A stretch of 44,954 nt of DNA from an uncultured Lachnospiraceae bacterium. Lineage in GTDB: Bacteria; Bacillota; Clostridia; Lachnospirales; Lachnospiraceae. Within the stretch, counting starts at the first letter, position 1, and the number at the start of each line of letters is the position of its first letter. The stretch is taken from the NCBI GenBank assembly GCA_902463835.1, contig CABQGZ010000001.1, forward strand, positions 1-44,954. Reading direction: 5' to 3'. Below are positions 1-44,954 of the stretch, in pieces. The position numbers and the translations under genes were made by a program. The notes under the pieces are model-generated. The model was not told the DNA's origin. It did no database searches and saw only the letters and a program-made list of their open reading frames with translations.

Positions 1-47
1 GTGTAAAATGTGTGTTACAAAACAAAAACAGAACGAGGAGGAAACAA

Positions 48-3000
48 ATGAAGAAACGAATGAAGCGGATAGGCGCACTTTTGTTGTCACTGACACTTTT
101 GGCCGGGATGGCCAATCTGTCTCTGCTGTCCATGCGTGCAGAGGCAGGCGGAAAGATTCAGAAAGAGCTCTATGTGGCGGTGAATGGCGATGACGCAAAC
201 GATGGCAGCAGGGAGAGACCTTTTGCCACGGTGGAGAGAGCCCGCCAGGAAGTGGACAAGATCAACGACGATATGACGGGAGACATCATTGTCAACATTG
301 GCGCGGGGGACTACTACCTGGATACCACCATCGTGCTTGACGAGGGAGACTCCGGTACCAACGGCTATGAGGTCATCTACCGGAGCAGCGATGGCATTGG
401 AAAGGCGAATTTCATCGGCGGAGTGCAGGTCACCGGATGGACATTGGCTGACCAGACCGATGTGGACATCTATGATCTGGATGCATCCCTGCTTGGAAAA
501 GTGTATAAGGTTCAGTTGGATCCAGAACAGTATCAGTTCAATACACTGTATGTAAACGATGTGCGGGCCACGATGGCGAGAACCAGGAACCGTGATAACA
601 ATCCAATGTTTCCCATGGCAAAGGGCGAGTATATGCGGTCCGCAGGCGGGCACAATAACAACAGGAATATGAACTATTATGCAGGAGATATTGATGAAAA
701 ATCACTTGCCGGTATGGTTCATGCCCAGGAAAGAGGCGAGAAAGAGATCGCGCAGGTATTTGTGTGGGATGGAGGAGACTGGGACTGGTTTACCAATACC
801 GTGCCAATCGCGTCTATCAACACCGACAGCCGCGAATTCAAATTCCCGACACCGCCGGAGGATTATCCGGAGAAGTACCGCACGAAATACAACATCGGTA
901 CAGGTGCAAGATATTTCCTGCAGGGAAATCTGGCATTCATGGATGTGGAAGGCGAGTATCATTATAATAAAAGCACAGGGATTCTGTACTATTATCCCAA
1001 GGCGGAGGATGGCGCCATTGAGACACAGACCATTGTGGTGCCCACCATGCAGCAGGTATTGTACTTAAAAGGTGCCGACAAGGAAAATCTGGCGGATGAA
1101 CCGGACCCGGAGAAGCAGGTACACAATATTACCATAGACGGACTTTCTGTCAAGGATACAGAATTCTCAGACTACTTTACCTATTCCTGGAACTGGGGAG
1201 ATGGCGGAGCCGGAATCGGTTATCATCCCAAGGCCTCGGAAGGCAGTACCAATCCGTCTTACTGTGAGAGCTGTGACAGGGAAGAATTCCGTGTAGGTTC
1301 TATCACATTGACAGGAACCCATAATATTACGATCACCAATACGAGAGTGAAGAATTCCGGGTTATACGGAATTATCTATGCAGGTGATAACCAGTATAAT
1401 GTACTGACCAATTCTGTGGTAGAAAGTACCGGATATGGCGGAATCTGCTTCGATGGCGGGTATCCGGGAATCGGAAAATATAACAATCACAATAAGGTAG
1501 AGAATGTACTGATTTATCAGGTGGGAGAACTGGTAGGCCATGCAGTTGGATTTACCCTGATGAGTTCCGGACAGAATAACTTCCGGAATATGGAAATCTA
1601 TGATACTCCCAAGCGAGCCATCCTGGTGATCGGCGGTTACCGCCGGGACTGGAACGGTGCGGACAGCAACTATGATGAGATCAAGGATATGTATACGGTA
1701 GGCAACCATTTTGATTACATTCATGTTCATGACGCACAGCAGGATGCAGGGGAGGACAGTGCGGTGTTCTTAAGCTGGCTTTTAGCCGGAAGAGATGTAA
1801 AGAGGCTGCATGGCTCCAATGATCCCAACAACCTGACCACGAATCTGGAAGGCATTGATACAACCATTGACCGTTACAATTACTTTAATCAGATGCTGAT
1901 TACAGATGTAGGAGCGGATCCGTCTGTAATTGAGAAATGTACGGTAGGCGGTCTGGATACTGCAATGGGAGCCACCGGCAGCTACTTTACGAATATCAAG
2001 GCAGCAAATACCCAGCATCATCTTCTGGCGATTCGTGACCAGTCCCAGGGAGATGGTTACGGTGATATGTATACTTATGAGAACTGTACCAACAACCTGT
2101 ATACGGACGATCTGCTCAAGACCTTTGACGACGACGCGATGGAGTACGACAAGATTGGTCTGACTGCAGATTTCCCGGAAGAATATCGTGTGGCTAAGAG
2201 AGTCTATAAGGATGCACCGGAAAATGTGTATTTCTATGATGATTTTGAGAGCTCCAAGAGTCTTGATGTGAGAAAATGGAGTGTGGAAAAGGGTTCTGTG
2301 GAGATGCATATCGGGTACGGCTATATGTCGGAGAATCCACAGACAGGAAGACGCTCTCTTCCCATCAATGCCGATTTGAATAAGAGCGGTGTTGTGGTAA
2401 GCCGTGAATTTGAGAATTCCTTAAACAAGATTGTAGAGGTTCAGTATCTGGATCGTAGAAAGGATTATGCGAATAATGACCGGGGAGATGCTGTACCTAC
2501 AGAGATTCTGCCCAATTCTTTCCTGAGAGTGGATGACGGAGAGAATGCCCTTGGAATCGGTGCGGTAGGAAGTGTATCCAAGGATTATTATGTGATCAAA
2601 AAGGGAGATGAGCTGATCAAAACAGATGTAAAACGCTGTTTCGGATGGCATACCTTCAAATTTGATTATAGTTCAGGAGACACAGTAAAGCTGTATATAG
2701 ATGATCAACTGATTGCGGAGTACACAGAGGCAGATGGAGTGGCTACCTCCTTTGACTATATCGGAATGGGAGACTGGGAAGGAAAGGGCGGCAAGGCTTT
2801 CTTCGACCAGCTGTATGTATATGGCGGTCAGGAGGCGCCGCCGGTGGAGGATCTTCCCTTGCCCACACCGCCGACAGCACCAGCGGAGGCATTGTTCCAG
2901 GAAGATTTTGAATCAGAGAATATTGCAGAGTTTAAAAAACAGAAAGGCAATGCCACAATTGAATATATTGCAGATCCGGATAAGGAAGAGAACACGGTGA

Positions 3001-4733
3001 TGCATGTGATATCGCCGGATGATTTTGTGTACTATCCGGACGGTTCAGATTGGTCCAACTATACGTTTGAGTGCAGAATTAAGATTGCGAACTGGGGTGT
3101 GAATGGAGCAGCTTATCCGTGGGACAATATGGCTCCGGTATGGAATGCCGGCTCCCAGGACAGCAAAGGAAACTTTAACCGTTATTCTCTGAAATACAGA
3201 AGAGAGTCAAAGGATTTTTCACTGTATCGAAGAGACGGAAGCGATACAGATATGATCTCTGCCGCTGCACCGGATAACTATGGCGGAGTCTGGCACGATT
3301 ATAAGATTATCACAATGGATGGTGTAATCACAGCTTACATTGATGGCGAAAAAATATTTGAACATACCGATTCTGCCAATAGGAACGGAACCGTTGGCTT
3401 TGATGGAATCAGTGTGGAATATTACGTGGATGATATTCGGGTAATGAGACAGAAAACGCCTGATCCTTCTGCTGATAAGGAGGAAGGAACCTACAAGGAG
3501 GCTGTGAAAGTAACATTGACGCCTGGAAGTCTGGGACAGGATATTTTCTATACCCTGGATGGAACAGACCCCACCGATCCGGAGCATGGTGTGTATTACA
3601 TACCAGATGAAGTAATTGTCATCGACAAGACTACTACGCTGAAATTTGCAGCCATTGCAGAGGGGGCGCTGTACAGTGATGTGATTACTGTGCAGTATAC
3701 CATTGAGAACGAGATTGAAGAACCGGAAAAAGTAAATAAATATCTGCTTCAGCAGACCTATGACTATGCAGTGAACTTAAGTACCGAAGGTGTGACGGCC
3801 AGCGCCAAAGCATACTTTGAGAAAGTGCTTGGGGAAGCGAAGGCAGTTCTGGATGATGAAAAGGCTGCCCAGACAGAGGTAAATAAGGCGTGGGACAACC
3901 TGCTGGAAGGCATCTGGGGACTCGGTCTCTACGAGGGCGACAAGGGTGCGCTGAAGGAGTTGATCGATCAGGCAAAAGCCATGGACAAGGGGGATTACGA
4001 GGCAGAGAACTGGGGAATGCTGGAAGCTGCGTTGGCGAAAGCAGAGAAAGTATATGCGGACGAGGATGCTACCCAGGATGTGGTCGACGAGGCAAAGGAA
4101 GAGCTGCAGAAGGCGATAGATGCCCAGGTTCTGAAGGCAATTGTGGATAAGAGCGTGTTAAAGCAGCTGATTGACAAAGCAACAGCAATGCTTCCGGAGG
4201 AAGAACGGTATGTGGCGGACAACTGGCCCAGGCTCATAGCAGGTCTGGAGAATGGACAGAAAGTCTACGACAACGGTGATGCCACCCAGGAAGAGGTGAA
4301 TGTGGCGGCGGAAGAACTGCTGAATGCCATCATTGCACAGCGTTTCAAAGCCAACAAGTCAAATCTGGAAAAGCTGGTGAAGGAAGCAGAAGGAATTAAT
4401 ACGGCACTCTATACAGCTAAGACGGTACAGGTATTCCGGGCAGCGCTTGCCAATGCGAAGGCGGTTCTGGCGGATGCGAGCCTGAGTCAGGATGAGCAGT
4501 CAGAGGTAGACAAGGCGGAAAAAGAGCTGAATGACGCTATCAAAGGACTGGTAAAGGAAGCTGTGGATGACAAAGATAAGGATACTGATGATACCAATAA
4601 CGGAAGCAACACCAATTCCACTGCTCCGAAGACAGGAGATCCATTCAACACAATACCATGGTTGGTTCTTCTGCTTGCGGCAATGGGAGCTGCTGCGGCG
4701 GCTGTAATTAAAAGAAAGAGAGAAATGGAATAG
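48..4733 (+). CDS. Giant surface protein A (1561 aa): signal peptide, N-terminal right-handed beta-helix (pectate-lyase fold) putative glycan-cleaving domain, LamG/DUF1080-like jelly rolls, CHB_HEX_C-like Ig domain, 4 FIVAR-like helical repeats, APKTG sortase signal
   Basis: Uninterrupted ORF 12..4733. GGAGG at 36-40 lies 7 nt before ATG 48. N-terminus MKKRMKRIGALLLSLTLLAGMANLSLLSMRAEA looks like a signal peptide. 'ELYVAVNGDDANDGSRERPFATVERAR...GDYYL' and 'LYVNDVRATMARTRN' are typical of the N-cap of beta-helix glycan-active enzymes. 'IFYTLDGTDPTD...TTTLKFAA' is CHB_HEX_C-like. The C-terminus is APKTGD, then a hydrophobic stretch, then KRKRE. Confidence 0.9.
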   Translation: MKKRMKRIGALLLSLTLLAGMANLSLLSMRAEAGGKIQKELYVAVNGDDANDGSRERPFATVERARQEVDKINDDMTGDIIVNIGAGDYYLDTTIVLDEGDSGTNGYEVIYRSSDGIGKANFIGGVQVTGWTLADQTDVDIYDLDASLLGKVYKVQLDPEQYQFNTLYVNDVRATMARTRNRDNNPMFPMAKGEYMRSAGGHNNNRNMNYYAGDIDEKSLAGMVHAQERGEKEIAQVFVWDGGDWDWFTNTVPIASINTDSREFKFPTPPEDYPEKYRTKYNIGTGARYFLQGNLAFMDVEGEYHYNKSTGILYYYPKAEDGAIETQTIVVPTMQQVLYLKGADKENLADEPDPEKQVHNITIDGLSVKDTEFSDYFTYSWNWGDGGAGIGYHPKASEGSTNPSYCESCDREEFRVGSITLTGTHNITITNTRVKNSGLYGIIYAGDNQYNVLTNSVVESTGYGGICFDGGYPGIGKYNNHNKVENVLIYQVGELVGHAVGFTLMSSGQNNFRNMEIYDTPKRAILVIGGYRRDWNGADSNYDEIKDMYTVGNHFDYIHVHDAQQDAGEDSAVFLSWLLAGRDVKRLHGSNDPNNLTTNLEGIDTTIDRYNYFNQMLITDVGADPSVIEKCTVGGLDTAMGATGSYFTNIKAANTQHHLLAIRDQSQGDGYGDMYTYENCTNNLYTDDLLKTFDDDAMEYDKIGLTADFPEEYRVAKRVYKDAPENVYFYDDFESSKSLDVRKWSVEKGSVEMHIGYGYMSENPQTGRRSLPINADLNKSGVVVSREFENSLNKIVEVQYLDRRKDYANNDRGDAVPTEILPNSFLRVDDGENALGIGAVGSVSKDYYVIKKGDELIKTDVKRCFGWHTFKFDYSSGDTVKLYIDDQLIAEYTEADGVATSFDYIGMGDWEGKGGKAFFDQLYVYGGQEAPPVEDLPLPTPPTAPAEALFQEDFESENIAEFKKQKGNATIEYIADPDKEENTVMHVISPDDFVYYPDGSDWSNYTFECRIKIANWGVNGAAYPWDNMAPVWNAGSQDSKGNFNRYSLKYRRESKDFSLYRRDGSDTDMISAAAPDNYGGVWHDYKIITMDGVITAYIDGEKIFEHTDSANRNGTVGFDGISVEYYVDDIRVMRQKTPDPSADKEEGTYKEAVKVTLTPGSLGQDIFYTLDGTDPTDPEHGVYYIPDEVIVIDKTTTLKFAAIAEGALYSDVITVQYTIENEIEEPEKVNKYLLQQTYDYAVNLSTEGVTASAKAYFEKVLGEAKAVLDDEKAAQTEVNKAWDNLLEGIWGLGLYEGDKGALKELIDQAKAMDKGDYEAENWGMLEAALAKAEKVYADEDATQDVVDEAKEELQKAIDAQVLKAIVDKSVLKQLIDKATAMLPEEERYVADNWPRLIAGLENGQKVYDNGDATQEEVNVAAEELLNAIIAQRFKANKSNLEKLVKEAEGINTALYTAKTVQVFRAALANAKAVLADASLSQDEQSEVDKAEKELNDAIKGLVKEAVDDKDKDTDDTNNGSNTNSTAPKTGDPFNTIPWLVLLLAAMGAAAAAVIKRKREME
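3729..4557 (+). repeat. C-terminal stalk cassette, copy 1 (four ~68-aa FIVAR-like three-helix repeats)
   Basis: KVNKYLLQQTYDYAV...AWDNLLEGIWGLG / GALKELIDQAKAM... / KSVLKQLIDKATAM... / FKANKSNLEKLVKEAEG...ELNDAIKGLVKE. Clearly homologous at DNA level to 10922..11752 and 17498..18328. Confidence 0.8.
4623..4733 (+). other. Cell-wall sorting signal: APKTG motif, hydrophobic segment, basic tail
   Basis: APKTGDPFNTIPWLVLLLAAMGAAAAAVIKRKREME at the extreme C-terminus. Confidence 0.75.
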
Positions 4734-4745
4734 AAAGTGATGAAG

Positions 4746-4776
4746 CAGAAGGAGATGCGGATGGCATCTCCTTCTG
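4746..4776 (+). terminator. Perfect 13-bp stem-loop just after gene A (no U-tract); putative terminator or mRNA-stabilising hairpin
   Basis: CAGAAGGAGATGC (4746-4758) pairs with GCATCTCCTTCTG (4764-4776) around a 5-nt loop. It starts 13 nt after the stop codon. The downstream sequence GCATCTAAAAAG is not T-rich. Confidence 0.4.
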
Positions 4777-4854
4777 GCATCTAAAAAGACCGTCTCTCGT
4801 GAATAAGAGCGAGAAAGAAACAGAGAAGATTCAATAGAATTTGTAGCTGTTGTT

Positions 4855-4948
4855 AAAAATCAGAGATGCTATTTTCGGAGGATTCCTACTATTGAGAGAA
4901 ATCATGAAATATCGTTGTGGAATGTCAAGGGAATTCGTGTAAAAATGT
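4855..4948 (+). promoter_or_regulatory. Putative promoter/leader region of the lone URO-D-like gene
   Basis: 254-nt intergenic gap. Contains CAGAGA / CGGAGG motifs, 'CTACTATTGAGAGAA' (4886-4900) resembling the TTACTTTTTGGAGTTGA block upstream of genes B and E, and 'GTGTAAAAATGT' (4937-4948) matching 'GTGTAAAATGT' at 1-11. The exact -35/-10 elements could not be assigned. Confidence 0.25.
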
Positions 4949-4987
4949 AATCCATGGAACAACCATAAGGAAAGAGGAGAGAATGGT

Positions 4988-5992
4988 ATGACACCAAGAA
5001 AATTAGTTTATGCAACATTAGAATTTTGCAACAAAAGCGAGCGGGCGCCGCGGCAGATGTGGACGCTTCCCTGGGCGGAGTGGAACCACGGGGATATGGT
5101 GGCCAGGATTCGGCAGGATTATCCAGACGATATTATAGGAGCGCCCTGTATCCTGCAGACGCCCACCATAGAGGAGGGAGATCCCTATCGCACCGGAGTC
5201 AGCCGGGATGCCTGGGGGTGCATCGTGACCAACATTCACCAGGGAGTCATCGGCGAGGTAAAAGAGGCGTTGGTACAGGATGAGGATTGGGAGGATGTAA
5301 CCAATGTCCATATTCCAAGGGAATGGCTGAGCTTTGACCGGGATGCGGTGAATGGTTTTTGCCGGGATACAGATCGATTCGTGACCTGCGGCTGTTGCCC
5401 GCGGCCTTTCGAACAGCTGCAGTTTATCCGGAAGACGGAGGAGCTGTATATGGATCTGATGGATATTCCAGAAAAGCTGAGAGTGTTTATGGGTGAGGTG
5501 CATACATTTTACTGTGAGCTCTTAGAAGAATGGGCCAAAACAGAGGTGGACGCCTTAACCTTCATGGATGACTGGGGCGCGCAGAAAAGTCTGCTGATTC
5601 ATCCGAATCTGTGGCGGGAGTTGTTCCGGCCCATGTATAAGGACTATATTGATATCGCAAAGCGCCACGGGAAGAAGATATTCATGCATTCAGACGGATA
5701 TATTCTGGATATACTTCCGGATCTGGCTGAAATGGGACTGGACGCCATTAATTCACAGATCTTCTGTATGGGTGTGGAGAAGCTGGAGCCTTTGGCAGGG
5801 AAGATTACCTTCTGGGGCGAGATGGATCGGCAGCATCTGCTGGTGGAAGGCACCAAAGAGGATATTCAGAAAGCAGTGGAGAAGGTGAGAGAAACCCTGT
5901 GGAAGGACGGCGGATGCATTGCGCAGTGCGAGTTTGGACCGGGGGCAAAGCCGGAGAATGTGTATGAGGTATTCCGTTCGTGGAATAAATAA
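4988..5992 (+). CDS. Uroporphyrinogen-decarboxylase (URO-D)/MtaA-like family protein 1, cytoplasmic
   Basis: 334-aa ORF. GAGGAG lies ~8 nt upstream of ATG 4988 (the ATG at 4984 hits a stop after 2 codons). No signal peptide. Paralogous to 30322..31296 and 31326..32354. 'IFMHSDGYILDILPDLAEMGLDAINS' matches the URO-D-fold 'H-x-[DC]-G...G.D' barrel strand. Confidence 0.8.
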   Translation: MTPRKLVYATLEFCNKSERAPRQMWTLPWAEWNHGDMVARIRQDYPDDIIGAPCILQTPTIEEGDPYRTGVSRDAWGCIVTNIHQGVIGEVKEALVQDEDWEDVTNVHIPREWLSFDRDAVNGFCRDTDRFVTCGCCPRPFEQLQFIRKTEELYMDLMDIPEKLRVFMGEVHTFYCELLEEWAKTEVDALTFMDDWGAQKSLLIHPNLWRELFRPMYKDYIDIAKRHGKKIFMHSDGYILDILPDLAEMGLDAINSQIFCMGVEKLEPLAGKITFWGEMDRQHLLVEGTKEDIQKAVEKVRETLWKDGGCIAQCEFGPGAKPENVYEVFRSWNK

Positions 5993-5995
5993 AAG

Positions 5996-6120
5996 TATTT
6001 TAGAGAGTGTGTTAATTTTCAGAGTTTCGATGAAGAGCTATTCGCATTTTTTAGAGGAAATCTTTACTTTTTGGAGTTGAGATTTTGCTAAAAAGTATAT
6101 AGACTTTGTGGTGAAATTGT
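5996..6120 (+). promoter_or_regulatory. Putative promoter/operator region upstream of gene B (blocks shared with 25264..25346)
   Basis: ATTTTAGAGA (5997-6006), TTTCAGAGT (6017-6025), TTACTTTTTGGAGTTGA (6064-6080), GTATAT (6095-6100) and GTGGTGAAATTGT (6108-6120) occur in the same order upstream of gene E. One possible sigma-A reading is TTGAGA (6077-6082), 17 nt, TAGACT (6100-6105). Confidence 0.35.
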
Positions 6121-6157
6121 AAGAAGCAAAAACGAAAAAAGGAGGATTCATGCAGCA

Positions 6158-9100
6158 ATGAAAAAACGAATGAGAAGGTTGGCAGCATTGGCGCTATCCG
6201 CAGTACTGGTATTGTCGTCATCTGGTATTCCGGGAAAAACCTTTGCAGCGGATCCAAAGACAGCAGGAAGGATACAGGCAGAGTTCTTTGTGTCGCCGGA
6301 TGGAGACGATGCGAACGACGGCTCGTACGAAAAACCCTTTGCCACGATCAAGGCGGCAAAGGAAGCCGTGCAGAAGATCAACGGCAATATGACCGGGGAT
6401 ATCTATGTATTTCTTGACAGTGGTCAGTATTATATGGAGGATACCCTGGTATTTGGCGAGAAGGATTCCGGAACAAACGGCTACAAGATTGTGTACCGGA
6501 ACCTGGATGAGGTTGGCTCGGCGGAGCTGATCGGCGGGCAGAAGGTGACATCCAAGTGGGAGCTGGTGGATGCTTCCGGCGACCCGGCTGTGGATGCGGA
6601 CGCGGATCTTCCGGCATCGGCGGAGGGAAAGGTATACAAGACTCATGTGGGAACGGATGTGGATTTCAATACCCTCTATGTCAACGATGAGAGGGCAACC
6701 CTGGCAAGAACACAGAATCGTGCCAATGAAAACGGGTTTGATTCGGCGCTGACACCCTATATGCGTTCCGCAGGCGGCGGAGTGGGAGATCTTGTTTACA
6801 AAGCCGGCGATCTGGATGAGGATTCCATCAATGGTATGGTCAACGCTCAGAAGCGGGGTGATCTGAATGCATCGGTATATATGTGGGACGGCGGATATTG
6901 GGATTGGATGACAGACACCATTCCGGTTTCAGCTATTGATGTGAATGCCCGCAGACTTACATATAAGACCGTGGCGGGACATCCGGAGATCTATCGCCCC
7001 AAATATGCCACCAGAAATAATGCCAGATATTTTGTGCAGGGCAATCTGGGTTTCCTGGATGTGCCAGGAGAATATTATTTCAATGAGGTGACCGGTGATC
7101 TCTACTATTATCCGGAAGGGAATATCGAGGATCAGGAGATCGTGATTCCGTATGTAAAGGAAATCATCCGGGTTGAGGGTACATCGAGAGACAGCATGGT
7201 GGAAAACATCGAGTTCAGCGGAATCACCGTGAAGGATGCGGATCATACGGAATGGTATGCATATGGCTGGAACTGGGGAGATGCAGGAGATGGACTTGGT
7301 TTCTATCCCAAGGAGGCGGAAGGAAGTACACAGCCCTCTTACTGTGAGCAGACGGAGCGGATTGAGTTCCAGTATGGAAATATTACATTGAAAAATACGA
7401 GGAATATCGCCATCACAAAAACAAGAATTAAAAATTCCGGTATGTTTGGAATCGAGCTGTATCTGGCCAACCAGAATGCACGGATAGAAGATTGTATGAT
7501 CGAATATACGGCACATGGCGGAATCAACGTGGATGGCGGATATCCAGGCGTTGCAGGCGATGCCAACGGCGACGGGTACTCCAGAGACAATGTGATCCGC
7601 AATTGTATCGTTCATGATATTGGAGAACTGGTAGGACAGGCATCCGGAATCACGATTCAGCAGTCCAGCTACAATACCGTATCTCATGTGGAGGTATACA
7701 ACTCTCCCAGAAGAGGACTTTTCCTGACTGCCGGACACAGTCGTAACGGAGGAACCGCATTCCCCAATGGCGATAAGAATTACAATCCCATGACGGAATT
7801 GTACACCCATCACAATACCATTGAATACGCATATCTCCATGACTGTCAGCAGGATGGCGGAGATGATGGGGCGTTCTTTGCCTGCTATCTGTGGAAAGGG
7901 AAAAATAACAAGCCCAACTACGTGAATCAGATGGTGATTGAGAACGTTGCGGCTAATCCCAGCATGACAGATATTGCGCCCAACGGAATTAATCTGGATA
8001 TGGGTGCTTCCGGCATGGAACTGAGCAATGTGAAGGTTGTGAATCCCCAGCACTTTAATATAGAAGTAAATACCATCACACAGTACGGGGACAGCATTAA
8101 GTTTGACAATGTGAACGTAGACTTTGGCAAGCACACAAACCATTTGAAATCCTTCGATGATTCCAGAATGGAATACGATAAGATTGGTGTTACCGCAGAC
8201 TTCCCTTCAGAATTCCAACAGGGACAGGACGAGAGAGAAGAACTCGATGACATTTATTTTTCCGAAGATTTTGAGAATGGTATTGATTATAACAAGTGGT
8301 CTGCAAAGGGCAATCCCGAGATTACGACAGAGTGGATGTCAGAAGGCGTTCTGGGCGGACGTCAGGCGCTTATGATCAACAGCGACAGCGGAAAGCCAGT
8401 ATTATATCGCGAATTTGCCGAAAGTCTGAATAAAGTGGTGACCATGAAGCTGTTTGATCGGGCCGGCTTTAATATCTGCTCCTACGATTCCGGCGTCAGT
8501 ATCAACGTCAATATCACAACCTACGGGCGTGTGGATGACGGAGAGCATGCAGTTGGTATGGGAATCGATAACGCCATTGGCGGCGGAAGCAACGGCGTGT
8601 ACGTACTGCAGATTGGTGATGAGAAGATTAAGACAGATATCGGACGCTTCTTCGGATGGCATGAATTGAAATGGGATTATTCCAGTGGAACAGACGTGAA
8701 GCTGTATTTTGACGGAAAGCTGGTGAAGACTCTGACCGAGGCGGATGGCGTGAGCACTTCCTTCGACTATGTTGCAATGGGAAGTGAAGCCGGAAGCGGT
8801 GTCACCTTCTTTGATGAATTGACGATCTACGGCGGCAGGGAAGCGGGCGATCCCGGAAGCGTTGCGCTGCCACAGATTCCGGAATATGACAGCTCCAACG
8901 ACAACAAGGAGCAGCTGTTCCTTGATTTTGAGGATGGACAGCTTCCGGAATTCTATTTTACATCCAATGATCCGAACCGCGTATCACAGGCAATTGAGGA
9001 GGAAGCTGGTAATAAGGTGCTGAAGCACTACAGCGGAGATGGTCATGCCTTCTATCAGACCAACGCGGAGTGGGATAACTATCTGGTGAATTTCAAATGG

Positions 9101-11908
9101 AAATTTGGCGGATGGGGAGATGTGAATGTACTGGATTATGCGTACGATAACTTTACCATCTACGTGATGACCACCTCGGACGGAAGCACAAAGCAGAACA
9201 ATAACCCGTGCGCATATCAGGTAGTATATCGCCGCAATAAGAATGGTGCGGGAGAGGGATTCCCGGCGGGAACACCGTATTTTGAGATTTGTAAGCATAC
9301 GCCTTCCTCTGACTCCAGTCTGGGCAAGGTAGCATTGCCGGAAGGCTTCAACGATCAGGAATGGCATGACTTCCAGATTCAGACTTTTGACGGCAAGGTA
9401 GGCTTTGTGATCGATGGAACGCCGCTGCTCTCCATTGATGACGGACAGTACACTCACGGCGGAATCGGTTTTGGCGGAATCAACAGCACCTGCTATCTGG
9501 ACAACATCCAGATCATCACAAATCCTGTTTCCAACGCGGAGCTCTCTCTTGATTTTGAGGACGGACAGCTTCCGGAATTCTACTTTACATCGGATGATGT
9601 GAACAGAGTGACACAGGCAATTGCGGAAGAAGATGGAAATAAGATTCTGAAGCATTACAGCGGAGATGGTCATGCATTCTACCAGACCAACGCATCGTGG
9701 GAGAATTATCTGGTGAACTTCAAGTGGAAATTCGGCGGATGGGGCAATGTAAATGTACTGAACTATGCGTACGATAATTTTACCATCTATGTGATGACCA
9801 CTTCGGATGGAAGCACAAAGCAGAATAATAACCCGCCTGCGTATCAGGTGGTATATCGCCGAAATAAGAATGGCGCGGGAGAAGGATTCCCGGCGGGAAC
9901 ACCGTATTTTGAGATCTGCAAGCATACACCCAGCTCGGATTCCAGCCTGGGCAAGATAGCATTGCCGGAGGGCTTCAATGATCAGGAATGGCATGATTTC
10001 CAGATTCAGACCTTTGACGGCAAGGTAGGCTTCGTGGTGGATGGAGTGACGCTGCTTTCCGCAGATGACGGACAGTACACCCACGGCGGAATCGGATTTG
10101 GCGGAATCAACAGCACCTGTTATCTGGATGATATTGAGATTATAACAAACCCGTCCTATGTGACATATGACAAGAAGCTTGGACTTACGAATATAGAGAT
10201 GAACGGCGTGTTCAATCCGAATTACTATGACTACTATGTGGCGGTGAAGGATACGGCAAAAGACGTTACCTTCAAGATGCCGCGGGTGACAGCCGCAGGT
10301 GTGAAGCTTACGGCAACGATTAATGGAGAAGCCATCACGGATATGAAAAATGCTGTTACGCTGGAGCTTCGAAACGGAATCAATGAACTGGTGATCACGG
10401 AAGGCGCGGCAGCAGGCGACAAGGTCTATCGGGTAAAGATTCACAAAGCCATGAAGGTAAGCGGAACGGAAGCCATATCGGCAGTGATCACAGAGACTGG
10501 TGTGGAGCCAAAGCTTCCGGCGACCGTGAACGTGACCTTTGCGGACGGAAGCACACAGGAGACCGCTATCAATTGGAAGCGTGTACATCCTTCTATGTAT
10601 AAAAAGAACGTGACCTTTACCGCAAAGGGAAGTCTGGATGGGTTCGCGTATGAGGTTGAGACCACGGTTGAGGTCCAAGGCTTGGAAAGCGTGGATAGAC
10701 TTTCGGAGATTACAACAAAGGCAGGAACCGCACCGGTATTGCCGGAGACGGTTACCGCTCGCTATTCCGACGGGGATCGCGCACTGGCACTGACCTTTGC
10801 AGAGATGGATTCCAAACTGTATGAAAATGCAGGAACTGTGGTGTGTGTGGCACAGGCGGAAGGTTATACAGGCGTTGTACTTCAGATTGTAAAAGTAGAG
10901 GCGGATGAGCCAGTTGTAAAACCGGTGAATAAGTATCTGCTCCAGCGCACCTATGATTATGCGGTAACCTTGAGCACGGATGGTGTGGTGGAAAGCGCAA
11001 AGGCATACTTTGAGAATACGCTGGCAGCTGCAAAAGCAGTTCTGGAGGATGAGAATGCCACGCAGGCACAGGTAGACGAGGCATGGGACAACCTGCTGGA
11101 CGGAATCTGGGGACTTGGCATCTACAAGGGTGACAAGGGCGCATTGAAAGAACTGATCGATCAGGCCAACGCCATGAACAAGGACGATTACGAGGCAGAG
11201 AACTGGGGCATGCTGGAGGACGCATTGGCAGAGGCTCAGGCAGTATATGCGGACGAGGATGCTACACAGGATGTGGTTGACGTGGCAAGGGAAGAACTGC
11301 AAAAGGCGATAGATGCGCAGGTATTGAAGCCGGTTGTGGATAAGAGCATATTGAAGCAGCTGATCGATAAGGCTATCGCTATGCTTCCGGAAGAAGCAAG
11401 ATACGTAGCGGAGAATTGGCCAAAGCTTGTGGAATCCCTGGAAAAAGGACAGAGCGTATACGAGAATGACGCTGCTACCCAGGAGGAAGTGAATGCGGCG
11501 GCGGATGAACTGTTAAATGCAATCATAGCACAGCGATTTAAGGCCAATAAGTCAAATCTGGAAAAATTGGTGAAAGAAGCGGAAGGAATTGACACCGCCT
11601 GCTATACGGAAGAGACCGTAAGTGTATTCAGAGCCGCGCTTGCAAATGCAAAGATCGTATTGGCGGACGAGACCTTGTCAGAAAACGATCAGAAGATCGT
11701 GGATGATGCGGCAAAGGTATTGGCAGATGCGAAAGCTGCATTGAAAGAGAAAACCAGTACAGATGACGGCGCCAAGAATGAAAACACTGGAAATGATTCG
11801 CCGAAGACAGGAGACACAATGCCGATCGCATTGTGGATGATGCTGGCAATGCTTGCGTTTGCCATGACAGGAGCTGCGGCAAGACGCATGGCGAAGAATA
11901 AGAAATAG
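6158..11908 (+). CDS. Giant surface protein B (1916 aa), paralog of A: signal peptide, beta-helix domain, LamG-like module, two tandem DUF1080/LamG-like modules, cadherin-like and two Big_4-like Ig domains, 4 FIVAR-like repeats, SPKTG sortase signal
   Basis: Uninterrupted ORF. MKKRMRRLAALALSAVLVLSSSGIPGKTFAADP looks like a signal peptide. 'EFFVSPDGDDANDGSYEKPFATIKAAKEAV' and 'LYVNDERATLARTQN' are collinear with protein A. 'LPATVNVTFADGSTQETAINW' and 'LPETVTARYSDGDRALALTF' are Big_4-like. The C-terminus is SPKTGD, then a TM segment, then RRMAKNKK. Confidence 0.9.
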   Translation: MKKRMRRLAALALSAVLVLSSSGIPGKTFAADPKTAGRIQAEFFVSPDGDDANDGSYEKPFATIKAAKEAVQKINGNMTGDIYVFLDSGQYYMEDTLVFGEKDSGTNGYKIVYRNLDEVGSAELIGGQKVTSKWELVDASGDPAVDADADLPASAEGKVYKTHVGTDVDFNTLYVNDERATLARTQNRANENGFDSALTPYMRSAGGGVGDLVYKAGDLDEDSINGMVNAQKRGDLNASVYMWDGGYWDWMTDTIPVSAIDVNARRLTYKTVAGHPEIYRPKYATRNNARYFVQGNLGFLDVPGEYYFNEVTGDLYYYPEGNIEDQEIVIPYVKEIIRVEGTSRDSMVENIEFSGITVKDADHTEWYAYGWNWGDAGDGLGFYPKEAEGSTQPSYCEQTERIEFQYGNITLKNTRNIAITKTRIKNSGMFGIELYLANQNARIEDCMIEYTAHGGINVDGGYPGVAGDANGDGYSRDNVIRNCIVHDIGELVGQASGITIQQSSYNTVSHVEVYNSPRRGLFLTAGHSRNGGTAFPNGDKNYNPMTELYTHHNTIEYAYLHDCQQDGGDDGAFFACYLWKGKNNKPNYVNQMVIENVAANPSMTDIAPNGINLDMGASGMELSNVKVVNPQHFNIEVNTITQYGDSIKFDNVNVDFGKHTNHLKSFDDSRMEYDKIGVTADFPSEFQQGQDEREELDDIYFSEDFENGIDYNKWSAKGNPEITTEWMSEGVLGGRQALMINSDSGKPVLYREFAESLNKVVTMKLFDRAGFNICSYDSGVSINVNITTYGRVDDGEHAVGMGIDNAIGGGSNGVYVLQIGDEKIKTDIGRFFGWHELKWDYSSGTDVKLYFDGKLVKTLTEADGVSTSFDYVAMGSEAGSGVTFFDELTIYGGREAGDPGSVALPQIPEYDSSNDNKEQLFLDFEDGQLPEFYFTSNDPNRVSQAIEEEAGNKVLKHYSGDGHAFYQTNAEWDNYLVNFKWKFGGWGDVNVLDYAYDNFTIYVMTTSDGSTKQNNNPCAYQVVYRRNKNGAGEGFPAGTPYFEICKHTPSSDSSLGKVALPEGFNDQEWHDFQIQTFDGKVGFVIDGTPLLSIDDGQYTHGGIGFGGINSTCYLDNIQIITNPVSNAELSLDFEDGQLPEFYFTSDDVNRVTQAIAEEDGNKILKHYSGDGHAFYQTNASWENYLVNFKWKFGGWGNVNVLNYAYDNFTIYVMTTSDGSTKQNNNPPAYQVVYRRNKNGAGEGFPAGTPYFEICKHTPSSDSSLGKIALPEGFNDQEWHDFQIQTFDGKVGFVVDGVTLLSADDGQYTHGGIGFGGINSTCYLDDIEIITNPSYVTYDKKLGLTNIEMNGVFNPNYYDYYVAVKDTAKDVTFKMPRVTAAGVKLTATINGEAITDMKNAVTLELRNGINELVITEGAAAGDKVYRVKIHKAMKVSGTEAISAVITETGVEPKLPATVNVTFADGSTQETAINWKRVHPSMYKKNVTFTAKGSLDGFAYEVETTVEVQGLESVDRLSEITTKAGTAPVLPETVTARYSDGDRALALTFAEMDSKLYENAGTVVCVAQAEGYTGVVLQIVKVEADEPVVKPVNKYLLQRTYDYAVTLSTDGVVESAKAYFENTLAAAKAVLEDENATQAQVDEAWDNLLDGIWGLGIYKGDKGALKELIDQANAMNKDDYEAENWGMLEDALAEAQAVYADEDATQDVVDVAREELQKAIDAQVLKPVVDKSILKQLIDKAIAMLPEEARYVAENWPKLVESLEKGQSVYENDAATQEEVNAAADELLNAIIAQRFKANKSNLEKLVKEAEGIDTACYTEETVSVFRAALANAKIVLADETLSENDQKIVDDAAKVLADAKAALKEKTSTDDGAKNENTGNDSPKTGDTMPIALWMMLAMLAFAMTGAAARRMAKNKK
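8921..10153 (+). repeat. In-frame tandem duplication: two 606-bp units (8921..9526 and 9548..10153, 627-bp period), each encoding a 202-aa DUF1080/LamG-like jelly-roll module
   Basis: Both units start CTTGATTTTGAGGA(T/C)GGACAGCTTCCGGAATTCTA and end ATCACAAATCCT / ATAACAAACCCG. My manual protein alignment shows about 18 substitutions in 202 residues. Many DNA differences are third-position changes. Confidence 0.9.
10922..11752 (+). repeat. C-terminal stalk cassette, copy 2 (4 FIVAR-like repeats)
   Basis: PVNKYLLQRTYDYAV...FKANKSNLEKLVKEAEG...LADAKAALKEK. Long near-identical DNA runs are shared with copy 3, e.g. GCTGCAAAAGGCGATAGATGCGCAGGTATT. Confidence 0.8.
11798..11908 (+). other. Cell-wall sorting signal: SPKTG motif, hydrophobic segment, basic tail
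   Basis: SPKTGDTMPIALWMMLAMLAFAMTGAAARRMAKNKK. Confidence 0.75.
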
Positions 11909-11926
11909 AAGATGCGCAAAAGAGAA

Positions 11927-11954
11927 GAAGGGGGCATCTGTGGATGTCTCTTTC
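11927..11954 (+). terminator. Intercistronic RNA hairpin between genes B and C (12-bp stem with three G-U pairs); weak terminator, attenuator or processing site
   Basis: GAAGGGGGCATC (11927-11938), TGTG loop, GATGTCTCTTTC (11943-11954). The three wobble positions are G-U only in the + strand transcript. CCGGCATTTTCC follows. Confidence 0.3.
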
Positions 11955-11986
11955 CCGGCATTTTCCATAGAAAGGAAGGGAAGTAA

Positions 11987-14900
11987 ATGAACAGAAAATG
12001 GAAGCGAATGACAGCATGTGCTTTGGCAGCAGTGGTGGCGGCAACGTCCTTTGGGATTCCCGGAGCGAAAAAGGAGGCGGAGGCGGCATATACAACCGGA
12101 AATGCCCCCTATATCAACACATGGCTTGTAGCAGGCCCCTCGGACACATCTGTAACAGATGCGATATACGAGGATGTGGCAGCGCCGGTAGAACGACCGG
12201 AGGACGGCAACTGGGCCCGGGTGGCAAAGGTGTCTGCCACCTCCTCATGGCAGAACGGCCCGTACAGTTATCCGGATCGGACCGACAGCCCCTCCGCGAA
12301 AAACAATGTGGACAAGGCTGTGGATGGAGACAAGAATACCTGCTGGCTTGCCCAGATGCATGATGCGGAAGGAGCACCGGAGAGTTGGCCCAAATGGGAT
12401 CCGGCTCCCACCTACTATCTGGAATGGAAGACACCCATCCAGGTGAAGACCGTAGAATTTTTTGACCGCTATGATTCCGGATGGGGGGATCGCCATATTT
12501 CTGAGATTGAAGAGGTAAAGGTTACATTAAAAAATGCAAAGGATGAGGTGCTGGCGGAACAGACCGTCACGGACATCAACCACAAGGGGGAGACCCCGGG
12601 AGTTGCCGCGTTTGATACGGCAGTGCAGGATGTCAGCAAAATAGAACTCCTCATCGTGCACGATGGAGTGAAGGATTTGCGGAATGTGGGTCTTGGATTC
12701 AGTGAGATCAACGTTTTCGACGGAGAAAAAACGGAGGAACCGGGACAGGGTGAGGATCCGGAGGGGACAAAGCTGGAAGTCTCTTCGGCTTCGGCATCCA
12801 CGACACTTTCCGGGAGCAGTGCTTCCTATGCGGTTGACGGAGACATGGATACGGCGTGGAAGTCGGACACCCGGCAGGGAATTGTGTGGGACGACGCTTT
12901 GACCTTGACACTGGATCTGGCGGAAGTGGCGCAGATTACGCAGATTAAGATCAATGGATTTGAGCGCGACAACAAGCAGCTCAACGTGACATATACGCTG
13001 CTTGATGAGGATGGTGCGCCCATCAAGGAAGTGTCGCAGAGCAGTATCGTGAATACAGACTTTACAGCAACCGCCATCACCAAGGCCTATAACGTGAAAA
13101 CCGTGAAGGCCAAGATTCGGGAGACCGGCGGGGCACCCAACCATCTTGGAATCAAAGAGATTGAGGTGTATGGGATAGCTGGAAAAACAGAAGCTCCTGA
13201 GGAGCCGGAGGAAGAGCCTGCGATTCAGATCAGCCCCAAATTGGGAGATACATTCGGAGACGCCAGGTGGGAGTACTTCGATGACCGAATCTTTAACCGC
13301 AACCTGGATGACTGGCAGGATCTGTACGGCTATTACACGGTGAAAAAGGGAATCTCCACGGAGAATAAATATGTGTATGCCCACACCTATGTGTACAGCC
13401 CGAAGAAACAGACGGTGAATTTGCGGATGGTTACCTCTGGTCTTCACAAAGTGTATGTGAACGATAAGCTGGTACATCAGAATGATACCGCGGTGGAGTC
13501 CTCCAACAAGGATCAGTACAGACAGAGTGTTACCTTAAAGGAAGGCTGGAACAAGCTTCTGATAGAGGTGCAGCATACGAGAGTACATTATCTGGGATTC
13601 TACGCAAGACTGTGTGACAAGGATGGCAATGAGGTGAAGGATCTGATTTACTCTGTGATGGGGGATCAGGAGGAGAGCCTTCAGATTGTGACCCAGGGAC
13701 TGGACATTGACAGGACGGCGTTCGAGGAGCGCAACCAGGAGATACCTTCGAATATGTATCCGGAGAATGAACTCCCCTATGGATATACCCAGTGGCCCTA
13801 CGTATGGAACAAGCCCATTCACAGGACAAACAACTGGGCGCCCCAGGCATCCGGATTCCGCTTCCAGGCGGCAGGCGGAGCTCCCGCGTACACCTGGGAG
13901 ATTGTGGAAGGCCAGCTGCCGGATGGACTCACCATGGATGACAATGGTGTGTTGGATGGTTATTGCGAGACGGCTGGAGAGTATCCCTTTACCTTACAGG
14001 TGACAGACGCAGAAGGAAGAACAGCCACAAAGACCACGAAGATTGTGGTGAAGGAGCGTCCCAACAAATGGTTTGAAGAGGGCAAAATGTCCGCTCTGTC
14101 CCATGACACCGGCGCATATGCACAGTTCTATGATGAAAACTTCTCCTATGATCTGTGGGCGGAGCGTGCGAAAAAAGCAGGAATGACATTGCTATCCACG
14201 GAGGCGCTGCAGGCTGTTTACTATTGGCCGGGGCCGGGGGCAACCAATGCGAATCTGCAGCATCCATACACATTGGAGGAAGTGGACGGAAAGCTTCAGC
14301 CCAAGGATATGGTGAAGCTAGCCAAGGAAGCGGCAGAGAGGCATGGACTGCGCTTTGGCGTGTACTATGCCTCGGAAGGCTCCAACCGGCTTCCTAACGG
14401 ACATACCAACAATTCCAGCGGATTCTTTGCCAATGTGGAAGATCTGATGAAGCGTTATGATCCGTCATATCTGTTCTTTGACGGCGGTCCCCAGGGAAAG
14501 GGAAATGTAGATGCCATGTGGAGCGCAGTGCGTGCTTACAACGATTACGCCTTGATCCAGGCAAATGACCAAAATGAGGCTGGCGACAACGATCTGACGA
14601 TCCTGGAGACAGAGTATACTGGAAAGATGCCCTACGTGCACGGCGGATACTGGGAGACCAACATGCTGAATCAGAATAAGTATACGGTGGAGGAAGCGTG
14701 GACCCATCCGTTCTTCCAGGAGATCGGTGTCTGGGCACAGTACGCAGGCGGCAATATGCGTGATGACTGGCGGCTGTTTGCAGAATATATTATTTATTCC
14801 ATCGGCCATGGTATCGTGCCGAACTATGACCAGATGATCGTCAATACCCGCGGCGTCAACTGGAGCGGAATCGGTTTTGCCGCCGGATCGAAAGACGAAT

Positions 14901-17900
14901 ACTATTATCTGCCCCTGAACGCGCAGCAGATGATCGACATGCGTGACAAGGTGAACGCATGGATGGCAAACGAAGGAAAACCGGATCTTCATGAATCTTT
15001 GTTTGGAACAATGCCCTACTACTTTGACACCTATGAGAAGAAGGCAGGGTGGCACGAAAATACAGAAAAGGAACCTTTCCTGACAGCAAAATACGGAGAG
15101 GGTCCGGACTGGGGCTACACCGTTGCCCGGAATCAGTACATCTACATGCACATGCAGGAGAACACCATGGGCGCCGGCAGAGCCAAGGTAGGATTTACGG
15201 GCCAGGAAAGTATGGAAGTGGGACCCTTTACAGACAAGGTGTTGCACGTAGAATGGCTAAACGAGGGCAGGGAGCTGGGCTTTACCACAAGCACAAGAGA
15301 CGGAAAGAATTATATTACCATTGACACATCAGCGGTGAAAGCAGATCCGGTGGATACGATCATCAAGATCACAACGGACAGCGACAAACGTGACTTTACG
15401 CTCACCAGTGTAAAATTGTTCGGCGAGCAGACGAAGACAACAGAGCTTCAGCTGCGGGCAGAGGCTTATCTGAAGACTTATACAAATGTGTTTGCCCCGG
15501 CGCAGCTCACCTATACAAGCAGTAACACCAACGTGGCCAAGGTAGATGCCAACGGCCTTGTGACGCCGGTGGGAGCGGGAAAGGCGACGATCCAGGTTGT
15601 GGCAGAATACGAAGGCGTGCAGGCGTCCGATACCTATGCGGTGAAGGTGGACGCAGCTGGAAATATCTCTGTAGATGAGGAACTCATCGGCGTTGTGATG
15701 CGGACAGCCGGAAAAGAAACCTTCGGTAAGTTCTCTACCAATAAGAATCTTCCGATCACCTTTGAGGCGCGTACCGAAAAGGGCGGCGGCGTGAATGTCT
15801 TGTCCTATGACGATGTGACCTACCACTATGCAGTGTGTTATGGTCAGAAAGACGGGCATGTGGCGGAAGCGGACGGTTACTGGAAGGATCATGAGGTGGA
15901 CAATCTGAACGGCTTGCTGAAGATCATAGAGGATGAGGTTGTATTTAACGGCGTCATTCCAGAGGAAGAGAATGTAGCGATCTGGGCGGATATCACCATT
16001 GATGGAAAGACCTACACAACCAATAAGAACTTCTTAAGGCTGGTGCGTTCCGGCGTGCTCAATGAGAATATCGTTCCGGAGGTGAGCAGCAACGAAGCAG
16101 ATGCCGCAGCGGTAACAGATGGTATCTTAAACAGTGCGGATGGCGGCAACACCTCAAGATGGACGCCGGATCAGAGAGATCAGAATCCGACCATGACCTT
16201 TGAACTGGAGAAAGAATATACCGTGGATGGCGTGCGTGTATTCTATAACAACAAGGACAGAAAATATCTGAATACACCAAAGGAAATTCAGATTGAGATC
16301 AGCAGTGATAACAAAGAGTGGACAACCGTTGTAGAGGCGGGAGGTGTTCCATCGGCCAGCACCATCTATTGTTACGAGGACGAGAAGTATACATACGATG
16401 TAAATGCAAAGGCAAAATACGTGCGCGTCACTTTCCCGGAAGGTGCGGCGGACAGTGTAATGGATATCTTGGAAGTACAGATCCTGGGTGTAGATCTTGC
16501 GGCTGTGTTGAGCGAGATTGAGGTGACGAAGACGCCAGGCGCGGACGGCAAGGAGCTTGCCCTGGAGGTTACCGGCTATACGGGACAGGGCGAAGTACTG
16601 GATCTGACAGACGGAACTGTCACCATTACAAGCGACAACCAGGCGGTTGCTACAGTGAATGGAAACACCGTGAAGGCGGCAGGCCAAGGAACGGCTAAGA
16701 TCACAGTGCAGGCAAGCCTGAGTGGTTTTGAGGCGTCCCAGGTATTTTATGTGAAGGTAGGGGAAGACGGCGGACTTGTTCTGACGGACTACCTGAAATC
16801 CATCGCTGTGTCACTGGATAGCACCATACTGGACAATGGAGCGCACAATAAGATCAAGGCGGACATCAGCGGCAAATGGAATACCGGAGAAGCAGTGGAT
16901 CTGTCCGGGGCCAAGATCACATGTGAGTGCAGCAGTGAGAAGCTCACATATAATGCCGCGGATGGCACGATCACAGTGAAGGGAACCATCGATACAAATG
17001 AGATGGCAACAGTGAGATTCACAGTGACAGTAGACGGCGTTGCTTTGGAGAGCCAGAACTTTGACCTTGCCCTTGTTGCAAGTACCTTCAACGTTCCTGG
17101 AAGAATTGAAGCTGAGGATGGAATCATCGAAGGCGAGCGTGTCCGTGGAGAGTCAGGTGACGGCGGAACAGCTCTGGGATATATCATGGAAGGCGACGTG
17201 TATACTTACTTCGTGAATGTGGAAGAAGCAGGCGTCTATGAGGTATACTATCGTGCGGTGGCAGAGCAGATGGATAAGAGGATTCGTTTCTATGTCAACG
17301 GCGAGCTCCAGGGCAATATGAGATTCACTGAGGCTGGCGACTGGACTACCTTCACCACGCAGAAGCAGGAAGATCTTGTTCAGCTGAAAAATGGTCTTAA
17401 CATCATCACACTGAAGCCCCAGGGCGGCGGTTATATCTGTAACCTGAACTGGTTGGAGTTTGTGAAGGTTGCGGACATCGAAGAACCGGTGGAAGACCCG
17501 GCGAATAAGTATCTGCTGCAGCGCACCTATGACTATGCGGTGACCCTGAATACAGACGGTGTGGCAGAGAGCGCAAAAGCATACTTTGAGAAGACGCTTG
17601 CGGAAGCTAAAGCCGTTCTTGAGAATGAGAAAGCAACTCAGGATCAGGTAAATGCGGCATGGGACAACCTGCTTGACGGAATCTGGAGCCTTGGCATCTA
17701 TAAAGGTGAAAAGGGTGCATTGAAAGAGCTGATCGATCAGGCGAAGGCCATGAATAAGGACGATTACGAAGTTGAAAACTGGGGGATGCTGGAGGAGGCA
17801 TTGGCCAAAGCCGAGGCGGTATATGCAGATGAAGATGCTACCCAGGATATAGTGGATGCAGCGAAAGAGGAGCTGCAAAAGGCGATAGATGCGCAGGTAT

Positions 17901-18481
17901 TAAAGCCGGTTGTGGACAAGTCCATATTGAAGCAGCTGATAGACAAAGCGACTGCCATGCTTCCGGATGAGGAGCGGTATATGGCGGACAACTGGCCGAA
18001 GCTTACCGCAGCCCTTGAAAAGGGACAGAGCGTATACGAGAATGAGGAAGCCACCCAGGAAGCGGTAAATGCGGCAGCAGACGAGCTTCTGGGGGCGATC
18101 ATGGCACAGCGGTTTAAGGCAAATAAGTCGAATCTGGAAAAGCTGGTGAAGGAAGCGGAAGGCGTTGATACAGCCCGCTACACAGCAGAGACTGTAAAAG
18201 TATTCCAGGCAGCCCTTACAAAGGCAAAAGCAGTATTGGCAGACGAGACATTGTCGGAAAGCGAGCATAAGAGCGTGGACGACGCAGCAAAAGTGCTGGC
18301 GGAAGCGAAGGCTGCATTGCAGGAGAAAGACAACACCGGTGACGGCACAAAGGACGACGGAAAGGATTCACCGAAAACCGGAGACACGGCACCCATGGCA
18401 CTGTGGGGAATGATTGCAATGCTGGCAGTTGCGCTGATTACAGGATTTGAGAAGAAAAAATGGAATAGGAATCTGAGATAA
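11987..18481 (+). CDS. Giant surface protein C (2164 aa): signal peptide, 3 F5/8 type C (CBM32-like) modules, galactose-binding-like jelly roll, He_PIG/cadherin-like Ig, divergent GH29-like TIM-barrel domain, Big_2 domains, CBM6/35-like module, 4 FIVAR-like repeats, SPKTG sortase signal
   Basis: AAGGAAGGGAAG RBS precedes ATG 11987. MNRKWKRMTACALAAVVAATSFGIPGAKKEAEA looks like a signal peptide. 'AVDGDKNTCW', 'AVDGDMDTAWKS' and 'GGNTSRWTPD' are discoidin signatures. 'YTWEIVEGQLPDGLTMDDNGVLDG' is He_PIG-like. The GH29-like region is ~14054-15390 ('KWFEEGK', 'ERHGLRFGVYYA', 'YLFFDGGP'). 'VPGRIEAEDG...NLNWLEFVKV' (17087-17470) is CBM6/35-like. Confidence 0.9.
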   Translation: MNRKWKRMTACALAAVVAATSFGIPGAKKEAEAAYTTGNAPYINTWLVAGPSDTSVTDAIYEDVAAPVERPEDGNWARVAKVSATSSWQNGPYSYPDRTDSPSAKNNVDKAVDGDKNTCWLAQMHDAEGAPESWPKWDPAPTYYLEWKTPIQVKTVEFFDRYDSGWGDRHISEIEEVKVTLKNAKDEVLAEQTVTDINHKGETPGVAAFDTAVQDVSKIELLIVHDGVKDLRNVGLGFSEINVFDGEKTEEPGQGEDPEGTKLEVSSASASTTLSGSSASYAVDGDMDTAWKSDTRQGIVWDDALTLTLDLAEVAQITQIKINGFERDNKQLNVTYTLLDEDGAPIKEVSQSSIVNTDFTATAITKAYNVKTVKAKIRETGGAPNHLGIKEIEVYGIAGKTEAPEEPEEEPAIQISPKLGDTFGDARWEYFDDRIFNRNLDDWQDLYGYYTVKKGISTENKYVYAHTYVYSPKKQTVNLRMVTSGLHKVYVNDKLVHQNDTAVESSNKDQYRQSVTLKEGWNKLLIEVQHTRVHYLGFYARLCDKDGNEVKDLIYSVMGDQEESLQIVTQGLDIDRTAFEERNQEIPSNMYPENELPYGYTQWPYVWNKPIHRTNNWAPQASGFRFQAAGGAPAYTWEIVEGQLPDGLTMDDNGVLDGYCETAGEYPFTLQVTDAEGRTATKTTKIVVKERPNKWFEEGKMSALSHDTGAYAQFYDENFSYDLWAERAKKAGMTLLSTEALQAVYYWPGPGATNANLQHPYTLEEVDGKLQPKDMVKLAKEAAERHGLRFGVYYASEGSNRLPNGHTNNSSGFFANVEDLMKRYDPSYLFFDGGPQGKGNVDAMWSAVRAYNDYALIQANDQNEAGDNDLTILETEYTGKMPYVHGGYWETNMLNQNKYTVEEAWTHPFFQEIGVWAQYAGGNMRDDWRLFAEYIIYSIGHGIVPNYDQMIVNTRGVNWSGIGFAAGSKDEYYYLPLNAQQMIDMRDKVNAWMANEGKPDLHESLFGTMPYYFDTYEKKAGWHENTEKEPFLTAKYGEGPDWGYTVARNQYIYMHMQENTMGAGRAKVGFTGQESMEVGPFTDKVLHVEWLNEGRELGFTTSTRDGKNYITIDTSAVKADPVDTIIKITTDSDKRDFTLTSVKLFGEQTKTTELQLRAEAYLKTYTNVFAPAQLTYTSSNTNVAKVDANGLVTPVGAGKATIQVVAEYEGVQASDTYAVKVDAAGNISVDEELIGVVMRTAGKETFGKFSTNKNLPITFEARTEKGGGVNVLSYDDVTYHYAVCYGQKDGHVAEADGYWKDHEVDNLNGLLKIIEDEVVFNGVIPEEENVAIWADITIDGKTYTTNKNFLRLVRSGVLNENIVPEVSSNEADAAAVTDGILNSADGGNTSRWTPDQRDQNPTMTFELEKEYTVDGVRVFYNNKDRKYLNTPKEIQIEISSDNKEWTTVVEAGGVPSASTIYCYEDEKYTYDVNAKAKYVRVTFPEGAADSVMDILEVQILGVDLAAVLSEIEVTKTPGADGKELALEVTGYTGQGEVLDLTDGTVTITSDNQAVATVNGNTVKAAGQGTAKITVQASLSGFEASQVFYVKVGEDGGLVLTDYLKSIAVSLDSTILDNGAHNKIKADISGKWNTGEAVDLSGAKITCECSSEKLTYNAADGTITVKGTIDTNEMATVRFTVTVDGVALESQNFDLALVASTFNVPGRIEAEDGIIEGERVRGESGDGGTALGYIMEGDVYTYFVNVEEAGVYEVYYRAVAEQMDKRIRFYVNGELQGNMRFTEAGDWTTFTTQKQEDLVQLKNGLNIITLKPQGGGYICNLNWLEFVKVADIEEPVEDPANKYLLQRTYDYAVTLNTDGVAESAKAYFEKTLAEAKAVLENEKATQDQVNAAWDNLLDGIWSLGIYKGEKGALKELIDQAKAMNKDDYEVENWGMLEEALAKAEAVYADEDATQDIVDAAKEELQKAIDAQVLKPVVDKSILKQLIDKATAMLPDEERYMADNWPKLTAALEKGQSVYENEEATQEAVNAAADELLGAIMAQRFKANKSNLEKLVKEAEGVDTARYTAETVKVFQAALTKAKAVLADETLSESEHKSVDDAAKVLAEAKAALQEKDNTGDGTKDDGKDSPKTGDTAPMALWGMIAMLAVALITGFEKKKWNRNLR
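17498..18328 (+). repeat. C-terminal stalk cassette, copy 3 (4 FIVAR-like repeats)
   Basis: PANKYLLQRTYDYAV...FKANKSNLEKLVKEAEG...LAEAKAALQEK. Confidence 0.8.
18368..18481 (+). other. Cell-wall sorting signal: SPKTG motif, hydrophobic segment, basic tail
   Basis: SPKTGDTAPMALWGMIAMLAVALITGFEKKKWNRNLR. Confidence 0.75.
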
Positions 18482-18497
18482 AGGATGTGCAGAATAT

Positions 18498-18523
18498 GAG
18501 GGGCTCTGCATGAACAGCCCCTC
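18498..18523 (+). terminator. Intercistronic hairpin between genes C and D (8-bp GC-rich stem, no U-tract)
   Basis: GAGGGGCT (18498-18505) pairs with AGCCCCTC (18516-18523) around a 10-nt loop that contains the ATG at 18510. Confidence 0.3.
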
Positions 18524-18557
18524 TCCTGTACCTTCCCAGAAATGGAGGAATATAGCT

Positions 18558-21500
18558 TTGAGAAATAAGAAGATGATTGGAAAACGTGTGACATCTGTGC
18601 TATTAGCATCAACAATGCTGATATCCACTTTTGCCGCAGGCAGTTCCCTGCTCAATGTACAGGCCCAGCAGGTAAGCGGAAACGCTCCCTTTGTGAACAC
18701 CTGGCTGGTGTCGGGCCCCTTTGACACATCCGTGGCGGACGGCATCTACGATACGGTGGTGCCGGAGAATCCAAACCTTGCCCAGAAGGCAACGCCCACA
18801 GTATCGTCTGCGACACTTGCCTCCAATCCGGCCAGCTTCCTGATCGATGGCTCGGAGCGGAACCAATGGGTGACGGAGGGCAAGGAGGTTCCCTGTTGGG
18901 CACAGCTGGAGTGGGAGGAACCCATAACGGTAGGATGTATGGGAATTACCCTCTGGGCGGATGGACGCCACAGAAACAAAAATTATGATCTGATCTTCAC
19001 TTATGCAGACGGAAGCGAGAGCGATGCAATCCGGGTAGAGACCACAGTGAGCGATGCAAGCGCTCCCACGTATTACACACCGGCGACTCCGTTGGAAAAT
19101 GTGAAGAGTGTCCGTGTGCTGGTGGATCCGGACTTGAGACCGTATCCATCGATCACCGGTATTGCGGAGATATCTGTGTACCGGTACGCACTGGAGGAGG
19201 AGAGTGCGTCTGTGGCAGCCATTGCTCAGGCGGAGGAAGACGGTGAATACGTCAACCTTGCAGGAAACGCAGCTGTGAGCGCAAGCTCCAGCTGGCAGAC
19301 AGGCGCCCTGGATTATCCGGGCGATTCTCCTTCTGCGGACAAGCTGCCAAAGTTTGCTGTAGACGGAGACCGGAATACAGAGTGGATCTCACAGATGCAC
19401 GACAATTGGATCAACGATTTTGATCCGGCGTATTGGCCCAAGTGGGATCCCAAGCCGACCTTTGTGTTGGAGTGGGACAATCCCATCGAGGTAAAGGAAG
19501 TGGCCTTTTATGACAGACACAATGCGGCATGGCCGGATGGGACATCCAATGTGGCAGAGGTGGATGTTACTCTGTATGATGAAAAAGGCAATGTGCTTCA
19601 GACCCAGAAGGTGACGGAGATCGATCCCTACTCTGTGACTCCTGGAAAAGCAACATTTGACAACGCAGTAAAAAATGTCTCCAAAATCACTCTGGAGATC
19701 ATCCATGACGGGGTCAAGGAATCCAGAAACGTTGGTCTTGGCTTTACCGAGGTGGAGGTGTACGGCCGTGAGGCAGAAGTGCCGGAGGTTCCGGCCGGAA
19801 AGAGCATTACCCCCACATTGGGTCAGAATCTGGAATACGGGGAGGAGCGCGGAGCATGGGAGTACTTTGACGACCGCATCTACAACCGGAATTACGATGA
19901 TTATCAGGATCTGAACGGCTACTATGCAATCAAACAGAACATTGACACGAAAAATAAGTTCGTCTATGCACATACCTATGTGTACAGTGACAAGCAGCAG
20001 ACAGCTCAGGTGCGTGTGGGCGCCAGCGGTTCCTACCGTGTGTACTTCAATGACCGCGCACTGATCAAGCCTACGGTTCCGGCAGAAGTGCAGAAGGACA
20101 TGACCGTAAAGCAGGTGACATTAAAGGAAGGCTGGAATAAGCTGCTGATCCAGATTGAGCACACCTACACGGAGGACGTGAATGGTAACGGCGTTCCCAT
20201 CGCAAAGGACGCCAATGTATCCTACCTTGGATTCTACGGAAGAATCACCGACACCTCCGGGAATGAGATAGAAGGGCTTGTATATTCCACAGAATGCGGT
20301 GATGAGAGCGCACTTGAGATTACAACCAAGGGACTGAAGGATGCAGAGGGATTGCCCCGAAACGTACTTCCCACCGGTTACAAAGAGTGGCCCTATGTAT
20401 GGAATAAATCCACAACCAACAACGCTTACGGTCTGTCTGCTTCCGCATTCCGGTTCCAGGCGGCAGGCGGTGAACCGGGATACACCTGGGAGATCATAGA
20501 TGGCGCCCTTCCGGATAATCTGGAGCTTTTACCGGACGGAACCATCGCGGACGGTCTTGTGAATGGAAAACCGGATTTGAACAGTGACAAGGGAATCATC
20601 CCTGCTACCTGTGAAGAAGGCGATTACACATTCACACTTCGTGTTACAGACAAAGCGGGAAATACCGCAGAGAAGTCCTTTGCGATCACTGTGGAAGAAC
20701 GGCCAAACAAGTGGTTTGAGGAAGGGCGTGTGGGCGCATTAAGTCACTGCATCGCTATCCCAAGAACCTTTGTAGACCCAAATTTCTCTGCTGATTTGTG
20801 GGCAGAGCGCGCCAAGGCCCAGGGACATTCTCTGGTGTCTATCGAGGCATTACAGCAGAACTATTACTGGCCATCCAAATTTGCAGATCCCAAGCATGAC
20901 AGGAATATCTACATGGCGAAAGACGAAAATGGAAATGTGGTGGATCAGCTGAAAATCTTCGAGGAGGCAGCGAAAAGGTATGGCATCCGGTTTGGACTTT
21001 ACTACGCCACCGAGGGAGGCGGACTGCAGCATTACTCCACCGATGTATTTGTTCAGAACGTGGCGGATCTGATTGAACGCTACAGCCCGGATTACCTGTA
21101 TTTTGATGGACCTCAAGCTATGAGAGGAGCCAACTACGATGTGATGTACAGCAATGTCCGCAACTACAGCAACCATATTATCATCAACTCCAACGCCTGG
21201 GGCGAAGAGTTCGGCGATCCCGATCTTGGAACCCATGAGGCCAGCGGTATTTACTCCAATGTGGGGCGGAACCATTTTGTGAAAAAGGTGGTATTTGAGC
21301 CCTGGAAATCGGCACACACCAAGAATAATCCTACCCCCTACTATGCGCGCCGAGACGATTATGCCCAGGTGGCAAAGGAAATGATTATGAACGCGGGCCG
21401 GGGTTACGTGGACAACAATGACCAAATGCCGCTTATGAGCAGAGGAAGTAACTGGGATTCCCCGGAAGATATTGCGACAAGATACCCGAAGTCACTGCAG

Positions 21501-24500
21501 GAATTCATTGATCTGCGTGAAAATGTGGCAGCGTGGTTTGCACCGGAGGGATATTCCGAGCGCCACGAATCCACCACCGGCACAACGCCTTACTTCCTCT
21601 CCGGATATGGATACGAGGATGACGGAAAGGGCAACTATGCCAATTTTGCTTTCCCCAATGCTAACATCGGACCACGGTGGGGATATGCCACCAGCAGAGA
21701 CAACAATCTCTACCTGCACATTATGGAAGGCCCGGACAGCAAGATCGGATTCAGGGCCATCGAGAACAAGGTTTTAACCATTTCACCGGTAGCAGACAAG
21801 GTGACATCTGTTATCTGGCTGAACCGGGATGAGGAGATTGCGTCCTTCACCCAGGAAGGAGACACGCTGACCATTGATCTGAGCGGCGTGGAGGAAGATA
21901 AGGTTGACACCATCATCAAGGTTGTGACAGACAGCCAGGTGCGCAAGTACAAGCTGACCAACCTCTATCTGAAGGGAATTCCCACAGAGGACGGGAAGGT
22001 GCAGCTGGATGTGGAAGGATATATGACATATCCGGCACTGAAAGCAAGTCTGGAAAAGGTTATCTACAGCGTATCCAGCGGCGTCGTGACGGTGGATAAG
22101 AACGGTCTTGTGAGCCCGGTAAGCGACGGAACAGCCGTTGTGACAGTGAGCGGAACTTATGAAGGTACGACCGTGAGCGAGGATATCACCATCAGCGTCA
22201 AGGATGGCGCGGCATTTGTGGATGATGAGATCACCAGTGTGGCGCTGCATGTGGGAGAACGTGAGGTCTACGGTGAGGTTTCCTGCTATGGCATGTATGA
22301 CTTATCCTTAGAGGGACGTTCTGTGGACGGCGGAGCTACCGGTTTAAATGACGCGGAAATCATCTGGCATACCGGAACCGTGGATCTGAAGGGCGGCGAT
22401 AAGTATGTGCCCATTAAGATCACGGAGAACGACACGTTGATCGTCGGAAACGGGAAGCTGATTCCAAAGCCGGTACAGGAGCTGACCCGCGCCGTTGTGT
22501 GGGCGGAGGTAAAGAAGGACGGTACGACATATACTTCCAACAGAGTATATCTGGATCTGCGCCCGGCGGCAAATCTGTCAGGGGAAGCAAAGATCACTGC
22601 AAGCGCCAATGAAGCGTCTGTTGACAAGATAAAGGACGGGCAGATCGTAAATGGAACCACACACGACGATTCCAAATGGACTGCCGAAGGAAGCGGATGG
22701 ATGACCTTTGAGCTGCCCCAGAAGGCGGATATCTCTGAGATTGACATTTACTACAACACCAAAGATCAGAGCTATGTCAACACGCCTGCGACTATTGAGA
22801 TCCAGACCAGCGAGGACGGGGAAGCATGGACGACCCAGACTACTGCAAATGGGCCCAGCGGAAGCGCATGGTTTGGCTTCTACACTCCATACAAAGTAGA
22901 TTTTAACACGAAATATATCAGATTGCAGTTTACAGGAAGAAACGGTGGAGCCTTCGATATTATGGAAGTGATGCTCATGGGTGAGGATATCAGCAGTGCC
23001 TTGTCCCAGCTTGCATTAGATCCAACAGTATCGGAAGACGGAAAGCGCATCACCATCGACATGACAGGCCTGGATCAGCGAGGCGAGGAAGTCAGTCTGG
23101 AGGGTGCCCAGGTTACCGTGATCAGTGAGGATGAATCCGTTGTCAAGGTAAATGAGGACAATACGCTTGCACCGGTGAATCCCGGAAGAACAAGGATCAC
23201 AGTTCAGGTGATGCAGGCAGTGGTTGCCCAGAGACCGGGATATGCCGAGAACAGCTTCTTCGTAACTGTGAACGAAGCAGGAAAACTGGAATTATTGCCT
23301 TACTTAAGCGCAGTGGAGCTGGCTGTTCCTACCAGAACAGTTTCCTACGGCAAACCTCTTGTGGCGGCTCCGGTAATCAAACTCAGCGACGGAACGACTG
23401 TGGCGGCGAAAGACGCAGAGGTGCAGTATGTGATCGGAGACGAGCGCTTAAGACAGGTAGAAGGAACGAACACCCTTCTTCTTGATGAGGATATTGAAAA
23501 TGGATTTGCCACAACGGTAAAGGCAGTGGTAACTTACGACGGTATTACCGTAGAAAGTGAAGAGATAACAGTTACGGCACTTGGTAGGAATCTTGCGGTG
23601 AGCGCATCAAATGTGACAGTATCTTCCGTGAGAGACAGGAATGGTGTGCCGGATGGAAATAATGTGGATGACCGGTATACGGCAAATAAGGCAGTGGATG
23701 GCAATAAGAATACCTGCTGGGCTGCAAAACAGGCGGATAAATCTCCGTGGATCAAACTGGATTTTGACGCGGAGACAGAGATCGGCGGTGTGAACCTGGT
23801 TGACCGGGGACATGCGGTGAATGCCATTGTGGAAGGACTTCTGGAGTTCTTTGATGCAGAGGGACAGCTGATCTACAGCCAGAAAGTAACAGAGCTTGCA
23901 TGGGATGGTCAGCCGGACAACATAATTACCTTAGACCAGCCAGTGAAGGCATATTCCATGAGATTCACCATTGATCCGGAAGTGAAATATCACCAGGCGA
24001 CTTCTGAGCGTGGTCTGGCAGAGATACAGATTTTTGCACCGGAGATTACAGTTGAGAAAACGGTAGTGGAGACGATCGGAGCAGATGTGACAACGCAGGC
24101 AGGTACGGTGCCTGTTCTTCCCAGCGAAGACATTACGGTTGTGTACAACACGGGTGAGAAGGAACTTGTATCAGTAACCTGGAATACCATCGATAAGGCA
24201 GATGTCGCAGTGCCAGGAACCCTGGCAGTAGAAGGTGTGATCACAGGAACCGACATCAAAGTAAGCGCTAAGGTGACCATAACAGAGAATGAATCTCCGG
24301 AAGAACCGTCGAAATTGTTAGGTCTGCTGGAGCAGGTTTATAACAAGGCGAAGGATCTGAGCACAGACGGCGTGGTAGATTCCGCAGTAGCATTCTTCGA
24401 AAAAGCGCTGGCGGAGGCAAAGGATATCCTTGACAACAGACCGGAGGCTAGCGATGAAGAGATCACGGCTGCCATCGAAAAGCTCTTTGACGCGGTACAT

Positions 24501-25145
24501 GGATTAGGCCTTAAGAAGGGCGACAAGACCATGCTGGAGGTTCTGATTACAAAAGCGGAGGAGATGCAGAAGAATCAGGACAAGTATGTGGAGACACACT
24601 GGACACAGTTGGTGGATGCCCTGACAAAAGCCTATGGTGTTATGGAGGACGGAGACGCCATGGATGAGGATATTGTTCCCATGGTGGATGAATTGCTGGA
24701 TGCCATCGTGGCACAGCGGTACAAGGCCAACAAGTCTAATCTGCAGGAGCTGATCAACAAAGCAAGCGGAATTGATACCGCCAAGTATACGCCGGAGAGT
24801 GCAGCAGTATTCCGGGCAGCATTCAAGACAGCCCAGGCAGTGCTGGCAAACGAAGCTTTGACCGAGGACGATCAGGCACAGGTGGATGATGCAGCTAAAA
24901 TGTTGGCACGTGCGATGGACGGCTTGAAGCTGGCCGCGGCTGACGGAGATGACGGCAGCAAGAATGACAGCGACAAGGACGACAGTAACAAGGCAGACGG
25001 CAGCAGTAGCAGCGATGCAGATAAGTCGACGGCACCCAAGACCGGAGACAGCGCACCGATTGCCCTCTGGGGAATGACAGCATTACTGGCATTGTTTACT
25101 GAATTAGCAGCAGCCTGGAATCAGAGAAAAAAACGTCGCGTATAA
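18558..25145 (+). CDS. Giant surface protein D (~2195 aa), paralog of C: signal peptide, several F5/8 type C modules, jelly roll, He_PIG-like Ig, divergent GH29-like TIM barrel, Big_2 and Big_4 Ig domains, 3 FIVAR-like repeats, APKTG sortase signal
   Basis: Uninterrupted ORF 18510..25145. The preferred start is TTG 18558, with GGAGG at 18544-18548 and a 9-nt spacer, giving MRNKKMIGKRVTSVLLASTMLISTFAAGSSLLNVQAQ. Alternative starts are ATG 18573 and ATG 18510 (the latter lies in a hairpin loop). Collinear with protein C: 'NAPFVNTWLVSGPF', 'AVDGDRNTEW', 'YTWEIIDGALPDNL', 'KWFEEGRVGALSH', 'RYGIRFGLYYA', 'YLYFDGPQ' (GH29-like region ~20694-21935). Confidence 0.88.
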   Translation: MRNKKMIGKRVTSVLLASTMLISTFAAGSSLLNVQAQQVSGNAPFVNTWLVSGPFDTSVADGIYDTVVPENPNLAQKATPTVSSATLASNPASFLIDGSERNQWVTEGKEVPCWAQLEWEEPITVGCMGITLWADGRHRNKNYDLIFTYADGSESDAIRVETTVSDASAPTYYTPATPLENVKSVRVLVDPDLRPYPSITGIAEISVYRYALEEESASVAAIAQAEEDGEYVNLAGNAAVSASSSWQTGALDYPGDSPSADKLPKFAVDGDRNTEWISQMHDNWINDFDPAYWPKWDPKPTFVLEWDNPIEVKEVAFYDRHNAAWPDGTSNVAEVDVTLYDEKGNVLQTQKVTEIDPYSVTPGKATFDNAVKNVSKITLEIIHDGVKESRNVGLGFTEVEVYGREAEVPEVPAGKSITPTLGQNLEYGEERGAWEYFDDRIYNRNYDDYQDLNGYYAIKQNIDTKNKFVYAHTYVYSDKQQTAQVRVGASGSYRVYFNDRALIKPTVPAEVQKDMTVKQVTLKEGWNKLLIQIEHTYTEDVNGNGVPIAKDANVSYLGFYGRITDTSGNEIEGLVYSTECGDESALEITTKGLKDAEGLPRNVLPTGYKEWPYVWNKSTTNNAYGLSASAFRFQAAGGEPGYTWEIIDGALPDNLELLPDGTIADGLVNGKPDLNSDKGIIPATCEEGDYTFTLRVTDKAGNTAEKSFAITVEERPNKWFEEGRVGALSHCIAIPRTFVDPNFSADLWAERAKAQGHSLVSIEALQQNYYWPSKFADPKHDRNIYMAKDENGNVVDQLKIFEEAAKRYGIRFGLYYATEGGGLQHYSTDVFVQNVADLIERYSPDYLYFDGPQAMRGANYDVMYSNVRNYSNHIIINSNAWGEEFGDPDLGTHEASGIYSNVGRNHFVKKVVFEPWKSAHTKNNPTPYYARRDDYAQVAKEMIMNAGRGYVDNNDQMPLMSRGSNWDSPEDIATRYPKSLQEFIDLRENVAAWFAPEGYSERHESTTGTTPYFLSGYGYEDDGKGNYANFAFPNANIGPRWGYATSRDNNLYLHIMEGPDSKIGFRAIENKVLTISPVADKVTSVIWLNRDEEIASFTQEGDTLTIDLSGVEEDKVDTIIKVVTDSQVRKYKLTNLYLKGIPTEDGKVQLDVEGYMTYPALKASLEKVIYSVSSGVVTVDKNGLVSPVSDGTAVVTVSGTYEGTTVSEDITISVKDGAAFVDDEITSVALHVGEREVYGEVSCYGMYDLSLEGRSVDGGATGLNDAEIIWHTGTVDLKGGDKYVPIKITENDTLIVGNGKLIPKPVQELTRAVVWAEVKKDGTTYTSNRVYLDLRPAANLSGEAKITASANEASVDKIKDGQIVNGTTHDDSKWTAEGSGWMTFELPQKADISEIDIYYNTKDQSYVNTPATIEIQTSEDGEAWTTQTTANGPSGSAWFGFYTPYKVDFNTKYIRLQFTGRNGGAFDIMEVMLMGEDISSALSQLALDPTVSEDGKRITIDMTGLDQRGEEVSLEGAQVTVISEDESVVKVNEDNTLAPVNPGRTRITVQVMQAVVAQRPGYAENSFFVTVNEAGKLELLPYLSAVELAVPTRTVSYGKPLVAAPVIKLSDGTTVAAKDAEVQYVIGDERLRQVEGTNTLLLDEDIENGFATTVKAVVTYDGITVESEEITVTALGRNLAVSASNVTVSSVRDRNGVPDGNNVDDRYTANKAVDGNKNTCWAAKQADKSPWIKLDFDAETEIGGVNLVDRGHAVNAIVEGLLEFFDAEGQLIYSQKVTELAWDGQPDNIITLDQPVKAYSMRFTIDPEVKYHQATSERGLAEIQIFAPEITVEKTVVETIGADVTTQAGTVPVLPSEDITVVYNTGEKELVSVTWNTIDKADVAVPGTLAVEGVITGTDIKVSAKVTITENESPEEPSKLLGLLEQVYNKAKDLSTDGVVDSAVAFFEKALAEAKDILDNRPEASDEEITAAIEKLFDAVHGLGLKKGDKTMLEVLITKAEEMQKNQDKYVETHWTQLVDALTKAYGVMEDGDAMDEDIVPMVDELLDAIVAQRYKANKSNLQELINKASGIDTAKYTPESAAVFRAAFKTAQAVLANEALTEDDQAQVDDAAKMLARAMDGLKLAAADGDDGSKNDSDKDDSNKADGSSSSDADKSTAPKTGDSAPIALWGMTALLALFTELAAAWNQRKKRRV
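24306..24932 (+). repeat. C-terminal stalk cassette, copy 4 (3 FIVAR-like repeats, more diverged)
   Basis: PSKLLGLLEQVYNKAKDLSTDGV...YKANKSNLQELINKASGIDTAKYT...LARAMDGLKL. It lacks the 'GALKELIDQAKAM...' repeat found in copies 1-3. Confidence 0.7.
25032..25145 (+). other. Cell-wall sorting signal: APKTG motif, hydrophobic segment, basic tail
   Basis: APKTGDSAPIALWGMTALLALFTELAAAWNQRKKRRV. Confidence 0.75.
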
Positions 25146-25174
25146 TGTAAAAGAAGAGCGTATTCTGTAACAAG

Positions 25175-25212
25175 AATCCCCGGTTTCCGAAAAGGGAAGC
25201 CGGGGATTTTGC
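25175..25212 (+). terminator. Rho-independent terminator after gene D
   Basis: 14-bp stem: AATCCCCGGTTTCC (25175-25188) pairs with GGAAGCCGGGGATT (25195-25208), with one G-U pair. A TTTT run follows. Confidence 0.75.
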
Positions 25213-25215
25213 TAA

Positions 25216-25239
25216 GTGCGCCTAGCGGCGCACATTTTC
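25216..25239 (+). terminator. Second, tandem rho-independent terminator
   Basis: GTGCGCC (25216-25222), TAGC loop, GGCGCAC (25227-25233), followed by ATTTTCG. Confidence 0.55.
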
Positions 25240-25263
25240 GTCGCATAAGTGAGTTAGCAAAAG

Positions 25264-25346
25264 ATTTTAGAGATGTCATTTCCACACATTTCAGAGTGAG
25301 TGTTACTTTTTTGAGTTGAAATATAGGTATATGTGCCGGAAAATAT
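25264..25346 (+). promoter_or_regulatory. Putative promoter/operator region upstream of gene E (blocks shared with 5997..6120)
   Basis: ATTTTAGAGA (25264-25273, identical 10-mer), TTTCAGAGT (25289-25297, identical 9-mer), TTACTTTTTTGAGTTGA (25303-25319, 16/17 match), GTATAT (25327-25332) and GTGCCGGAAAATAT (25333-25346). It lies downstream of two terminators, so a new transcription unit must start here. Confidence 0.4.
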
Positions 25347-25416
25347 AAGAACAAAGTGTCTGCGGTAAAAAAGAAGCAGAAGTAAAAAATCATTAAGGAG
25401 AGGAGAACTCAAACAA

Positions 25417-28400
25417 ATGAGAAAATGGAGGAAGGGCCTGAGCTTTCTTTTGGCGGCCAGTATGCTGGTATCTACGGCATTCGTATCGCCGCAAAGGGTT
25501 CAGGCGGAAACGAAAGAAAATGTTGCGCTGCACAAGACGGTGACCGTTGCGCCCGGCATGCCGGAGGCAGGAAAAGAACTGATCACCGACGGAGCAAAAG
25601 CAAGAGGCTGGGACAAGAGCTATATGTACCATACGTCAGCGGAGGCTGAGGACACGGCGACAAAGCCGTATATCACGATCGACCTGGGGGAGAGCTATGA
25701 TATTGATCAGATTGTGTATTTCGGTGTATGGCCGCCGGATGCAGGATACTATAATACATCCCATAACATGGTGATTCAGGTGTCCAACGATGCAGATTTT
25801 GCAGATGAGACTACAAAAACGGTATACAACACAGATGTGAATAATTTCTTTGGCTTTGGCGCAGGCACGGATGCTGCCGGATTGTACCAGGAGCCAAAGA
25901 ACGGGGAGGACGGCATCAGCGTCGAGTTCCCGACAACCAATGCCCGGTATGTGCGGTACTATCAGCACGGCGCTACCCAGCAGGGGCAGAGCACCAATTG
26001 CTGGCCCAACGCATTGACGGTGGGAGAGCTTGAGGTGTACACAGCCGGCGGAGAAATACCCGTTGTGCAGATCCCGGAGGGAAATGCTGCCTATCAGGCA
26101 GAAGTTACCGGTTCTGCGTTCAACTCCAAGGGGGCGGCCACCAATGGATGGTGGGGCGGTTACGGCCGCAACGATCTCTCCGACCTGACCTGCGGTTCCG
26201 TCACAGATAACTGGAAAGCCCCCAGTGTGAACGAGGACGGCGAACTGGGTGAGCTTGTCTATGTGCAGATGAAGCTGAAAAAAGCACAGGATATCAACAC
26301 CATCCAGATCTGGAGCAAGGGAGGCTTTACGTATCTGGCACAGATCGTTCAGATATCGGAGGACGGGAAGAACTGGACGAATGTGTACAATTCAGACACG
26401 GACAACAAGGCAGGACAGGATCCCTCTGATTCCGGAAAGACCGTCTGTGGAGGCAAGCTGGCGAATGGCACTCTGACCGGAGTGAAGGCGGGTGCGGATG
26501 AAGCCTATGCCGAAAATGGAGCAAAAACCATTGCCTTTGACACGACGAAGGCTCAGTATATCCGCTGGTGGTGCAGCGGCAACAGCACAGGCAACAGTCT
26601 GCCGCAGATGATTCAGCTGCAGGCATATAAGAAATGCATTGTCACCTTCGACTATAGAGATGGCGATAAGACAGAGAAGGTGTCTGTCACGGGCGGAAGC
26701 AACATCTCCAGGCCGGAAACACCCGTTTACTCAGTGGTCGGAAAGCTGTTTGACAGATGGACAGTAAATGAGGTTGGCGGCAAAGCGTGGGATTTTGGTG
26801 ATCCCGTCACCGAGGATATGATGCTTGTTGCCAACTGGATGGATGCGGACATTCATACCGTCACCTTTGACTCAGACGGCGGAACAGAGATCGCTCCGAT
26901 ACAGGTTACGGATAGTCTTGCCGTTGTCAGGCCGGAAAATCCCAGTAAGGAAGGAGCTGTCTTTGCAGGCTGGAAGCTGAATAAAGCGCCTTATAATTTC
27001 GGAAGCCCGGTGACAGGAGACATTACGCTTACCGCCACCTGGGTAGAACCAGCTCAGCCGGATGCGGTAGTGCTTCGTGCGGGTCTGCTGGACATGACCC
27101 TTGACAGCCATGGACAGGTGACGAAGCTTGTGAGCACTTTGGATGGAACAGACTACTATTCGGACGGACCGGATGGAAAATACAGAAGTCTGGTATCTTT
27201 GATCGCGGATTATCATATTGAGACGCCTACCTCTGTCTCCTATGATGAAAACGCAGGAATACTTACCTTTGGATTTGCCTCCATCAATGCGACGGCGGAA
27301 GTAACTGTGAAGAAACAGGGCGACTATACGTCTTTGACACTCTCTAAGGTGGAGAAACCGGACGGCATTTCCATACAGGCAATCCTTTGGGGACCAATCA
27401 AAAATACCATCACCACCGGAGGTCAGACGGTAGGAACCGCTTATGATGAGACATATGCCATCGGTATGCATATGCTGAATACCAAGACCATCGGCGGATG
27501 GCCCATCGAGTATAAGAATGATTTTTATGCGCCGGATCTGCCCACGGTAAACGGCTATGCGGATTCGCGTGTCACAAGAAATATCTATTCCAACACGGCA
27601 GCTTTCTCCACCTGGGGAAGCGCCCTGCAGGCATACACATGGGATTATACAAAGGATACCATGCGGACGATCGCTTATTTTTCGGAGGTAAAGCAAATGC
27701 AGCCCGCTATGACTGGAAAGTATGCGGATGAACTTGCCAGCATGATCGGATCCTCCGTGGCGCTGTATGGAACAAGACGGGACAATATACTGAATGTGAT
27801 ATCGAATATCCAGATCAAGGAGGGATTGCCGCATATCACCATCAATGGCCAGTGGCAGAAGACCTCTGTGGAGACAGGACAGGATTTCCTGGTATTCAAT
27901 GATGCGATCTGGGGACTGGATGTTGTAGAAAATGACGCAAAGATGGCCAACGCAGCCGGGATCAATTACATCTATGGCCAGTATGGCGCAGGCGGCCCCT
28001 GGAACGGTGACGGCTCCTATGAATTTAACGGTCTGTTTGGCGGTTCCGATGAGAATGCCAGGCTGTTGGTTGAAAAAGCTGCGGAATATGATGTGTATGT
28101 GGGTACACACACCCTGTCGAACCTTATCTCCTGGGGCACCAAATACATGACGCCGGAGGCCAGCAGCGCGTTATCCTACGCAGGATTTGCAGGATTGACC
28201 AGGGAGGCGGCAGCCTCGGATACGGAGCTCTATGTGAAGGACGGGCATCCATTCTCAAATGAAGTGGTAGGCGCATCCGGCGGCAGCAGACTTTTAAGAA
28301 TCGACAAAGAGCTGGTAACCTTTACCGATTGTGTTCAGGTAGGGGATGGGGAATGGAAGCTGACAGGCTGTACCCGCGGTGTGAATGGCACAAAGGCGGC

Positions 28401-30261
28401 AGACTACGTTGTCAGTGAGAATGTATATAAGCTCTGGGCTTACTACACATGCCCGGCACTGGGCGGATGGGAGTCCATCGAGCCGATGACTTCCCGTATG
28501 GGTGAAGTATATGGAGATATCGGCATCCACTGTATGTCCTATGATTCCTTTGAATCAACAAAATACTCAGTGTACAGCTCCATGCTTCCCGCAATGTACA
28601 TGAAGAGTGTATATAATGAGGTGAAGGAAGCTGGCAAGGCGGACGGATTCCTCACGGAAGCAAGTGATATGGACACCAATGTATGGGATGTACATTCCAG
28701 AATCAGCTGGGGCGAGTCCAATACACCGATCCATGCCATGATGAATTATCTGAATTACTACGAGCAGAACTTCTTCCCCTGTATGTTGGGATGGATGTAT
28801 GACCACGGAAATCACGGCGGATACGGGAAAGCGCAGCTGCTGATGAATCTGTCCATGAAGGGCGGCTGGAATGCCGGTGCAGGCTGGTATGTGAACCGGA
28901 ACACATTTAATTCTTATCCGTATATGGCGGAAATGCTCAAGACCTGGAACAACGCAATCCAGAAGGGAGCCTTTGTAGTCGGCGGTGAATACACCAAAGA
29001 GCTTCAGAATGAGATGAAAAACGCATGGATAAACGGAAAAGTATGGACCTTGACAGAGACGGTGGCGGACAAGGAATGGACGCTGCAGCAGGTGAATAAG
29101 GCGAATCTGGAAGAGAAAATAGGAGAGCCGGTTACACTGTATGCCACCAATAAGATTGCTGTTGAACAGACGGAAAACGGTGATATCGCAACCAGCGCTT
29201 CCAGGGATTACTCCAGAGTCCACGAGGGTGATGTTGTGACGGTATATGAGCAGGCATTTGACGGTTATCGCATGAAAGCCGGAACCTTGACCGTAACAGG
29301 TGTGGACGGAGCGGCTTGTGATCTGACGCCAGTGGAGGGAGAATCGGGAGCTTATACCTTTACGATGCCAGCCCAGGATGTGACCATCACAGCGGAGTTC
29401 GAGGCGGAGAAGCAGGAGACGGACAAGGCGGATAAATATCTGCTGCAGGCGACTTATGATTATGCCCAGACCTTAAGCACCGACGGTGTGACAGCCAGTG
29501 CAAAAGCGTTCTTTGAGAAAGCGTTGGCAGCTGCAAAGGTCGTTCTAGAGGATGAGGAAGCGGTTCAGGCAGAGGTTGACCAGGCATGGGACAATCTGCT
29601 GAAAGGTATCTGGGGTCTTGGTATTGTAAAAGGTGACAAGACTTATCTGGAACAGCTCATCTGGAAAGCGGAGAGCATGATGCCCAACGCGGACAAGTAT
29701 GTAGAGAGCTATTGGCCGCAGCTGACAGAAGCATTGGAGGCCGGAAAGGGCGTGTTCAATGATGAGGATGCCCTGGATGAGGATATTGAACCTGTGGTAG
29801 ATACACTGCTTAACGCGATACTTGCCCAGCGATTCAAAGCGGATAAGTCCAATCTTCAGGAACTGATCAACAAGGCTTCCGGAATCGACTTGACCCGGTA
29901 TACAGAGGAGAGTGTAAGTGTTCTGAAAGCAGCTATGAGGTCTGCAAAGGCAGTTATGGATGATGTGAATCTGAGTACAGATGACCAGACAAAGGTGGAT
30001 GAGGCAGCAAAAGAGTTAAATGATGCTATTGAGAGACTTGTGAAGGAAGCCTCCGTTGACGGCGATAGCGATGATAAGAACAATACGGAAGAAGGCGGAG
30101 GTAAGAACGGCAGTGCTGGAGACAACAGTAAGCCCAATGCGCCAAAGACGGGTGATCAGAGCGATGGCTTAATTTGGATGTTCCTGGTTATTGCAGCTTT
30201 TGGCATAGCCATGTTGGTTGTGAGAAAGAAGAGAGAAGACAGGAAATATGAAATGATGTAG
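25417..30261 (+). CDS. Giant surface protein E (1614 aa): signal peptide, 2 F5/8 type C modules, 2 Listeria-Bacteroides (Flg_new) repeats, ~690-aa unassigned central region, InlB-B-repeat-like domain, 3 FIVAR-like repeats, APKTG sortase signal
   Basis: AAGGAGAGGAG RBS precedes the start. MRKWRKGLSFLLAASMLVSTAFVSPQRVQAE looks like a signal peptide. 'VTFDYRDGDK...FDRWTV...LVANW' and 'VTFDSDGGTE...FAGWKL...LTATW' (26641-27050) are Flg_new-like. 'VTVYEQAFDGYRMKAGTLTVTG...YTFTMPAQDVTITAEF' is InlB-B-like. The C-terminus is APKTGD, then a TM segment, then RKKREDRK. Confidence 0.9.
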   Translation: MRKWRKGLSFLLAASMLVSTAFVSPQRVQAETKENVALHKTVTVAPGMPEAGKELITDGAKARGWDKSYMYHTSAEAEDTATKPYITIDLGESYDIDQIVYFGVWPPDAGYYNTSHNMVIQVSNDADFADETTKTVYNTDVNNFFGFGAGTDAAGLYQEPKNGEDGISVEFPTTNARYVRYYQHGATQQGQSTNCWPNALTVGELEVYTAGGEIPVVQIPEGNAAYQAEVTGSAFNSKGAATNGWWGGYGRNDLSDLTCGSVTDNWKAPSVNEDGELGELVYVQMKLKKAQDINTIQIWSKGGFTYLAQIVQISEDGKNWTNVYNSDTDNKAGQDPSDSGKTVCGGKLANGTLTGVKAGADEAYAENGAKTIAFDTTKAQYIRWWCSGNSTGNSLPQMIQLQAYKKCIVTFDYRDGDKTEKVSVTGGSNISRPETPVYSVVGKLFDRWTVNEVGGKAWDFGDPVTEDMMLVANWMDADIHTVTFDSDGGTEIAPIQVTDSLAVVRPENPSKEGAVFAGWKLNKAPYNFGSPVTGDITLTATWVEPAQPDAVVLRAGLLDMTLDSHGQVTKLVSTLDGTDYYSDGPDGKYRSLVSLIADYHIETPTSVSYDENAGILTFGFASINATAEVTVKKQGDYTSLTLSKVEKPDGISIQAILWGPIKNTITTGGQTVGTAYDETYAIGMHMLNTKTIGGWPIEYKNDFYAPDLPTVNGYADSRVTRNIYSNTAAFSTWGSALQAYTWDYTKDTMRTIAYFSEVKQMQPAMTGKYADELASMIGSSVALYGTRRDNILNVISNIQIKEGLPHITINGQWQKTSVETGQDFLVFNDAIWGLDVVENDAKMANAAGINYIYGQYGAGGPWNGDGSYEFNGLFGGSDENARLLVEKAAEYDVYVGTHTLSNLISWGTKYMTPEASSALSYAGFAGLTREAAASDTELYVKDGHPFSNEVVGASGGSRLLRIDKELVTFTDCVQVGDGEWKLTGCTRGVNGTKAADYVVSENVYKLWAYYTCPALGGWESIEPMTSRMGEVYGDIGIHCMSYDSFESTKYSVYSSMLPAMYMKSVYNEVKEAGKADGFLTEASDMDTNVWDVHSRISWGESNTPIHAMMNYLNYYEQNFFPCMLGWMYDHGNHGGYGKAQLLMNLSMKGGWNAGAGWYVNRNTFNSYPYMAEMLKTWNNAIQKGAFVVGGEYTKELQNEMKNAWINGKVWTLTETVADKEWTLQQVNKANLEEKIGEPVTLYATNKIAVEQTENGDIATSASRDYSRVHEGDVVTVYEQAFDGYRMKAGTLTVTGVDGAACDLTPVEGESGAYTFTMPAQDVTITAEFEAEKQETDKADKYLLQATYDYAQTLSTDGVTASAKAFFEKALAAAKVVLEDEEAVQAEVDQAWDNLLKGIWGLGIVKGDKTYLEQLIWKAESMMPNADKYVESYWPQLTEALEAGKGVFNDEDALDEDIEPVVDTLLNAILAQRFKADKSNLQELINKASGIDLTRYTEESVSVLKAAMRSAKAVMDDVNLSTDDQTKVDEAAKELNDAIERLVKEASVDGDSDDKNNTEEGGGKNGSAGDNSKPNAPKTGDQSDGLIWMFLVIAAFGIAMLVVRKKREDRKYEMM
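29425..30048 (+). repeat. C-terminal stalk cassette, copy 5 (3 FIVAR-like repeats)
   Basis: KADKYLLQATYDYAQTLSTDGV...FKADKSNLQELINKASGIDLTRYT...ELNDAIERLVKE. Confidence 0.7.
30139..30261 (+). other. Cell-wall sorting signal: APKTG motif, hydrophobic segment, basic tail
   Basis: APKTGDQSDGLIWMFLVIAAFGIAMLVVRKKREDRKYEMM. Confidence 0.75.
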
Positions 30262-30282
30262 ATGAAAATGAAATTATTCGTC

Positions 30283-30310
30283 AGAGAGTGCATTTATGCA
30301 CTCTCTTTTA
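30283..30310 (+). terminator. Perfect 10-bp hairpin with a short T-run between gene E and the downstream operon (partial terminator or attenuator)
   Basis: AGAGAGTGCA (30283-30292), TTTA loop, TGCACTCTCT (30297-30306), then TTTA. The AAGGAG RBS of the next gene follows immediately. Confidence 0.5.
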
Positions 30311-30321
30311 AGGAGCTTATC

Positions 30322-31296
30322 ATGACAGAAAGAGAACGTTTTATCAAAACCTTAAAGTGTGAAAAAATCGGGGGACGTGTACCGCATTTTGAACTGGTAT
30401 TTTTTCTTACGATGGAGGCTTTTGGCAAGATGCATCCCCAGCATCGGCTTTATAACCAGTGGAATCAGATGAGTTATCAGGAACAGAAATGCCAGATTAG
30501 TGATATTGCGGATGTACTCATTGATACAGCCAGAAAGTATAATCACAGCGCAATTTTTGTGCAGACAAACCTCCAGGGTGTGGATAACATACAGTGGATT
30601 CTTGAGACCATCCGGGAAAAATCCGGCGATGAATATTATCTGATGATGCACGGGGATCCTACCTGGGCCATTCCCGACGGAGATTCTATGATGGATTTTG
30701 CCGTACAGATGCTGGAGGAGCCGGAGAAGCTCAATGAGATTTCCAGGCAGCGGGTGGAGGAACATTATCAGCTTGCCAGGGAACTGGATCAGAGAGGCCA
30801 TTTGCTGGATGGGTTCACCCTATGCTCTGATTACTGCTTCAATGTCAATCCATTTTTTGCGCCGGAGCAGTTTGCGGAACTGGTAGCGCCGTATTTGAAA
30901 GAAATCATTGATGCCTACCGGGATATGGGATATTACACGATCAAACATACCGACGGAAATATTATGCCCATATTGGATCAGATTGCAGCCTGCAGACCGG
31001 ACGCCATACATTCTTTGGATCCCCAGGGGGGCGTCAGTATTCCAAGGGTTCGGGAAATTGTAGGAGACAAGATTGCACTGGTTGGAAATGTGAACTGCGG
31101 TCTGCTGCAGACTGGAACCGATGAGGAATGTGATGCGGATGTGATGCGTTCACTGCGGGAAGGAATGGCAGCTGGAAAAGGATATATTTTTTCCACATCG
31201 AACTGCGTCTATACGGGAATGCCTCTGAAGCGGTATGAGCGGATGCTGGAGCTGTGGCAAAAATATGGTGATTATTCGATAGAGTCTAATAGATAA
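30322..31296 (+). CDS. URO-D/MtaA-like family protein 2, cytoplasmic
   Basis: AAGGAG (30310-30315) lies 6 nt before ATG 30322; the upstream part of the ORF from 30262 overlaps the hairpin. 'ERERFIKTLKCEKIGGRVPHFE' has an MtaA/URO-D-like N-terminus. 'IKHTDGNIMPILDQIAACRPDAIHSLDP' is present (HTDGN at 30946-30960). Confidence 0.85.
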   Translation: MTERERFIKTLKCEKIGGRVPHFELVFFLTMEAFGKMHPQHRLYNQWNQMSYQEQKCQISDIADVLIDTARKYNHSAIFVQTNLQGVDNIQWILETIREKSGDEYYLMMHGDPTWAIPDGDSMMDFAVQMLEEPEKLNEISRQRVEEHYQLARELDQRGHLLDGFTLCSDYCFNVNPFFAPEQFAELVAPYLKEIIDAYRDMGYYTIKHTDGNIMPILDQIAACRPDAIHSLDPQGGVSIPRVREIVGDKIALVGNVNCGLLQTGTDEECDADVMRSLREGMAAGKGYIFSTSNCVYTGMPLKRYERMLELWQKYGDYSIESNR

Positions 31297-31325
31297 AAGA
31301 AAGTTTCGCTGGAGGAGAGCATGAA

Positions 31326-32354
31326 ATGAGAACATTGACACGAGAAGAAGTAAAAAATGTGATAGAAGGAAAAGGAAGAGCGGAACGAATCCCGCTGCTG
31401 TATGATCTGTGGATCTATAATAACATGTTTGGAGAGGATGAGAAGATCTATCAGGAGTGGCAGAGACAGTATCCCTGCGATGTGGATGAAGTGTTTTTGA
31501 ATATGCCGGGAATGACGGAGGGGCCGGCGGAGGATCCGGCATTTTTCTGGGCGCCGCCGGGAGCAAGAAGCCAGGAAGGAAAAGGATTGGATGCCCAGTG
31601 TGTACTGGAGGACTGGGAGAATGAGGAGGAGGTAGAGACTTTCTTTCAGACATTTCCGGATCCGGAATCACCGGCACTTATCACCTGTGAGAAGGAAAAG
31701 GATGGGCGGTATCTTCTGGGGCGTTGGTGGTATTGTTTTTTTGAACGGCTCTGGTCCTTGCGGGGGATGGAGAATGCATTGACTGATTTTTTCCTGTATC
31801 CAGACGAGGTACACCGACTGTTCTCCAGATTGACCGATTTCTATATGAGATGCATGGAGCGGGCCAAGGAAGCCTGGGATGTGGACGGTTTCTTTGTGTC
31901 GGATGATATCGGAACCCAGACAGGTCCCTTTTTCTCACTGGAAATCTTCCGGGAGTTCTTTAAGCCTTATTATAAGAAGCTGATCGACAAGGCTCATGAG
32001 CTGGGAACGCATTTCTGGCTTCACAGCTGCGGCAATATACAGATATTCCTGCCGGAATTCATTGAGATCGGACTGGATGTGATTCATCCCATCCAGAAGA
32101 ACACTATGAAGGAAGAGGAGATCGCAAAAGAATTTGGCAGCCAGATCTGCATCCTTGCGGGATTTGAGGTACAGCGTCTGATGGCGTTTGGGACAGTGGA
32201 AGAGGTGAAGGAGGAAGTGAATTTTCTGGTGAAGACCTATGACCGGCTGGAGGGACATCTGATGCTGACCATGGGGAATGGTTCTACCCCGGACTGGAAG
32301 ATAGAGAATCTGGATGCGGTATATGAGGCATCTATGAAAGCTTTAGGAGACTGA
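31326..32354 (+). CDS. URO-D/MtaA-like family protein 3, cytoplasmic; retains an H-x-C-G motif
   Basis: GGAGGAG (31311-31317) lies 8 nt before ATG 31326. 'FWLHSCGNIQIFLPEFIEIGLDVIHPIQ' (HSCGN at 32022-32036) resembles the zinc-site strand of MtaA/MT2-type methyltransferases. Paralogous to the two other URO-D-like ORFs. Confidence 0.85.
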   Translation: MRTLTREEVKNVIEGKGRAERIPLLYDLWIYNNMFGEDEKIYQEWQRQYPCDVDEVFLNMPGMTEGPAEDPAFFWAPPGARSQEGKGLDAQCVLEDWENEEEVETFFQTFPDPESPALITCEKEKDGRYLLGRWWYCFFERLWSLRGMENALTDFFLYPDEVHRLFSRLTDFYMRCMERAKEAWDVDGFFVSDDIGTQTGPFFSLEIFREFFKPYYKKLIDKAHELGTHFWLHSCGNIQIFLPEFIEIGLDVIHPIQKNTMKEEEIAKEFGSQICILAGFEVQRLMAFGTVEEVKEEVNFLVKTYDRLEGHLMLTMGNGSTPDWKIENLDAVYEASMKALGD

Positions 32355-32355
32355 C

Positions 32356-35300
32356 ATGCAAAAAAACTTTTTAGCCATTGAAAAATTTCAGAGACGTGTG
32401 GAGGAACTGTGCGAGAGGAGATACTTTTCCAGACAGAGTATCGCGCCCTTTGTCTCCATGCCGGGGTCTTGTCCGGCGGATGAGGCCTATCATGAGATCC
32501 CGGAAAAAATAGAGGGAGAGGCCTTTGGACTGGACGATATGTTCAGCGGCCGGGATTGTTATCTCTGGCTGGAGAAGCGCTTGTGTCTGCCAGAGCCCAG
32601 AGAGGATAGCCAGGTGGCAATACTTTTTGATATGAGTGAAACCGGGTCAGGCGGCAGAAGTGCGGAAGGCTTGCTCTATGTAGATGGAATCTGCTATCAG
32701 GGGATCGATGCCAATCACCGGGAGGTGATTTTTACAGAGGAGGCGGGGAAGGAGGTGCGGCTGACCTTCCTGCTGTGGACCGGTCTGGAGGAGGGCGGCT
32801 CCAGGAAGAACATGCATCACCGGCTTAAGCAGGCGGATATCGCATATCTTCATAAGAAGACAGACGAACTGTATTATTATGGCAGGGCCATCACCGGAAC
32901 ACTGGAGCTGCTTGGAGAGGAGAACGAGAATTATCAGAATCTGATTGCGGTCCTGGAGCGGGCATTGCGGTGTATTGACTGGGACAGTGAGCGTTTCTAT
33001 GAATCGGCAGATCAGGCCTGGCAGGTATTGATGAAGGAGCTGAACCGACTGGAAAAGCACACGGAGGTGACGGTACATGCGGTAGGTCATACCCACATTG
33101 ATCTGGCCTGGCTGTGGAGATTGAAGCATACAAGAGAGAAGGCTCAGCGCTCTTTTTCCACGGTGCTGCATCTCATGGATCAGTATAGAGAATACAGGTT
33201 CCTTCAGAGCCAGCCCCAGCTGTACAAATTCGTAAAAGAGGATAATCCCAAGCTGTATGAGAGAATCCGGGCGAAGATTCAGGAAGGAGCCTGGGAGCCG
33301 GACGGCGGTATGTGGGTGGAAGCGGACTGCAACATCCCCTCCGGGGAATCCCTGGTGCGCCAGTTCCTGTATGGAACACGGTTCATGGAGCAGGAGTTCG
33401 GGAAAAAATGTGAATTCCTGTGGCTTCCGGACGTGTTTGGCTACAGCTGGGCTTTGCCCCAGATTCTAAAGCAGTGTGAGATCGATACGTTTATGACCAT
33501 CAAGATTGGCTGGAACCAGTATAATACCTTTCCCTGCGATCTGTTCAAGTGGAGAGGCATGGACGGAACAGAAATACTTACTTATTTTATCAGCACTCCA
33601 GACGATGGGGAGCCGGATGAGGTGAGAAGTTCCACCTACAACGGAGTCATCACGCCCTATACCGTGAAGAAATGCTGGAAGCGGTTCAAGAACAAGGAAT
33701 TGAGTAAGGATGTTTTATTTGCCTTTGGGTATGGGGACGGCGGCGGAAGCGCCAACCGGGATATGCTGGAGCTTGGAAGAGCCATTGACCGTCTGCCGGG
33801 CATGCCTCATGTGAAGCAGTCCCCAGCGGGTGAATTCTTCCGTAAGATCCACGATCAGGTGGAGCATACCGATCAATATGTGCACACCTGGGACGGAGAG
33901 CTGTATTTTGAACTTCACAGGGGAACCTACACCTCCCAGAGCAGAACAAAGCGTTACAATCGCAGACTGGAGCATATGCTGGGGCAGAGTGAGTGGCTGT
34001 CGTCCCTGCTATATTTGCAAAAGGGTGAATATCCTTGGCAGGAGCTTCATGACAGCTGGGAATGTGTGCTGCTGCACCAGTTCCACGATATTATTCCGGG
34101 TTCCTCCATTCATGAGGTATATGAGGATGCCCAAAAGAGCTACCGGCGCACAGAGGAGCAGACGGCACTGGTGTGCGAAAAGGTGCTGGAAGGATTGAAA
34201 AAAGAGACAGAGAATACATACGGCATATATTCCGCCAACAGCTTTGGTGGAATGGAGTTGGTGAATATTCCGGAGAAAAGAAACGGAAGCTTTTACGATG
34301 CAGAGGGAAATCAATTGGAAGCCACAGGGAGCCCAGAGGGCTATGACGTGTGGATGGATGTGAAGCCTTTATCGGTGAGCAATATCACATTCGTGCCGGA
34401 GGACGGAGAGAATAAGAAAGCGGAGCCGGAAGATGCTTTAAAGAATTGGAGCATCCAGATGGATGAAAAACGGATAGAGACACCCTTCTATTCCATGGAA
34501 TGGGACGGGAGTGGAAACTTGATCCTGCTGTATGACAAGGAGGAGAGGCGATCGGTACTGGGCGCTGGCGGCAGGGGAAACGTGCTGGAGGTATACGAGG
34601 ATAAGCCGCTGCATTTTGACGCCTGGGATCTCGATATTTTCCATCTTCAGAAGAAGGAGATCATGGAGCTTGCGAAACCGGCAGAGCTGGCGGAACAGAA
34701 TGAGCGGAAAGCGGTGCTTCGATTCACGTATCTTTACCGGAAGTCCAGGGTGATTCAGGATATGGTGGTATACCGGGATTCCAGAAGGATTGATTTCCGA
34801 ACCCAGGTGGACTGGCAGGAGGATCACAGAATCCTGAAAGCGGCCTTCGACACGGATATCCGAAATACGGAGGCGGCCTATGACAGCCAGTTTGGCCATG
34901 TAAAACGTCCCACCCACTGGAATCAGAGCTGGGATCTGGCCAGATTCGAGGTCTGCGGGCATAAGTGGGCGGATCTGTCTGAGACAGGTTACGGCGTCAG
35001 TCTCCTGAATGATTGCAAATATGGCTACAGTGTCAAGGATAGTACTATGCGGATCAGCCTTCTGAAGAGCGCCAAGTACCCGGATACGGAGGCGGATATG
35101 GGAACGCATCTTTTTACCTACAGTCTCTATCCTCACAGAGGGGATCTGACCCAGGGCGGAACCATAGCGGCGGCGAATCAGCTGAATCACCCGGCACAGG
35201 TGCTGAAAGGGGCATTTGCGGATACAAGACTGCTGCTGGGACTTGTGGGAGAGGGCGTCATGATCGACGCCGTCAAGAAGGCGGAGGATGAGGAATGCCT

Positions 35301-35484
35301 GATCGTGCGGCTGCACGAGTGTCTGGGCGGAAGACGCAGAGTGATCCTGTATTCGGAGTATCCCATACAGAAAATGATCCCCTGCAACATGTTGGAGCAT
35401 GTGTGTGGAGAGCCTCTGACCGGAGTGCGGGTGGAAGTGGAGTTTGGGCCTTTTGAGATAAAGAATTTCAAAATATTATTATGA
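32356..35484 (+). CDS. GH38 alpha-mannosidase, cytoplasmic (1042 aa)
   Basis: 'AVGHTHIDLAWLW' (33088-33117 covers HTHIDLAWLW), 'FLWLPDVFGYSWALPQIL' (nucleophile-region motif), 'ELYFELHRGTYTSQ' and 'HQFHDIIPGSSI' are classic GH38 signatures. The start lies 1 nt after the previous stop. No signal peptide. Confidence 0.93.
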   Translation: MQKNFLAIEKFQRRVEELCERRYFSRQSIAPFVSMPGSCPADEAYHEIPEKIEGEAFGLDDMFSGRDCYLWLEKRLCLPEPREDSQVAILFDMSETGSGGRSAEGLLYVDGICYQGIDANHREVIFTEEAGKEVRLTFLLWTGLEEGGSRKNMHHRLKQADIAYLHKKTDELYYYGRAITGTLELLGEENENYQNLIAVLERALRCIDWDSERFYESADQAWQVLMKELNRLEKHTEVTVHAVGHTHIDLAWLWRLKHTREKAQRSFSTVLHLMDQYREYRFLQSQPQLYKFVKEDNPKLYERIRAKIQEGAWEPDGGMWVEADCNIPSGESLVRQFLYGTRFMEQEFGKKCEFLWLPDVFGYSWALPQILKQCEIDTFMTIKIGWNQYNTFPCDLFKWRGMDGTEILTYFISTPDDGEPDEVRSSTYNGVITPYTVKKCWKRFKNKELSKDVLFAFGYGDGGGSANRDMLELGRAIDRLPGMPHVKQSPAGEFFRKIHDQVEHTDQYVHTWDGELYFELHRGTYTSQSRTKRYNRRLEHMLGQSEWLSSLLYLQKGEYPWQELHDSWECVLLHQFHDIIPGSSIHEVYEDAQKSYRRTEEQTALVCEKVLEGLKKETENTYGIYSANSFGGMELVNIPEKRNGSFYDAEGNQLEATGSPEGYDVWMDVKPLSVSNITFVPEDGENKKAEPEDALKNWSIQMDEKRIETPFYSMEWDGSGNLILLYDKEERRSVLGAGGRGNVLEVYEDKPLHFDAWDLDIFHLQKKEIMELAKPAELAEQNERKAVLRFTYLYRKSRVIQDMVVYRDSRRIDFRTQVDWQEDHRILKAAFDTDIRNTEAAYDSQFGHVKRPTHWNQSWDLARFEVCGHKWADLSETGYGVSLLNDCKYGYSVKDSTMRISLLKSAKYPDTEADMGTHLFTYSLYPHRGDLTQGGTIAAANQLNHPAQVLKGAFADTRLLLGLVGEGVMIDAVKKAEDEECLIVRLHECLGGRRRVILYSEYPIQKMIPCNMLEHVCGEPLTGVRVEVEFGPFEIKNFKILL

Positions 35485-35523
35485 CTCGGAAGGACGCAGG
35501 GAAACGAAAGGAAAGACGATAAA

Positions 35524-37616
35524 ATGAACCCACTAATTTTGAGACAAGGGGTGTGCGATCCCCATATTCATATATTTCAGAGCAGAGCATATCTGTACGC
35601 GACCCACGACGCACCGGGCTATACCGAGGGCTTCTGCATGAAGGATTGGCAGATCTGGTCCTCCAAGGATCTGATCGACTGGCAGCTGGATGCGGTCATT
35701 GATCCGAAAGAATTCTACTGCGGCAGCATGGATCAGTGCTGGGCCGTAGATGCCGCGTATAGAAACGGAACTTATTACCTATATTTTTCCACCGGGGACT
35801 GGGGCGTTGGCGTGGCGGTATCGGAGCATCCTGCTGGCCCATTCCGGGATGTCCTGGGGCATGCCCTGGTGGACTATGACACGTATCCCCAGAATATTCA
35901 GAAATGGGATCCCCATGTGTTTGTGGACGAGGATGGGGAAGCTTATCTGGTGGTGGGAACGTGTCTTCAGAAAGAACCATGGGATTGCTATCTGATCGCA
36001 AGGCTTGGGGAGGATATGATTCATCTGGCGGAACCGCTCCGGAGAATCGAGTATGTGGGGAATCCCTGTCCGGAGGACAAGCCTTCCATTCATAAGGAAA
36101 ATGGAATCTATTATCTCACACATGCGTCCTACTATGCAGTGTCTGACAATGTGTATGGCCCTTATATCCATCGGGGACATATCGGCTTTACCAATGACCA
36201 CGGTTCCTTTTTCACTTACCACAATCAGACGTATTTTGCGGCGGGAGGAATGGACAATCCCAACCGCTATATGAGAGCCTCCTATCTTGTGCCCTGCCAT
36301 TATCGGGAAAACGGAGACATTGTGATAGAACAGGAGATCGCGGCCTATGGGTGCGGTCAGTATGACGCCGCATGGGAGCGCATCGAGGCGCGATGGTATT
36401 ACGCAGCGGCAAGAGCATGCAAAAAGGAAAAAGAGAACGGAGCTATTGTCACAGAACTGCGGGATGGGGAGTATCTGTATTTCCCGGAGATACTGAATCT
36501 GGAGGAAAATACGCGGATGCAGATATGCGCCGCCGGAAAGGCTCATGCAAGAATGTGGATCTACGAGGATTCTCCCGAGGGTAAGCTGCTGGGAAACTGC
36601 GACCTGGAGGGCGGAGCGGAAATGGCGGGGATGCACGAGAAACACCTGTCCGGCAAGGAAGGAATATATGAATGCACCCTATCCTGCGAGGTCGGAAAAA
36701 AGGCTCTCTATCTTCTGATGGAGGGAGAGGCGGAACTCAGCTGGTTTTCCTTTGACAATGGAAAAAAACGCTGTACGGCGCAGCCGTTGTTTTCCAGGCG
36801 GGGGAGAGGCGCCAGCCTTTCCTGGAATGTAAACGGGGCAAATCATCTGATCCTTCGGAATCTGGAGCTGCGGGGCGCCGGACTGGAGGTGTATGCGGAC
36901 GGCGGACAGGGCAAAGATGCAGAGCTGATCATCGATTATTGCTGCCCAAAGGCGGATGCCGCCACAGTTCTGTATATAAACGGAACGGAACAGCAGTCCA
37001 TTGCGTTTCCGGAGACAGAAGCAGGTTTTGGAAAGCTGGTTCATCAGAAACGGGTGAAAACCATGTTAAAGCCGGGGCTCAACAAAATCGGTTTGTGGAC
37101 CAGGGAATATCAGAAGGGAAAGCTGGAGATTGCGCATCTTACCGTGGAGACAGAGAAGAGCTGCTGCAAGGTGTATCCGGCAGCTAATGGAACCCTGTTC
37201 CCTGCGGGAAATGGGTGCTGGGACGGATTGCCCCAGTGGGAGACGGAGCCCTTGGCAGTAAGCGGAAGAATCGTAAAGTATCTGGGTAAGCCAGAGTACG
37301 GTGTTGCCATCCCGCATGTGGATGGCGGAGTGGGCGGCGCTTACGGTCTGGAGATTCATTATTGTTGCGGAGAGCAGGAGGGCTCTGAGTATGAGCTGTT
37401 GGTAAATGGAAAATCCTGCAGTAGGCTGCATTTTCCATTTACTGGGGGCTTTGGAATGGAGCAGATGCAGAACCTCTATACGGAAATAGTACTGGAAAAA
37501 GGAAGAAATAATACGATACAACTGGAGAAGGTCGGAGACTGTGACCAGGGAATCTTTGTGGATGCCTTTGCAGTGATTCCAGTTGATATTGAAAGATTTC
37601 ATCAGGAGAAAGCAGA

Positions 37617-37620
<4 letters not shown>
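35524..37620 (+). CDS. GH43-like five-bladed beta-propeller glycosidase with C-terminal beta-sandwich (CBM6-like) modules, cytoplasmic (698 aa)
   Basis: 'GVCDPHIHIF...YLYATHD', 'WSSKDLIDWQ', 'CWAVDAAYRNGTYYLYFS', 'VGVAVSEHPAGPFRD' and 'PEDKPSIHKENGIYYLTHA' match the GH43 Asp/Asp/Glu motif order. No signal peptide. Confidence 0.75.
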
Positions 37621-42519
<4,899 letters not shown>

Positions 42520-42537
42520 AAAATAGAATAATGAGAG

Positions 42538-42581
42538 CGGCTCCGGAGAGAAACACATATATGGTTTTCTCTCCGGAGCCG
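42538..42581. terminator. Bidirectional terminator between the convergent lacZ-type gene and the AraC-family regulator
   Basis: Perfect 16-bp stem: CGGCTCCGGAGAGAAA (42538-42553) pairs with TTTCTCTCCGGAGCCG (42566-42581) around a 12-nt loop. It is flanked by an A-rich stretch (42519-42530) on one side and T-rich sequence on the other. Confidence 0.8.
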
Positions 42582-42604
42582 TTGTGCTGTTGTAGCAGAT
42601 AGTG

Positions 42605-44954
42605 TTATTCTTCACCACCGGAATCCAAATGAAATTTTTGTTTGTACTCACTTAACGACATACCAAAATAGTTTTTAAAGCGAGTATAGAAATAGTTGTT
42701 TTTCTCAAGCCCTACTTTTTCCAGAATCTTATTCAGGGAGAGGGAGGTGGTCTGGAGATATTTAGCAAGCTGCTCCATACGCACTTCCAGGATATACTGG
42801 GATACTGATTTCTGGGTACACTGCTTAAATACGTGGCCGGTATAGTTGGCAGAAAGACCAATTTTATCGGCGATGGAGCAGAGACACAAAGTGGGATCTG
42901 CGTATTCCTGCTGGATGATCTGTGTAATCTTTTCTGCTACGATGGAAGTATTCTGCTGGGCGGGATCATTTTTCAATTTCATCACAGCGGTGCAGGCATG
43001 CTCCAGATATCCCCGGATGAGCTGCTGAATATCATCGCTGACTTCTGCATGCTCTACCTCTGCGAGGACTGTTTTCAGATCCTGGACGATGGTCTCTTTT
43101 AGCATGGGGTATTTCTCAATCAGCCGCTCATAGATACTGTAAATGATGTGGATGATTGTAGAAATAATCTCACTGTAATTGTATTGGAATAATTGATTTG
43201 TCAATTCCTGATATTCCATCCATGCTGGTTCTAACTGTCCATTCATAAGCTTATCTGTCAACTGTATGATACCACGGTAGGAAACCTGAAAAGCTTCGTC
43301 CGGCGTTTCCTCGGACTGGTAGGGATTGATAATACAATTATGTCCTTGGCGCATTTTTAGGAGCAGAGAGTTTTCCATATTGGCATATACCACAGGGAGC
43401 GCGGAAATACCATGGAATACAGTGCTGTATGCAATGGAGAGGGTAAAATGAAGGTAGGTTTCAATGTTTTTCTGGATAGAATAAAAGATATCCAGAATGT
43501 CTTCCTCCAAAAATGTTTCGTCCTTTTCAGGAGTGAGTGCCATGATAAGGACAAATTTGTCGTCTGACCGGCTGAAGGCGTTGCAGGTGAAGGAAGCAGA
43601 TGCCAGTTCTTCCACAATATTTATGATGGAAAAACGGATAGCCCACAGCTCGTCCGGGTTCTGGAGAGACAAAAATCTCTGATAATTATCAATTTTTAAC
43701 ACAGCCATACAGAGCTTTTCGCGCTCCAGATAGGAGAGTCCCAAACGCTCCAGCCGTTGCTTCATCAGTGCGGGAGAGTCCAGCTTGTGGTTCAAAATCA
43801 GGCTGTTCAGGCAGTCCTGGGTTTGAGAAAAACGTGTTTTCTGTTGCAAAGAACGGAGTTGCTGGTTATTTTCCTGGAGTGAAGACACCGCAGACAGGAT
43901 TTTTTGAAATTCCTTTGGGGTGGTCAGACCCTGGTTTTTGGGAATGACACGCTCTCCGTTGAGGGCATGGGCTAATGTTTCAACCGGTGTATTCAACTGA
44001 CGGCTAAAGTGCATGCAGAACAGGAAGCTGATGGCGAGCACTGCCAGAAAGAGCAGGAGGCCAATCAGGGTGGAGGATATTAGGCTACGGAAAAGCGCAC
44101 CAGCCGGAATATAATTTAATAGATACCAGCCATACATATTGTTATTCGTGCATACCTGGAAGTAGTAGGTTCCGTTTATCTTCACAAAGGCTGTGTCCGG
44201 GGTCTCTTTTTCAGCGAGCGTGTGGAGGGCAGCAGTAAGCCATTCCGTGCGCGTTTCATGGTTCCCGTTCAAGACGCCAGTGAGATATGTTTTATTCTCA
44301 TCCAAGATAATGAAATTGGAATCCATATCTCTTGTCAGCCGCTTCATGGAGGAGATGGACTCTGTCAGGAAGGAGGTATACACATTGATAACAATGGCGC
44401 TTTGAATCTCACCGGATCGAATAGAGGGATAATAGTAGCTGACAATCCCGGTATTGTCTGTCTCTTGTTCCTTGTGGCAAGGAACAGGACGCTTGGCCTG
44501 GGAGGTGAGGAAGGCAATATCCCTAAGCCGGGCAGCAGCCTCAGGATCCTCAAAATTTGCTAACGGTTCCTGGAATCCTGTTCTGGAAGAATAGGCATAG
44601 CCGGTGCTCCCACTATAGAGATAGAAGCTCTCCACATAGGGAAAGGTCATCAGGTTCTTAGTTAGGTCACGGCCGGCAAGCACGGGGATGGTGCTTTCGA
44701 TATTCCAGTAATATAAATAGGAAACCACATTGTTATTGTTTAGTAAGGACGTGGAAAGACGATCCACGCTTTCATCCATCTGATCGATGGAGTAATTGGT
44801 CTGGGACAAAAGCTGCTGGTTTGATTCCTTGATGTTCTCCTGCATGGAATTAAAATAATTCAAGGTCAGAAAAATAGTCAGCAAAAGTGTTGAAAGGATA
44901 GAGACGATAACAAAGGAAATCAAAAGCGACGAGAAAAAGCTTTTGCTATTTTCC
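42605..44954 (-). CDS. Membrane-bound sensor / AraC-family (HTH_18) transcriptional regulator, 5' end beyond the window
   Basis: The C-terminus 'IADKIGLSANYTGHVFKQ...SVSQYILEVRMEQLAKYL...LNKILEKVGLEKNNYFYTRFKNYFGMSLSEYKQKF' is a double AraC HTH. There is an N-terminal TM ('ISFVIVSILSTLLLTIFLTL'), a ~270-aa presumed extracytoplasmic region and a second TM ('LISSTLIGLLLFLAVLAISFLF'). The frame stays open to position 44954 (ENSKSFFSSLL precedes the listed TTG), so the gene is truncated by the window edge. Confidence 0.85.
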   Translation of the reverse strand, partial: ENSKSFFSSLLISFVIVSILSTLLLTIFLTLNYFNSMQENIKESNQQLLSQTNYSIDQMDESVDRLSTSLLNNNNVVSYLYYWNIESTIPVLAGRDLTKNLMTFPYVESFYLYSGSTGYAYSSRTGFQEPLANFEDPEAAARLRDIAFLTSQAKRPVPCHKEQETDNTGIVSYYYPSIRSGEIQSAIVINVYTSFLTESISSMKRLTRDMDSNFIILDENKTYLTGVLNGNHETRTEWLTAALHTLAEKETPDTAFVKINGTYYFQVCTNNNMYGWYLLNYIPAGALFRSLISSTLIGLLLFLAVLAISFLFCMHFSRQLNTPVETLAHALNGERVIPKNQGLTTPKEFQKILSAVSSLQENNQQLRSLQQKTRFSQTQDCLNSLILNHKLDSPALMKQRLERLGLSYLEREKLCMAVLKIDNYQRFLSLQNPDELWAIRFSIINIVEELASASFTCNAFSRSDDKFVLIMALTPEKDETFLEEDILDIFYSIQKNIETYLHFTLSIAYSTVFHGISALPVVYANMENSLLLKMRQGHNCIINPYQSEETPDEAFQVSYRGIIQLTDKLMNGQLEPAWMEYQELTNQLFQYNYSEIISTIIHIIYSIYERLIEKYPMLKETIVQDLKTVLAEVEHAEVSDDIQQLIRGYLEHACTAVMKLKNDPAQQNTSIVAEKITQIIQQEYADPTLCLCSIADKIGLSANYTGHVFKQCTQKSVSQYILEVRMEQLAKYLQTTSLSLNKILEKVGLEKNNYFYTRFKNYFGMSLSEYKQKFHLDSGGEE

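Follow-up and report, generated by a model that had tools for sequence, protein, structure and literature searches.

The window analyzed here is a complete metagenome contig of 44,954 bases from an uncultured member of the Clostridia, probably Lachnospiraceae-like, in which five long plus-strand open reading frames encode proteins A to E, each of 1561 to 2211 amino acids (aa) (Table 1). A chance origin is impossible for reading frames of this length. The ATG at position 48 that opens gene A is preceded by a GAGGAGG ribosome-binding site, and an independent assembly, ERZ27289099, also encodes an identical E protein. Since just 47 nucleotides lie upstream of gene A, the array may reach further in that direction.

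Table 1. Positions of the array genes, their principal features, and neighboring genes in the window
Feature	Position	Strand	Description
Gene A	48–4733	+	1561 aa; signal peptide, GH141-related beta-helix, two ConA/LamG-DUF1080-type modules, CHB_HEX_C_1/Fn3_assoc, FIVAR, APKTGD
A catalytic-type module (aa 35–730)	150–2237	+	Right-handed beta-helix, collinear with PDB 9rx2 and GH141 BT_1002
A sorting signal	4623–4733	+	APKTGD, hydrophobic segment, KRKREME tail
URO-D-family gene	4988–5992	+	334 aa, cytoplasmic, between A and B; distant MtaA/CmuA-like methyltransferase relative
Gene B	6158–11908	+	1916 aa, paralog of A; signal peptide, beta-helix, ConA-like module, LamG-like tandem duplicate, cadherin-like module, two Big_4, FIVAR, SPKTGD
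B catalytic-type module (aa 32–740)	6251–8377	+	Beta-helix
B internal tandem duplication	8905–9204 and 9532–9831	+	86% nucleotide identity
B sorting signal	11798–11908	+	SPKTGD, hydrophobic segment, basic tail
Gene C	11987–18481	+	2164 aa; N-terminal part: signal peptide, beta-sandwich with nested F5/8-type modules, He_PIG, GH29-like barrel and C-terminal sandwich; C-terminal part: Big_2, F5/8, Ig-like modules, CBM6/35-like module, FIVAR stalk, SPKTGD
C catalytic-type module (aa 689–1138)	14051–15400	+	Divergent GH29-like (beta/alpha)8 barrel and beta-sandwich
C sorting signal	18368–18481	+	SPKTGD, hydrophobic segment, basic tail
Gene D	18510–25145	+	Paralog of C, 2211 aa (2190 aa if translation starts at the ATG at 18573); core as in C, F5/8/DUF7402 modules (three or four), He_PIG, GH29-like barrel, Big_4, FIVAR, APKTGD
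D catalytic-type module	20700–22100	+	GH29-like
D sorting signal	25032–25145	+	APKTGD, hydrophobic segment, RKKRRV tail
Gene E	25417–30261	+	1614 aa; signal peptide, two F5/8, two Flg_new, catalytic-type module, Flg_new_2-like module, FIVAR, APKTGD
E catalytic-type module (about aa 537–1328)	27025–29400	+	~790 aa, without a Pfam family
E sorting signal	30139–30261	+	APKTGD, hydrophobic segment, basic tail
Two URO-D-family genes	30262–31296, 31326–32354	+	Cytoplasmic
GH38 alpha-mannosidase	32356–35484	+	Cytoplasmic, no signal peptide
GH43 beta-xylosidase/alpha-L-arabinofuranosidase type	35524–37620	+	Cytoplasmic, no signal peptide
DUF5054 protein	37617–39515	+	Cytoplasmic, no signal peptide
GH2 LacZ-type beta-galactosidase	39541–42519	+	Cytoplasmic, no signal peptide
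AraC-type regulator with membrane sensor	42605–44923	-	772 aa

A sequence-only reading of this DNA had described five consecutive genes forming two paralog pairs and a singleton. The five same-strand giants are present, but the URO-D-family gene interrupts the row after A. The pairing was borne out: A and B are 40% identical across ~1150 aa, C and D are 33% identical across ~1800 aa, and the similarity of E to A–D is confined to the stalk. The array had also been called unusual, which applies mainly to the occurrence of five such genes in a row but not to gene size or tandem pairs, both of which are normal for these families in the Bacillota. Promoter and terminator scans of the window gave signal at chance level. 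The gap between D and E contains a hairpin (25216–25233) and a promoter-like site (25316–25344), the sole suggestive pair.

The stacked F5/8, LamG/DUF1080, and CBM6/35-like binding modules and Ig-type spacers of the earlier description correspond to named Pfam families, with F5_F8_type_C in C, D, and E, 3keto-disac_hyd/DUF1080 and Laminin_G in A and B, Big_2 in C, Big_4 in B and D, He_PIG in C and D, Flg_new in E, and weak matches to CBM_35_2 in C and Cadherin-like in B. The internal duplication in B (8905–9831) yields two copies of its LamG/DUF1080-like module. No solved relative and no paper were found for the DUF5054 protein encoded downstream.

Export and surface attachment

In all five N termini, four to seven Lys or Arg residues precede a hydrophobic 12-mer (mean Kyte-Doolittle value, 2.1 to 2.8), consistent with the signal peptide claimed for each protein. 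A common stalk-plus-anchor C terminus had likewise been proposed and is present throughout: in each protein FIVAR repeats (Pfam) precede an (A/S)PKTGD motif, after which come a hydrophobic segment (best 18-mer, Kyte-Doolittle 1.7 to 2.8) and four to six Lys or Arg residues among the last 12. The absence of cohesin, dockerin, SLH, and CWB2 modules was also confirmed, as Pfam at E≤0.01 found none in A–E.

Each protein would be exported by its Sec signal peptide, and its helical FIVAR stalk would keep it at a distance from the wall. A class-B-type sortase would most likely cut at (A/S)PKTG and attach the protein to peptidoglycan. In B and C the motif is exactly the SPKTG of Clostridioides difficile SrtB substrates, which has been experimentally validated (PMC4155245, PMC5569036, and PMC4591827), and a hydrophobic segment and basic tail follow it. 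APKTG, found in A, D, and E, is not among the motifs tested in the available text of these three reports. The C. difficile substrates differ further in being adhesin-, hydrolase-, or nucleotidase-type proteins rather than giant CAZymes, and no cognate sortase was seen here.

Alternatively, the enzymes may be active without a covalent wall link, with the C-terminal helix serving as a permanent membrane anchor, or with the proteins being shed, and with APKTG left unprocessed. Consistent with such an arrangement, the motif in three of the five is APKTG as opposed to the validated SPKTG/PPKTG, the LPXTG-anchor model TIGR01167 matched E alone and weakly (17.5 bits), and the 44,954-base contig contains no sortase gene. 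In C. difficile itself, some SPKTG proteins are absent from the wall fraction, and sortase substrates show disparate locations (available text of PMC5569036). However, the full tripartite signal with its invariant PKTGD core recurs in all five proteins and in a homolog from a separate Lachnospiraceae metagenome-assembled genome (MAG), a degree of conservation expected of a recognized motif and not of a plain membrane helix, and the model for the SrtB substrate IsdC weakly matches the C termini of C, D, and E. We therefore favor covalent anchoring and consider its absence unlikely; if sortase did not cut, the C-terminal helix would tether the protein to the membrane.

The same build, running from a signal peptide through a catalytic module, CBM/Ig modules, and FIVAR repeats to a C-terminal sorting signal, is found in the wall-anchored Bifidobacterium enzymes LnbX (GH136), HypBA2 (GH121), EngBF (GH101), and AfcB (GH29). 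The FIVAR stalks match those of wall-anchored LnbX and HypBA2 (NCBIfam models, in A–C and E) and of ZmpB, E has an EngBF-like fold, and C and D align with AfcB around its nucleophile. The resemblance to LnbX and HypBA2, however, does not extend beyond the stalk, the array proteins carry (A/S)PKTG in place of LPXTG, and by sequence the catalytic modules of the array do not belong to GH136, GH121, or GH101.

Catalytic-type modules

Profile and Foldseek comparisons place a predicted catalytic-type fold in all five proteins, namely, a beta-helix in A and B, a GH29-like barrel in C and D, and an alpha-glycosidase-like barrel in E, and so argue against adhesin-only architectures. The catalytic regions had been described as N-terminal, which is correct for A and B, but they are central in C and D (about aa 690–1135) and in E (about aa 537–1250).

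The A/B family profile matched PDB 9rx2, an unpublished entry on which no paper was found, at an E value of 5e-72 and GH141 BT_1002 (5mqp) at 3e-40, the alignment with A/B covering 5mqp chain positions 24–155 and 234–546. GH141 members include the fucosidase BT_1002, the xylanase Xyn141E, and the Wf141 endo-fucanases. Single-sequence matches to BT_1002 were obtained at 2e-11 for B and 8e-7 for A, and the Pfam model GH141_M scored 16.9 bits in A and 20.9 bits in B, under its cut-off of 27. A and B can be followed along both structures through the whole beta-helix and the beta-sandwich inserted in it, but are nearer to 9rx2 than to BT_1002 and add about 900 to 1200 residues of binding, stalk, and anchor modules. 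In the A/B family consensus, the position aligned with the BT_1002 Asp at SEQRES 528 is acidic and mostly Asp; it corresponds to E535/D536 in A (within QQDAGED) and D/D in B and is conserved in most family members. BT_1002 SEQRES 528 is probably the published D523, which together with D564 forms the catalytic Asp pair of BT_1002 (PMC10154630, PMC12786026), D564 lying outside the aligned stretch. The beta-helix superfamily to which A and B belong has 10,008 representatives.

The C/D profile matched at least 16 GH29 structures across barrel and sandwich, and the best 50 Foldseek matches of the low-confidence C model (pLDDT 62) were all GH29, with E values to 1.8e-15 and TM scores of 0.5 to 0.6. 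As in GH29 alpha-L-fucosidases and alpha-L-galactosidases, a (beta/alpha)8 barrel is followed by a C-terminal beta-sandwich, and the nucleophile-position Asp lies in a P-x-Y-L-x-F-D-G motif. AfcB D172 (VWLDG), which we take to be the catalytic nucleophile of that enzyme, aligns with the putative nucleophiles D832 of C (YLFFDG) and D866 of D (YLYFDG). This Asp is invariant in a 6-sequence alignment and at least 90% conserved in a 12-sequence alignment, and a conserved Glu lies ~42 residues C-terminal of it (E874, the candidate acid/base, in C). C and D nevertheless depart from GH29 in several respects. Identity is about 12 to 15%, the Pfam model Alpha_L_fucos scored 21.8 bits in D (aa 754–959), under its cut-off of 25.2, and had no match in C, and the barrel is set inside a conserved core of ~1100 to 1300 aa with its own N-terminal beta-sandwich and He_PIG. 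In addition, the GH29 His pair of the -1 subsite was not found, the HHDGF of the matched structures aligning with LQxxYYWP in C/D; because xxYYWP replaces the His pair, fucose specificity is not assured. The C/D core is present in about 40 species-level genomes. Word-index homolog searches, with 6 to 14 matches, greatly underestimated the family; a degenerate-pattern genome scan returned 40 loci, indicating that this is not a rare family.

In the AF2 model (pLDDT 90, pTM 0.91), the E module opens with an N-terminal beta-sandwich, continues with a (beta/alpha)8 barrel into which a beta subdomain is inserted, and closes with beta domains at the C terminus. Foldseek matched this model to GH101, GH36, GH31, and GH129 alpha-glycosidases with E values of 1e-15 to 1e-10 and a probability of 1.00, at TM scores of just 0.35 to 0.45 and identities of about 10%. 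The best structural matches were GH101 EngBF and SpGH101, and the Flavonifractor plautii GH36 A-antigen alpha-galactosaminidase was also matched. At the sequence level, none of the 33 E-family members matched a GH Pfam model at E≤0.1, the E profile matched nothing among PDB sequences at E≤1, and NCBIfam models gave no match to E beyond the stalk, so sequence-level membership in GH101, GH129, GH31, or GH36 was rejected. GH139, a 2-O-methyl-fucosidase family suggested by fucose context and a size of ~800 aa, was rejected as well, since its structures adopt an (alpha/alpha)6 toroid (PMC12282258), a fold like that of GH95, and the E model is a beta/alpha barrel; GH139 and GH95 were absent from the best 50 Foldseek matches. 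The 33 family sequences, at 22 to 70% identity, share 35 invariant positions including D, E, H, K, and R residues (D1043, E1046, E1100, E965, H806, H898, K815, and R987), and more than 500 metagenome relatives of the E core were found. Based on the model, this ~790-aa core may be the founder of a new, widespread glycoside hydrolase family.

Genomic context and predicted function

Cross-genome linkage was assessed by scanning GTDB representatives with D, which yielded 40 genome loci. Within 10 kb, E-like genes and GH2 were present in 6 loci each, AraC-type regulator homologs in 4 (adjoining D-family genes in Cohnella and Paenibacillus), A-like genes in 3 to 4, and DUF5054 in 2. ABC permeases were nearby in 25 and 23 of the loci, GntR/FCD regulators in 18, MR_MLE dehydratase-type genes in 11, and GH35 in 9. 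One locus contained Amidohydro_2, SDR, and FAA-hydrolase genes, which together correspond to the non-phosphorylative L-fucose pathway. The best D homologs among the representatives were ~50% identical, one of them, from a Lachnospiraceae MAG, being 48% identical; none was close. Relatives of all three families adjoin one another in Paenibacillus, Neobacillus, Bacillus, and Streptomyces. Synteny, proposed as a check on the sequence-only reading, links the three families with each other and places them near ABC sugar transporters and L-fucose-catabolism-type genes. Distant E-family members adjoin GH95 fucosidases, sulfatases, SDR, and FAA-hydrolase genes, and no D-family gene was found beside them in 80 metagenome loci, indicating that the linkage is restricted to the closer E subfamily.

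The mode of attachment varies among these relatives. In Bacillus and Paenibacillus, homologs from each of the three families terminate in FIVAR and Dockerin_1, and the Lachnospiraceae MAG homolog terminates in FIVAR, APKTGD, a transmembrane segment, and RKKR, suggesting that the terminal module is an exchangeable surface-attachment device. The cellulosome-type or dockerin-bearing homologs (L005, L009, L035, and L041) thus share the three catalytic families and the FIVAR stalk with the window proteins but end in Dockerin_1 in place of a sortase-type signal.

A Gram-positive polysaccharide utilization locus (gpPUL) has been defined by a degradative enzyme, a transporter, and a regulator (PMC5320581). 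The window combines polysaccharide-degrading enzymes, as predicted from domains, with a transcriptional regulator in one locus; no carbohydrate transporter gene was found within the 44,954 bases, and the contig stops ~30 nucleotides beyond the regulator gene. Homologous loci do carry ABC sugar transporters. As in the Lachnospiraceae gpPULs of Roseburia and Eubacterium rectale (Sheridan et al. 2016, PMC5320581), secreted multimodular CAZymes lie on one strand, cytoplasmic exo-glycosidases and an AraC-type regulator follow, and CBMs rather than SusC/D bind glycan. The array differs in the absence of a transporter from the contig, in the large number of giants in a row (five of 1.5 to 2.2 k aa), and in catalytic modules outside the well-characterized GH subfamilies.

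We propose, with a probability of roughly 0.7, that the array is the surface-displayed front end of a gpPUL for fucosylated glycan. The F5/8-, LamG/DUF1080-, and CBM6/35-type modules would bind the glycan, which would be cut by the GH141-related beta-helix of A and B, the divergent GH29-like barrel of C and D, and the GH101/GH36-like alpha-glycosidase-type barrel of E. Released oligosaccharides would be imported, and the cytoplasmic GH38, GH43, DUF5054, and GH2 proteins would complete the breakdown, possibly coregulated with the array under the AraC-type sensor-regulator. These downstream genes fit the glycan-harvesting role that had been suggested earlier. Judging from gene neighborhoods elsewhere, a fucose-containing complex glycan of plants, diet, or microbes is the likeliest shared substrate. 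The growth substrates put forward with the sequence-only reading (mucin, N-glycans, and plant arabinogalactan) are neither borne out nor contradicted by these results.

Mucin O-glycans or blood-group/Lewis glycans of the host could instead be the target, with E acting as a GH101-like endo-alpha-N-acetylgalactosaminidase or a GH36-like A-antigen galactosaminidase and C and D acting as Lewis-type fucosidases. The structural matches of E to EngBF, SpGH101, and the F. plautii enzyme point in this direction, as does the bifidobacterial alpha-1,3/4-fucosidase AfcB, which is among the closest GH29 sequence matches of C/D. F5/8 (CBM32-like) modules, present in C, D, and E, are common among mucin-degrading enzymes, and the nearest relative with the same anchor is the Lachnospiraceae MAG. 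The likeness of E to GH101 is at the level of fold only, however, and the genomes in which the three families occur together belong mostly to soil genera (Paenibacillus, Cohnella, Neobacillus, Streptomyces, Kribbella, and Nonomuraea). Moreover, the window contains no sialidase, GH20, GH84/89, GH95, or GH98 genes, and the downstream GH38 and GH43 xylosidase/arabinofuranosidase-type genes fit plant-type glycans better, making a host substrate doubtful. Still less credible is the view that these are surface adhesins or lectin arrays whose enzyme-like modules have lost catalysis and only bind glycans: binding and Ig-type modules do make up most of each protein, GH-family HMM scores are under cut-offs, and the HHDGF segment is changed in C/D, but the C/D family keeps the nucleophile Asp and downstream Glu, the E family has invariant acidic residues, most A/B family members have the acidic residue aligned with the BT_1002 Asp, and homologs lie within loci for sugar transport and catabolism, with cytoplasmic exo-glycosidases directly downstream here.

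As the front end of a gpPUL, the array is a large example of a known Gram-positive design and introduces no new principle. A more speculative extension, of which we are inclined to doubt the whole, joins the possible new family of the E core with two further proposals. A/B, C/D, and E may constitute a conserved, uncharacterized pathway for a fucosylated glycan that is sulfated in marine relatives, and the three cytoplasmic URO-D/MtaA-like proteins of this anaerobe could demethylate released O-methylated sugars such as 2-O-methyl-fucose or 2-O-methyl-xylose.

In sum, glycan attack at the surface of Gram-positive gut and soil bacteria is far less mapped than the Bacteroides Sus paradigm, and this contig presents a compact case in which three poorly characterized catalytic families are fused to one exchangeable stalk-and-anchor cassette. 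Comparison across genomes ties the three families together and to fucose catabolism, and each offers a biochemical target: an unclassified (beta/alpha)8 family in E, a GH29-like enzyme with an altered sugar pocket in C/D, and a 9rx2/GH141-related beta-helix in A/B. Together, the homologs amount to a natural experiment in attachment: the Lachnospiraceae proteins carry a sortase signal, those of Paenibacillus a dockerin, and those of Streptomyces neither of the two.

Architecture of the array and its shared cassette

The five genes in the window, A to E (products of 1561–2211 aa), make up the extracellular front end of a Gram-positive polysaccharide-utilisation locus (gpPUL), with predicted activity and substrate. 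An ORF scan recovered five very long same-strand ORFs where the sequence-only reading had placed them, and that reading held overall with minor corrections. The same-strand genes that it described as consecutive are not strictly so, since a URO-D-family gene (334 aa) separates A from B. The window is an entire metagenome contig (ENA ERZ1034934, NODE_270, 44,954 bp, reversed); with just 47 nt ahead of gene A, further members of the array may lie upstream. A GAGGAGG ribosome-binding site precedes the ATG of gene A at 48, and gene D has an alternative start at 18573. An identical E protein is encoded on a second, independent assembly (ERZ27289099) and thus is not an assembly artefact.

As had been proposed, each of the five proteins has signal-peptide features at its N-terminus and all share a stalk-plus-anchor C-terminus. 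Pfam FIVAR repeats precede a tripartite sorting signal: a motif (APKTGD in A, D, and E; SPKTGD in B and C), a hydrophobic segment of 18 residues, and a tail rich in K/R. The motif in B and C is shared with Clostridioides difficile SrtB substrates, for which SPKTG is experimentally validated (PMC4155245, PMC5569036, PMC4591827). The array proteins are probably sortase-anchored, with covalent attachment predicted. The FIVAR repeats of A, B, C, and E match the stalks in NCBIfam models for ZmpB and for LnbX and HypBA2, two wall-anchored bifidobacterial enzymes.

Two paralog pairs and a singleton were recognized, again as expected: A and B are 40% identical over ~1150 aa, C and D 33% over ~1800 aa, and E has the stalk alone in common with the other four. 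The stalk and anchor are also repeated at the DNA level, at the 3′ ends of all five genes, with 75–83% nucleotide identity among A, B, and C. B and C, neighbours but not paralogs, are more alike in this cassette (76% protein and 83% DNA identity; A-C, 68% protein) than A and B are as catalytic paralogs (40% protein), which suggests exchange, shuffling, or gene conversion of the cassette.

Every accessory module named from sequence was also found by Pfam, which detected no dockerin, cohesin, SLH, or CWB2 module in the five proteins, as the reading had stated. Gene B carries a recent internal tandem duplication (86% nucleotide identity, copies 627 nt apart) that yields two copies of a ~209-aa LamG/DUF1080-like module. 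C and D each have a conserved N-terminal segment (NAPYINTWLVAGP...) and a second one ~400 aa downstream of it (WEYFDDRIFNRN...GWNKLLIE); these may be the two parts of a single beta-sandwich into which F5/8/DUF7402-type modules are nested.

Coordinates of features in the window and in homologous loci (L-numbers) of other genomes and metagenomes
Feature	Coordinates	Strand	Remark
Gene A	48-4733	+	ORF scan
Gene B	6158-11908	+	ORF scan
Gene C	11987-18481	+	ORF scan
Gene D	18510-25145	+	ORF scan
Gene E	25417-30261	+	ORF scan
Stalk-anchor repeats, A to E	3711-4471, 10904-11664, 17480-18240, 24683-24847, 29407-29960		
Internal duplication, gene B	8905-9204, 9532-9831		
Putative split beta-sandwich with nested modules, C	12074-13846		aa 30-620
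Putative split beta-sandwich with nested modules, D	18657-20429		aa 50-640
URO-D-family genes	4988-5992, 30262-31296, 31326-32354		first between A and B
Terminator-like hairpin	25216-25233		7 bp, 6 GC
Promoter-like site	25316-25344		
DUF5054 gene	37617-39515		632 aa
DUF5054, Cohnella and Paenibacillus	L003:21480-23591, L027:7350-9452		
C-terminal dockerins, Paenibacillus/Bacillus	L005:11351-11800, L009:7611-8060, L035:9246-9695, L041:22612-23061		
D-family homolog, Bacillus sp. FJAT-28004	L009:10007-20665		
Weak URO-D-like matches	L047:7575-8183, L054:1901-2404, L112:4677-5129		

Catalytic modules

The N-terminal ~700 aa of A and B form a right-handed beta-helix. A 24-sequence A/B profile matched PDB 9rx2 ("parallel beta-helix repeat protein") at 5e-72 and the GH141 founder BT_1002 (5mqp) at 3e-40, collinear at chain positions 24–155 and 234–546; single-gene searches without the profile gave 2e-11 (B) and 8e-7 (A). 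Pfam GH141_M scored under threshold in A/B. A BT_1002 Asp that aligns with an acidic residue kept in most A/B family members (A E535/D536) is probably the published catalytic D523 (PMC10154630, PMC12786026); the second catalytic Asp of BT_1002 lies beyond the aligned stretch. The beta-helix superfamily has 10,008 representatives at E<=1e-3, and GH141 enzymes characterised so far are a fucosidase, a xylanase, and endo-fucanases.

In the central ~450 aa of C and D, the Pfam Alpha_L_fucos match is weak, and the family profile matches at least 16 structures of GH29, covering barrel and C-terminal sandwich alike. The AF2 model is mediocre (pLDDT 62, pTM 0.66), with all of its best 50 PDB matches in GH29. 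AfcB D172, the nucleophile of that enzyme, aligns with the conserved Asp of YLFFDG/YLYFDG (C D832, D D866). A Glu ~42 residues further on (C E874, D E910), conserved in every sequence covering the position, is a candidate acid/base. Where the matched GH29 structures have "HHDGF", C and D have xxYYWP, so the C/D −1 pocket is remodelled relative to GH29.

E residues 537–1328 gave no GH match in Pfam, NCBIfam, or PDB sequences; the sole sequence match there was an inserted beta subdomain, Rcc01698_C. An AF2 model built with 32 homologs is confident (pLDDT 90, pTM 0.91) and shows a beta-sandwich at the N-terminus, a (beta/alpha)8 barrel, and beta domains at the C-terminus. In Foldseek it matched GH101 endo-alpha-N-acetylgalactosaminidases, GH36, GH31, and GH129 (7e-15 to 1e-10), at ~10% identity and a TM of only 0.35–0.45. 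The family has 35 invariant positions, including D1043, E1046, E1100, E965, H806, H898, K815, and R987. E may well represent a GH family that is not yet classified. Assignment to GH139 was rejected on fold.

Homologous loci and attachment modes

When one genome per GTDB species was scanned with a degenerate pattern, homologs of gene D (the D family) turned up in 40 loci, from Paenibacillus, Cohnella, Neobacillus, Bacillus, Streptomyces, Kribbella, Nonomuraea, Micromonospora, Wenjunlia, and MAGs of Akkermansiaceae/Luteolibacter, Sedimentisphaerales, and Lachnospiraceae. Ten loci hold two D-family paralogs in tandem, so the C/D pair is a conserved feature. Neighbours within 10 kb were ABC permeases (25 and 23 loci), GntR/FCD regulators (18), GFO/IDH/MocA oxidoreductases (12), MR_MLE dehydratase-type genes (11), GH35 (9), GH2 (6), E-like genes (6, in Streptomyces often two copies flanking the D-like gene), AraC-type regulator homologs (4), A-like genes (3–4), DUF5054 (2), GH20 (1), and Amidohydro_2 with SDR and FAA hydrolase (1). 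The non-phosphorylative, Xanthomonas-type L-fucose route consists of an MR_MLE enzyme (L-fuconate dehydratase type), an Amidohydro_2 lactonase, an SDR, and an FAH hydrolase.

The flanking E-family paralogs of Streptomyces L015, L020, L030, and L032 are ~790–890 aa; in L020 the upstream copy (810 aa) ends in a He_PIG Ig domain, and a GH20 hexosaminidase carrying F5/8 modules is located between the two. The Bacillus sp. FJAT-28004 D-family homolog appears as a 3552-aa ORF broken by a masked N run; ahead of it are an E-like gene (1453 aa) and an ABC transporter.

With >502 metagenome relatives (25–28% identity; marine, sediment, sludge, and gut samples), the E family is wider than the first search suggested. 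In the best 80 of these loci (L043–L122), neighbours included sulfatases (13), SDR (11), GH95 fucosidases (9), FAA hydrolases (5), and SusC and SusD (5 each), and no D-family gene was found. The E-type module there often lies within SusC/SusD PULs with sulfatases and GH95 fucosidases. Together, the neighbourhoods of these families point to fucose-containing glycans as the likely substrate.

How the proteins are attached differs between lineages. In Bacillus and Paenibacillus, homologs from each of the three catalytic families terminate in FIVAR and a type I dockerin (Dockerin_1), with no obvious cohesin scaffold in the examined dockerin-bearing loci of these non-cellulosomal bacilli. Streptomyces D-like homologs are shorter, most with an F5/8-type module at the end, and the window proteins and a Lachnospiraceae MAG homolog end in FIVAR, APKTGD (SPKTGD in B and C), a hydrophobic segment, and a basic tail. 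Because lineages differ in the terminal module, stalk and terminal module behave as an exchangeable surface-display device.

Gene neighbourhood and place among known loci

Downstream of the array, two URO-D-like genes directly follow E, and the contig also encodes a GH38 alpha-mannosidase, a GH43 (beta-xylosidase/alpha-L-arabinofuranosidase type), a DUF5054 protein, and a LacZ-type GH2; signal peptides are absent from all of these. The opposite strand encodes a membrane-sensor AraC-type regulator, and the contig, which ends ~30 nt past the regulator gene, has no transporter or sortase gene. The sole intergenic terminator-like hairpin and a promoter-like site both lie between D and E, so E may be transcribed as a unit of its own with the cytoplasmic genes behind it; overall counts in these scans were at chance level.

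The three cytoplasmic URO-D-family paralogs inside this glycosidase locus are distant relatives of MtaA/CmuA corrinoid methyltransferases, with scores far under family cut-offs; demethylation of O-methyl sugars is one idea. Three metagenome loci also have weak URO-D-like matches in the vicinity of distant E-family genes. The cytoplasmic DUF5054 protein, which has no solved relative and for which a literature search found no paper, is found alongside D-family genes in Cohnella and Paenibacillus.

Collectively, the glycan-harvesting interpretation of the sequence-only reading is supported in silico. The array is the same kind of locus as the known Roseburia and Eubacterium gpPULs (PMC5320581) and also belongs to a kind already known from bifidobacterial surface glycosidases. 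What is notable here is that five giants have one cassette in common and that their catalytic modules fall on or outside the borders of the GH families characterised so far.

Follow-up and report, generated by a model that had tools for sequence, protein, structure and literature searches.

Wall-attachment and scaffold modules that are common to unrelated heads are familiar from the Alp/Rib chimeras, the choline-binding repeats, the cellulosomal dockerins and the SLH triplets; such modules show mosaic patterns, and copies from one genome resemble each other more than they resemble copies from other genomes. FIVAR arrays, as in Ebh of S. aureus and Embp of S. epidermidis, consist of tandem units of about 70 amino acids, each a three-helix bundle. 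The arrays of Embp and Ebh form elongated rods (PMC7587433). In C. perfringens NagH and NagJ, S. pneumoniae StrH, B. bifidum EngBF and LnbB-type enzymes, and E. faecalis EndoE and HylA, FIVAR bundles near the C-terminus come after a large, multi-domain head that degrades glycans; the NagH and NagJ modules end in dockerins, and StrH, the EngBF/LnbB-type enzymes and EndoE/HylA use LPXTG.

The locus described here has the same general layout as this last group, with sorting signals instead of dockerins and with [SA]PKTG in place of LPXTG. It lies in a stretch of 44,954 nucleotides from an uncultured Lachnospiraceae bacterium, the whole of which we call the window, and comprises five consecutive plus-strand ORFs (G1 to G5), each of which encodes a giant putative surface enzyme, and all of which share one type of C-terminal module. 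The features are as follows, with the basis of each in parentheses.

12-4733, +, ORF G1 (ORF call)
12-3734, +, G1 head: candidate signal peptide, beta-helix/GH141-like region, 3-keto-disaccharide-hydrolase/LamG-like domain, CHB_HEX_C_1 (Pfam)
3735-4562, +, G1 FIVAR block, units A, B, C, D (n = 4) (Pfam FIVAR E = 2e-22; unit HMM boundaries)
4563-4733, +, G1 low-complexity linker, APKTG (4623-4637), hydrophobic helix, K/R tail, stop codon (translation)
6158-11908, +, ORF G2 (ORF call)
6158-10927, +, G2 head: beta-helix/GH141-like region, two LamG-like modules, cadherin-like domain, two Big_4 (Pfam)
10928-11755, +, G2 FIVAR block, units A, B, C, D (n = 4) (Pfam, unit HMM, AlphaFold2 model)
11756-11908, +, G2 linker, SPKTG (11798-11812), membrane helix, K/R tail, stop codon (translation, AlphaFold2 model)
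11987-18481, +, ORF G3 (ORF call)
11987-17503, +, G3 head: F5/8-type-C domains, He_PIG, Big_2, CBM-like modules (Pfam)
17504-18331, +, G3 FIVAR block, units A, B, C, D (n = 4), the nearest copy to that of G2 (Pfam, unit HMM)
18332-18481, +, G3 linker, SPKTG (18368-18382), membrane helix, K/R tail, stop codon (translation)
18510-25145, +, ORF G4 (ORF call)
18510-24314, +, G4 head: F5/8-type-C, DUF7402, weak alpha-L-fucosidase match, Big_4 (Pfam)
24315-24938, +, G4 FIVAR block, units A, C, D (n = 3), unit A divergent, 'KLLGLLEQVYNKA' (Pfam, unit HMM)
24939-25145, +, G4 linker, APKTG (25032-25046), membrane helix, K/R tail, stop codon (translation)
25417-30261, +, ORF G5 (ORF call)
25417-29430, +, G5 head: F5/8-type-C, Listeria-Bacteroides repeats, Rcc01698_C-like domain (Pfam)
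29431-30051, +, G5 FIVAR block, units A, C, D (n = 3) (Pfam, unit HMM)
30052-30261, +, G5 linker, APKTG (30139-30153), membrane helix, K/R tail, stop codon (translation)

FIVAR (PF07554) scores above its cut-off in all five proteins (37.4-80 bits against 29.2, E from 4e-9 to 2e-22), and the Pfam search marks 1 to 4 stretches in each. An earlier note on this DNA had placed five cassettes here, and the block edges agree with its positions to within about 6 nt; the common ending in (S/A)PKTG that it described is present in 5/5 proteins as a FIVAR block followed by APKTG or SPKTG, and its unit counts are likewise confirmed (four in G1-G3; three in G4 and G5, without unit B, 'GALKELIDQ'). Its proposed start 'NKYLLQ.TYDYA' does not hold for the G4 copy, which reads 'KLLGLLEQVYNKA'. 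AlphaFold2 models the FIVAR part of the G2 tail as four bundles of three helices each, 12 helices in total (pLDDT about 90, range 85-97), with residues 275-299 disordered and residues 300-325 helical; the pTM of 0.42 fits a predicted string of independent beads. The sequence profile of the module matches the FIVAR structure of C. perfringens NagH (2jnk/2ozn, E = 0.0022). Foldseek with the four-unit G2 model, which has no fixed inter-domain geometry, returned no significant match (best E = 0.027, low TM-scores); the top of its list, all at E >= 0.027, includes EbhA 2dgj, Embp 6gv8 and NagH 2ozn/2jnk, with StrH, EndoE and EngBF also listed. The tandem units of about 70 amino acids, predicted here to be three-helix bundles, resemble those of Ebh and Embp, but there are only three to four of them, they sit at the extreme C-terminus beside the sorting signal, they are carried by enzymes and not by adhesins, and GA modules are absent; the fold matches do not reach significance, and binding of fibronectin-type ligands is not implied.

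The sorting-signal layout is the same in all five proteins, with APKTG (G1, G4 and G5) or SPKTG (G2 and G3) followed by about 20 hydrophobic residues and then K/R, and each translation begins with a candidate secretion signal (basic N-region, hydrophobic core, A-x-A-like site). The genome has 12 matches to the sortase domain PF04203 above cut-off. As in the (S/P)PXTG substrates of C. difficile SrtB, after SPKTG come D, a hydrophobic stretch and a basic tail, and sortase genes are present; here, however, three of the five proteins have APKTG, and the substrates are giant and glycosidase-like. C. difficile SrtB cleaves SPKTG in vitro, and APKTG was not among the motifs tested for that enzyme (PMC4155245). 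Judged by its sequence, each repeat is a predicted C-terminal surface-display module that consists of three to four FIVAR bundles, an acidic low-complexity linker, [SA]PKTG, a membrane helix and a K/R tail. An SrtB-type sortase would cut [SA]PKTG and link the protein to peptidoglycan, a step that is most tentative for APKTG, and the chain of bundles may serve as a spacer between the wall and the glycan-degrading head, which would stand out beyond the wall.

Among the five copies, tail-to-tail E-values run from 1e-38 to 1e-155, far beyond chance. DNA identity is 70-78% for pairs within G1-G3 and 55-62% for the remaining pairs, the best 90-nt windows reach 84-89%, and the longest exact match is 29 nt, so that the long near-identical DNA runs which the earlier note had reported for copies 1-3 do not exist. 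The tails of G2 and G3 are the closest (79% amino acid and 78% nucleotide identity). Across the window, tail dS is 1.16-1.5 and identity at four-fold sites is 0.37-0.55, values that give only a rough relative dating with synonymous sites near saturation (dS is 1.2-1.5 in the tails and at least 2.1 in the ortholog heads). The G2-G3 value of 0.55 lies above the background of 0.27-0.42, and four-fold identity within a genome is inflated by shared codon bias.

The history of the module is uncoupled from that of the heads. In blastp comparisons, heads are 40% identical between G1 and G2 and 33% between G3 and G4 (amino acids), the G5 head has no homology to the other four, and G2 and G3 show no head homology, yet their tails are those that are 79% identical, as expected if different heads stand on a common stalk. 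G3 and G4, in turn, have homologous heads and tails that are only 45% identical, with four and three units. Orthologs from the only two comparator genomes that yielded any, the congener G002 and L039 (a single 24.7-kb stretch), give the same picture, with identities for head and tail of 71% and 56% in G1-O1, 65% and 50% in G5-O5, and 72% and 44% in G2-R2. In the tail identity matrix, the tails of the syntenic L039 locus cluster together (Ox-O1 66%, Ox-O5 62%), and the orthologous pairs are lower (G1-O1 52%, G5-O5 46%). The cassette phylogeny does not mirror that of the heads: AU tests reject the tail clades G1+O1 (P = 1e-4) and G5+O5 (P = 0.006), and do not reject a single clade formed by the L039 tails (P = 0.45). 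Between orthologs, dN is higher in tails (0.37-0.54) than in heads (0.17-0.27); between paralogs, tail dN (0.11-0.21) is far below head dN (0.48-0.52). Variants at the cassette boundary do occur in relatives, since G2 orthologs with heads 72-80% identical carry four FIVAR units here, two in G002 and none in L039, and the break among them falls exactly after the last Big_4 domain. The concatenated tail tree is poorly resolved (3/15 branches starred), as expected because the tails are mosaic, and we therefore rely on the AU tests and the per-unit trees.

The mosaic extends to single units. Per-unit trees group unit A differently from units C and D, and MaxChi places breakpoints in G1 and G5 (P < 5e-4); in both analyses the groups were picked after the identity matrices had been seen. 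The G5 block combines a unit A of the G1-G3 type with units C and D of the G4/C137 type, and in L039 the Ox tail has a unit A near that of O1 (77-82% nucleotide identity) and a unit D plus anchor near those of O5 (81-95%).

The cassette is not confined to the window. At least 19 ORFs in the same genome (79% complete) carry the FIVAR-anchor module, on heads that vary (GH101-like, GH2, CBM-rich and others), so that the "five times" of the earlier note is correct for the window and too low as a total. The longest exact run between cassettes genome-wide is 56 nt, in a low-coverage MAG (about 4x, 1220 contigs) in which contig ends truncate five of the cassette copies and closer, collapsed copies could exist unseen. 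Some cassettes can be aligned collinearly over 750-1000 nt at 78-82% DNA identity. Within subfamily II, unit D copies share 84-96% protein identity against only about 80% DNA identity, and most of the genes have shared tails and heads without detectable homology; in subfamily IV (C142, C708 and C982), heads and tails are both homologous. Sampled congeners have 0-2 cassette copies. Mis-binning was considered as the cause of the high copy number and rejected, as GC and tetranucleotide composition of the cassette contigs fall inside the spread of the bin. A search with the complete G3 protein gave no match at E <= 1e-20 in 30 genomes of related species, and a cassette scan of the contigs of other genomes gave two distant loci only, in C. 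methylpentosum and a Lachnospiraceae MAG (33-35% identity), which were of no use for ortholog comparisons. In other gut Clostridia, hundreds of proteins show the same stalk-anchor design, with anchor motifs that are lineage-specific ([SA]PKTG here; VPQTG, PAATG and PSETG elsewhere).

One could suppose that no exchange took place, that heads and tails descended together from whole-gene duplications, and that the tails merely evolved more slowly. G1/G2 and G3/G4 are indeed true whole-gene paralog pairs, and subfamily IV fits such descent, but G2/G3, G5 and most subfamily II genes share tails without detectable head homology, ortholog tails evolve faster than their heads and not slower, ortholog-tail clades are rejected, and unit number varies among orthologs. 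This explanation is already contradicted, and we consider it very improbable. We give slightly less credence still to the idea that tails of one genome resemble each other through convergence or co-adaptation, each being shaped by the same sortase, wall polymer or partner and not by shared DNA ancestry. Such an effect would agree with the lineage-specific anchor motifs and with the strong selection evident where protein identity in subfamily II so exceeds DNA identity; however, the likeness spans about 300 collinear residues, non-contact positions included, identity at synonymous sites is above background (G2-G3 0.55, Ox-O5 0.76), and convergence does not yield such long collinear DNA alignments as are seen between cassettes. 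A common DNA origin of same-genome tails thus appears to be largely visible already in the synonymous-site data.

What remains to be weighed is the age of the exchange. The five direct repeats might be homogenised at present by gene conversion and mediate deletions and fusions that re-assort heads and stalks, as the earlier note had proposed, and several observations lean that way: tails cluster by genome and not by ortholog, the most similar tails are those of the adjacent G2 and G3, with their four-fold identity above background, Ox and O5 show a dS of 0.67 and 81-95% nucleotide identity across unit D and the anchor, and several MAG contigs break inside cassettes. In addition, the window differs from the ENA contigs at 18268 and 18273, in G3, where the ENA state equals that of G2. 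This two-base difference was rejected as a micro-conversion tract, because the alternative Q..I is conserved in most cassettes and is better read as ancestral, with the window state derived or an error; the contig breaks, for their part, are also predicted by coverage of about 4x. RecA-dependent recombination drops steeply with divergence, and the tails of the window share only 55-78% of their DNA sequence. Their high dS (1.2-1.5) makes ongoing gene conversion unlikely, and we regard the proposal as a whole as improbable. Neither deletions nor fusions between cassettes turned up: the single other assembly of the locus is collinear with 2 nt differences, and metagenome contigs gave no exact match to a 32-nt pattern that lies immediately before the G2 cassette. 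The copies appear not to be undergoing homogenisation now and would be poor substrates for homologous recombination. Of the earlier note, the modular design of different heads on a common stalk and anchor stands, and neither of the two patterns that would have spoken against it is seen, as the cassettes do not follow the heads and boundary variants exist in related species. Head swapping by deletion is not supported, because a deletion between two direct cassettes would remove a gene and not swap heads.

From the DNA identity, the longest run of 29 nt and the tail dS, we conclude that the exchanges in the window are old, and we hold this to be the probable explanation overall, taken together with the uncoupled module history and the surface-display role. 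Non-allelic recombination or domain shuffling within a lineage has added, removed or exchanged both whole cassettes and single FIVAR units among non-orthologous genes, and as a consequence tails of the same genome are closer to each other than to the tails of their orthologs. Since then, synonymous sites have diverged heavily, with purifying selection keeping the protein sequence.

More speculatively, and with more doubt than conviction, we suggest that the cassette is a lineage-specific "tail set", in which most displayed enzymes of a lineage are episodically re-tailed with the locally prevailing variant and unit-scale tracts spread across many unlinked genes. The tail type would then mark the genome and not the enzyme, and the at least 19 copies here against 0-2 in sampled congeners would reflect a recent burst that accompanied the expansion of surface glycosidases. 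Possible drivers of re-tailing are co-adaptation to the sortase or envelope of the lineage and pressure from phage or host immunity. What we see is a gut Clostridium that builds a large, putatively wall-displayed glycan-degrading repertoire by moving one stalk-anchor module among unrelated heads. It is a clean, testable bacterial case in which a module and the genes that carry it have separate histories. Annotators can draw nothing on enzyme specificity from the last 250-330 residues of these giant proteins, and the shared tails can lead homology searches and orthology calls astray and break short-read assemblies. For engineering, the module offers a natural display cassette in which the choice of 0, 2, 3 or 4 units could set how far an enzyme stands from the wall.

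A stalk plus an anchor is a known Gram-positive design, and the locus reveals no new kind of system. To our knowledge, no genome in which 19 or more enzymes share the subfamilies of one cassette has been described for the species that bear NagH, StrH, EngBF or EndoE. In comparison with the Alp/Rib, choline-binding, dockerin and SLH modules, the cassette differs in its FIVAR fold, in its anchoring chemistry, and in the old age of its exchange, with dS above 1.

The modular reading of the five giant surface-enzyme genes of the window (G1-G5) is correct. Each encodes, after a signal-like sequence at the N-terminus, a long multi-domain head, and each ends in a tail, or cassette, with Pfam FIVAR matches above cut-off.

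12-4733, forward strand: G1, beta-helix/GH141-like head; tail from 3735
6158-11908, forward strand: G2, beta-helix/GH141-like head; tail from 10928
11987-18481, forward strand: G3, F5/8-type-C domains and fucosidase-like region; tail from 17504
18510-25145, forward strand: G4, F5/8-type-C domains and fucosidase-like region; tail from 24312
25417-30261, forward strand: G5, F5/8-type-C domains, Listeria-Bacteroides repeats and unclassified core; tail from 29431

Three URO-D-family genes lie among the surface-enzyme genes (4988-5992, 30262-31296 and 31326-32354). Inside G2, two LamG-like modules repeated in tandem every 627 nt (8905-9831; 86-88% nucleotide identity) form the most similar DNA repeats of the window, closer than any cassette pair.

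Split with a unit HMM built from the window copies, the tails of G1-G3 contain four FIVAR three-helix units (types A, B, C and D) and those of G4 and G5 three (A, C and D), unit B ('GALKELIDQ...') being absent from these two. In all five, the last unit is followed by an acidic low-complexity linker, a sorting motif (APKTG in G1, G4 and G5; SPKTG in G2 and G3), a hydrophobic segment and a K/R tail. These FIVAR matches and units agree to within a few bases with the cassette coordinates and unit counts of the earlier note; the start 'NKYLLQ.TYDYA', which it had attributed to all five, is lacking in G4.

The comparison of cassettes with heads that the earlier note had proposed yields discordant identities, rejection of ortholog-tail clades and opposed dN contrasts; the history of the cassettes is not coupled to that of the heads, and unrelated heads share tails, in line with its picture of a head on a common stalk. 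Heads are homologous in G1/G2 (40% identity) and G3/G4 (33%), and homology is absent in all other head pairs of the window. Tail proteins are 79% identical between G2 and G3, 71% between G1 and G2, 68% between G1 and G3, and 44-54% in every pair with G4 or G5. G2 and G3 therefore carry the most similar tails in the window despite heads without homology, and G3 and G4 carry dissimilar tails with unequal unit numbers despite homologous heads.

Another organism has a locus syntenic with the window (L039, 24.7 kb, NCBI GCA_048363215.1), which carries O2, O1 and O5, whose best matches in the genome of the window are the expected partners G2, G1 and G5 (blastp identity 80%, 63% and 59%, respectively), and a further GH141-like gene, Ox; orthologs of G3 and G4 are absent from the available stretch. 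Its gene order is G2-like, Ox, AraC, G1-like, G5-like, with a DDE transposase gene (19825-20334) overlapping the 3' end of O5 and a URO-D gene at 23136-24149. Tail identity is 66% for Ox-O1, 62% for Ox-O5 and 53% for O1-O5, and 52% and 46% for the ortholog pairs G1-O1 and G5-O5. With units A+C+D of 18 tails aligned, grouping G1 with O1 or G5 with O5 was rejected by the AU test (p = 1e-4 and p = 0.006, respectively), and grouping the three L039 tails into a single clade was not (p = 0.45). Between orthologs, dN is 0.37-0.54 for tails and 0.17-0.27 for heads; between paralogs it is 0.11-0.21 for tails and 0.48-0.52 for heads. Uniformly slow tail evolution cannot account for both contrasts together.

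Structural variants at the cassette boundary, which the earlier note had anticipated among related strains, are found between species, not between strains; the second assembly of the locus described below is collinear. O2 has no FIVAR units, and a second Big_4 domain and a G/N/D-rich linker lead directly to PVETG and a membrane helix. In R2, the G2 ortholog of a congener (locus L070), the head shares 72-75% identity with the G2 head, and the tail, of only two FIVAR units with a KPKTG motif, shares 35-44% with the G2 tail. Where G1 has A, B, C and D, O1 has A, C and D preceded by one additional FIVAR unit. Homology breaks exactly at the short E/P-rich linker preceding unit A. In L070 the gene order, G2-like then G1-like, is the reverse of the window's; the G1 ortholog (R1, 7980-12833 of L070, contig G002:C158) extends past the contig end, leaving its tail beyond the contig, and has the 3-keto-disaccharide-hydrolase/LamG-like module twice (second copy at residues 1252-1476, matching G1 962-1171 at 47%).

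The cassette is not limited to the window. In the same MAG (5.3 Mb, 1220 contigs, of which the window is C1; 79% complete, ~4x coverage per the ENA contig name) at least 19 ORFs, spread over 13 contigs, end in the cassette, with widely different heads, GH101-like, GH2 and CBM-rich ones included. Sortase-type C-terminal signals occur in 40 ORFs, mostly APKTG or SPKTG (23/40 are [SA]PKTG) with some LPQTG/MPQTG; about 10 [SA]PKTG proteins are without FIVAR units, and there are 12 sortase-domain genes. Defined by unit identity, the tails form four subfamilies: I (G1, G2, G3), II (seven copies on contigs C22, C67, C192, C555 and C697), III (G4, G5, C137, C861) and IV (C142, C470, C708, C982). Contig ends cut five cassette copies, as expected from repeats, but from low coverage as well. 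In one copy at a contig edge (C22:53-871), unit D and the anchor are separated by an in-frame TGA; this copy could be a pseudogene, or the stop codon could stem from a sequencing error or from the assembly. Against at least 19 copies here, a cassette profile found 1-2 copies in two of 11 congeneric species genomes and no match in the other nine, and in one further genus of the family its matches were weaker. The composition of the cassette contigs shows no sign of mis-binning. The genomes of most congeners are smaller.

There is good evidence for past exchange of cassettes and of units. With the groups for unit trees and maximum-chi-square (MaxChi) scans picked after the identity matrices had been seen, units C and D join subfamilies I and II (support 99/98 and 98/97) and reject the group I+G5+O1+Ox (p = 2e-4 and 0.01), which unit A favours, but weakly. 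In MaxChi scans of the codon alignment, G1 switches midway through unit D from G2-like (left, 110:37 informative sites) to G5-like (right, 32:54; p < 5e-4), and a second breakpoint falls at the end of G5 unit A (58:14 sites before versus 97:93 after). In Ox, unit A matches O1 (77-82% nt), and unit D with the anchor matches O5 (81-95% nt; longest exact run 45 nt). The G4 anchor segment (DSAPIALWGMTALL, 24990-25130) is nearer to the G3/G2 anchors (DTAPMALWGMIAML, 18330-18475) than the rest of the G4 tail is, with a 90-nt window 64% identical to G3 versus 40-48% in most other pairs; this likeness was not significant by MaxChi (p = 0.08).

The earlier note had further regarded the cassettes as substrates for gene conversion, deletion and fusion, and had described long near-identical DNA runs in copies 1-3. 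Such runs are not borne out: DNA identity is 70-78% among the tails of G1-G3 and 55-62% in the remaining window pairs, identity peaks at 84-89% over 90-nt windows, and no two window tails share an exact stretch longer than 29 nt (56 nt is the maximum between cassettes genome-wide). RecA-dependent exchange requires tens of identical bases and drops steeply with divergence, and the window repeats, at 22-45% divergence, are poor recombination substrates. The tails of G2-G3, G1-G2 and G1-G3 have dS of 1.16, 1.36 and 1.5 and 4-fold identities of 0.55, 0.46 and 0.37, the within-genome background of 4-fold identity being 0.27-0.42; for ortholog heads, dS has reached or passed saturation (2.1 for G2-R2, 3.5 for G1-R1). 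Because of these values, the common ancestor of the G1-G3 copies probably postdates the split from the sampled congeners, yet is old. Unit D copies of subfamily II are 84-96% identical in protein and only ~80% in DNA, which, together with the short exact runs, is the mark of a protein under purifying selection and not of recent conversion. A second assembly (ENA contig L041) is collinear over 26.5 kb, differing only at bases 18268 and 18273, both in G3 unit D and 5 nt apart, where the window has HKS and both L041 and L042, identical to each other, have QKI. QKI is the G2 cassette state; since most cassettes conserve this state as well, the difference is no proof of conversion. Neither the tail comparison nor the one collinear second assembly gives any sign of current homogenisation, deletions or fusions in the window.

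An AlphaFold2 model of the G2 tail has twelve helices in four bundles (pLDDT 85-97), after which the chain is disordered around SPKTG and ends in a helix; the pTM of the model is 0.42, and there is therefore no fixed arrangement between the bundles. Foldseek with this model lists EbhA, Embp, NagH-FIVAR, StrH, EndoE and EngBF, none significantly, and a sequence profile matches NagH (2jnk/2ozn, E = 0.0022). FIVAR arrays of Embp/Ebh are rod-like (PMC7587433), and C. difficile SrtB cleaves SPKTG (PMC4155245). After putative sortase anchoring, the tail would act as a spacer of roughly 10 nm, keeping the head clear of the wall; the FIVAR units may also have a binding role. Among 8000 candidates scored from a 5.8-billion-protein collection, 561 match the G2 tail (E ≤ 1e-10) and share the design: glycosidase heads of various kinds are joined to 3-6 FIVAR units and to a sorting motif that differs between lineages (such as VPQTG, PAATG or PSETG), and in those lineages likewise tails 80-92% identical stand on proteins with unrelated heads. 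The module, which combines a FIVAR array and a sortase signal on surface glycosidases, is of a known kind.

Follow-up and report, generated by a model that had tools for sequence, protein, structure and literature searches.

An unclassified glycosidase-like module in a wall-anchored giant protein of a Lachnospiraceae bacterium

Residues ~548–1238 of protein E probably constitute the catalytic head of this protein. As judged from a predicted structure and from sequence comparison, they would belong to a large GH-like family that is classified by none of Pfam, NCBIfam, the PDB or the literature, and they most likely act as a retaining alpha-glycosidase. In the model, the overall build of this core is that found in the GH31, GH36 and GH101 and in the GH13 retaining alpha-glycosidases. 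Since the core is alpha-glycosidase-like in fold and belongs by sequence to none of GH13, GH31, GH36 and GH101, it probably represents an unnamed and widespread family of sugar-cutting enzymes. A preliminary description of this DNA had pointed to the region as a candidate new catalytic module; this reading needs refining in three respects, namely that the fold is a known one, that the region carries an insertion resembling phage tail fibres and that it is no isolated case, since a large unannotated family includes it.

The window analysed here is the whole stretch of 44,954 nucleotides, and the layout of protein E within it is reported in Table 1. By its sequence features, protein E is a predicted secreted, wall-anchored multidomain protein: it begins with a signal-like sequence and ends with an APKTG motif (PKTG at residue 1576) followed by a hydrophobic stretch and a basic tail, and it matches the NCBIfam model TIGR01167 (LPXTG_anchor). 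The boundaries of the two F5/8 type C modules are approximate, being drawn by eye from the alignment with the homologues P0001 and P0002. Over the Flg_new region, the best-scoring Pfam copy spans residues 480–540, and the B-repeats of internalin B in the PDB were matched by profile. The FIVAR/anchor module (~290 residues) is common to all five giant proteins of the window, with 38–48% identity to the C-termini of proteins A–D by BLASTP. Because the five giants share this C-terminal module alone and differ in their heads, the central region of protein E is consistent with the head position that had been assigned to it. A second copy of the core family was sought in the window and none was found.

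Table 1. Features of protein E and of its core module (positions in the window; q, model position)
Feature	Positions	Strand	Residues	Basis and remarks
Protein E ORF	25417..30261	+	1614 aa	Single long ORF; ORF list and translation
Two F5/8 type C (CBM32-like) modules	25519..26631	+	~35-205, 222-405	Pfam F5_F8_type_C / F5_F8_type_C_2, two stretches
Two Flg_new (Listeria-Bacteroides) repeats	26635..27039	+	~407-541	Pfam PF09479, E 3.4e-22, two stretches
Core of the unclassified GH-like family	27058..29130	+	548-1238	Family HMM aligns residues 546-1238; AlphaFold2; Foldseek
N-terminal beta-sandwich	27067..27711	+	~551-765	DSSP mostly strands at q7-218
(beta/alpha)8 barrel	27754..28971	+	~780-1185	Strand/helix alternation in both models
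H898, C-terminal end of strand beta3 (V-G-T-H-T-L-S-N)	28108..28110	+	898	Conservation
Beta-rich insertion after barrel strand 3	28129..28464	+	~905-1016	~110 residues; contains E965, R987
D1043-S-F-E1046, D-x-x-E motif ending strand beta4	28543..28554	+	1043-1046	DSSP; conservation
E1081, end of strand beta5	28657..28659	+	1081	Strand q535-538 (both models)
W1098-G1099-E1100, just past short strand beta6	28708..28716	+	1098-1100	Strand q551-553 in barrel-only model
C-terminal beta-sandwich, start	28996..29130	+	~1194-1238	Strands q665-691 in model
Divergent InlB B-repeat (Flg_new_2)	29155..29409	+	1247-1331	Pfam PF18998, E 1.6e-5
FIVAR-containing helical module and sortase-type anchor	29380..30258	+	~1322-1614	Pfam FIVAR, two stretches

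The region originally delimited at 27055–29120 corresponds to residues 547–1234 of the ORF, and the seven peptides quoted from it were all found at the expected places, starting at residues 551 (VVLRAGLL...), 849 (INYIYGQYG...), 891 (YDVYVGTHTLSN...), 1035 (IGIHCMSYDSFEST), 1077 (GFLTEASDMDTNVWD), 1119 (FFPCMLGWMYDHG...) and 1149 (GGWNAGAGWYVNR). It is indeed non-repetitive, containing neither a tandem DNA repeat nor a 5-mer peptide that occurs twice, while its reported richness in glycine and aromatic residues is real and modest (Gly 10.0 vs 8.7%, Tyr 6.5 vs 4.0% and Trp 2.9 vs 2.3% in the region and in the rest of protein E, respectively). Pfam also places the Flg_new repeats upstream and the InlB B-repeat downstream, as had been proposed.

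The core was modelled at high confidence with AlphaFold2 from a 31-sequence alignment (pLDDT 93, pTM 0.91) and the barrel was also modelled separately (pLDDT 87); a model position q equals the protein E residue minus 544, and the numbering of the barrel strands assumes that q236–243 lies outside the barrel. The predicted layout consists of a (beta/alpha)8 barrel between two beta-sandwiches, one N-terminal and one C-terminal. Thus, the N-terminal sandwich and the alternating beta/alpha segments suspected from the letters alone are both recovered, the latter in the whole-core as well as in the barrel-only model. The N-terminal sandwich aligns weakly, and in collinear fashion, with the N-terminal domain of a GH101-like protein, and the stand-alone homologues have a longer C-terminal domain at the position of the C-terminal sandwich. 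Foldseek searches of the PDB with the whole module gave as top matches GH101 EngBF, GH31 YicI together with sulfoquinovosidases, and GH36 AgaA together with FpGalNase (E ~1e-13, probability 1.0); with the barrel only, the matches were GH13 (SusG), GH36 and GH31 barrels at TM 0.40–0.50, and the list also included amylosucrases and a GH112 phosphorylase. These similarities to GH101, GH31, GH36 and GH13 are at the level of the fold, with TM 0.4–0.5 and 9–11% identity. The matched families consist of retaining alpha-glycosidases whose nucleophile is an Asp on strand 4. The predicted barrel of protein E likewise has a conserved carboxylate ending strand 4 and a second one on strand 5 or 6, which are putatively catalytic.

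The active sites of TIM barrels sit at the C-terminal ends of the strands. The conservation of acidic residues, counted over ~165 diverse family representatives, was mapped on the model, and the candidate residues were placed by DSSP secondary structure and motifs. By this placement, D1043, E1046, E1081 and E1100 each sit at the C-terminal end of a barrel strand. The first of these, which we propose as the putative nucleophile from its place in the model and its conservation, is Asp in 161/166 representatives (97%), and E1046 is Glu in 153/164 (93%). As for the general acid/base, there are two candidates, neither of which is universal in the family. E1100, at the position used in GH31/36, belongs to a W-G-E motif in which W is found in 147, G in 158 and E in 142 (87%) of 164 representatives, with Asp in 5 more and Gly in 11. 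E1081, at the GH13/GH101 position, is Glu or Asp in 103/164 representatives (63%) and non-acidic in the other 37%. Finally, H898 (His in 156/172 representatives, 91%) is part of a segment weakly collinear with the GH101 'GVH(I/V)N' strand; the match to GH13 stops just short of strand beta3. Protein E retains every conserved acidic residue of the family.

The insertion after barrel strand 3 occupies, in the model, the place that domain B takes in GH13. It contains the sole Pfam match inside the core, Rcc01698_C (PF23666) at residues 923–995, which scores 30.9 bits with the full protein and 32.3 bits with the excised core (Pfam cut-off 27) and is found in 21 of 52 family members at E<=0.01. By Foldseek, the insertion matches phage tail-fibre and tail proteins over ~90 residues (rmsd 1.6–4 A, 20–23% identity). 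The two residues best conserved across the family, E965 (kept in 170/171 representatives) and R987 (166/168), also lie in the insertion; they may be kept for the folding of this domain and not for catalysis. A viral origin of the module as a phage protein was considered and rejected, because the BFVD matches are confined to the ~90-residue insertion; those obtained with the whole module are weak TIM barrels.

Classification by sequence was attempted with Pfam (2025) and NCBIfam (June 2026) on protein E and ~52 diverse family members, and no GH model of either library matched the core in any of them; phmmer and two profile searches found no related PDB chain. The earlier impression that the region has no recognisable GH family is therefore borne out for these resources, and Foldseek, Pfam and NCBIfam gave no confident match, whether to a CAZy family that has been characterised or to a domain of purely structural role, the GH matches being fold-level. 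The GH101 model PF12905 has no match at E<=1 in protein E and none among the 52 members; the same Pfam library detects it in genes adjoining two homologues (L001 and L002). Structurally, GH101 is approached at a distance (TM 0.42), and DSSP places D1043 and E1081 (acidic in 63%) at putatively analogous strand ends. The GH31 model PF01055 has no match in protein E or the 52 members, and of the W-x-D-M-N-E type signature around the GH31 nucleophile the D-x-x-E spacing alone is shared. Likewise, these proteins match neither the Melibiase models of GH36/GH27 (e.g., PF02065), with which the likeness is structural (TM 0.45–0.47), nor GH129 (GHL1-3, PF11308). The GH13 alpha-amylase model gave no Pfam match, the set of four GH13 regions is incomplete, and the local match to a GH13 chain has E = 1.1. 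Profile alignments by hhalign were not significant (probability below 2%), either with E. coli YicI (0.4%), for which the homologue search returned orthologues at least 82% identical alone, or with two Paenibacillus GH101-like proteins (GH101 1.5%). What is detectable is a weak collinear similarity in the beta2-loop-helix-beta3 segment, to GH101 and, below threshold, to a GH13 amylase. The 'GH129-like' 3,6-anhydro-galactosidases named in work on carrageenan do not appear by that name among the best 50 structural matches. A literature search covering GH101-like and GH129-like families, new GH families and six member accessions returned nothing matching the core, and no enzymatic activity of any family member was found in the literature.

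The core is a conserved unit, with homologues reaching E = 0 and the family HMM aligning end to end. An exhaustive HMM search returned 844 cluster representatives at E<1e-30, and the family extends over Clostridia, Paenibacillus, actinomycetes, Bacteroidota and Aminicenantes; the genome scan for members sampled only those with the LWGP motif. In the sampled members, the core has, the insertion apart, no Pfam match and the source names are either hypothetical or taken from accessory domains (e.g., 'InlB B-repeat-containing'). Some members are stand-alone proteins of ~800 aa with no obvious signal peptide, encoded in Paenibacillus after an ABC sugar transporter and before a GH101-like gene; another member lies in a SusC/SusD locus, and fusions to CBM32-type modules are frequent, NPCBM_assoc and LamG being further fusion partners. 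GZH47_23525 (WP_162643468.1) of Paenibacillus rhizovicinus is one of the stand-alone homologues. Overall, family members are found in sugar-utilisation loci beside GH genes, their neighbours including GH29 and GH95 fucosidases, GH2, GH123, sulfatases and AraC or LacI regulators. Genes for GFO/IDH/MocA oxidoreductases recur next to family members, and MtaA-like URO-D genes recur in the clade of the window.

How far do these data support a new catalytic module? The lack of a curated family, the enzyme-like barrel and the invariant acidic residues at its catalytic face speak for it, while the fold itself is not new. Known alpha-glycosidase clans clearly have this fold, and the module could belong to an existing CAZy family, either a recent GH family or a divergent subfamily of GH101, GH129 or GH31, that is missing from Pfam, NCBIfam and the PDB and has a known activity. 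Our classification relies on these resources and the literature, not on CAZy or dbCAN models, and new GH families are created yearly (e.g., GH191–GH195). Nevertheless, we consider this unlikely, given that neither protein E nor the ~52 members met a GH model or a profile-level relative in the PDB, that the members named by their sources are all 'hypothetical' or bear names of accessory domains, and that the literature offers no counterpart. Among the recently created families, GH195 is related to GH99, GH191 is GH114-like and GH192–194 are beta-1,2-glucanases; by their published descriptions none of them fits, GH195 and GH191 having unrelated folds.

The module could also be an active enzyme with another chemistry, such as a transglycosylase, a glycoside phosphorylase, an eliminase resembling alpha-glucan lyase or a beta-acting enzyme. 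GH13 and GH31 include transglycosylases and lyases, the amylosucrases and the GH112 phosphorylase appear among the barrel-only matches, and the recurrent GFO/IDH/MocA and MtaA-like URO-D genes point to an unusual downstream sugar chemistry. This too seems improbable, as extracellular wall anchoring and CBM32 modules are typical of hydrolases acting on polymers and no phosphorylase- or lyase-specific feature was detected. A catalytically dead barrel serving as a glycan-binding or adhesive surface module would agree with the abundance of adhesin-type modules in protein E (Flg_new, FIVAR, LPXTG), with the similarity of the insertion to receptor-binding parts of phage tail fibres, and with the minority of members lacking the Glu of W-G-E. 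Such a pseudo-enzyme is very unlikely, considering that protein E keeps all the conserved acidic residues and that the best-conserved family positions lie at the catalytic face of the barrel. Furthermore, an adhesin role makes no sense for the stand-alone members, because they follow ABC importers and have no obvious signal peptide.

Returning to the retaining alpha-glycosidase, whose anomeric specificity and substrate we purely infer, the enzyme would act on an alpha-glycosidic bond by double displacement, with D1043 as the nucleophile and either E1100 or E1081 as the general acid/base; H898 and the insertion, with E965 and R987, would contribute to the substrate pocket. The sortase anchor would display the enzyme on the cell wall, where the two CBM32-like modules would direct it towards a complex glycan that may contain galactose or fucose, and the products would pass to the downstream GH38, GH43, DUF5054 and GH2 enzymes. 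More speculatively, we entertain as a tentative proposal that the core founds a new GH family of at least ~800 clusters at 50% identity in at least six bacterial phyla, which cleaves a linkage without known enzyme in a fucosylated, possibly O-methylated glycan and works with the MtaA-like (URO-D) proteins and GFO/IDH/MocA oxidoreductases in a new route of methylated-sugar degradation in gut Clostridia. If active, the family would be a sizeable and taxonomically broad addition to the CAZyme catalogue, so far invisible to Pfam and NCBIfam annotation. In gut Clostridia, its surface display in loci of giant glycosidases could mark the use of an unrecognised dietary or host glycan, and the stand-alone versions of Paenibacillus and Streptomyces (~800 aa) are convenient starting points for experiments.

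Compared with known systems, GH101 (EngBF 2zxq, SpGH101 3ecq/5a55) is the top whole-module Foldseek match (E 8.7e-14; TM 0.42, identity 9–10%). In GH101 as in the core, the barrel comes after an N-terminal beta-sandwich, and the two sequences are weakly and collinearly similar over the N-domain and over the beta2-loop-helix-beta3 (G-V-H) segment. The acidic residues on consecutive strands of GH101, a D then T-E, may have their counterparts in D1043 then T-E1081 of the core. The two differ in that the beta5 acidic residue of the core is not conserved family-wide and in that GH101, judged by the Pfam domains of the GH101 neighbour genes, has no Rcc01698_C-type insertion. The same three-part layout is found in clan GH-D, i.e., in GH31 (YicI alpha-xylosidase, YihQ-type sulfoquinovosidases) and GH36 (AgaA, FpGalNase), at TM 0.44–0.50. 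As in GH31, a nucleophile-type Asp of strand 4 stands in D-x-x-E, with the same spacing as K-T-D-F-G-E of YicI, and the W-G-E after strand 6 echoes the acid/base motif H-W-G-G-D of that enzyme; however, identity is 9–11%, the putative acid/base is Glu, not Asp, and the large beta-insertion is of another type.

GH13 (clan GH-H, e.g., SusG) gives the best matches of the barrel alone (E 1.4e-8). It resembles the core in having a domain inserted after strand 3, such as GH13 domain B or CBM58 of SusG, in the conserved His, Asp and Glu on strands 3, 4 and 5, and in a sub-threshold collinear HMM match over the beta2-loop-helix segment leading into beta3. On the other hand, nothing corresponds to the His-Asp of GH13 strand 7 (region IV), as this strand reads M-L-G-W in the core and bears no acidic residue, and the core, unlike GH13, has an N-terminal beta-sandwich of the GH31/36/101 type. 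As for the insertion, it passes the gathering score of Rcc01698_C and superposes over ~90 residues on the distal beta-domains of phage tail fibres. The latter are virion parts, whereas the counterpart in protein E is set into the enzyme-like barrel of a cellular protein, that is, a phage-tail-type beta-domain grafted at the position of GH13 domain B.

Protein E, the last in a run of five giant proteins of the window that are anchored to the cell wall, is encoded by a single ORF of 1614 aa (25417-30261, + strand), within which nucleotides 27055-29120 specify residues 547-1234. The preliminary description had seen here a non-repetitive, Gly- and aromatic-rich region of no recognisable family, lying between Flg_new repeats and an InlB-B-like domain. 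All of its quoted peptides (7/7) were found in the translation; the region contains neither a tandem DNA repeat nor a repeated pentapeptide, has slightly more Gly, Tyr and Trp than the rest of the protein, and is flanked by Flg_new and Flg_new_2 as described. Rcc01698_C is the sole Pfam match within the gap, and searches with the core (residues ~548-1238) against NCBIfam, against PDB with phmmer, and in two PDB profile searches gave no match. Because peptides, architecture and empty family searches agree, the original observation is confirmed.

Features of protein E and its gene neighbourhood (window, nucleotides; q, protein E residue minus 544 in the excised core; other numbers, protein E residues; fractions, family sequences keeping the residue)
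Feature	Position	Basis or conservation
Five consecutive giants	window 12-4733, 6158-11908, 11987-18481, 18510-25145, 25417-30261	
Three URO-D-fold paralogues among giant glycosidase genes	window 4988-5992, 30262-31296, 31326-32354 (+)	
Signal-like N-terminus	protein E start	
Two F5/8-type-C (CBM32-like) modules	upstream of Flg_new	Pfam
Two Flg_new repeats	end ~541	Pfam
Gap of ~700 residues	between Flg_new and Flg_new_2	Pfam
Rcc01698_C, small domain inside gap	923-995	Pfam, 30.9 bits (cut-off 27)
Divergent InlB B-repeat (Flg_new_2)	1247-1331	Pfam
FIVAR repeats	C-terminal to Flg_new_2	Pfam
A-P-K-T-G motif, then hydrophobic segment and basic tail	C-terminus	
Strand/helix-alternating barrel	~q236-640	AlphaFold2 model
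Beta-rich excursion	q361-472	AlphaFold2 model
C-terminal beta-sandwich	from q665	AlphaFold2 model
beta1	q280-283	DSSP
beta2	q307-310	DSSP
beta3, carries H898	q350-356	DSSP
beta4, last residue D1043	q495-499	DSSP
beta5, carries E1081	q535-538	DSSP
beta6, then W-G-E1100	q551-553	DSSP
beta7	q578-583	DSSP
beta8	q610-615	DSSP
His	H898	156/172
Glu	E965	170/171
Arg	R987	166/168
Asp	D1043	161/166
Glu	E1046	153/164
Glu or Asp	E1081 position	103/164
Trp	W1090	160/164
Trp, Gly, Glu	W1098, G1099, E1100	147/164, 158/164, 142/164 (plus 5 Asp at E1100)
Asn	N1118	150/164
Trp	W1177	163/163

The five giants share a C-terminal FIVAR/anchor module of ~290 residues (38-76% identity by BLASTP; 38-48% between A-D and residues 1322-1610 of E). 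A and B, both of which have beta-helix heads, are paralogues (40% identity over ~1150 residues), B giving a faint GH141-type match; C and D are likewise paralogues (33% over ~1800 residues), D with a weak GH29-type match, and the N-terminal ~600 residues of both are without confident family assignment. The C-terminal module is all that E has in common with the others, which is consistent with its core filling the "head" position; this head is unique. The ORF of A begins at a GTG 11 bases from the window edge, and its true N-terminus probably lies beyond the end of the contig.

Downstream of E follow, in order, two URO-D/MtaA-like genes, GH38, GH43, DUF5054, GH2 and an AraC-type regulator. The DUF5054 protein (window 37617-39515; Pfam E 2.7e-42, no NCBIfam match), between the GH43 and GH2 genes, is another candidate enzyme of the locus, so far unassigned. 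The URO-D paralogues, unusual for a glycan locus, are closest to MtaA/CmuA methylcobamide methyltransferases (25-52 bits, far short of the family cut-offs of 235-400) and may indicate that methylated sugars are O-demethylated; no corrinoid protein was seen in the window. At the orthologous locus of another gut metagenome, a URO-D gene (L040, 16057-17064) lies beside a DUF2284 gene.

Judged by its homologues, the core is a conserved unit, and the family to which it belongs is large and unannotated. A word-indexed search returned 13 relatives and a profile search 32: giant gut-metagenome proteins with the architecture of protein E (66-82% identity), Paenibacillus and Bacillus relatives (52-53%), and stand-alone proteins of ~760-820 aa (21-29%). 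An exhaustive HMM search of 1.84 billion cluster representatives gave 844 matches at E<1e-30 and 3315 at E<1e-3; in the clusters looked up, source names were "hypothetical protein", "InlB B-repeat-containing protein" and "NEW3 domain-containing protein". A genome scan, biased to members carrying one conserved peptide, located them in gut Clostridiales, Lachnospiraceae and Ruminococcaceae MAGs, Paenibacillus, Catenulispora, Streptomyces, Actinoallomurus, Aminicenantes, several Bacteroidota and one Chloroflexia MAG. Glycosidase Pfam models matched 0/52 diverse members, whose only recurrent Pfam matches were Rcc01698_C (21/52) and accessory modules (CBM32 in 8/52; also DUF7402, NPCBM_assoc, He_PIG and LamG).

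The neighbourhoods of these members are typical of carbohydrate-active enzymes. Pooling 80 immediate neighbours from 21 loci, a Pfam scan recorded four ABC permeases, three GH95 N-domains, two GH29, two sulfatases, two GH2, one GH123, and AraC or LacI regulators, so that homologues do lie beside known CAZymes, a point the preliminary description had wished to see checked. Fucosidases recur; the substrate is not deducible from the neighbourhood. Two Paenibacillus genomes have a stand-alone member abutting a GH101-like gene; upstream of the member lie a two-component AraC system and an ABC sugar importer, and sulfatases and a GH29 gene follow nearby. The GH101-like genes (L001 12406-16044, L002 12379-15825) run over the 3′ end of the respective member, which suggests translational coupling, and the two would form an enzyme pair worth joint study. 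In Streptomyces the member lies downstream of an ABC importer and a GFO/IDH/MocA oxidoreductase, with a GH29-CBM32 gene close by; on a Bacteroidota contig it lies within a SusC/SusD locus with an ECF sigma/anti-sigma pair, preceded by a 723-aa protein without Pfam match (L004 7786-9957). Bacillus sp. FJAT-28004 and an 80%-identical gut orthologue have an AraC regulator, an ABC importer and GFO/IDH/MocA as neighbours, the latter also URO-D and GH2 genes. GFO/IDH/MocA genes (L003 8538-9851, L040 23446-24816, L042 14593-15882) recur in the loci of members from Streptomyces, from Bacillus and from a gut Clostridia contig. They adjoin the member directly in the first two and are accompanied by ABC sugar importers, which may indicate that the sugar set free is oxidised.

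The AlphaFold2 model of the core, built from a 31-sequence alignment (pLDDT 93, pTM 0.91), contains at q7-218 the anticipated N-terminal beta-sandwich. Foldseek against PDB returned 373 matches at E<=1e-3, led by GH101 EngBF (E 8.7e-14), then GH31 (YicI, sulfoquinovosidases) and GH36 (AgaA, blood-group-A galactosaminidase FpGalNase), with TM 0.37-0.46 and 8-12% identity among the leading matches. A barrel-only model (pLDDT 87) matched GH13 SusG (1.4e-8), GH36 TtGalA and AgaA, and GH31 enzymes (TM 0.40-0.50). In a viral structure library, the good match was confined to a ~90-residue insertion resembling phage tail-fibre and tail proteins (rmsd 1.6-4 Å, identity 20-23%).

GH13, GH31, GH36 and GH101 enzymes, whether alpha-glycosidases or transglycosidases, are retaining and use a strand-4 Asp as nucleophile. 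We counted strands from the DSSP strings of both models, and conservation in ~165 family sequences aligned to the family HMM. On this count, D1043 would hold the nucleophile position of GH13/31/36/27/101, E1081 on strand 5 the acid/base position of GH13/GH101, and E1100 at strand 6 that of GH31/36, while the insertion between beta3 and alpha3 would take the place of GH13 domain B. The mapping of acidic residues proposed in the preliminary description found D1043, E1046 and E1100 conserved. Strand positions and motifs suggest D1043 as nucleophile and E1100 or E1081 as acid/base.

Overall, the core is probably a glycosidase-like catalytic head from a family not yet characterised, and would work in the manner of retaining alpha-glycosidases (clans GH-D/GH-H, GH101). 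Its predicted GH-type barrel, lying outside the GH sequence models of Pfam and NCBIfam, agrees with the candidate catalytic module first proposed. It is unlikely that the core belongs to an existing CAZy family absent from Pfam, NCBIfam and PDB, the resources in which family searches came back empty. The same fold could also serve other chemistry, that of a transglycosylase, phosphorylase or lyase, or of a beta-acting enzyme, which we hold to be similarly improbable. A catalytically dead binding module is the least plausible reading: the carboxylates are conserved, and stand-alone homologues that lack an obvious signal peptide adjoin importers.

The glycosidase-like head would have a fold that is already known; its sequence family, phage-tail-like insertion and specificity are not described in the resources and literature queried. 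Descriptions of new GH families appear at regular intervals, so the finding would draw a specialist's interest without causing great surprise; the family merits further work for its size and breadth, and for its surface display in gut Clostridia with MtaA-like genes next to it.

The core falls outside the sequence models of GH101, GH31, GH36/27, GH13 and GH129, with which it would have only the predicted fold and carboxylate placement in common. Its beta2-loop-helix-beta3 segment, "...G-P-W...F-G-G-S-D-E-N-A...V-G-T-H-T", aligns with "...G-H-P-D-Y-G...G-G-L-K-D-L-N...I-G-V-H-I" of GH101 (hhalign and hmmsearch) and, minus the final strand, with the corresponding GH13 segment (E = 1.1); these sequence matches are weak but collinear, none being significant on its own. 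Finally, the D-x-x-E and W-G-E of the core echo K-T-D-F-G-E and H-W-G-G-D of the E. coli GH31 alpha-xylosidase YicI.

Follow-up and report, generated by a model that had tools for sequence, protein, structure and literature searches.

Three paralogous proteins of the UroD fold, P1, P2 and P3, are encoded in one window (here the whole stretch of DNA analysed, a 44,954-bp contig of an uncultured Lachnospiraceae bacterium), and we give a probability of about one half to the reading that they are cytoplasmic methyltransferases which act through a separate small corrinoid protein (CP) to demethylate O-methylated carbohydrates, and are not decarboxylases. The original prediction had suggested, among other roles, the removal or transfer of a sugar substituent such as an O-methyl group, and this option is favoured by the finding that orthologs share operons with genes for CP, RACo and MtaA-like proteins, beside genes for GH38, GH43, GH2 and sugar transporters; nothing was found in support of the decarboxylase or isomerase options that it had also listed.

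P2 (324 aa, HTDGN clade) and P3 (342 aa, HSCGN clade), both UroD-superfamily proteins by their Pfam URO-D matches and both candidate corrinoid-dependent methyltransferases, are encoded on the plus strand at 30322..31296 and 31326..32354, and are followed on the same strand by genes for a GH38 alpha-mannosidase-family protein (32356..35484; Pfam Glyco_hydro_38N, 38C and Alpha-mann_mid), a GH43-family protein (35524..37620; Pfam GH43, 92.4 bits), a DUF5054 protein that is a candidate glycosidase (37617..39515; Pfam DUF5054, 146 bits) and, as the final gene of the operon, a GH2 LacZ-type beta-galactosidase (39541..42519; Pfam GH2 domains). The intergenic gaps are 29 nt between P2 and P3, 1 nt between P3 and GH38, which confirms the tight linkage claimed for these two genes, 39 nt between GH38 and GH43, -4 nt (an overlap) between GH43 and DUF5054, and 25 nt between DUF5054 and GH2. 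A convergent gene for an AraC-family (HTH_18) regulator, identified by Pfam, occupies the contig end (42605..44923, minus strand). The third paralog, P1 (334 aa, HSDGY clade, Pfam URO-D; 4988..5992, plus strand), is flanked by surface-enzyme genes. By inspection, no N-terminal signal peptide was seen in P1-P3, GH38, GH43, DUF5054 or GH2; each of the five giant neighbouring proteins carries a signal peptide, a PKTGD sortase motif and a membrane anchor. The 44,954-bp contig holds no transporter gene, and a tblastn of the window with CP, RACo, DUF2284 and MtaA-like queries gave no match, the contig ending there; the absence of a corrinoid protein and an activase noted earlier for the window is thus borne out. 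The exact proteins of the window occur on only two contigs, this one and a shorter one. Two minus-strand ORFs of exactly 772 aa each were considered as a related pair and proved to be unrelated, the equal length being a coincidence.

In the ORF list P2 spans 30262-31296, and the original prediction had begun it at the ATG at 30322. We dropped the start at 30262 in favour of 30322, because a ribosome-binding site (AAGGAG) lies at 30311-30316 ahead of this ATG and because the P2 homologs are 319-324 aa long and all start with MT(E/H)RERFIKTL. The interval between the surface-protein gene and P2 contains a perfect 10-bp hairpin followed by UUUU (30283..30306, plus strand; -19.4 kcal/mol, z = -2.6 by RNA folding), which fails the T-run rule of the terminator scan and is possibly a weak terminator or attenuator upstream of P2.

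All three proteins score above the Pfam URO-D gathering threshold of 23.9 bits (P1 58.7, P2 74.2 and P3 70), the match beginning at residue 146 in P3 and 199 in P2 and covering the C-terminal half only. The best PDB matches found by Foldseek for the AlphaFold models of P3 (pLDDT 91.9) and P2 (pLDDT 83.4) were UROD and MtaA (TM 0.65-0.74, probability 1.00), with a TM of about 0.7 to both for P2 and of 0.67-0.70 to UROD for P3. The URO-D (beta/alpha)8 fold that had been proposed therefore stands, on Pfam evidence for P1-P3 and on the structural comparison for P2 and P3, and no protein was placed outside it by the HMM. On the MtaA/CmuA models (TIGR01463, PRK06252) P1 reached 25-29 bits, P2 33-47 and P3 43-52, all far under the NCBIfam cut-offs of 235-244, so the comparison with MtaA and CmuA that had been suggested speaks against an MtaA identity. 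When family profiles were compared with the PDB, P2 matched CdmB (1.4e-7), MtaA (1.5e-4) and UROD (0.5), P3 matched CdmB (2e-4) and MtaA (0.49), and P1 gave no sequence match; by this weak signal, the sequences of P2 and P3 are closer to CdmB, a donor-side (MTI) enzyme, than to MtaA. With a mutual identity of 26-29%, P1-P3 represent three distinct, large, conserved and uncharacterised clades, found in sugar-utilisation loci of gut Clostridia. Homologs number in the thousands (3652 for P1) and fall into no fewer than four UroD clades, those of P1, P2 and P3 and one more, named URODX here, and the carriers of orthologs are gut Lachnospiraceae, Blautia included.

The motifs HTDGN of P2 (residues 209-213, nt 30946-30960, plus strand), HSCGN of P3 (H233-N237, encoded by CAC AGC TGC GGC AAT at 32022-32036, plus strand) and HSDGY of P1 (residues 234-238, nt 5687-5701) were all located where they had been reported, and they cannot be put down to chance, since each is invariant across 20 diverse members of its own family. 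HTDGN of P2 aligns with the HICGN zinc motif of MtaA (4ay7), whose zinc triad we take to be H240, C242 and C319, with the columns checked against 4ay7. In these columns P3 has H233, C235 and N318, P2 has H209, D211 and N294 with C295, and P1 has H234, D236 and C314, the His-x-Cys...Cys triad of the MtaA/CmuA family being incomplete in all three. In P1 and P2 a Cys remains at or beside the third-ligand position, and the middle Cys is exchanged for Asp; C295 of P2, adjacent to the third-ligand column, is invariant in 20 family members. In the P3 family H233, C235, G236 and N237 are invariant, as is N318, which sits in the column of the third zinc-ligand Cys of MtaA. Invariant acidic and His residues are found in all three clades. 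Thus, P3 shares with the acceptor-side (MT2) enzymes MtaA, MtbA and MtsA the UroD fold and an H-x-C-G-N that matches HICGN of MtaA, but differs from them by Asn for the third ligand, and P1 and P2 differ by Asp for the middle Cys. True MtaA-like proteins with the full HNCG...SGCD motif exist as separate genes in related loci, and to our knowledge coenzyme M synthesis is not expected in these bacteria. For these reasons, the invariant Asn and the separate full-motif genes, we rejected the idea that P3 is a true zinc MT2 enzyme of the MtaA kind. The H-x-C motif had been likened to the zinc site of MtaA/MT2 methyltransferases; it does not mark the methyltransferase, because P3 is without the third ligand and the H-x-D paralogs P1 and P2 show the tighter corrinoid linkage. 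By analogy with known donor-side enzymes, some of which use zinc and others not (PMC13222342), the His-x-Cys or His-x-Asp site with its nearby Cys or Asn may hold a putative metal that polarises the ether oxygen.

The evidence that carries the corrinoid part of the reading comes from gene order around orthologs. Gene company of the donor-side type, that is CP, a second methyltransferase and an activase, was found for orthologs in loci L022, L023, L025, L030, L101, L102, L108, L109, L111, L121, L132, L152, L157 and L179. A human-gut contig (L111) has P2 ortholog-CP-MtaA-like-DUF2284-RACo in a single operon; L101 reads P1-like-CP-MtaA-like-RACo-P2, L022 reads P3-GH43-P1-P2-GH38-CP-MtaA-like, and the Blautia schinkii locus (L030) reads ABC-SBP-CP-UroD-P2-GH38-P3-GH43-MtaA-like; in L179 a 67%-identical P1 ortholog comes right after a CP gene. 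On the closest long scaffold (identity 75% for P3, 77% for P2 and 67% for P1) DUF2284-P3 is followed by GH2-GH127-like-GH38-CP-P1-P2 and then by giant FIVAR surface enzymes. A RACo gene lies immediately 5′ of P2 orthologs in six loci (L101, L102, L108, L109, L121 and L126) and is present in 10 of the 80 P2-centred loci (7 of 37 among contigs of at least 10 kb), and it shares first place among the non-UroD neighbour families of P2 with AraC-family regulators. CP was found in 4 of 79 P3-centred genomes, each time with a full-motif MtaA-like gene. No corrinoid genes were found within 10 kb in 75 of 79 P3 loci and in about 70 of 80 P2 loci. Proximity to CP within 10 kb could arise by chance in a few percent of cases in CP-rich genomes of acetogen type, and what counts for the argument is therefore adjacency within one operon, seen in several gene orders: back-to-back arrangements with CP, RACo or DUF2284 on the same strand occur in at least five different gene orders, the closest relative included.

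The MtaA-like genes beside the CPs scored 163-177 bits on the MtaA/CmuA models, against 18-52 for P1-P3 with NCBIfam. When 103 ORFs of 13 corrinoid-linked loci were scanned against Pfam, URO-D was returned 24 times, RACo 8 times, B12-binding 7 times and DUF2284 3 times; no pterin-binding methyltransferase was among the 25 families listed of the 96 matched, so that, among the families listed, the usual bacterial type of acceptor-side enzyme does not recur near orthologs. In L007, a 217-aa gene flanked by two UroD genes was considered as a CP and rejected, as no similarity was found. Complete versions of the system are carried by cultured strains: Blautia schinkii DSM 10518 has CP in its locus, and orthologs are present in Faecalicatena orotica, Faecalicatena contorta and Robinsoniella peoriensis.

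The carbohydrate part of the reading follows the same neighbourhoods. Orthologs lie near AraC-family regulators (the most frequent neighbours of P3 orthologs, at 39 loci), oligosaccharide- and monosaccharide-type sugar ABC transporters, and enzymes comprising GH38, GH43, GH3, GH2, GH42, GH95, GH88, GH39, sulfatases and GFO/IDH/MocA oxidoreductases; several P2 clusters contain monosaccharide-type ABC transporters, sugar-binding regulators and sulfatases. GH43 orthologs adjoin P3 orthologs in L014, L022 and L030, P3 orthologs often stand alone at the 3′ end of glycosidase operons, and a P1 ortholog was found alone with GH42. A fixed pairing of P2 with GH38, P3 with GH43 and P1 with GH42 was considered; it is seen in some loci, but P3 has a range of direct neighbours, GH3 most often, and we do not claim such a pairing.

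On the observed fold, family placement, motifs, operon layout and linkage of orthologs to CP, RACo, DUF2284 and MtaA-like genes, a mechanism can be proposed. The five wall-anchored enzymes would cleave a complex glycan outside the cell, the fragments would be imported, and GH38, GH43, DUF5054 and GH2 would trim them in the cytoplasm. At least one of P1, P2 and P3 would bind a sugar bearing an O-methyl group, or an oligosaccharide that such a sugar caps, and expose the methyl ether to the corrinoid protein in its Co(I) state; the latter would take the methyl group and free the sugar hydroxyl. A second UroD-type enzyme, be it one of P1-P3 or an MtaA-like protein whose gene lies elsewhere, would hand the methyl group to an acceptor, and oxidised corrinoid would be re-reduced by RACo. 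We infer the dependence on corrinoid in the source organism, the methylated carbohydrate as substrate of P1-P3, their metal binding, the methyl acceptor and the assignment of paralogs to the donor or the acceptor side. Against demethylation by P1-P3 stands their weak similarity to any characterised methyltransferase, and no description of corrinoid-dependent sugar demethylation, or of UroD-family genes in glycan loci, was found in the literature searched.

All known donor-side enzymes (CdmB, MtvB, OdmB, VdmB, MtoB and CmuA) belong to the UroD superfamily (PMC13222342). P1-P3 have the fold in common with those acting on chloromethane (CdmB) and aryl methyl ethers (OdmB, VdmB, MtvB, MtoB), the family profiles of P2 and P3 match CdmB best among PDB sequences, and some orthologs of P1-P3 are encoded with a small CP of MtaC/MtbC type, a second methyltransferase and a RACo-type activase. 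However, the similarity to CdmB is marginal (E 1e-7 to 1e-4) and confined to the C-terminal half, CdmB (429 aa) exceeds P1-P3 in length by about 100 aa, the context of P1-P3 is glycan utilisation and not the catabolism of aromatics or halomethanes, their orthologs have a partner methyltransferase that is UroD-type and not pterin-binding, and the proposed substrate, an aliphatic sugar methyl ether, has a much poorer leaving group.

Other explanations account for part of these observations. P1-P3 could be cofactor-independent or simple metal-dependent TIM-barrel enzymes acting on released sugars (as isomerase, epimerase, decarboxylase, esterase or a new glycosidase, for example), the corrinoid genes beside some orthologs being separate, co-located systems. 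The lack of a corrinoid gene within 10 kb in most loci is consistent with this, as are the lone P3 orthologs at glycosidase operon ends, the lone P1 with GH42, the invariant acidic and His residues of all three clades, and weak Foldseek tails to GH10 xylanases, sugar epimerases and class II aldolases. We nevertheless consider it unlikely, given the recurrent back-to-back corrinoid arrangements and the rank of RACo among P2 neighbours; moreover, the sole strong structural or sequence relatives are UROD, MtaA and CdmB, and no glycosidase or isomerase of UroD fold was found in the literature searched. Corrinoid-dependent O-demethylation of methoxylated aromatic aglycones such as flavonoids and lignans, with the glycosidases stripping the sugar, seems to us quite improbable. 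Known donor-side enzymes of the UroD superfamily do demethylate methoxylated aromatics (PMC13222342), the carriers include Blautia and other gut Lachnospiraceae, and no gene family directly adjoins P3 as often as GH3. Yet the locus and its relatives hold at least five giant wall-anchored enzymes of polysaccharide type together with GH38, GH43, GH2 and GH127-like genes, and do not fit small phenolic glycosides; the monosaccharide-type transporters, sugar-binding regulators and sulfatases of several P2 clusters and the marginal similarity to CdmB also argue against aromatic substrates.

A transfer of S- or Se-methyl groups on the model of the mlp clusters of Clostridia, here perhaps with methylthio-sugars as substrates, is in our view very improbable. 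A type 1 mlp cluster comprises at least two Mlps (>25% identity to coenzyme M methyltransferase), a CP and Ram/RACE in co-directional genes within 2 kb, with proposed roles in methyl-selenide recycling or methionine salvage (PMC10418091). The full thiol-activating H-x-C...C motif of the accompanying MtaA-like proteins would suit it, and a folate-type methyltransferase is not recurrent nearby, among the families listed, as in mlp clusters (PMC10418091). The window, however, is without CP or RACo, and P1-P3 score only 18-52 bits on MtaA/MtbA models, against 163-177 for the MtaA-like genes, and diverge far more than the Mlps, whose identity to coenzyme M methyltransferases is about 30%; and the context here is uniformly one of glycan utilisation, whereas sugars and carbohydrates are never mentioned for mlp clusters (PMC10418091). 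That P1-P3 are genuine HemE uroporphyrinogen decarboxylases of tetrapyrrole synthesis is suggested by the Pfam family name and by the automatic annotation of these genes as 'uroporphyrinogen decarboxylase family protein', and we give it practically no credence. HemE has the same overall (beta/alpha)8 fold (TM 0.67-0.74 to the P2 and P3 models). On the hemE equivalog TIGR01464, the comparison with HemE that had been suggested, P2 scored 22.5 bits, P3 18.1 bits and P1 had no hit, against a cut-off of 302.95, which rules this identity out; in addition, the identity to HemE is 11-19%, the N-terminal substrate-binding half goes unrecognised by Pfam in P2 and P3, where the match is limited to the C-terminal half, and the three paralogs are all in sugar operons with haem genes absent nearby.

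Many glycans bear O-methyl sugars: rhamnogalacturonan II contains 2-O-methyl-fucose and 2-O-methyl-xylose, xylans and arabinogalactan proteins contain 4-O-methyl-glucuronate, red-algal galactans 6-O-methyl-galactose, and the N-glycans of algae and invertebrates methyl-mannose, and legumes have methyl-inositols. Marine porphyran degraders solve the same problem, a methyl ether blocking sugar catabolism, with a cytochrome P450 6-O-methyl-galactose demethylase encoded inside a polysaccharide-utilisation locus, a wholly different enzyme and chemistry from P1-P3; its O2-dependent oxidation to formaldehyde is closed to strict anaerobes, and we know of no other route and no described oxygen-free enzyme system for sugar demethylation. 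At somewhat less than even odds, strictly anaerobic gut and environmental Clostridia may have a widespread and undescribed B12-dependent removal of methyl ethers from carbohydrates or cyclitols, built into glycan-utilisation loci, which would unblock methyl-capped sugars for glycosidases and feed one-carbon metabolism, with donor and acceptor enzymes both of UroD type. The demethylation hypothesis is directly testable, since cultured strains carry complete versions. If true, thousands of genes labelled 'uroporphyrinogen decarboxylase family protein' would gain a function, the substrates of corrinoid methyltransferases would be extended by a new class whose chemistry is demanding, an aliphatic ether having a poor leaving group, and gut fibre breakdown would be tied to B12 demand and to methyl-group (acetogenic) metabolism.

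In the window, the UroD-fold genes P2 and P3 (31326-32354, +, as in the ORF list) head a run in the order P2-P3-GH38-GH43-DUF5054-GH2, with gaps of 29, 1, 39, -4 and 25 nt; this spacing makes it likely that the genes from P2 to GH2 are transcribed together, and on inspection none of the six products has an N-terminal signal peptide. P2, listed as 30262-31296 (+), was mended to 30322-31296, since the proposed ATG at 30322 is preceded by AAGGAG (30311-30316) and gives the N-terminus MT(E/H)RERFIKTL present in 20 of 20 homologs of 319-324 aa. Just 5′ of this ribosome-binding site, in the gap that follows the last surface-protein gene, lies a hairpin (30283-30306) with a perfect 10-bp stem, AGAGAGUGCA-UUUA-UGCACUCUCU, followed by UUUU. 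The terminator scan did not accept it; as a weak terminator or attenuator, it could keep transcription of the cytoplasmic operon apart from that of the surface-enzyme genes. By tblastn, the window contains no gene for a small corrinoid protein (CP), the reductive activator of corrinoid proteins (RACo), DUF2284 or an MtaA-like protein. The original prediction was confirmed in the UroD family, the motifs, the single nucleotide between P3 and GH38 and the missing corrinoid genes.

The third paralog, P1 (4988-5992, +), lies among five consecutive giant proteins of 1573-2211 aa (12-4733, 6158-11908, 11987-18481, 18510-25145 and 25417-30261), each with a signal peptide, a C-terminal PKTGD sortase-type motif and a membrane anchor. 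Their recognizable domains are FIVAR, F5/8 type C, beta-helix, DUF7402, Flg_new and weak matches to GH141_M and alpha-L-fucosidase; the greater part of their sequence falls into no known family and may hold new glycosidase families. Two unrelated minus-strand ORFs both encode exactly 772 aa: 8984-11302, antisense within a surface-protein gene, is probably spurious, and 42605-44923 encodes an AraC-family regulator that may run off the contig end.

All three paralogs match Pfam URO-D (P1 58.7, P2 74.2 and P3 70 bits; cut-off 23.9). The AlphaFold models of P3 and P2 are confident (pLDDT 91.9 and 83.4) and find uroporphyrinogen decarboxylases and Methanosarcina MtaA as best PDB matches (TM 0.65-0.74); judged by these models, the UroD fold of both is real. 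Mutual identity is just 26-29%, confined to the C-terminal half, and each paralog has a large, well-conserved clade of its own (984 homologs found for P3, more than 6388, a lower bound, for P2 and 3652 for P1) in which existing names are all automatic. The nearest genome match is Candidatus Caccomorpha excrementavium (Clostridia, chicken gut; P3 82%). In the genome scan, carriers of the P3 family were mainly Lachnospiraceae and Oscillospiraceae, with a few Armatimonadota and Treponema; P2 relatives of at least 54% identity came from gut and many other metagenome assemblies. The paralogs are neither HemE nor MtaA: the NCBIfam hemE model has a cut-off of 303 bits and gave 18-22, and the MtaA/CmuA models gave 25-52 bits against 235-244. 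Membership of type 1 mlp clusters also failed the test applied.

Regarding the metal site, bases 32022-32036 (CAC AGC TGC GGC AAT) encode HSCGN in P3, and the corresponding motifs are HTDGN in P2 and HSDGY in P1. The HICGN and later GCG cysteine of MtaA align to HNCG...SGCD of the true MtaA-like proteins, whose ligand columns are His, Cys and Cys. At these columns P3 has H233, C235 and an invariant N318, P2 has H209, D211 and N294 followed by an invariant C295, and P1 has H234, D236 and an invariant C314. P3 is indeed the sole window paralog with H-x-C, as predicted; the emphasis placed on that motif was not upheld. The MtaA zinc triad is incomplete in all three. It is plausible that each keeps a partial metal site, and we infer a metal role for the motif.

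A P3-family genome scan yielded 79 P3-centred loci, in which ORFs were called and clustered and families counted when within 10 kb; a metagenome scan yielded 80 P2-centred loci, many of them short. CP candidates near P3 orthologs came from a B12-motif search for small proteins, with a fourth locus added by tblastn; one was identified by Pfam and NCBIfam as an MtgC/MtbC-like CP. A CP is present in 4 of the 79 P3-centred loci, and all four carry a separate MtaA-like UroD gene (163-177 bits, full H-x-C...C). The gene orders are SBP-FeADH-P3-MtaA-like-421aa-CP (L025), P3-421aa-MtaA-like-CP (L023), ABC-SBP-CP-UroD-P2-GH38-P3-GH43-MtaA-like (L030, Blautia schinkii DSM 10518) and P3-GH43-P1-P2-GH38-CP-MtaA-like (L022). 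Among the P2-centred loci, CP occurs in 8/80, RACo in 10/80 (7 of the 37 contigs that reach 10 kb), and DUF2284 and an MtaA-like gene in 6/80 each. RACo and AraC-family regulators, at 10 loci each, share first place among the non-UroD neighbour families of P2, and RACo lies directly upstream of P2 in L101, L102, L108, L109, L121 and L126. Two loci stand out for clarity: the human-gut contig L111 has all four components of such a system, in the order GH-like-P2-CP-MtaA-like-DUF2284-RACo, and the order in L101 is GH2...AraC / P1-like-CP-MtaA-like-RACo-P2. In L132, L152 and L157 a CP-MtaA-like-DUF2284-RACo block is near on the opposite strand. The most telling case is the closest long relative, an 84.7-kb scaffold (L179) with 75%, 77% and 67% identity to P3, P2 and P1, where the gene order is a surface-protein gene homologous to the fifth of the window, DUF2284, P3, AraC (opposite strand), an ABC transporter, GFO/IDH, GH2, GH127-like, GH38, CP, P1, P2 and then giant FIVAR/GH141-like surface proteins. 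Within 10 kb, corrinoid genes are missing from the majority of P3- and P2-centred loci, and in CP-rich genomes mere proximity could arise by chance at a few percent; for this reason the weight is put on repeated same-operon adjacency, for which at least five gene orders were seen. Across 103 ORFs from 13 corrinoid-linked loci, Pfam detected URO-D 24, RACo 8, B12-binding 7 and DUF2284 3 times, and the 25 families listed, of 96 matched, included no pterin-binding methyltransferase.

Several further families were observed in these loci. The 421-aa proteins (L023:9694-10959, L025:6391-7656 and about 8 further loci), placed among the P3 ortholog, MtaA-like gene and CP in L023 and L025, have no Pfam match and a faint MtaA match (8.5e-4), and may represent one more UroD-type methyltransferase, of very divergent sequence. 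A 214-216-aa protein, Cys-rich at its C-terminus (HDCRKCPNVHC) and unmatched in Pfam and NCBIfam, is encoded directly 3′ of CP in L025 (8322-8966) and 3′ of the MtaA-like gene at the cluster end in L030 (14220-14870); it may be an accessory, perhaps standing in for DUF2284. The P1-like gene beside CP in L101 (5568-6461) and L102 is about 32 residues short of P1 and lacks H-x-D; an assembly error, a deletion or decay to a pseudogene could account for this. URODX, a fourth UroD clade of sugar loci (about 350 aa; L030:4689-5741, L015:14378-15430, L017:11092-12150, L108:3725-4771, L121:7167-8273), is absent from the window, has HSCGK and, as in P3, Asn at the third-ligand column in the members checked, and often neighbours P2, RACo or CP. 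Several clusters combine P2-P1-like-URODX with a monosaccharide-type ABC transporter.

The UroD superfamily includes the known donor-side methyltransferases (MTIs) CdmB, MtvB, OdmB, VdmB, MtoB, CmuA, MecE and MecC, of which only some contain zinc (PMC13222342). In profile comparisons P2 and P3 are nearest to CdmB, an MTI (1.4e-7 and 2e-4, against 1.5e-4 and 0.49 for MtaA), and the MtaA-like genes beside CPs match MtaA at 3e-22. Membership of P1-P3 in the broad MTI group is plausible, if weakly supported by sequence, and the simplest assignment would make P1, P2, P3 and URODX donor-side and the MtaA-like protein acceptor-side. L179, L108, L109 and L121 have no MtaA-like gene near, their only UroD genes beside CP or RACo being P1 and P2 or P2 and URODX, and P2 is the most conserved clade, with variable partners; on these grounds P2 might instead be the acceptor-side enzyme.

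The suggestion that these proteins remove a methyl substituent is supported by the comparative evidence on orthologous loci, and we put at about 0.7 the probability that P1-P3 are components of a corrinoid methyl-transfer system. What is shown comprises the fold, the clades, the motifs, the operon layout and the gene linkage at orthologous loci; for this organism, we infer corrinoid dependence, substrate class and methyl acceptor. Wall-anchored enzymes would fragment a complex glycan, and the imported fragments would be trimmed by GH38, GH43, DUF5054 and GH2; at least one of P1, P2 and P3 would offer Co(I)-CP an O-methylated sugar, whose methyl group the CP would take, a second UroD-type enzyme would hand it onward and RACo would repair oxidised cofactor. 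We hold the odds on this full mechanism to be even, and an O-methylated carbohydrate as substrate is a tentative choice, slightly below even. In its working the scheme would resemble the acetogen O-demethylase and Cdm systems and the mlp clusters (PMC10418091); in the open-access literature and bioRxiv we found no paper that ties genes of the UroD family to glycan loci or reports sugar demethylation by a corrinoid-dependent route.

The P3-centred loci are rich in carbohydrate functions: AraC-family regulators (39/79), two families of sugar ABC permeases (24/79 and 21/79), solute-binding proteins (17/79), GFO/IDH/MocA oxidoreductases (15/79), GH38 and GH3 (12/79 each), sensor kinases (11/79), GH43 (9/79), and GH2 and glycyl-radical enzymes (7/79 each). 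DUF5054 proteins (window 37617-39515) and a separate 640-750-aa family without Pfam match adjoin UroD paralogs in many loci (L014:14101-16029, L022:2804-5029, L004:3316-5562) and are candidate undescribed glycosidase families. Homologs of P1, P2 or P3 in L006, L037, L155, L174 and L109 repeatedly have nearby genes for pyruvate-formate-lyase-like glycyl radical enzymes and their activases, and for sulfatases together with anaerobic maturase-like radical SAM proteins, a hint that some loci act on sulfated or deoxy sugars. At least two UroD paralogs occur in 31 of the 79 loci, and the trio P1-P3-P2 is seen again in Eisenbergiella-type loci, Lachnospiraceae bacterium CE91-St56 and other loci. Close P3 homologs are end genes of GH88/GH95/SASA and GH39/GH2/GDSL operons, and Faecalicatena contorta has a unit, AraC / P1-GH42, built on a P1 homolog. 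The clades of P1-P3 therefore belong, as dedicated parts, to carbohydrate-utilisation loci in general rather than to any single glycan system.
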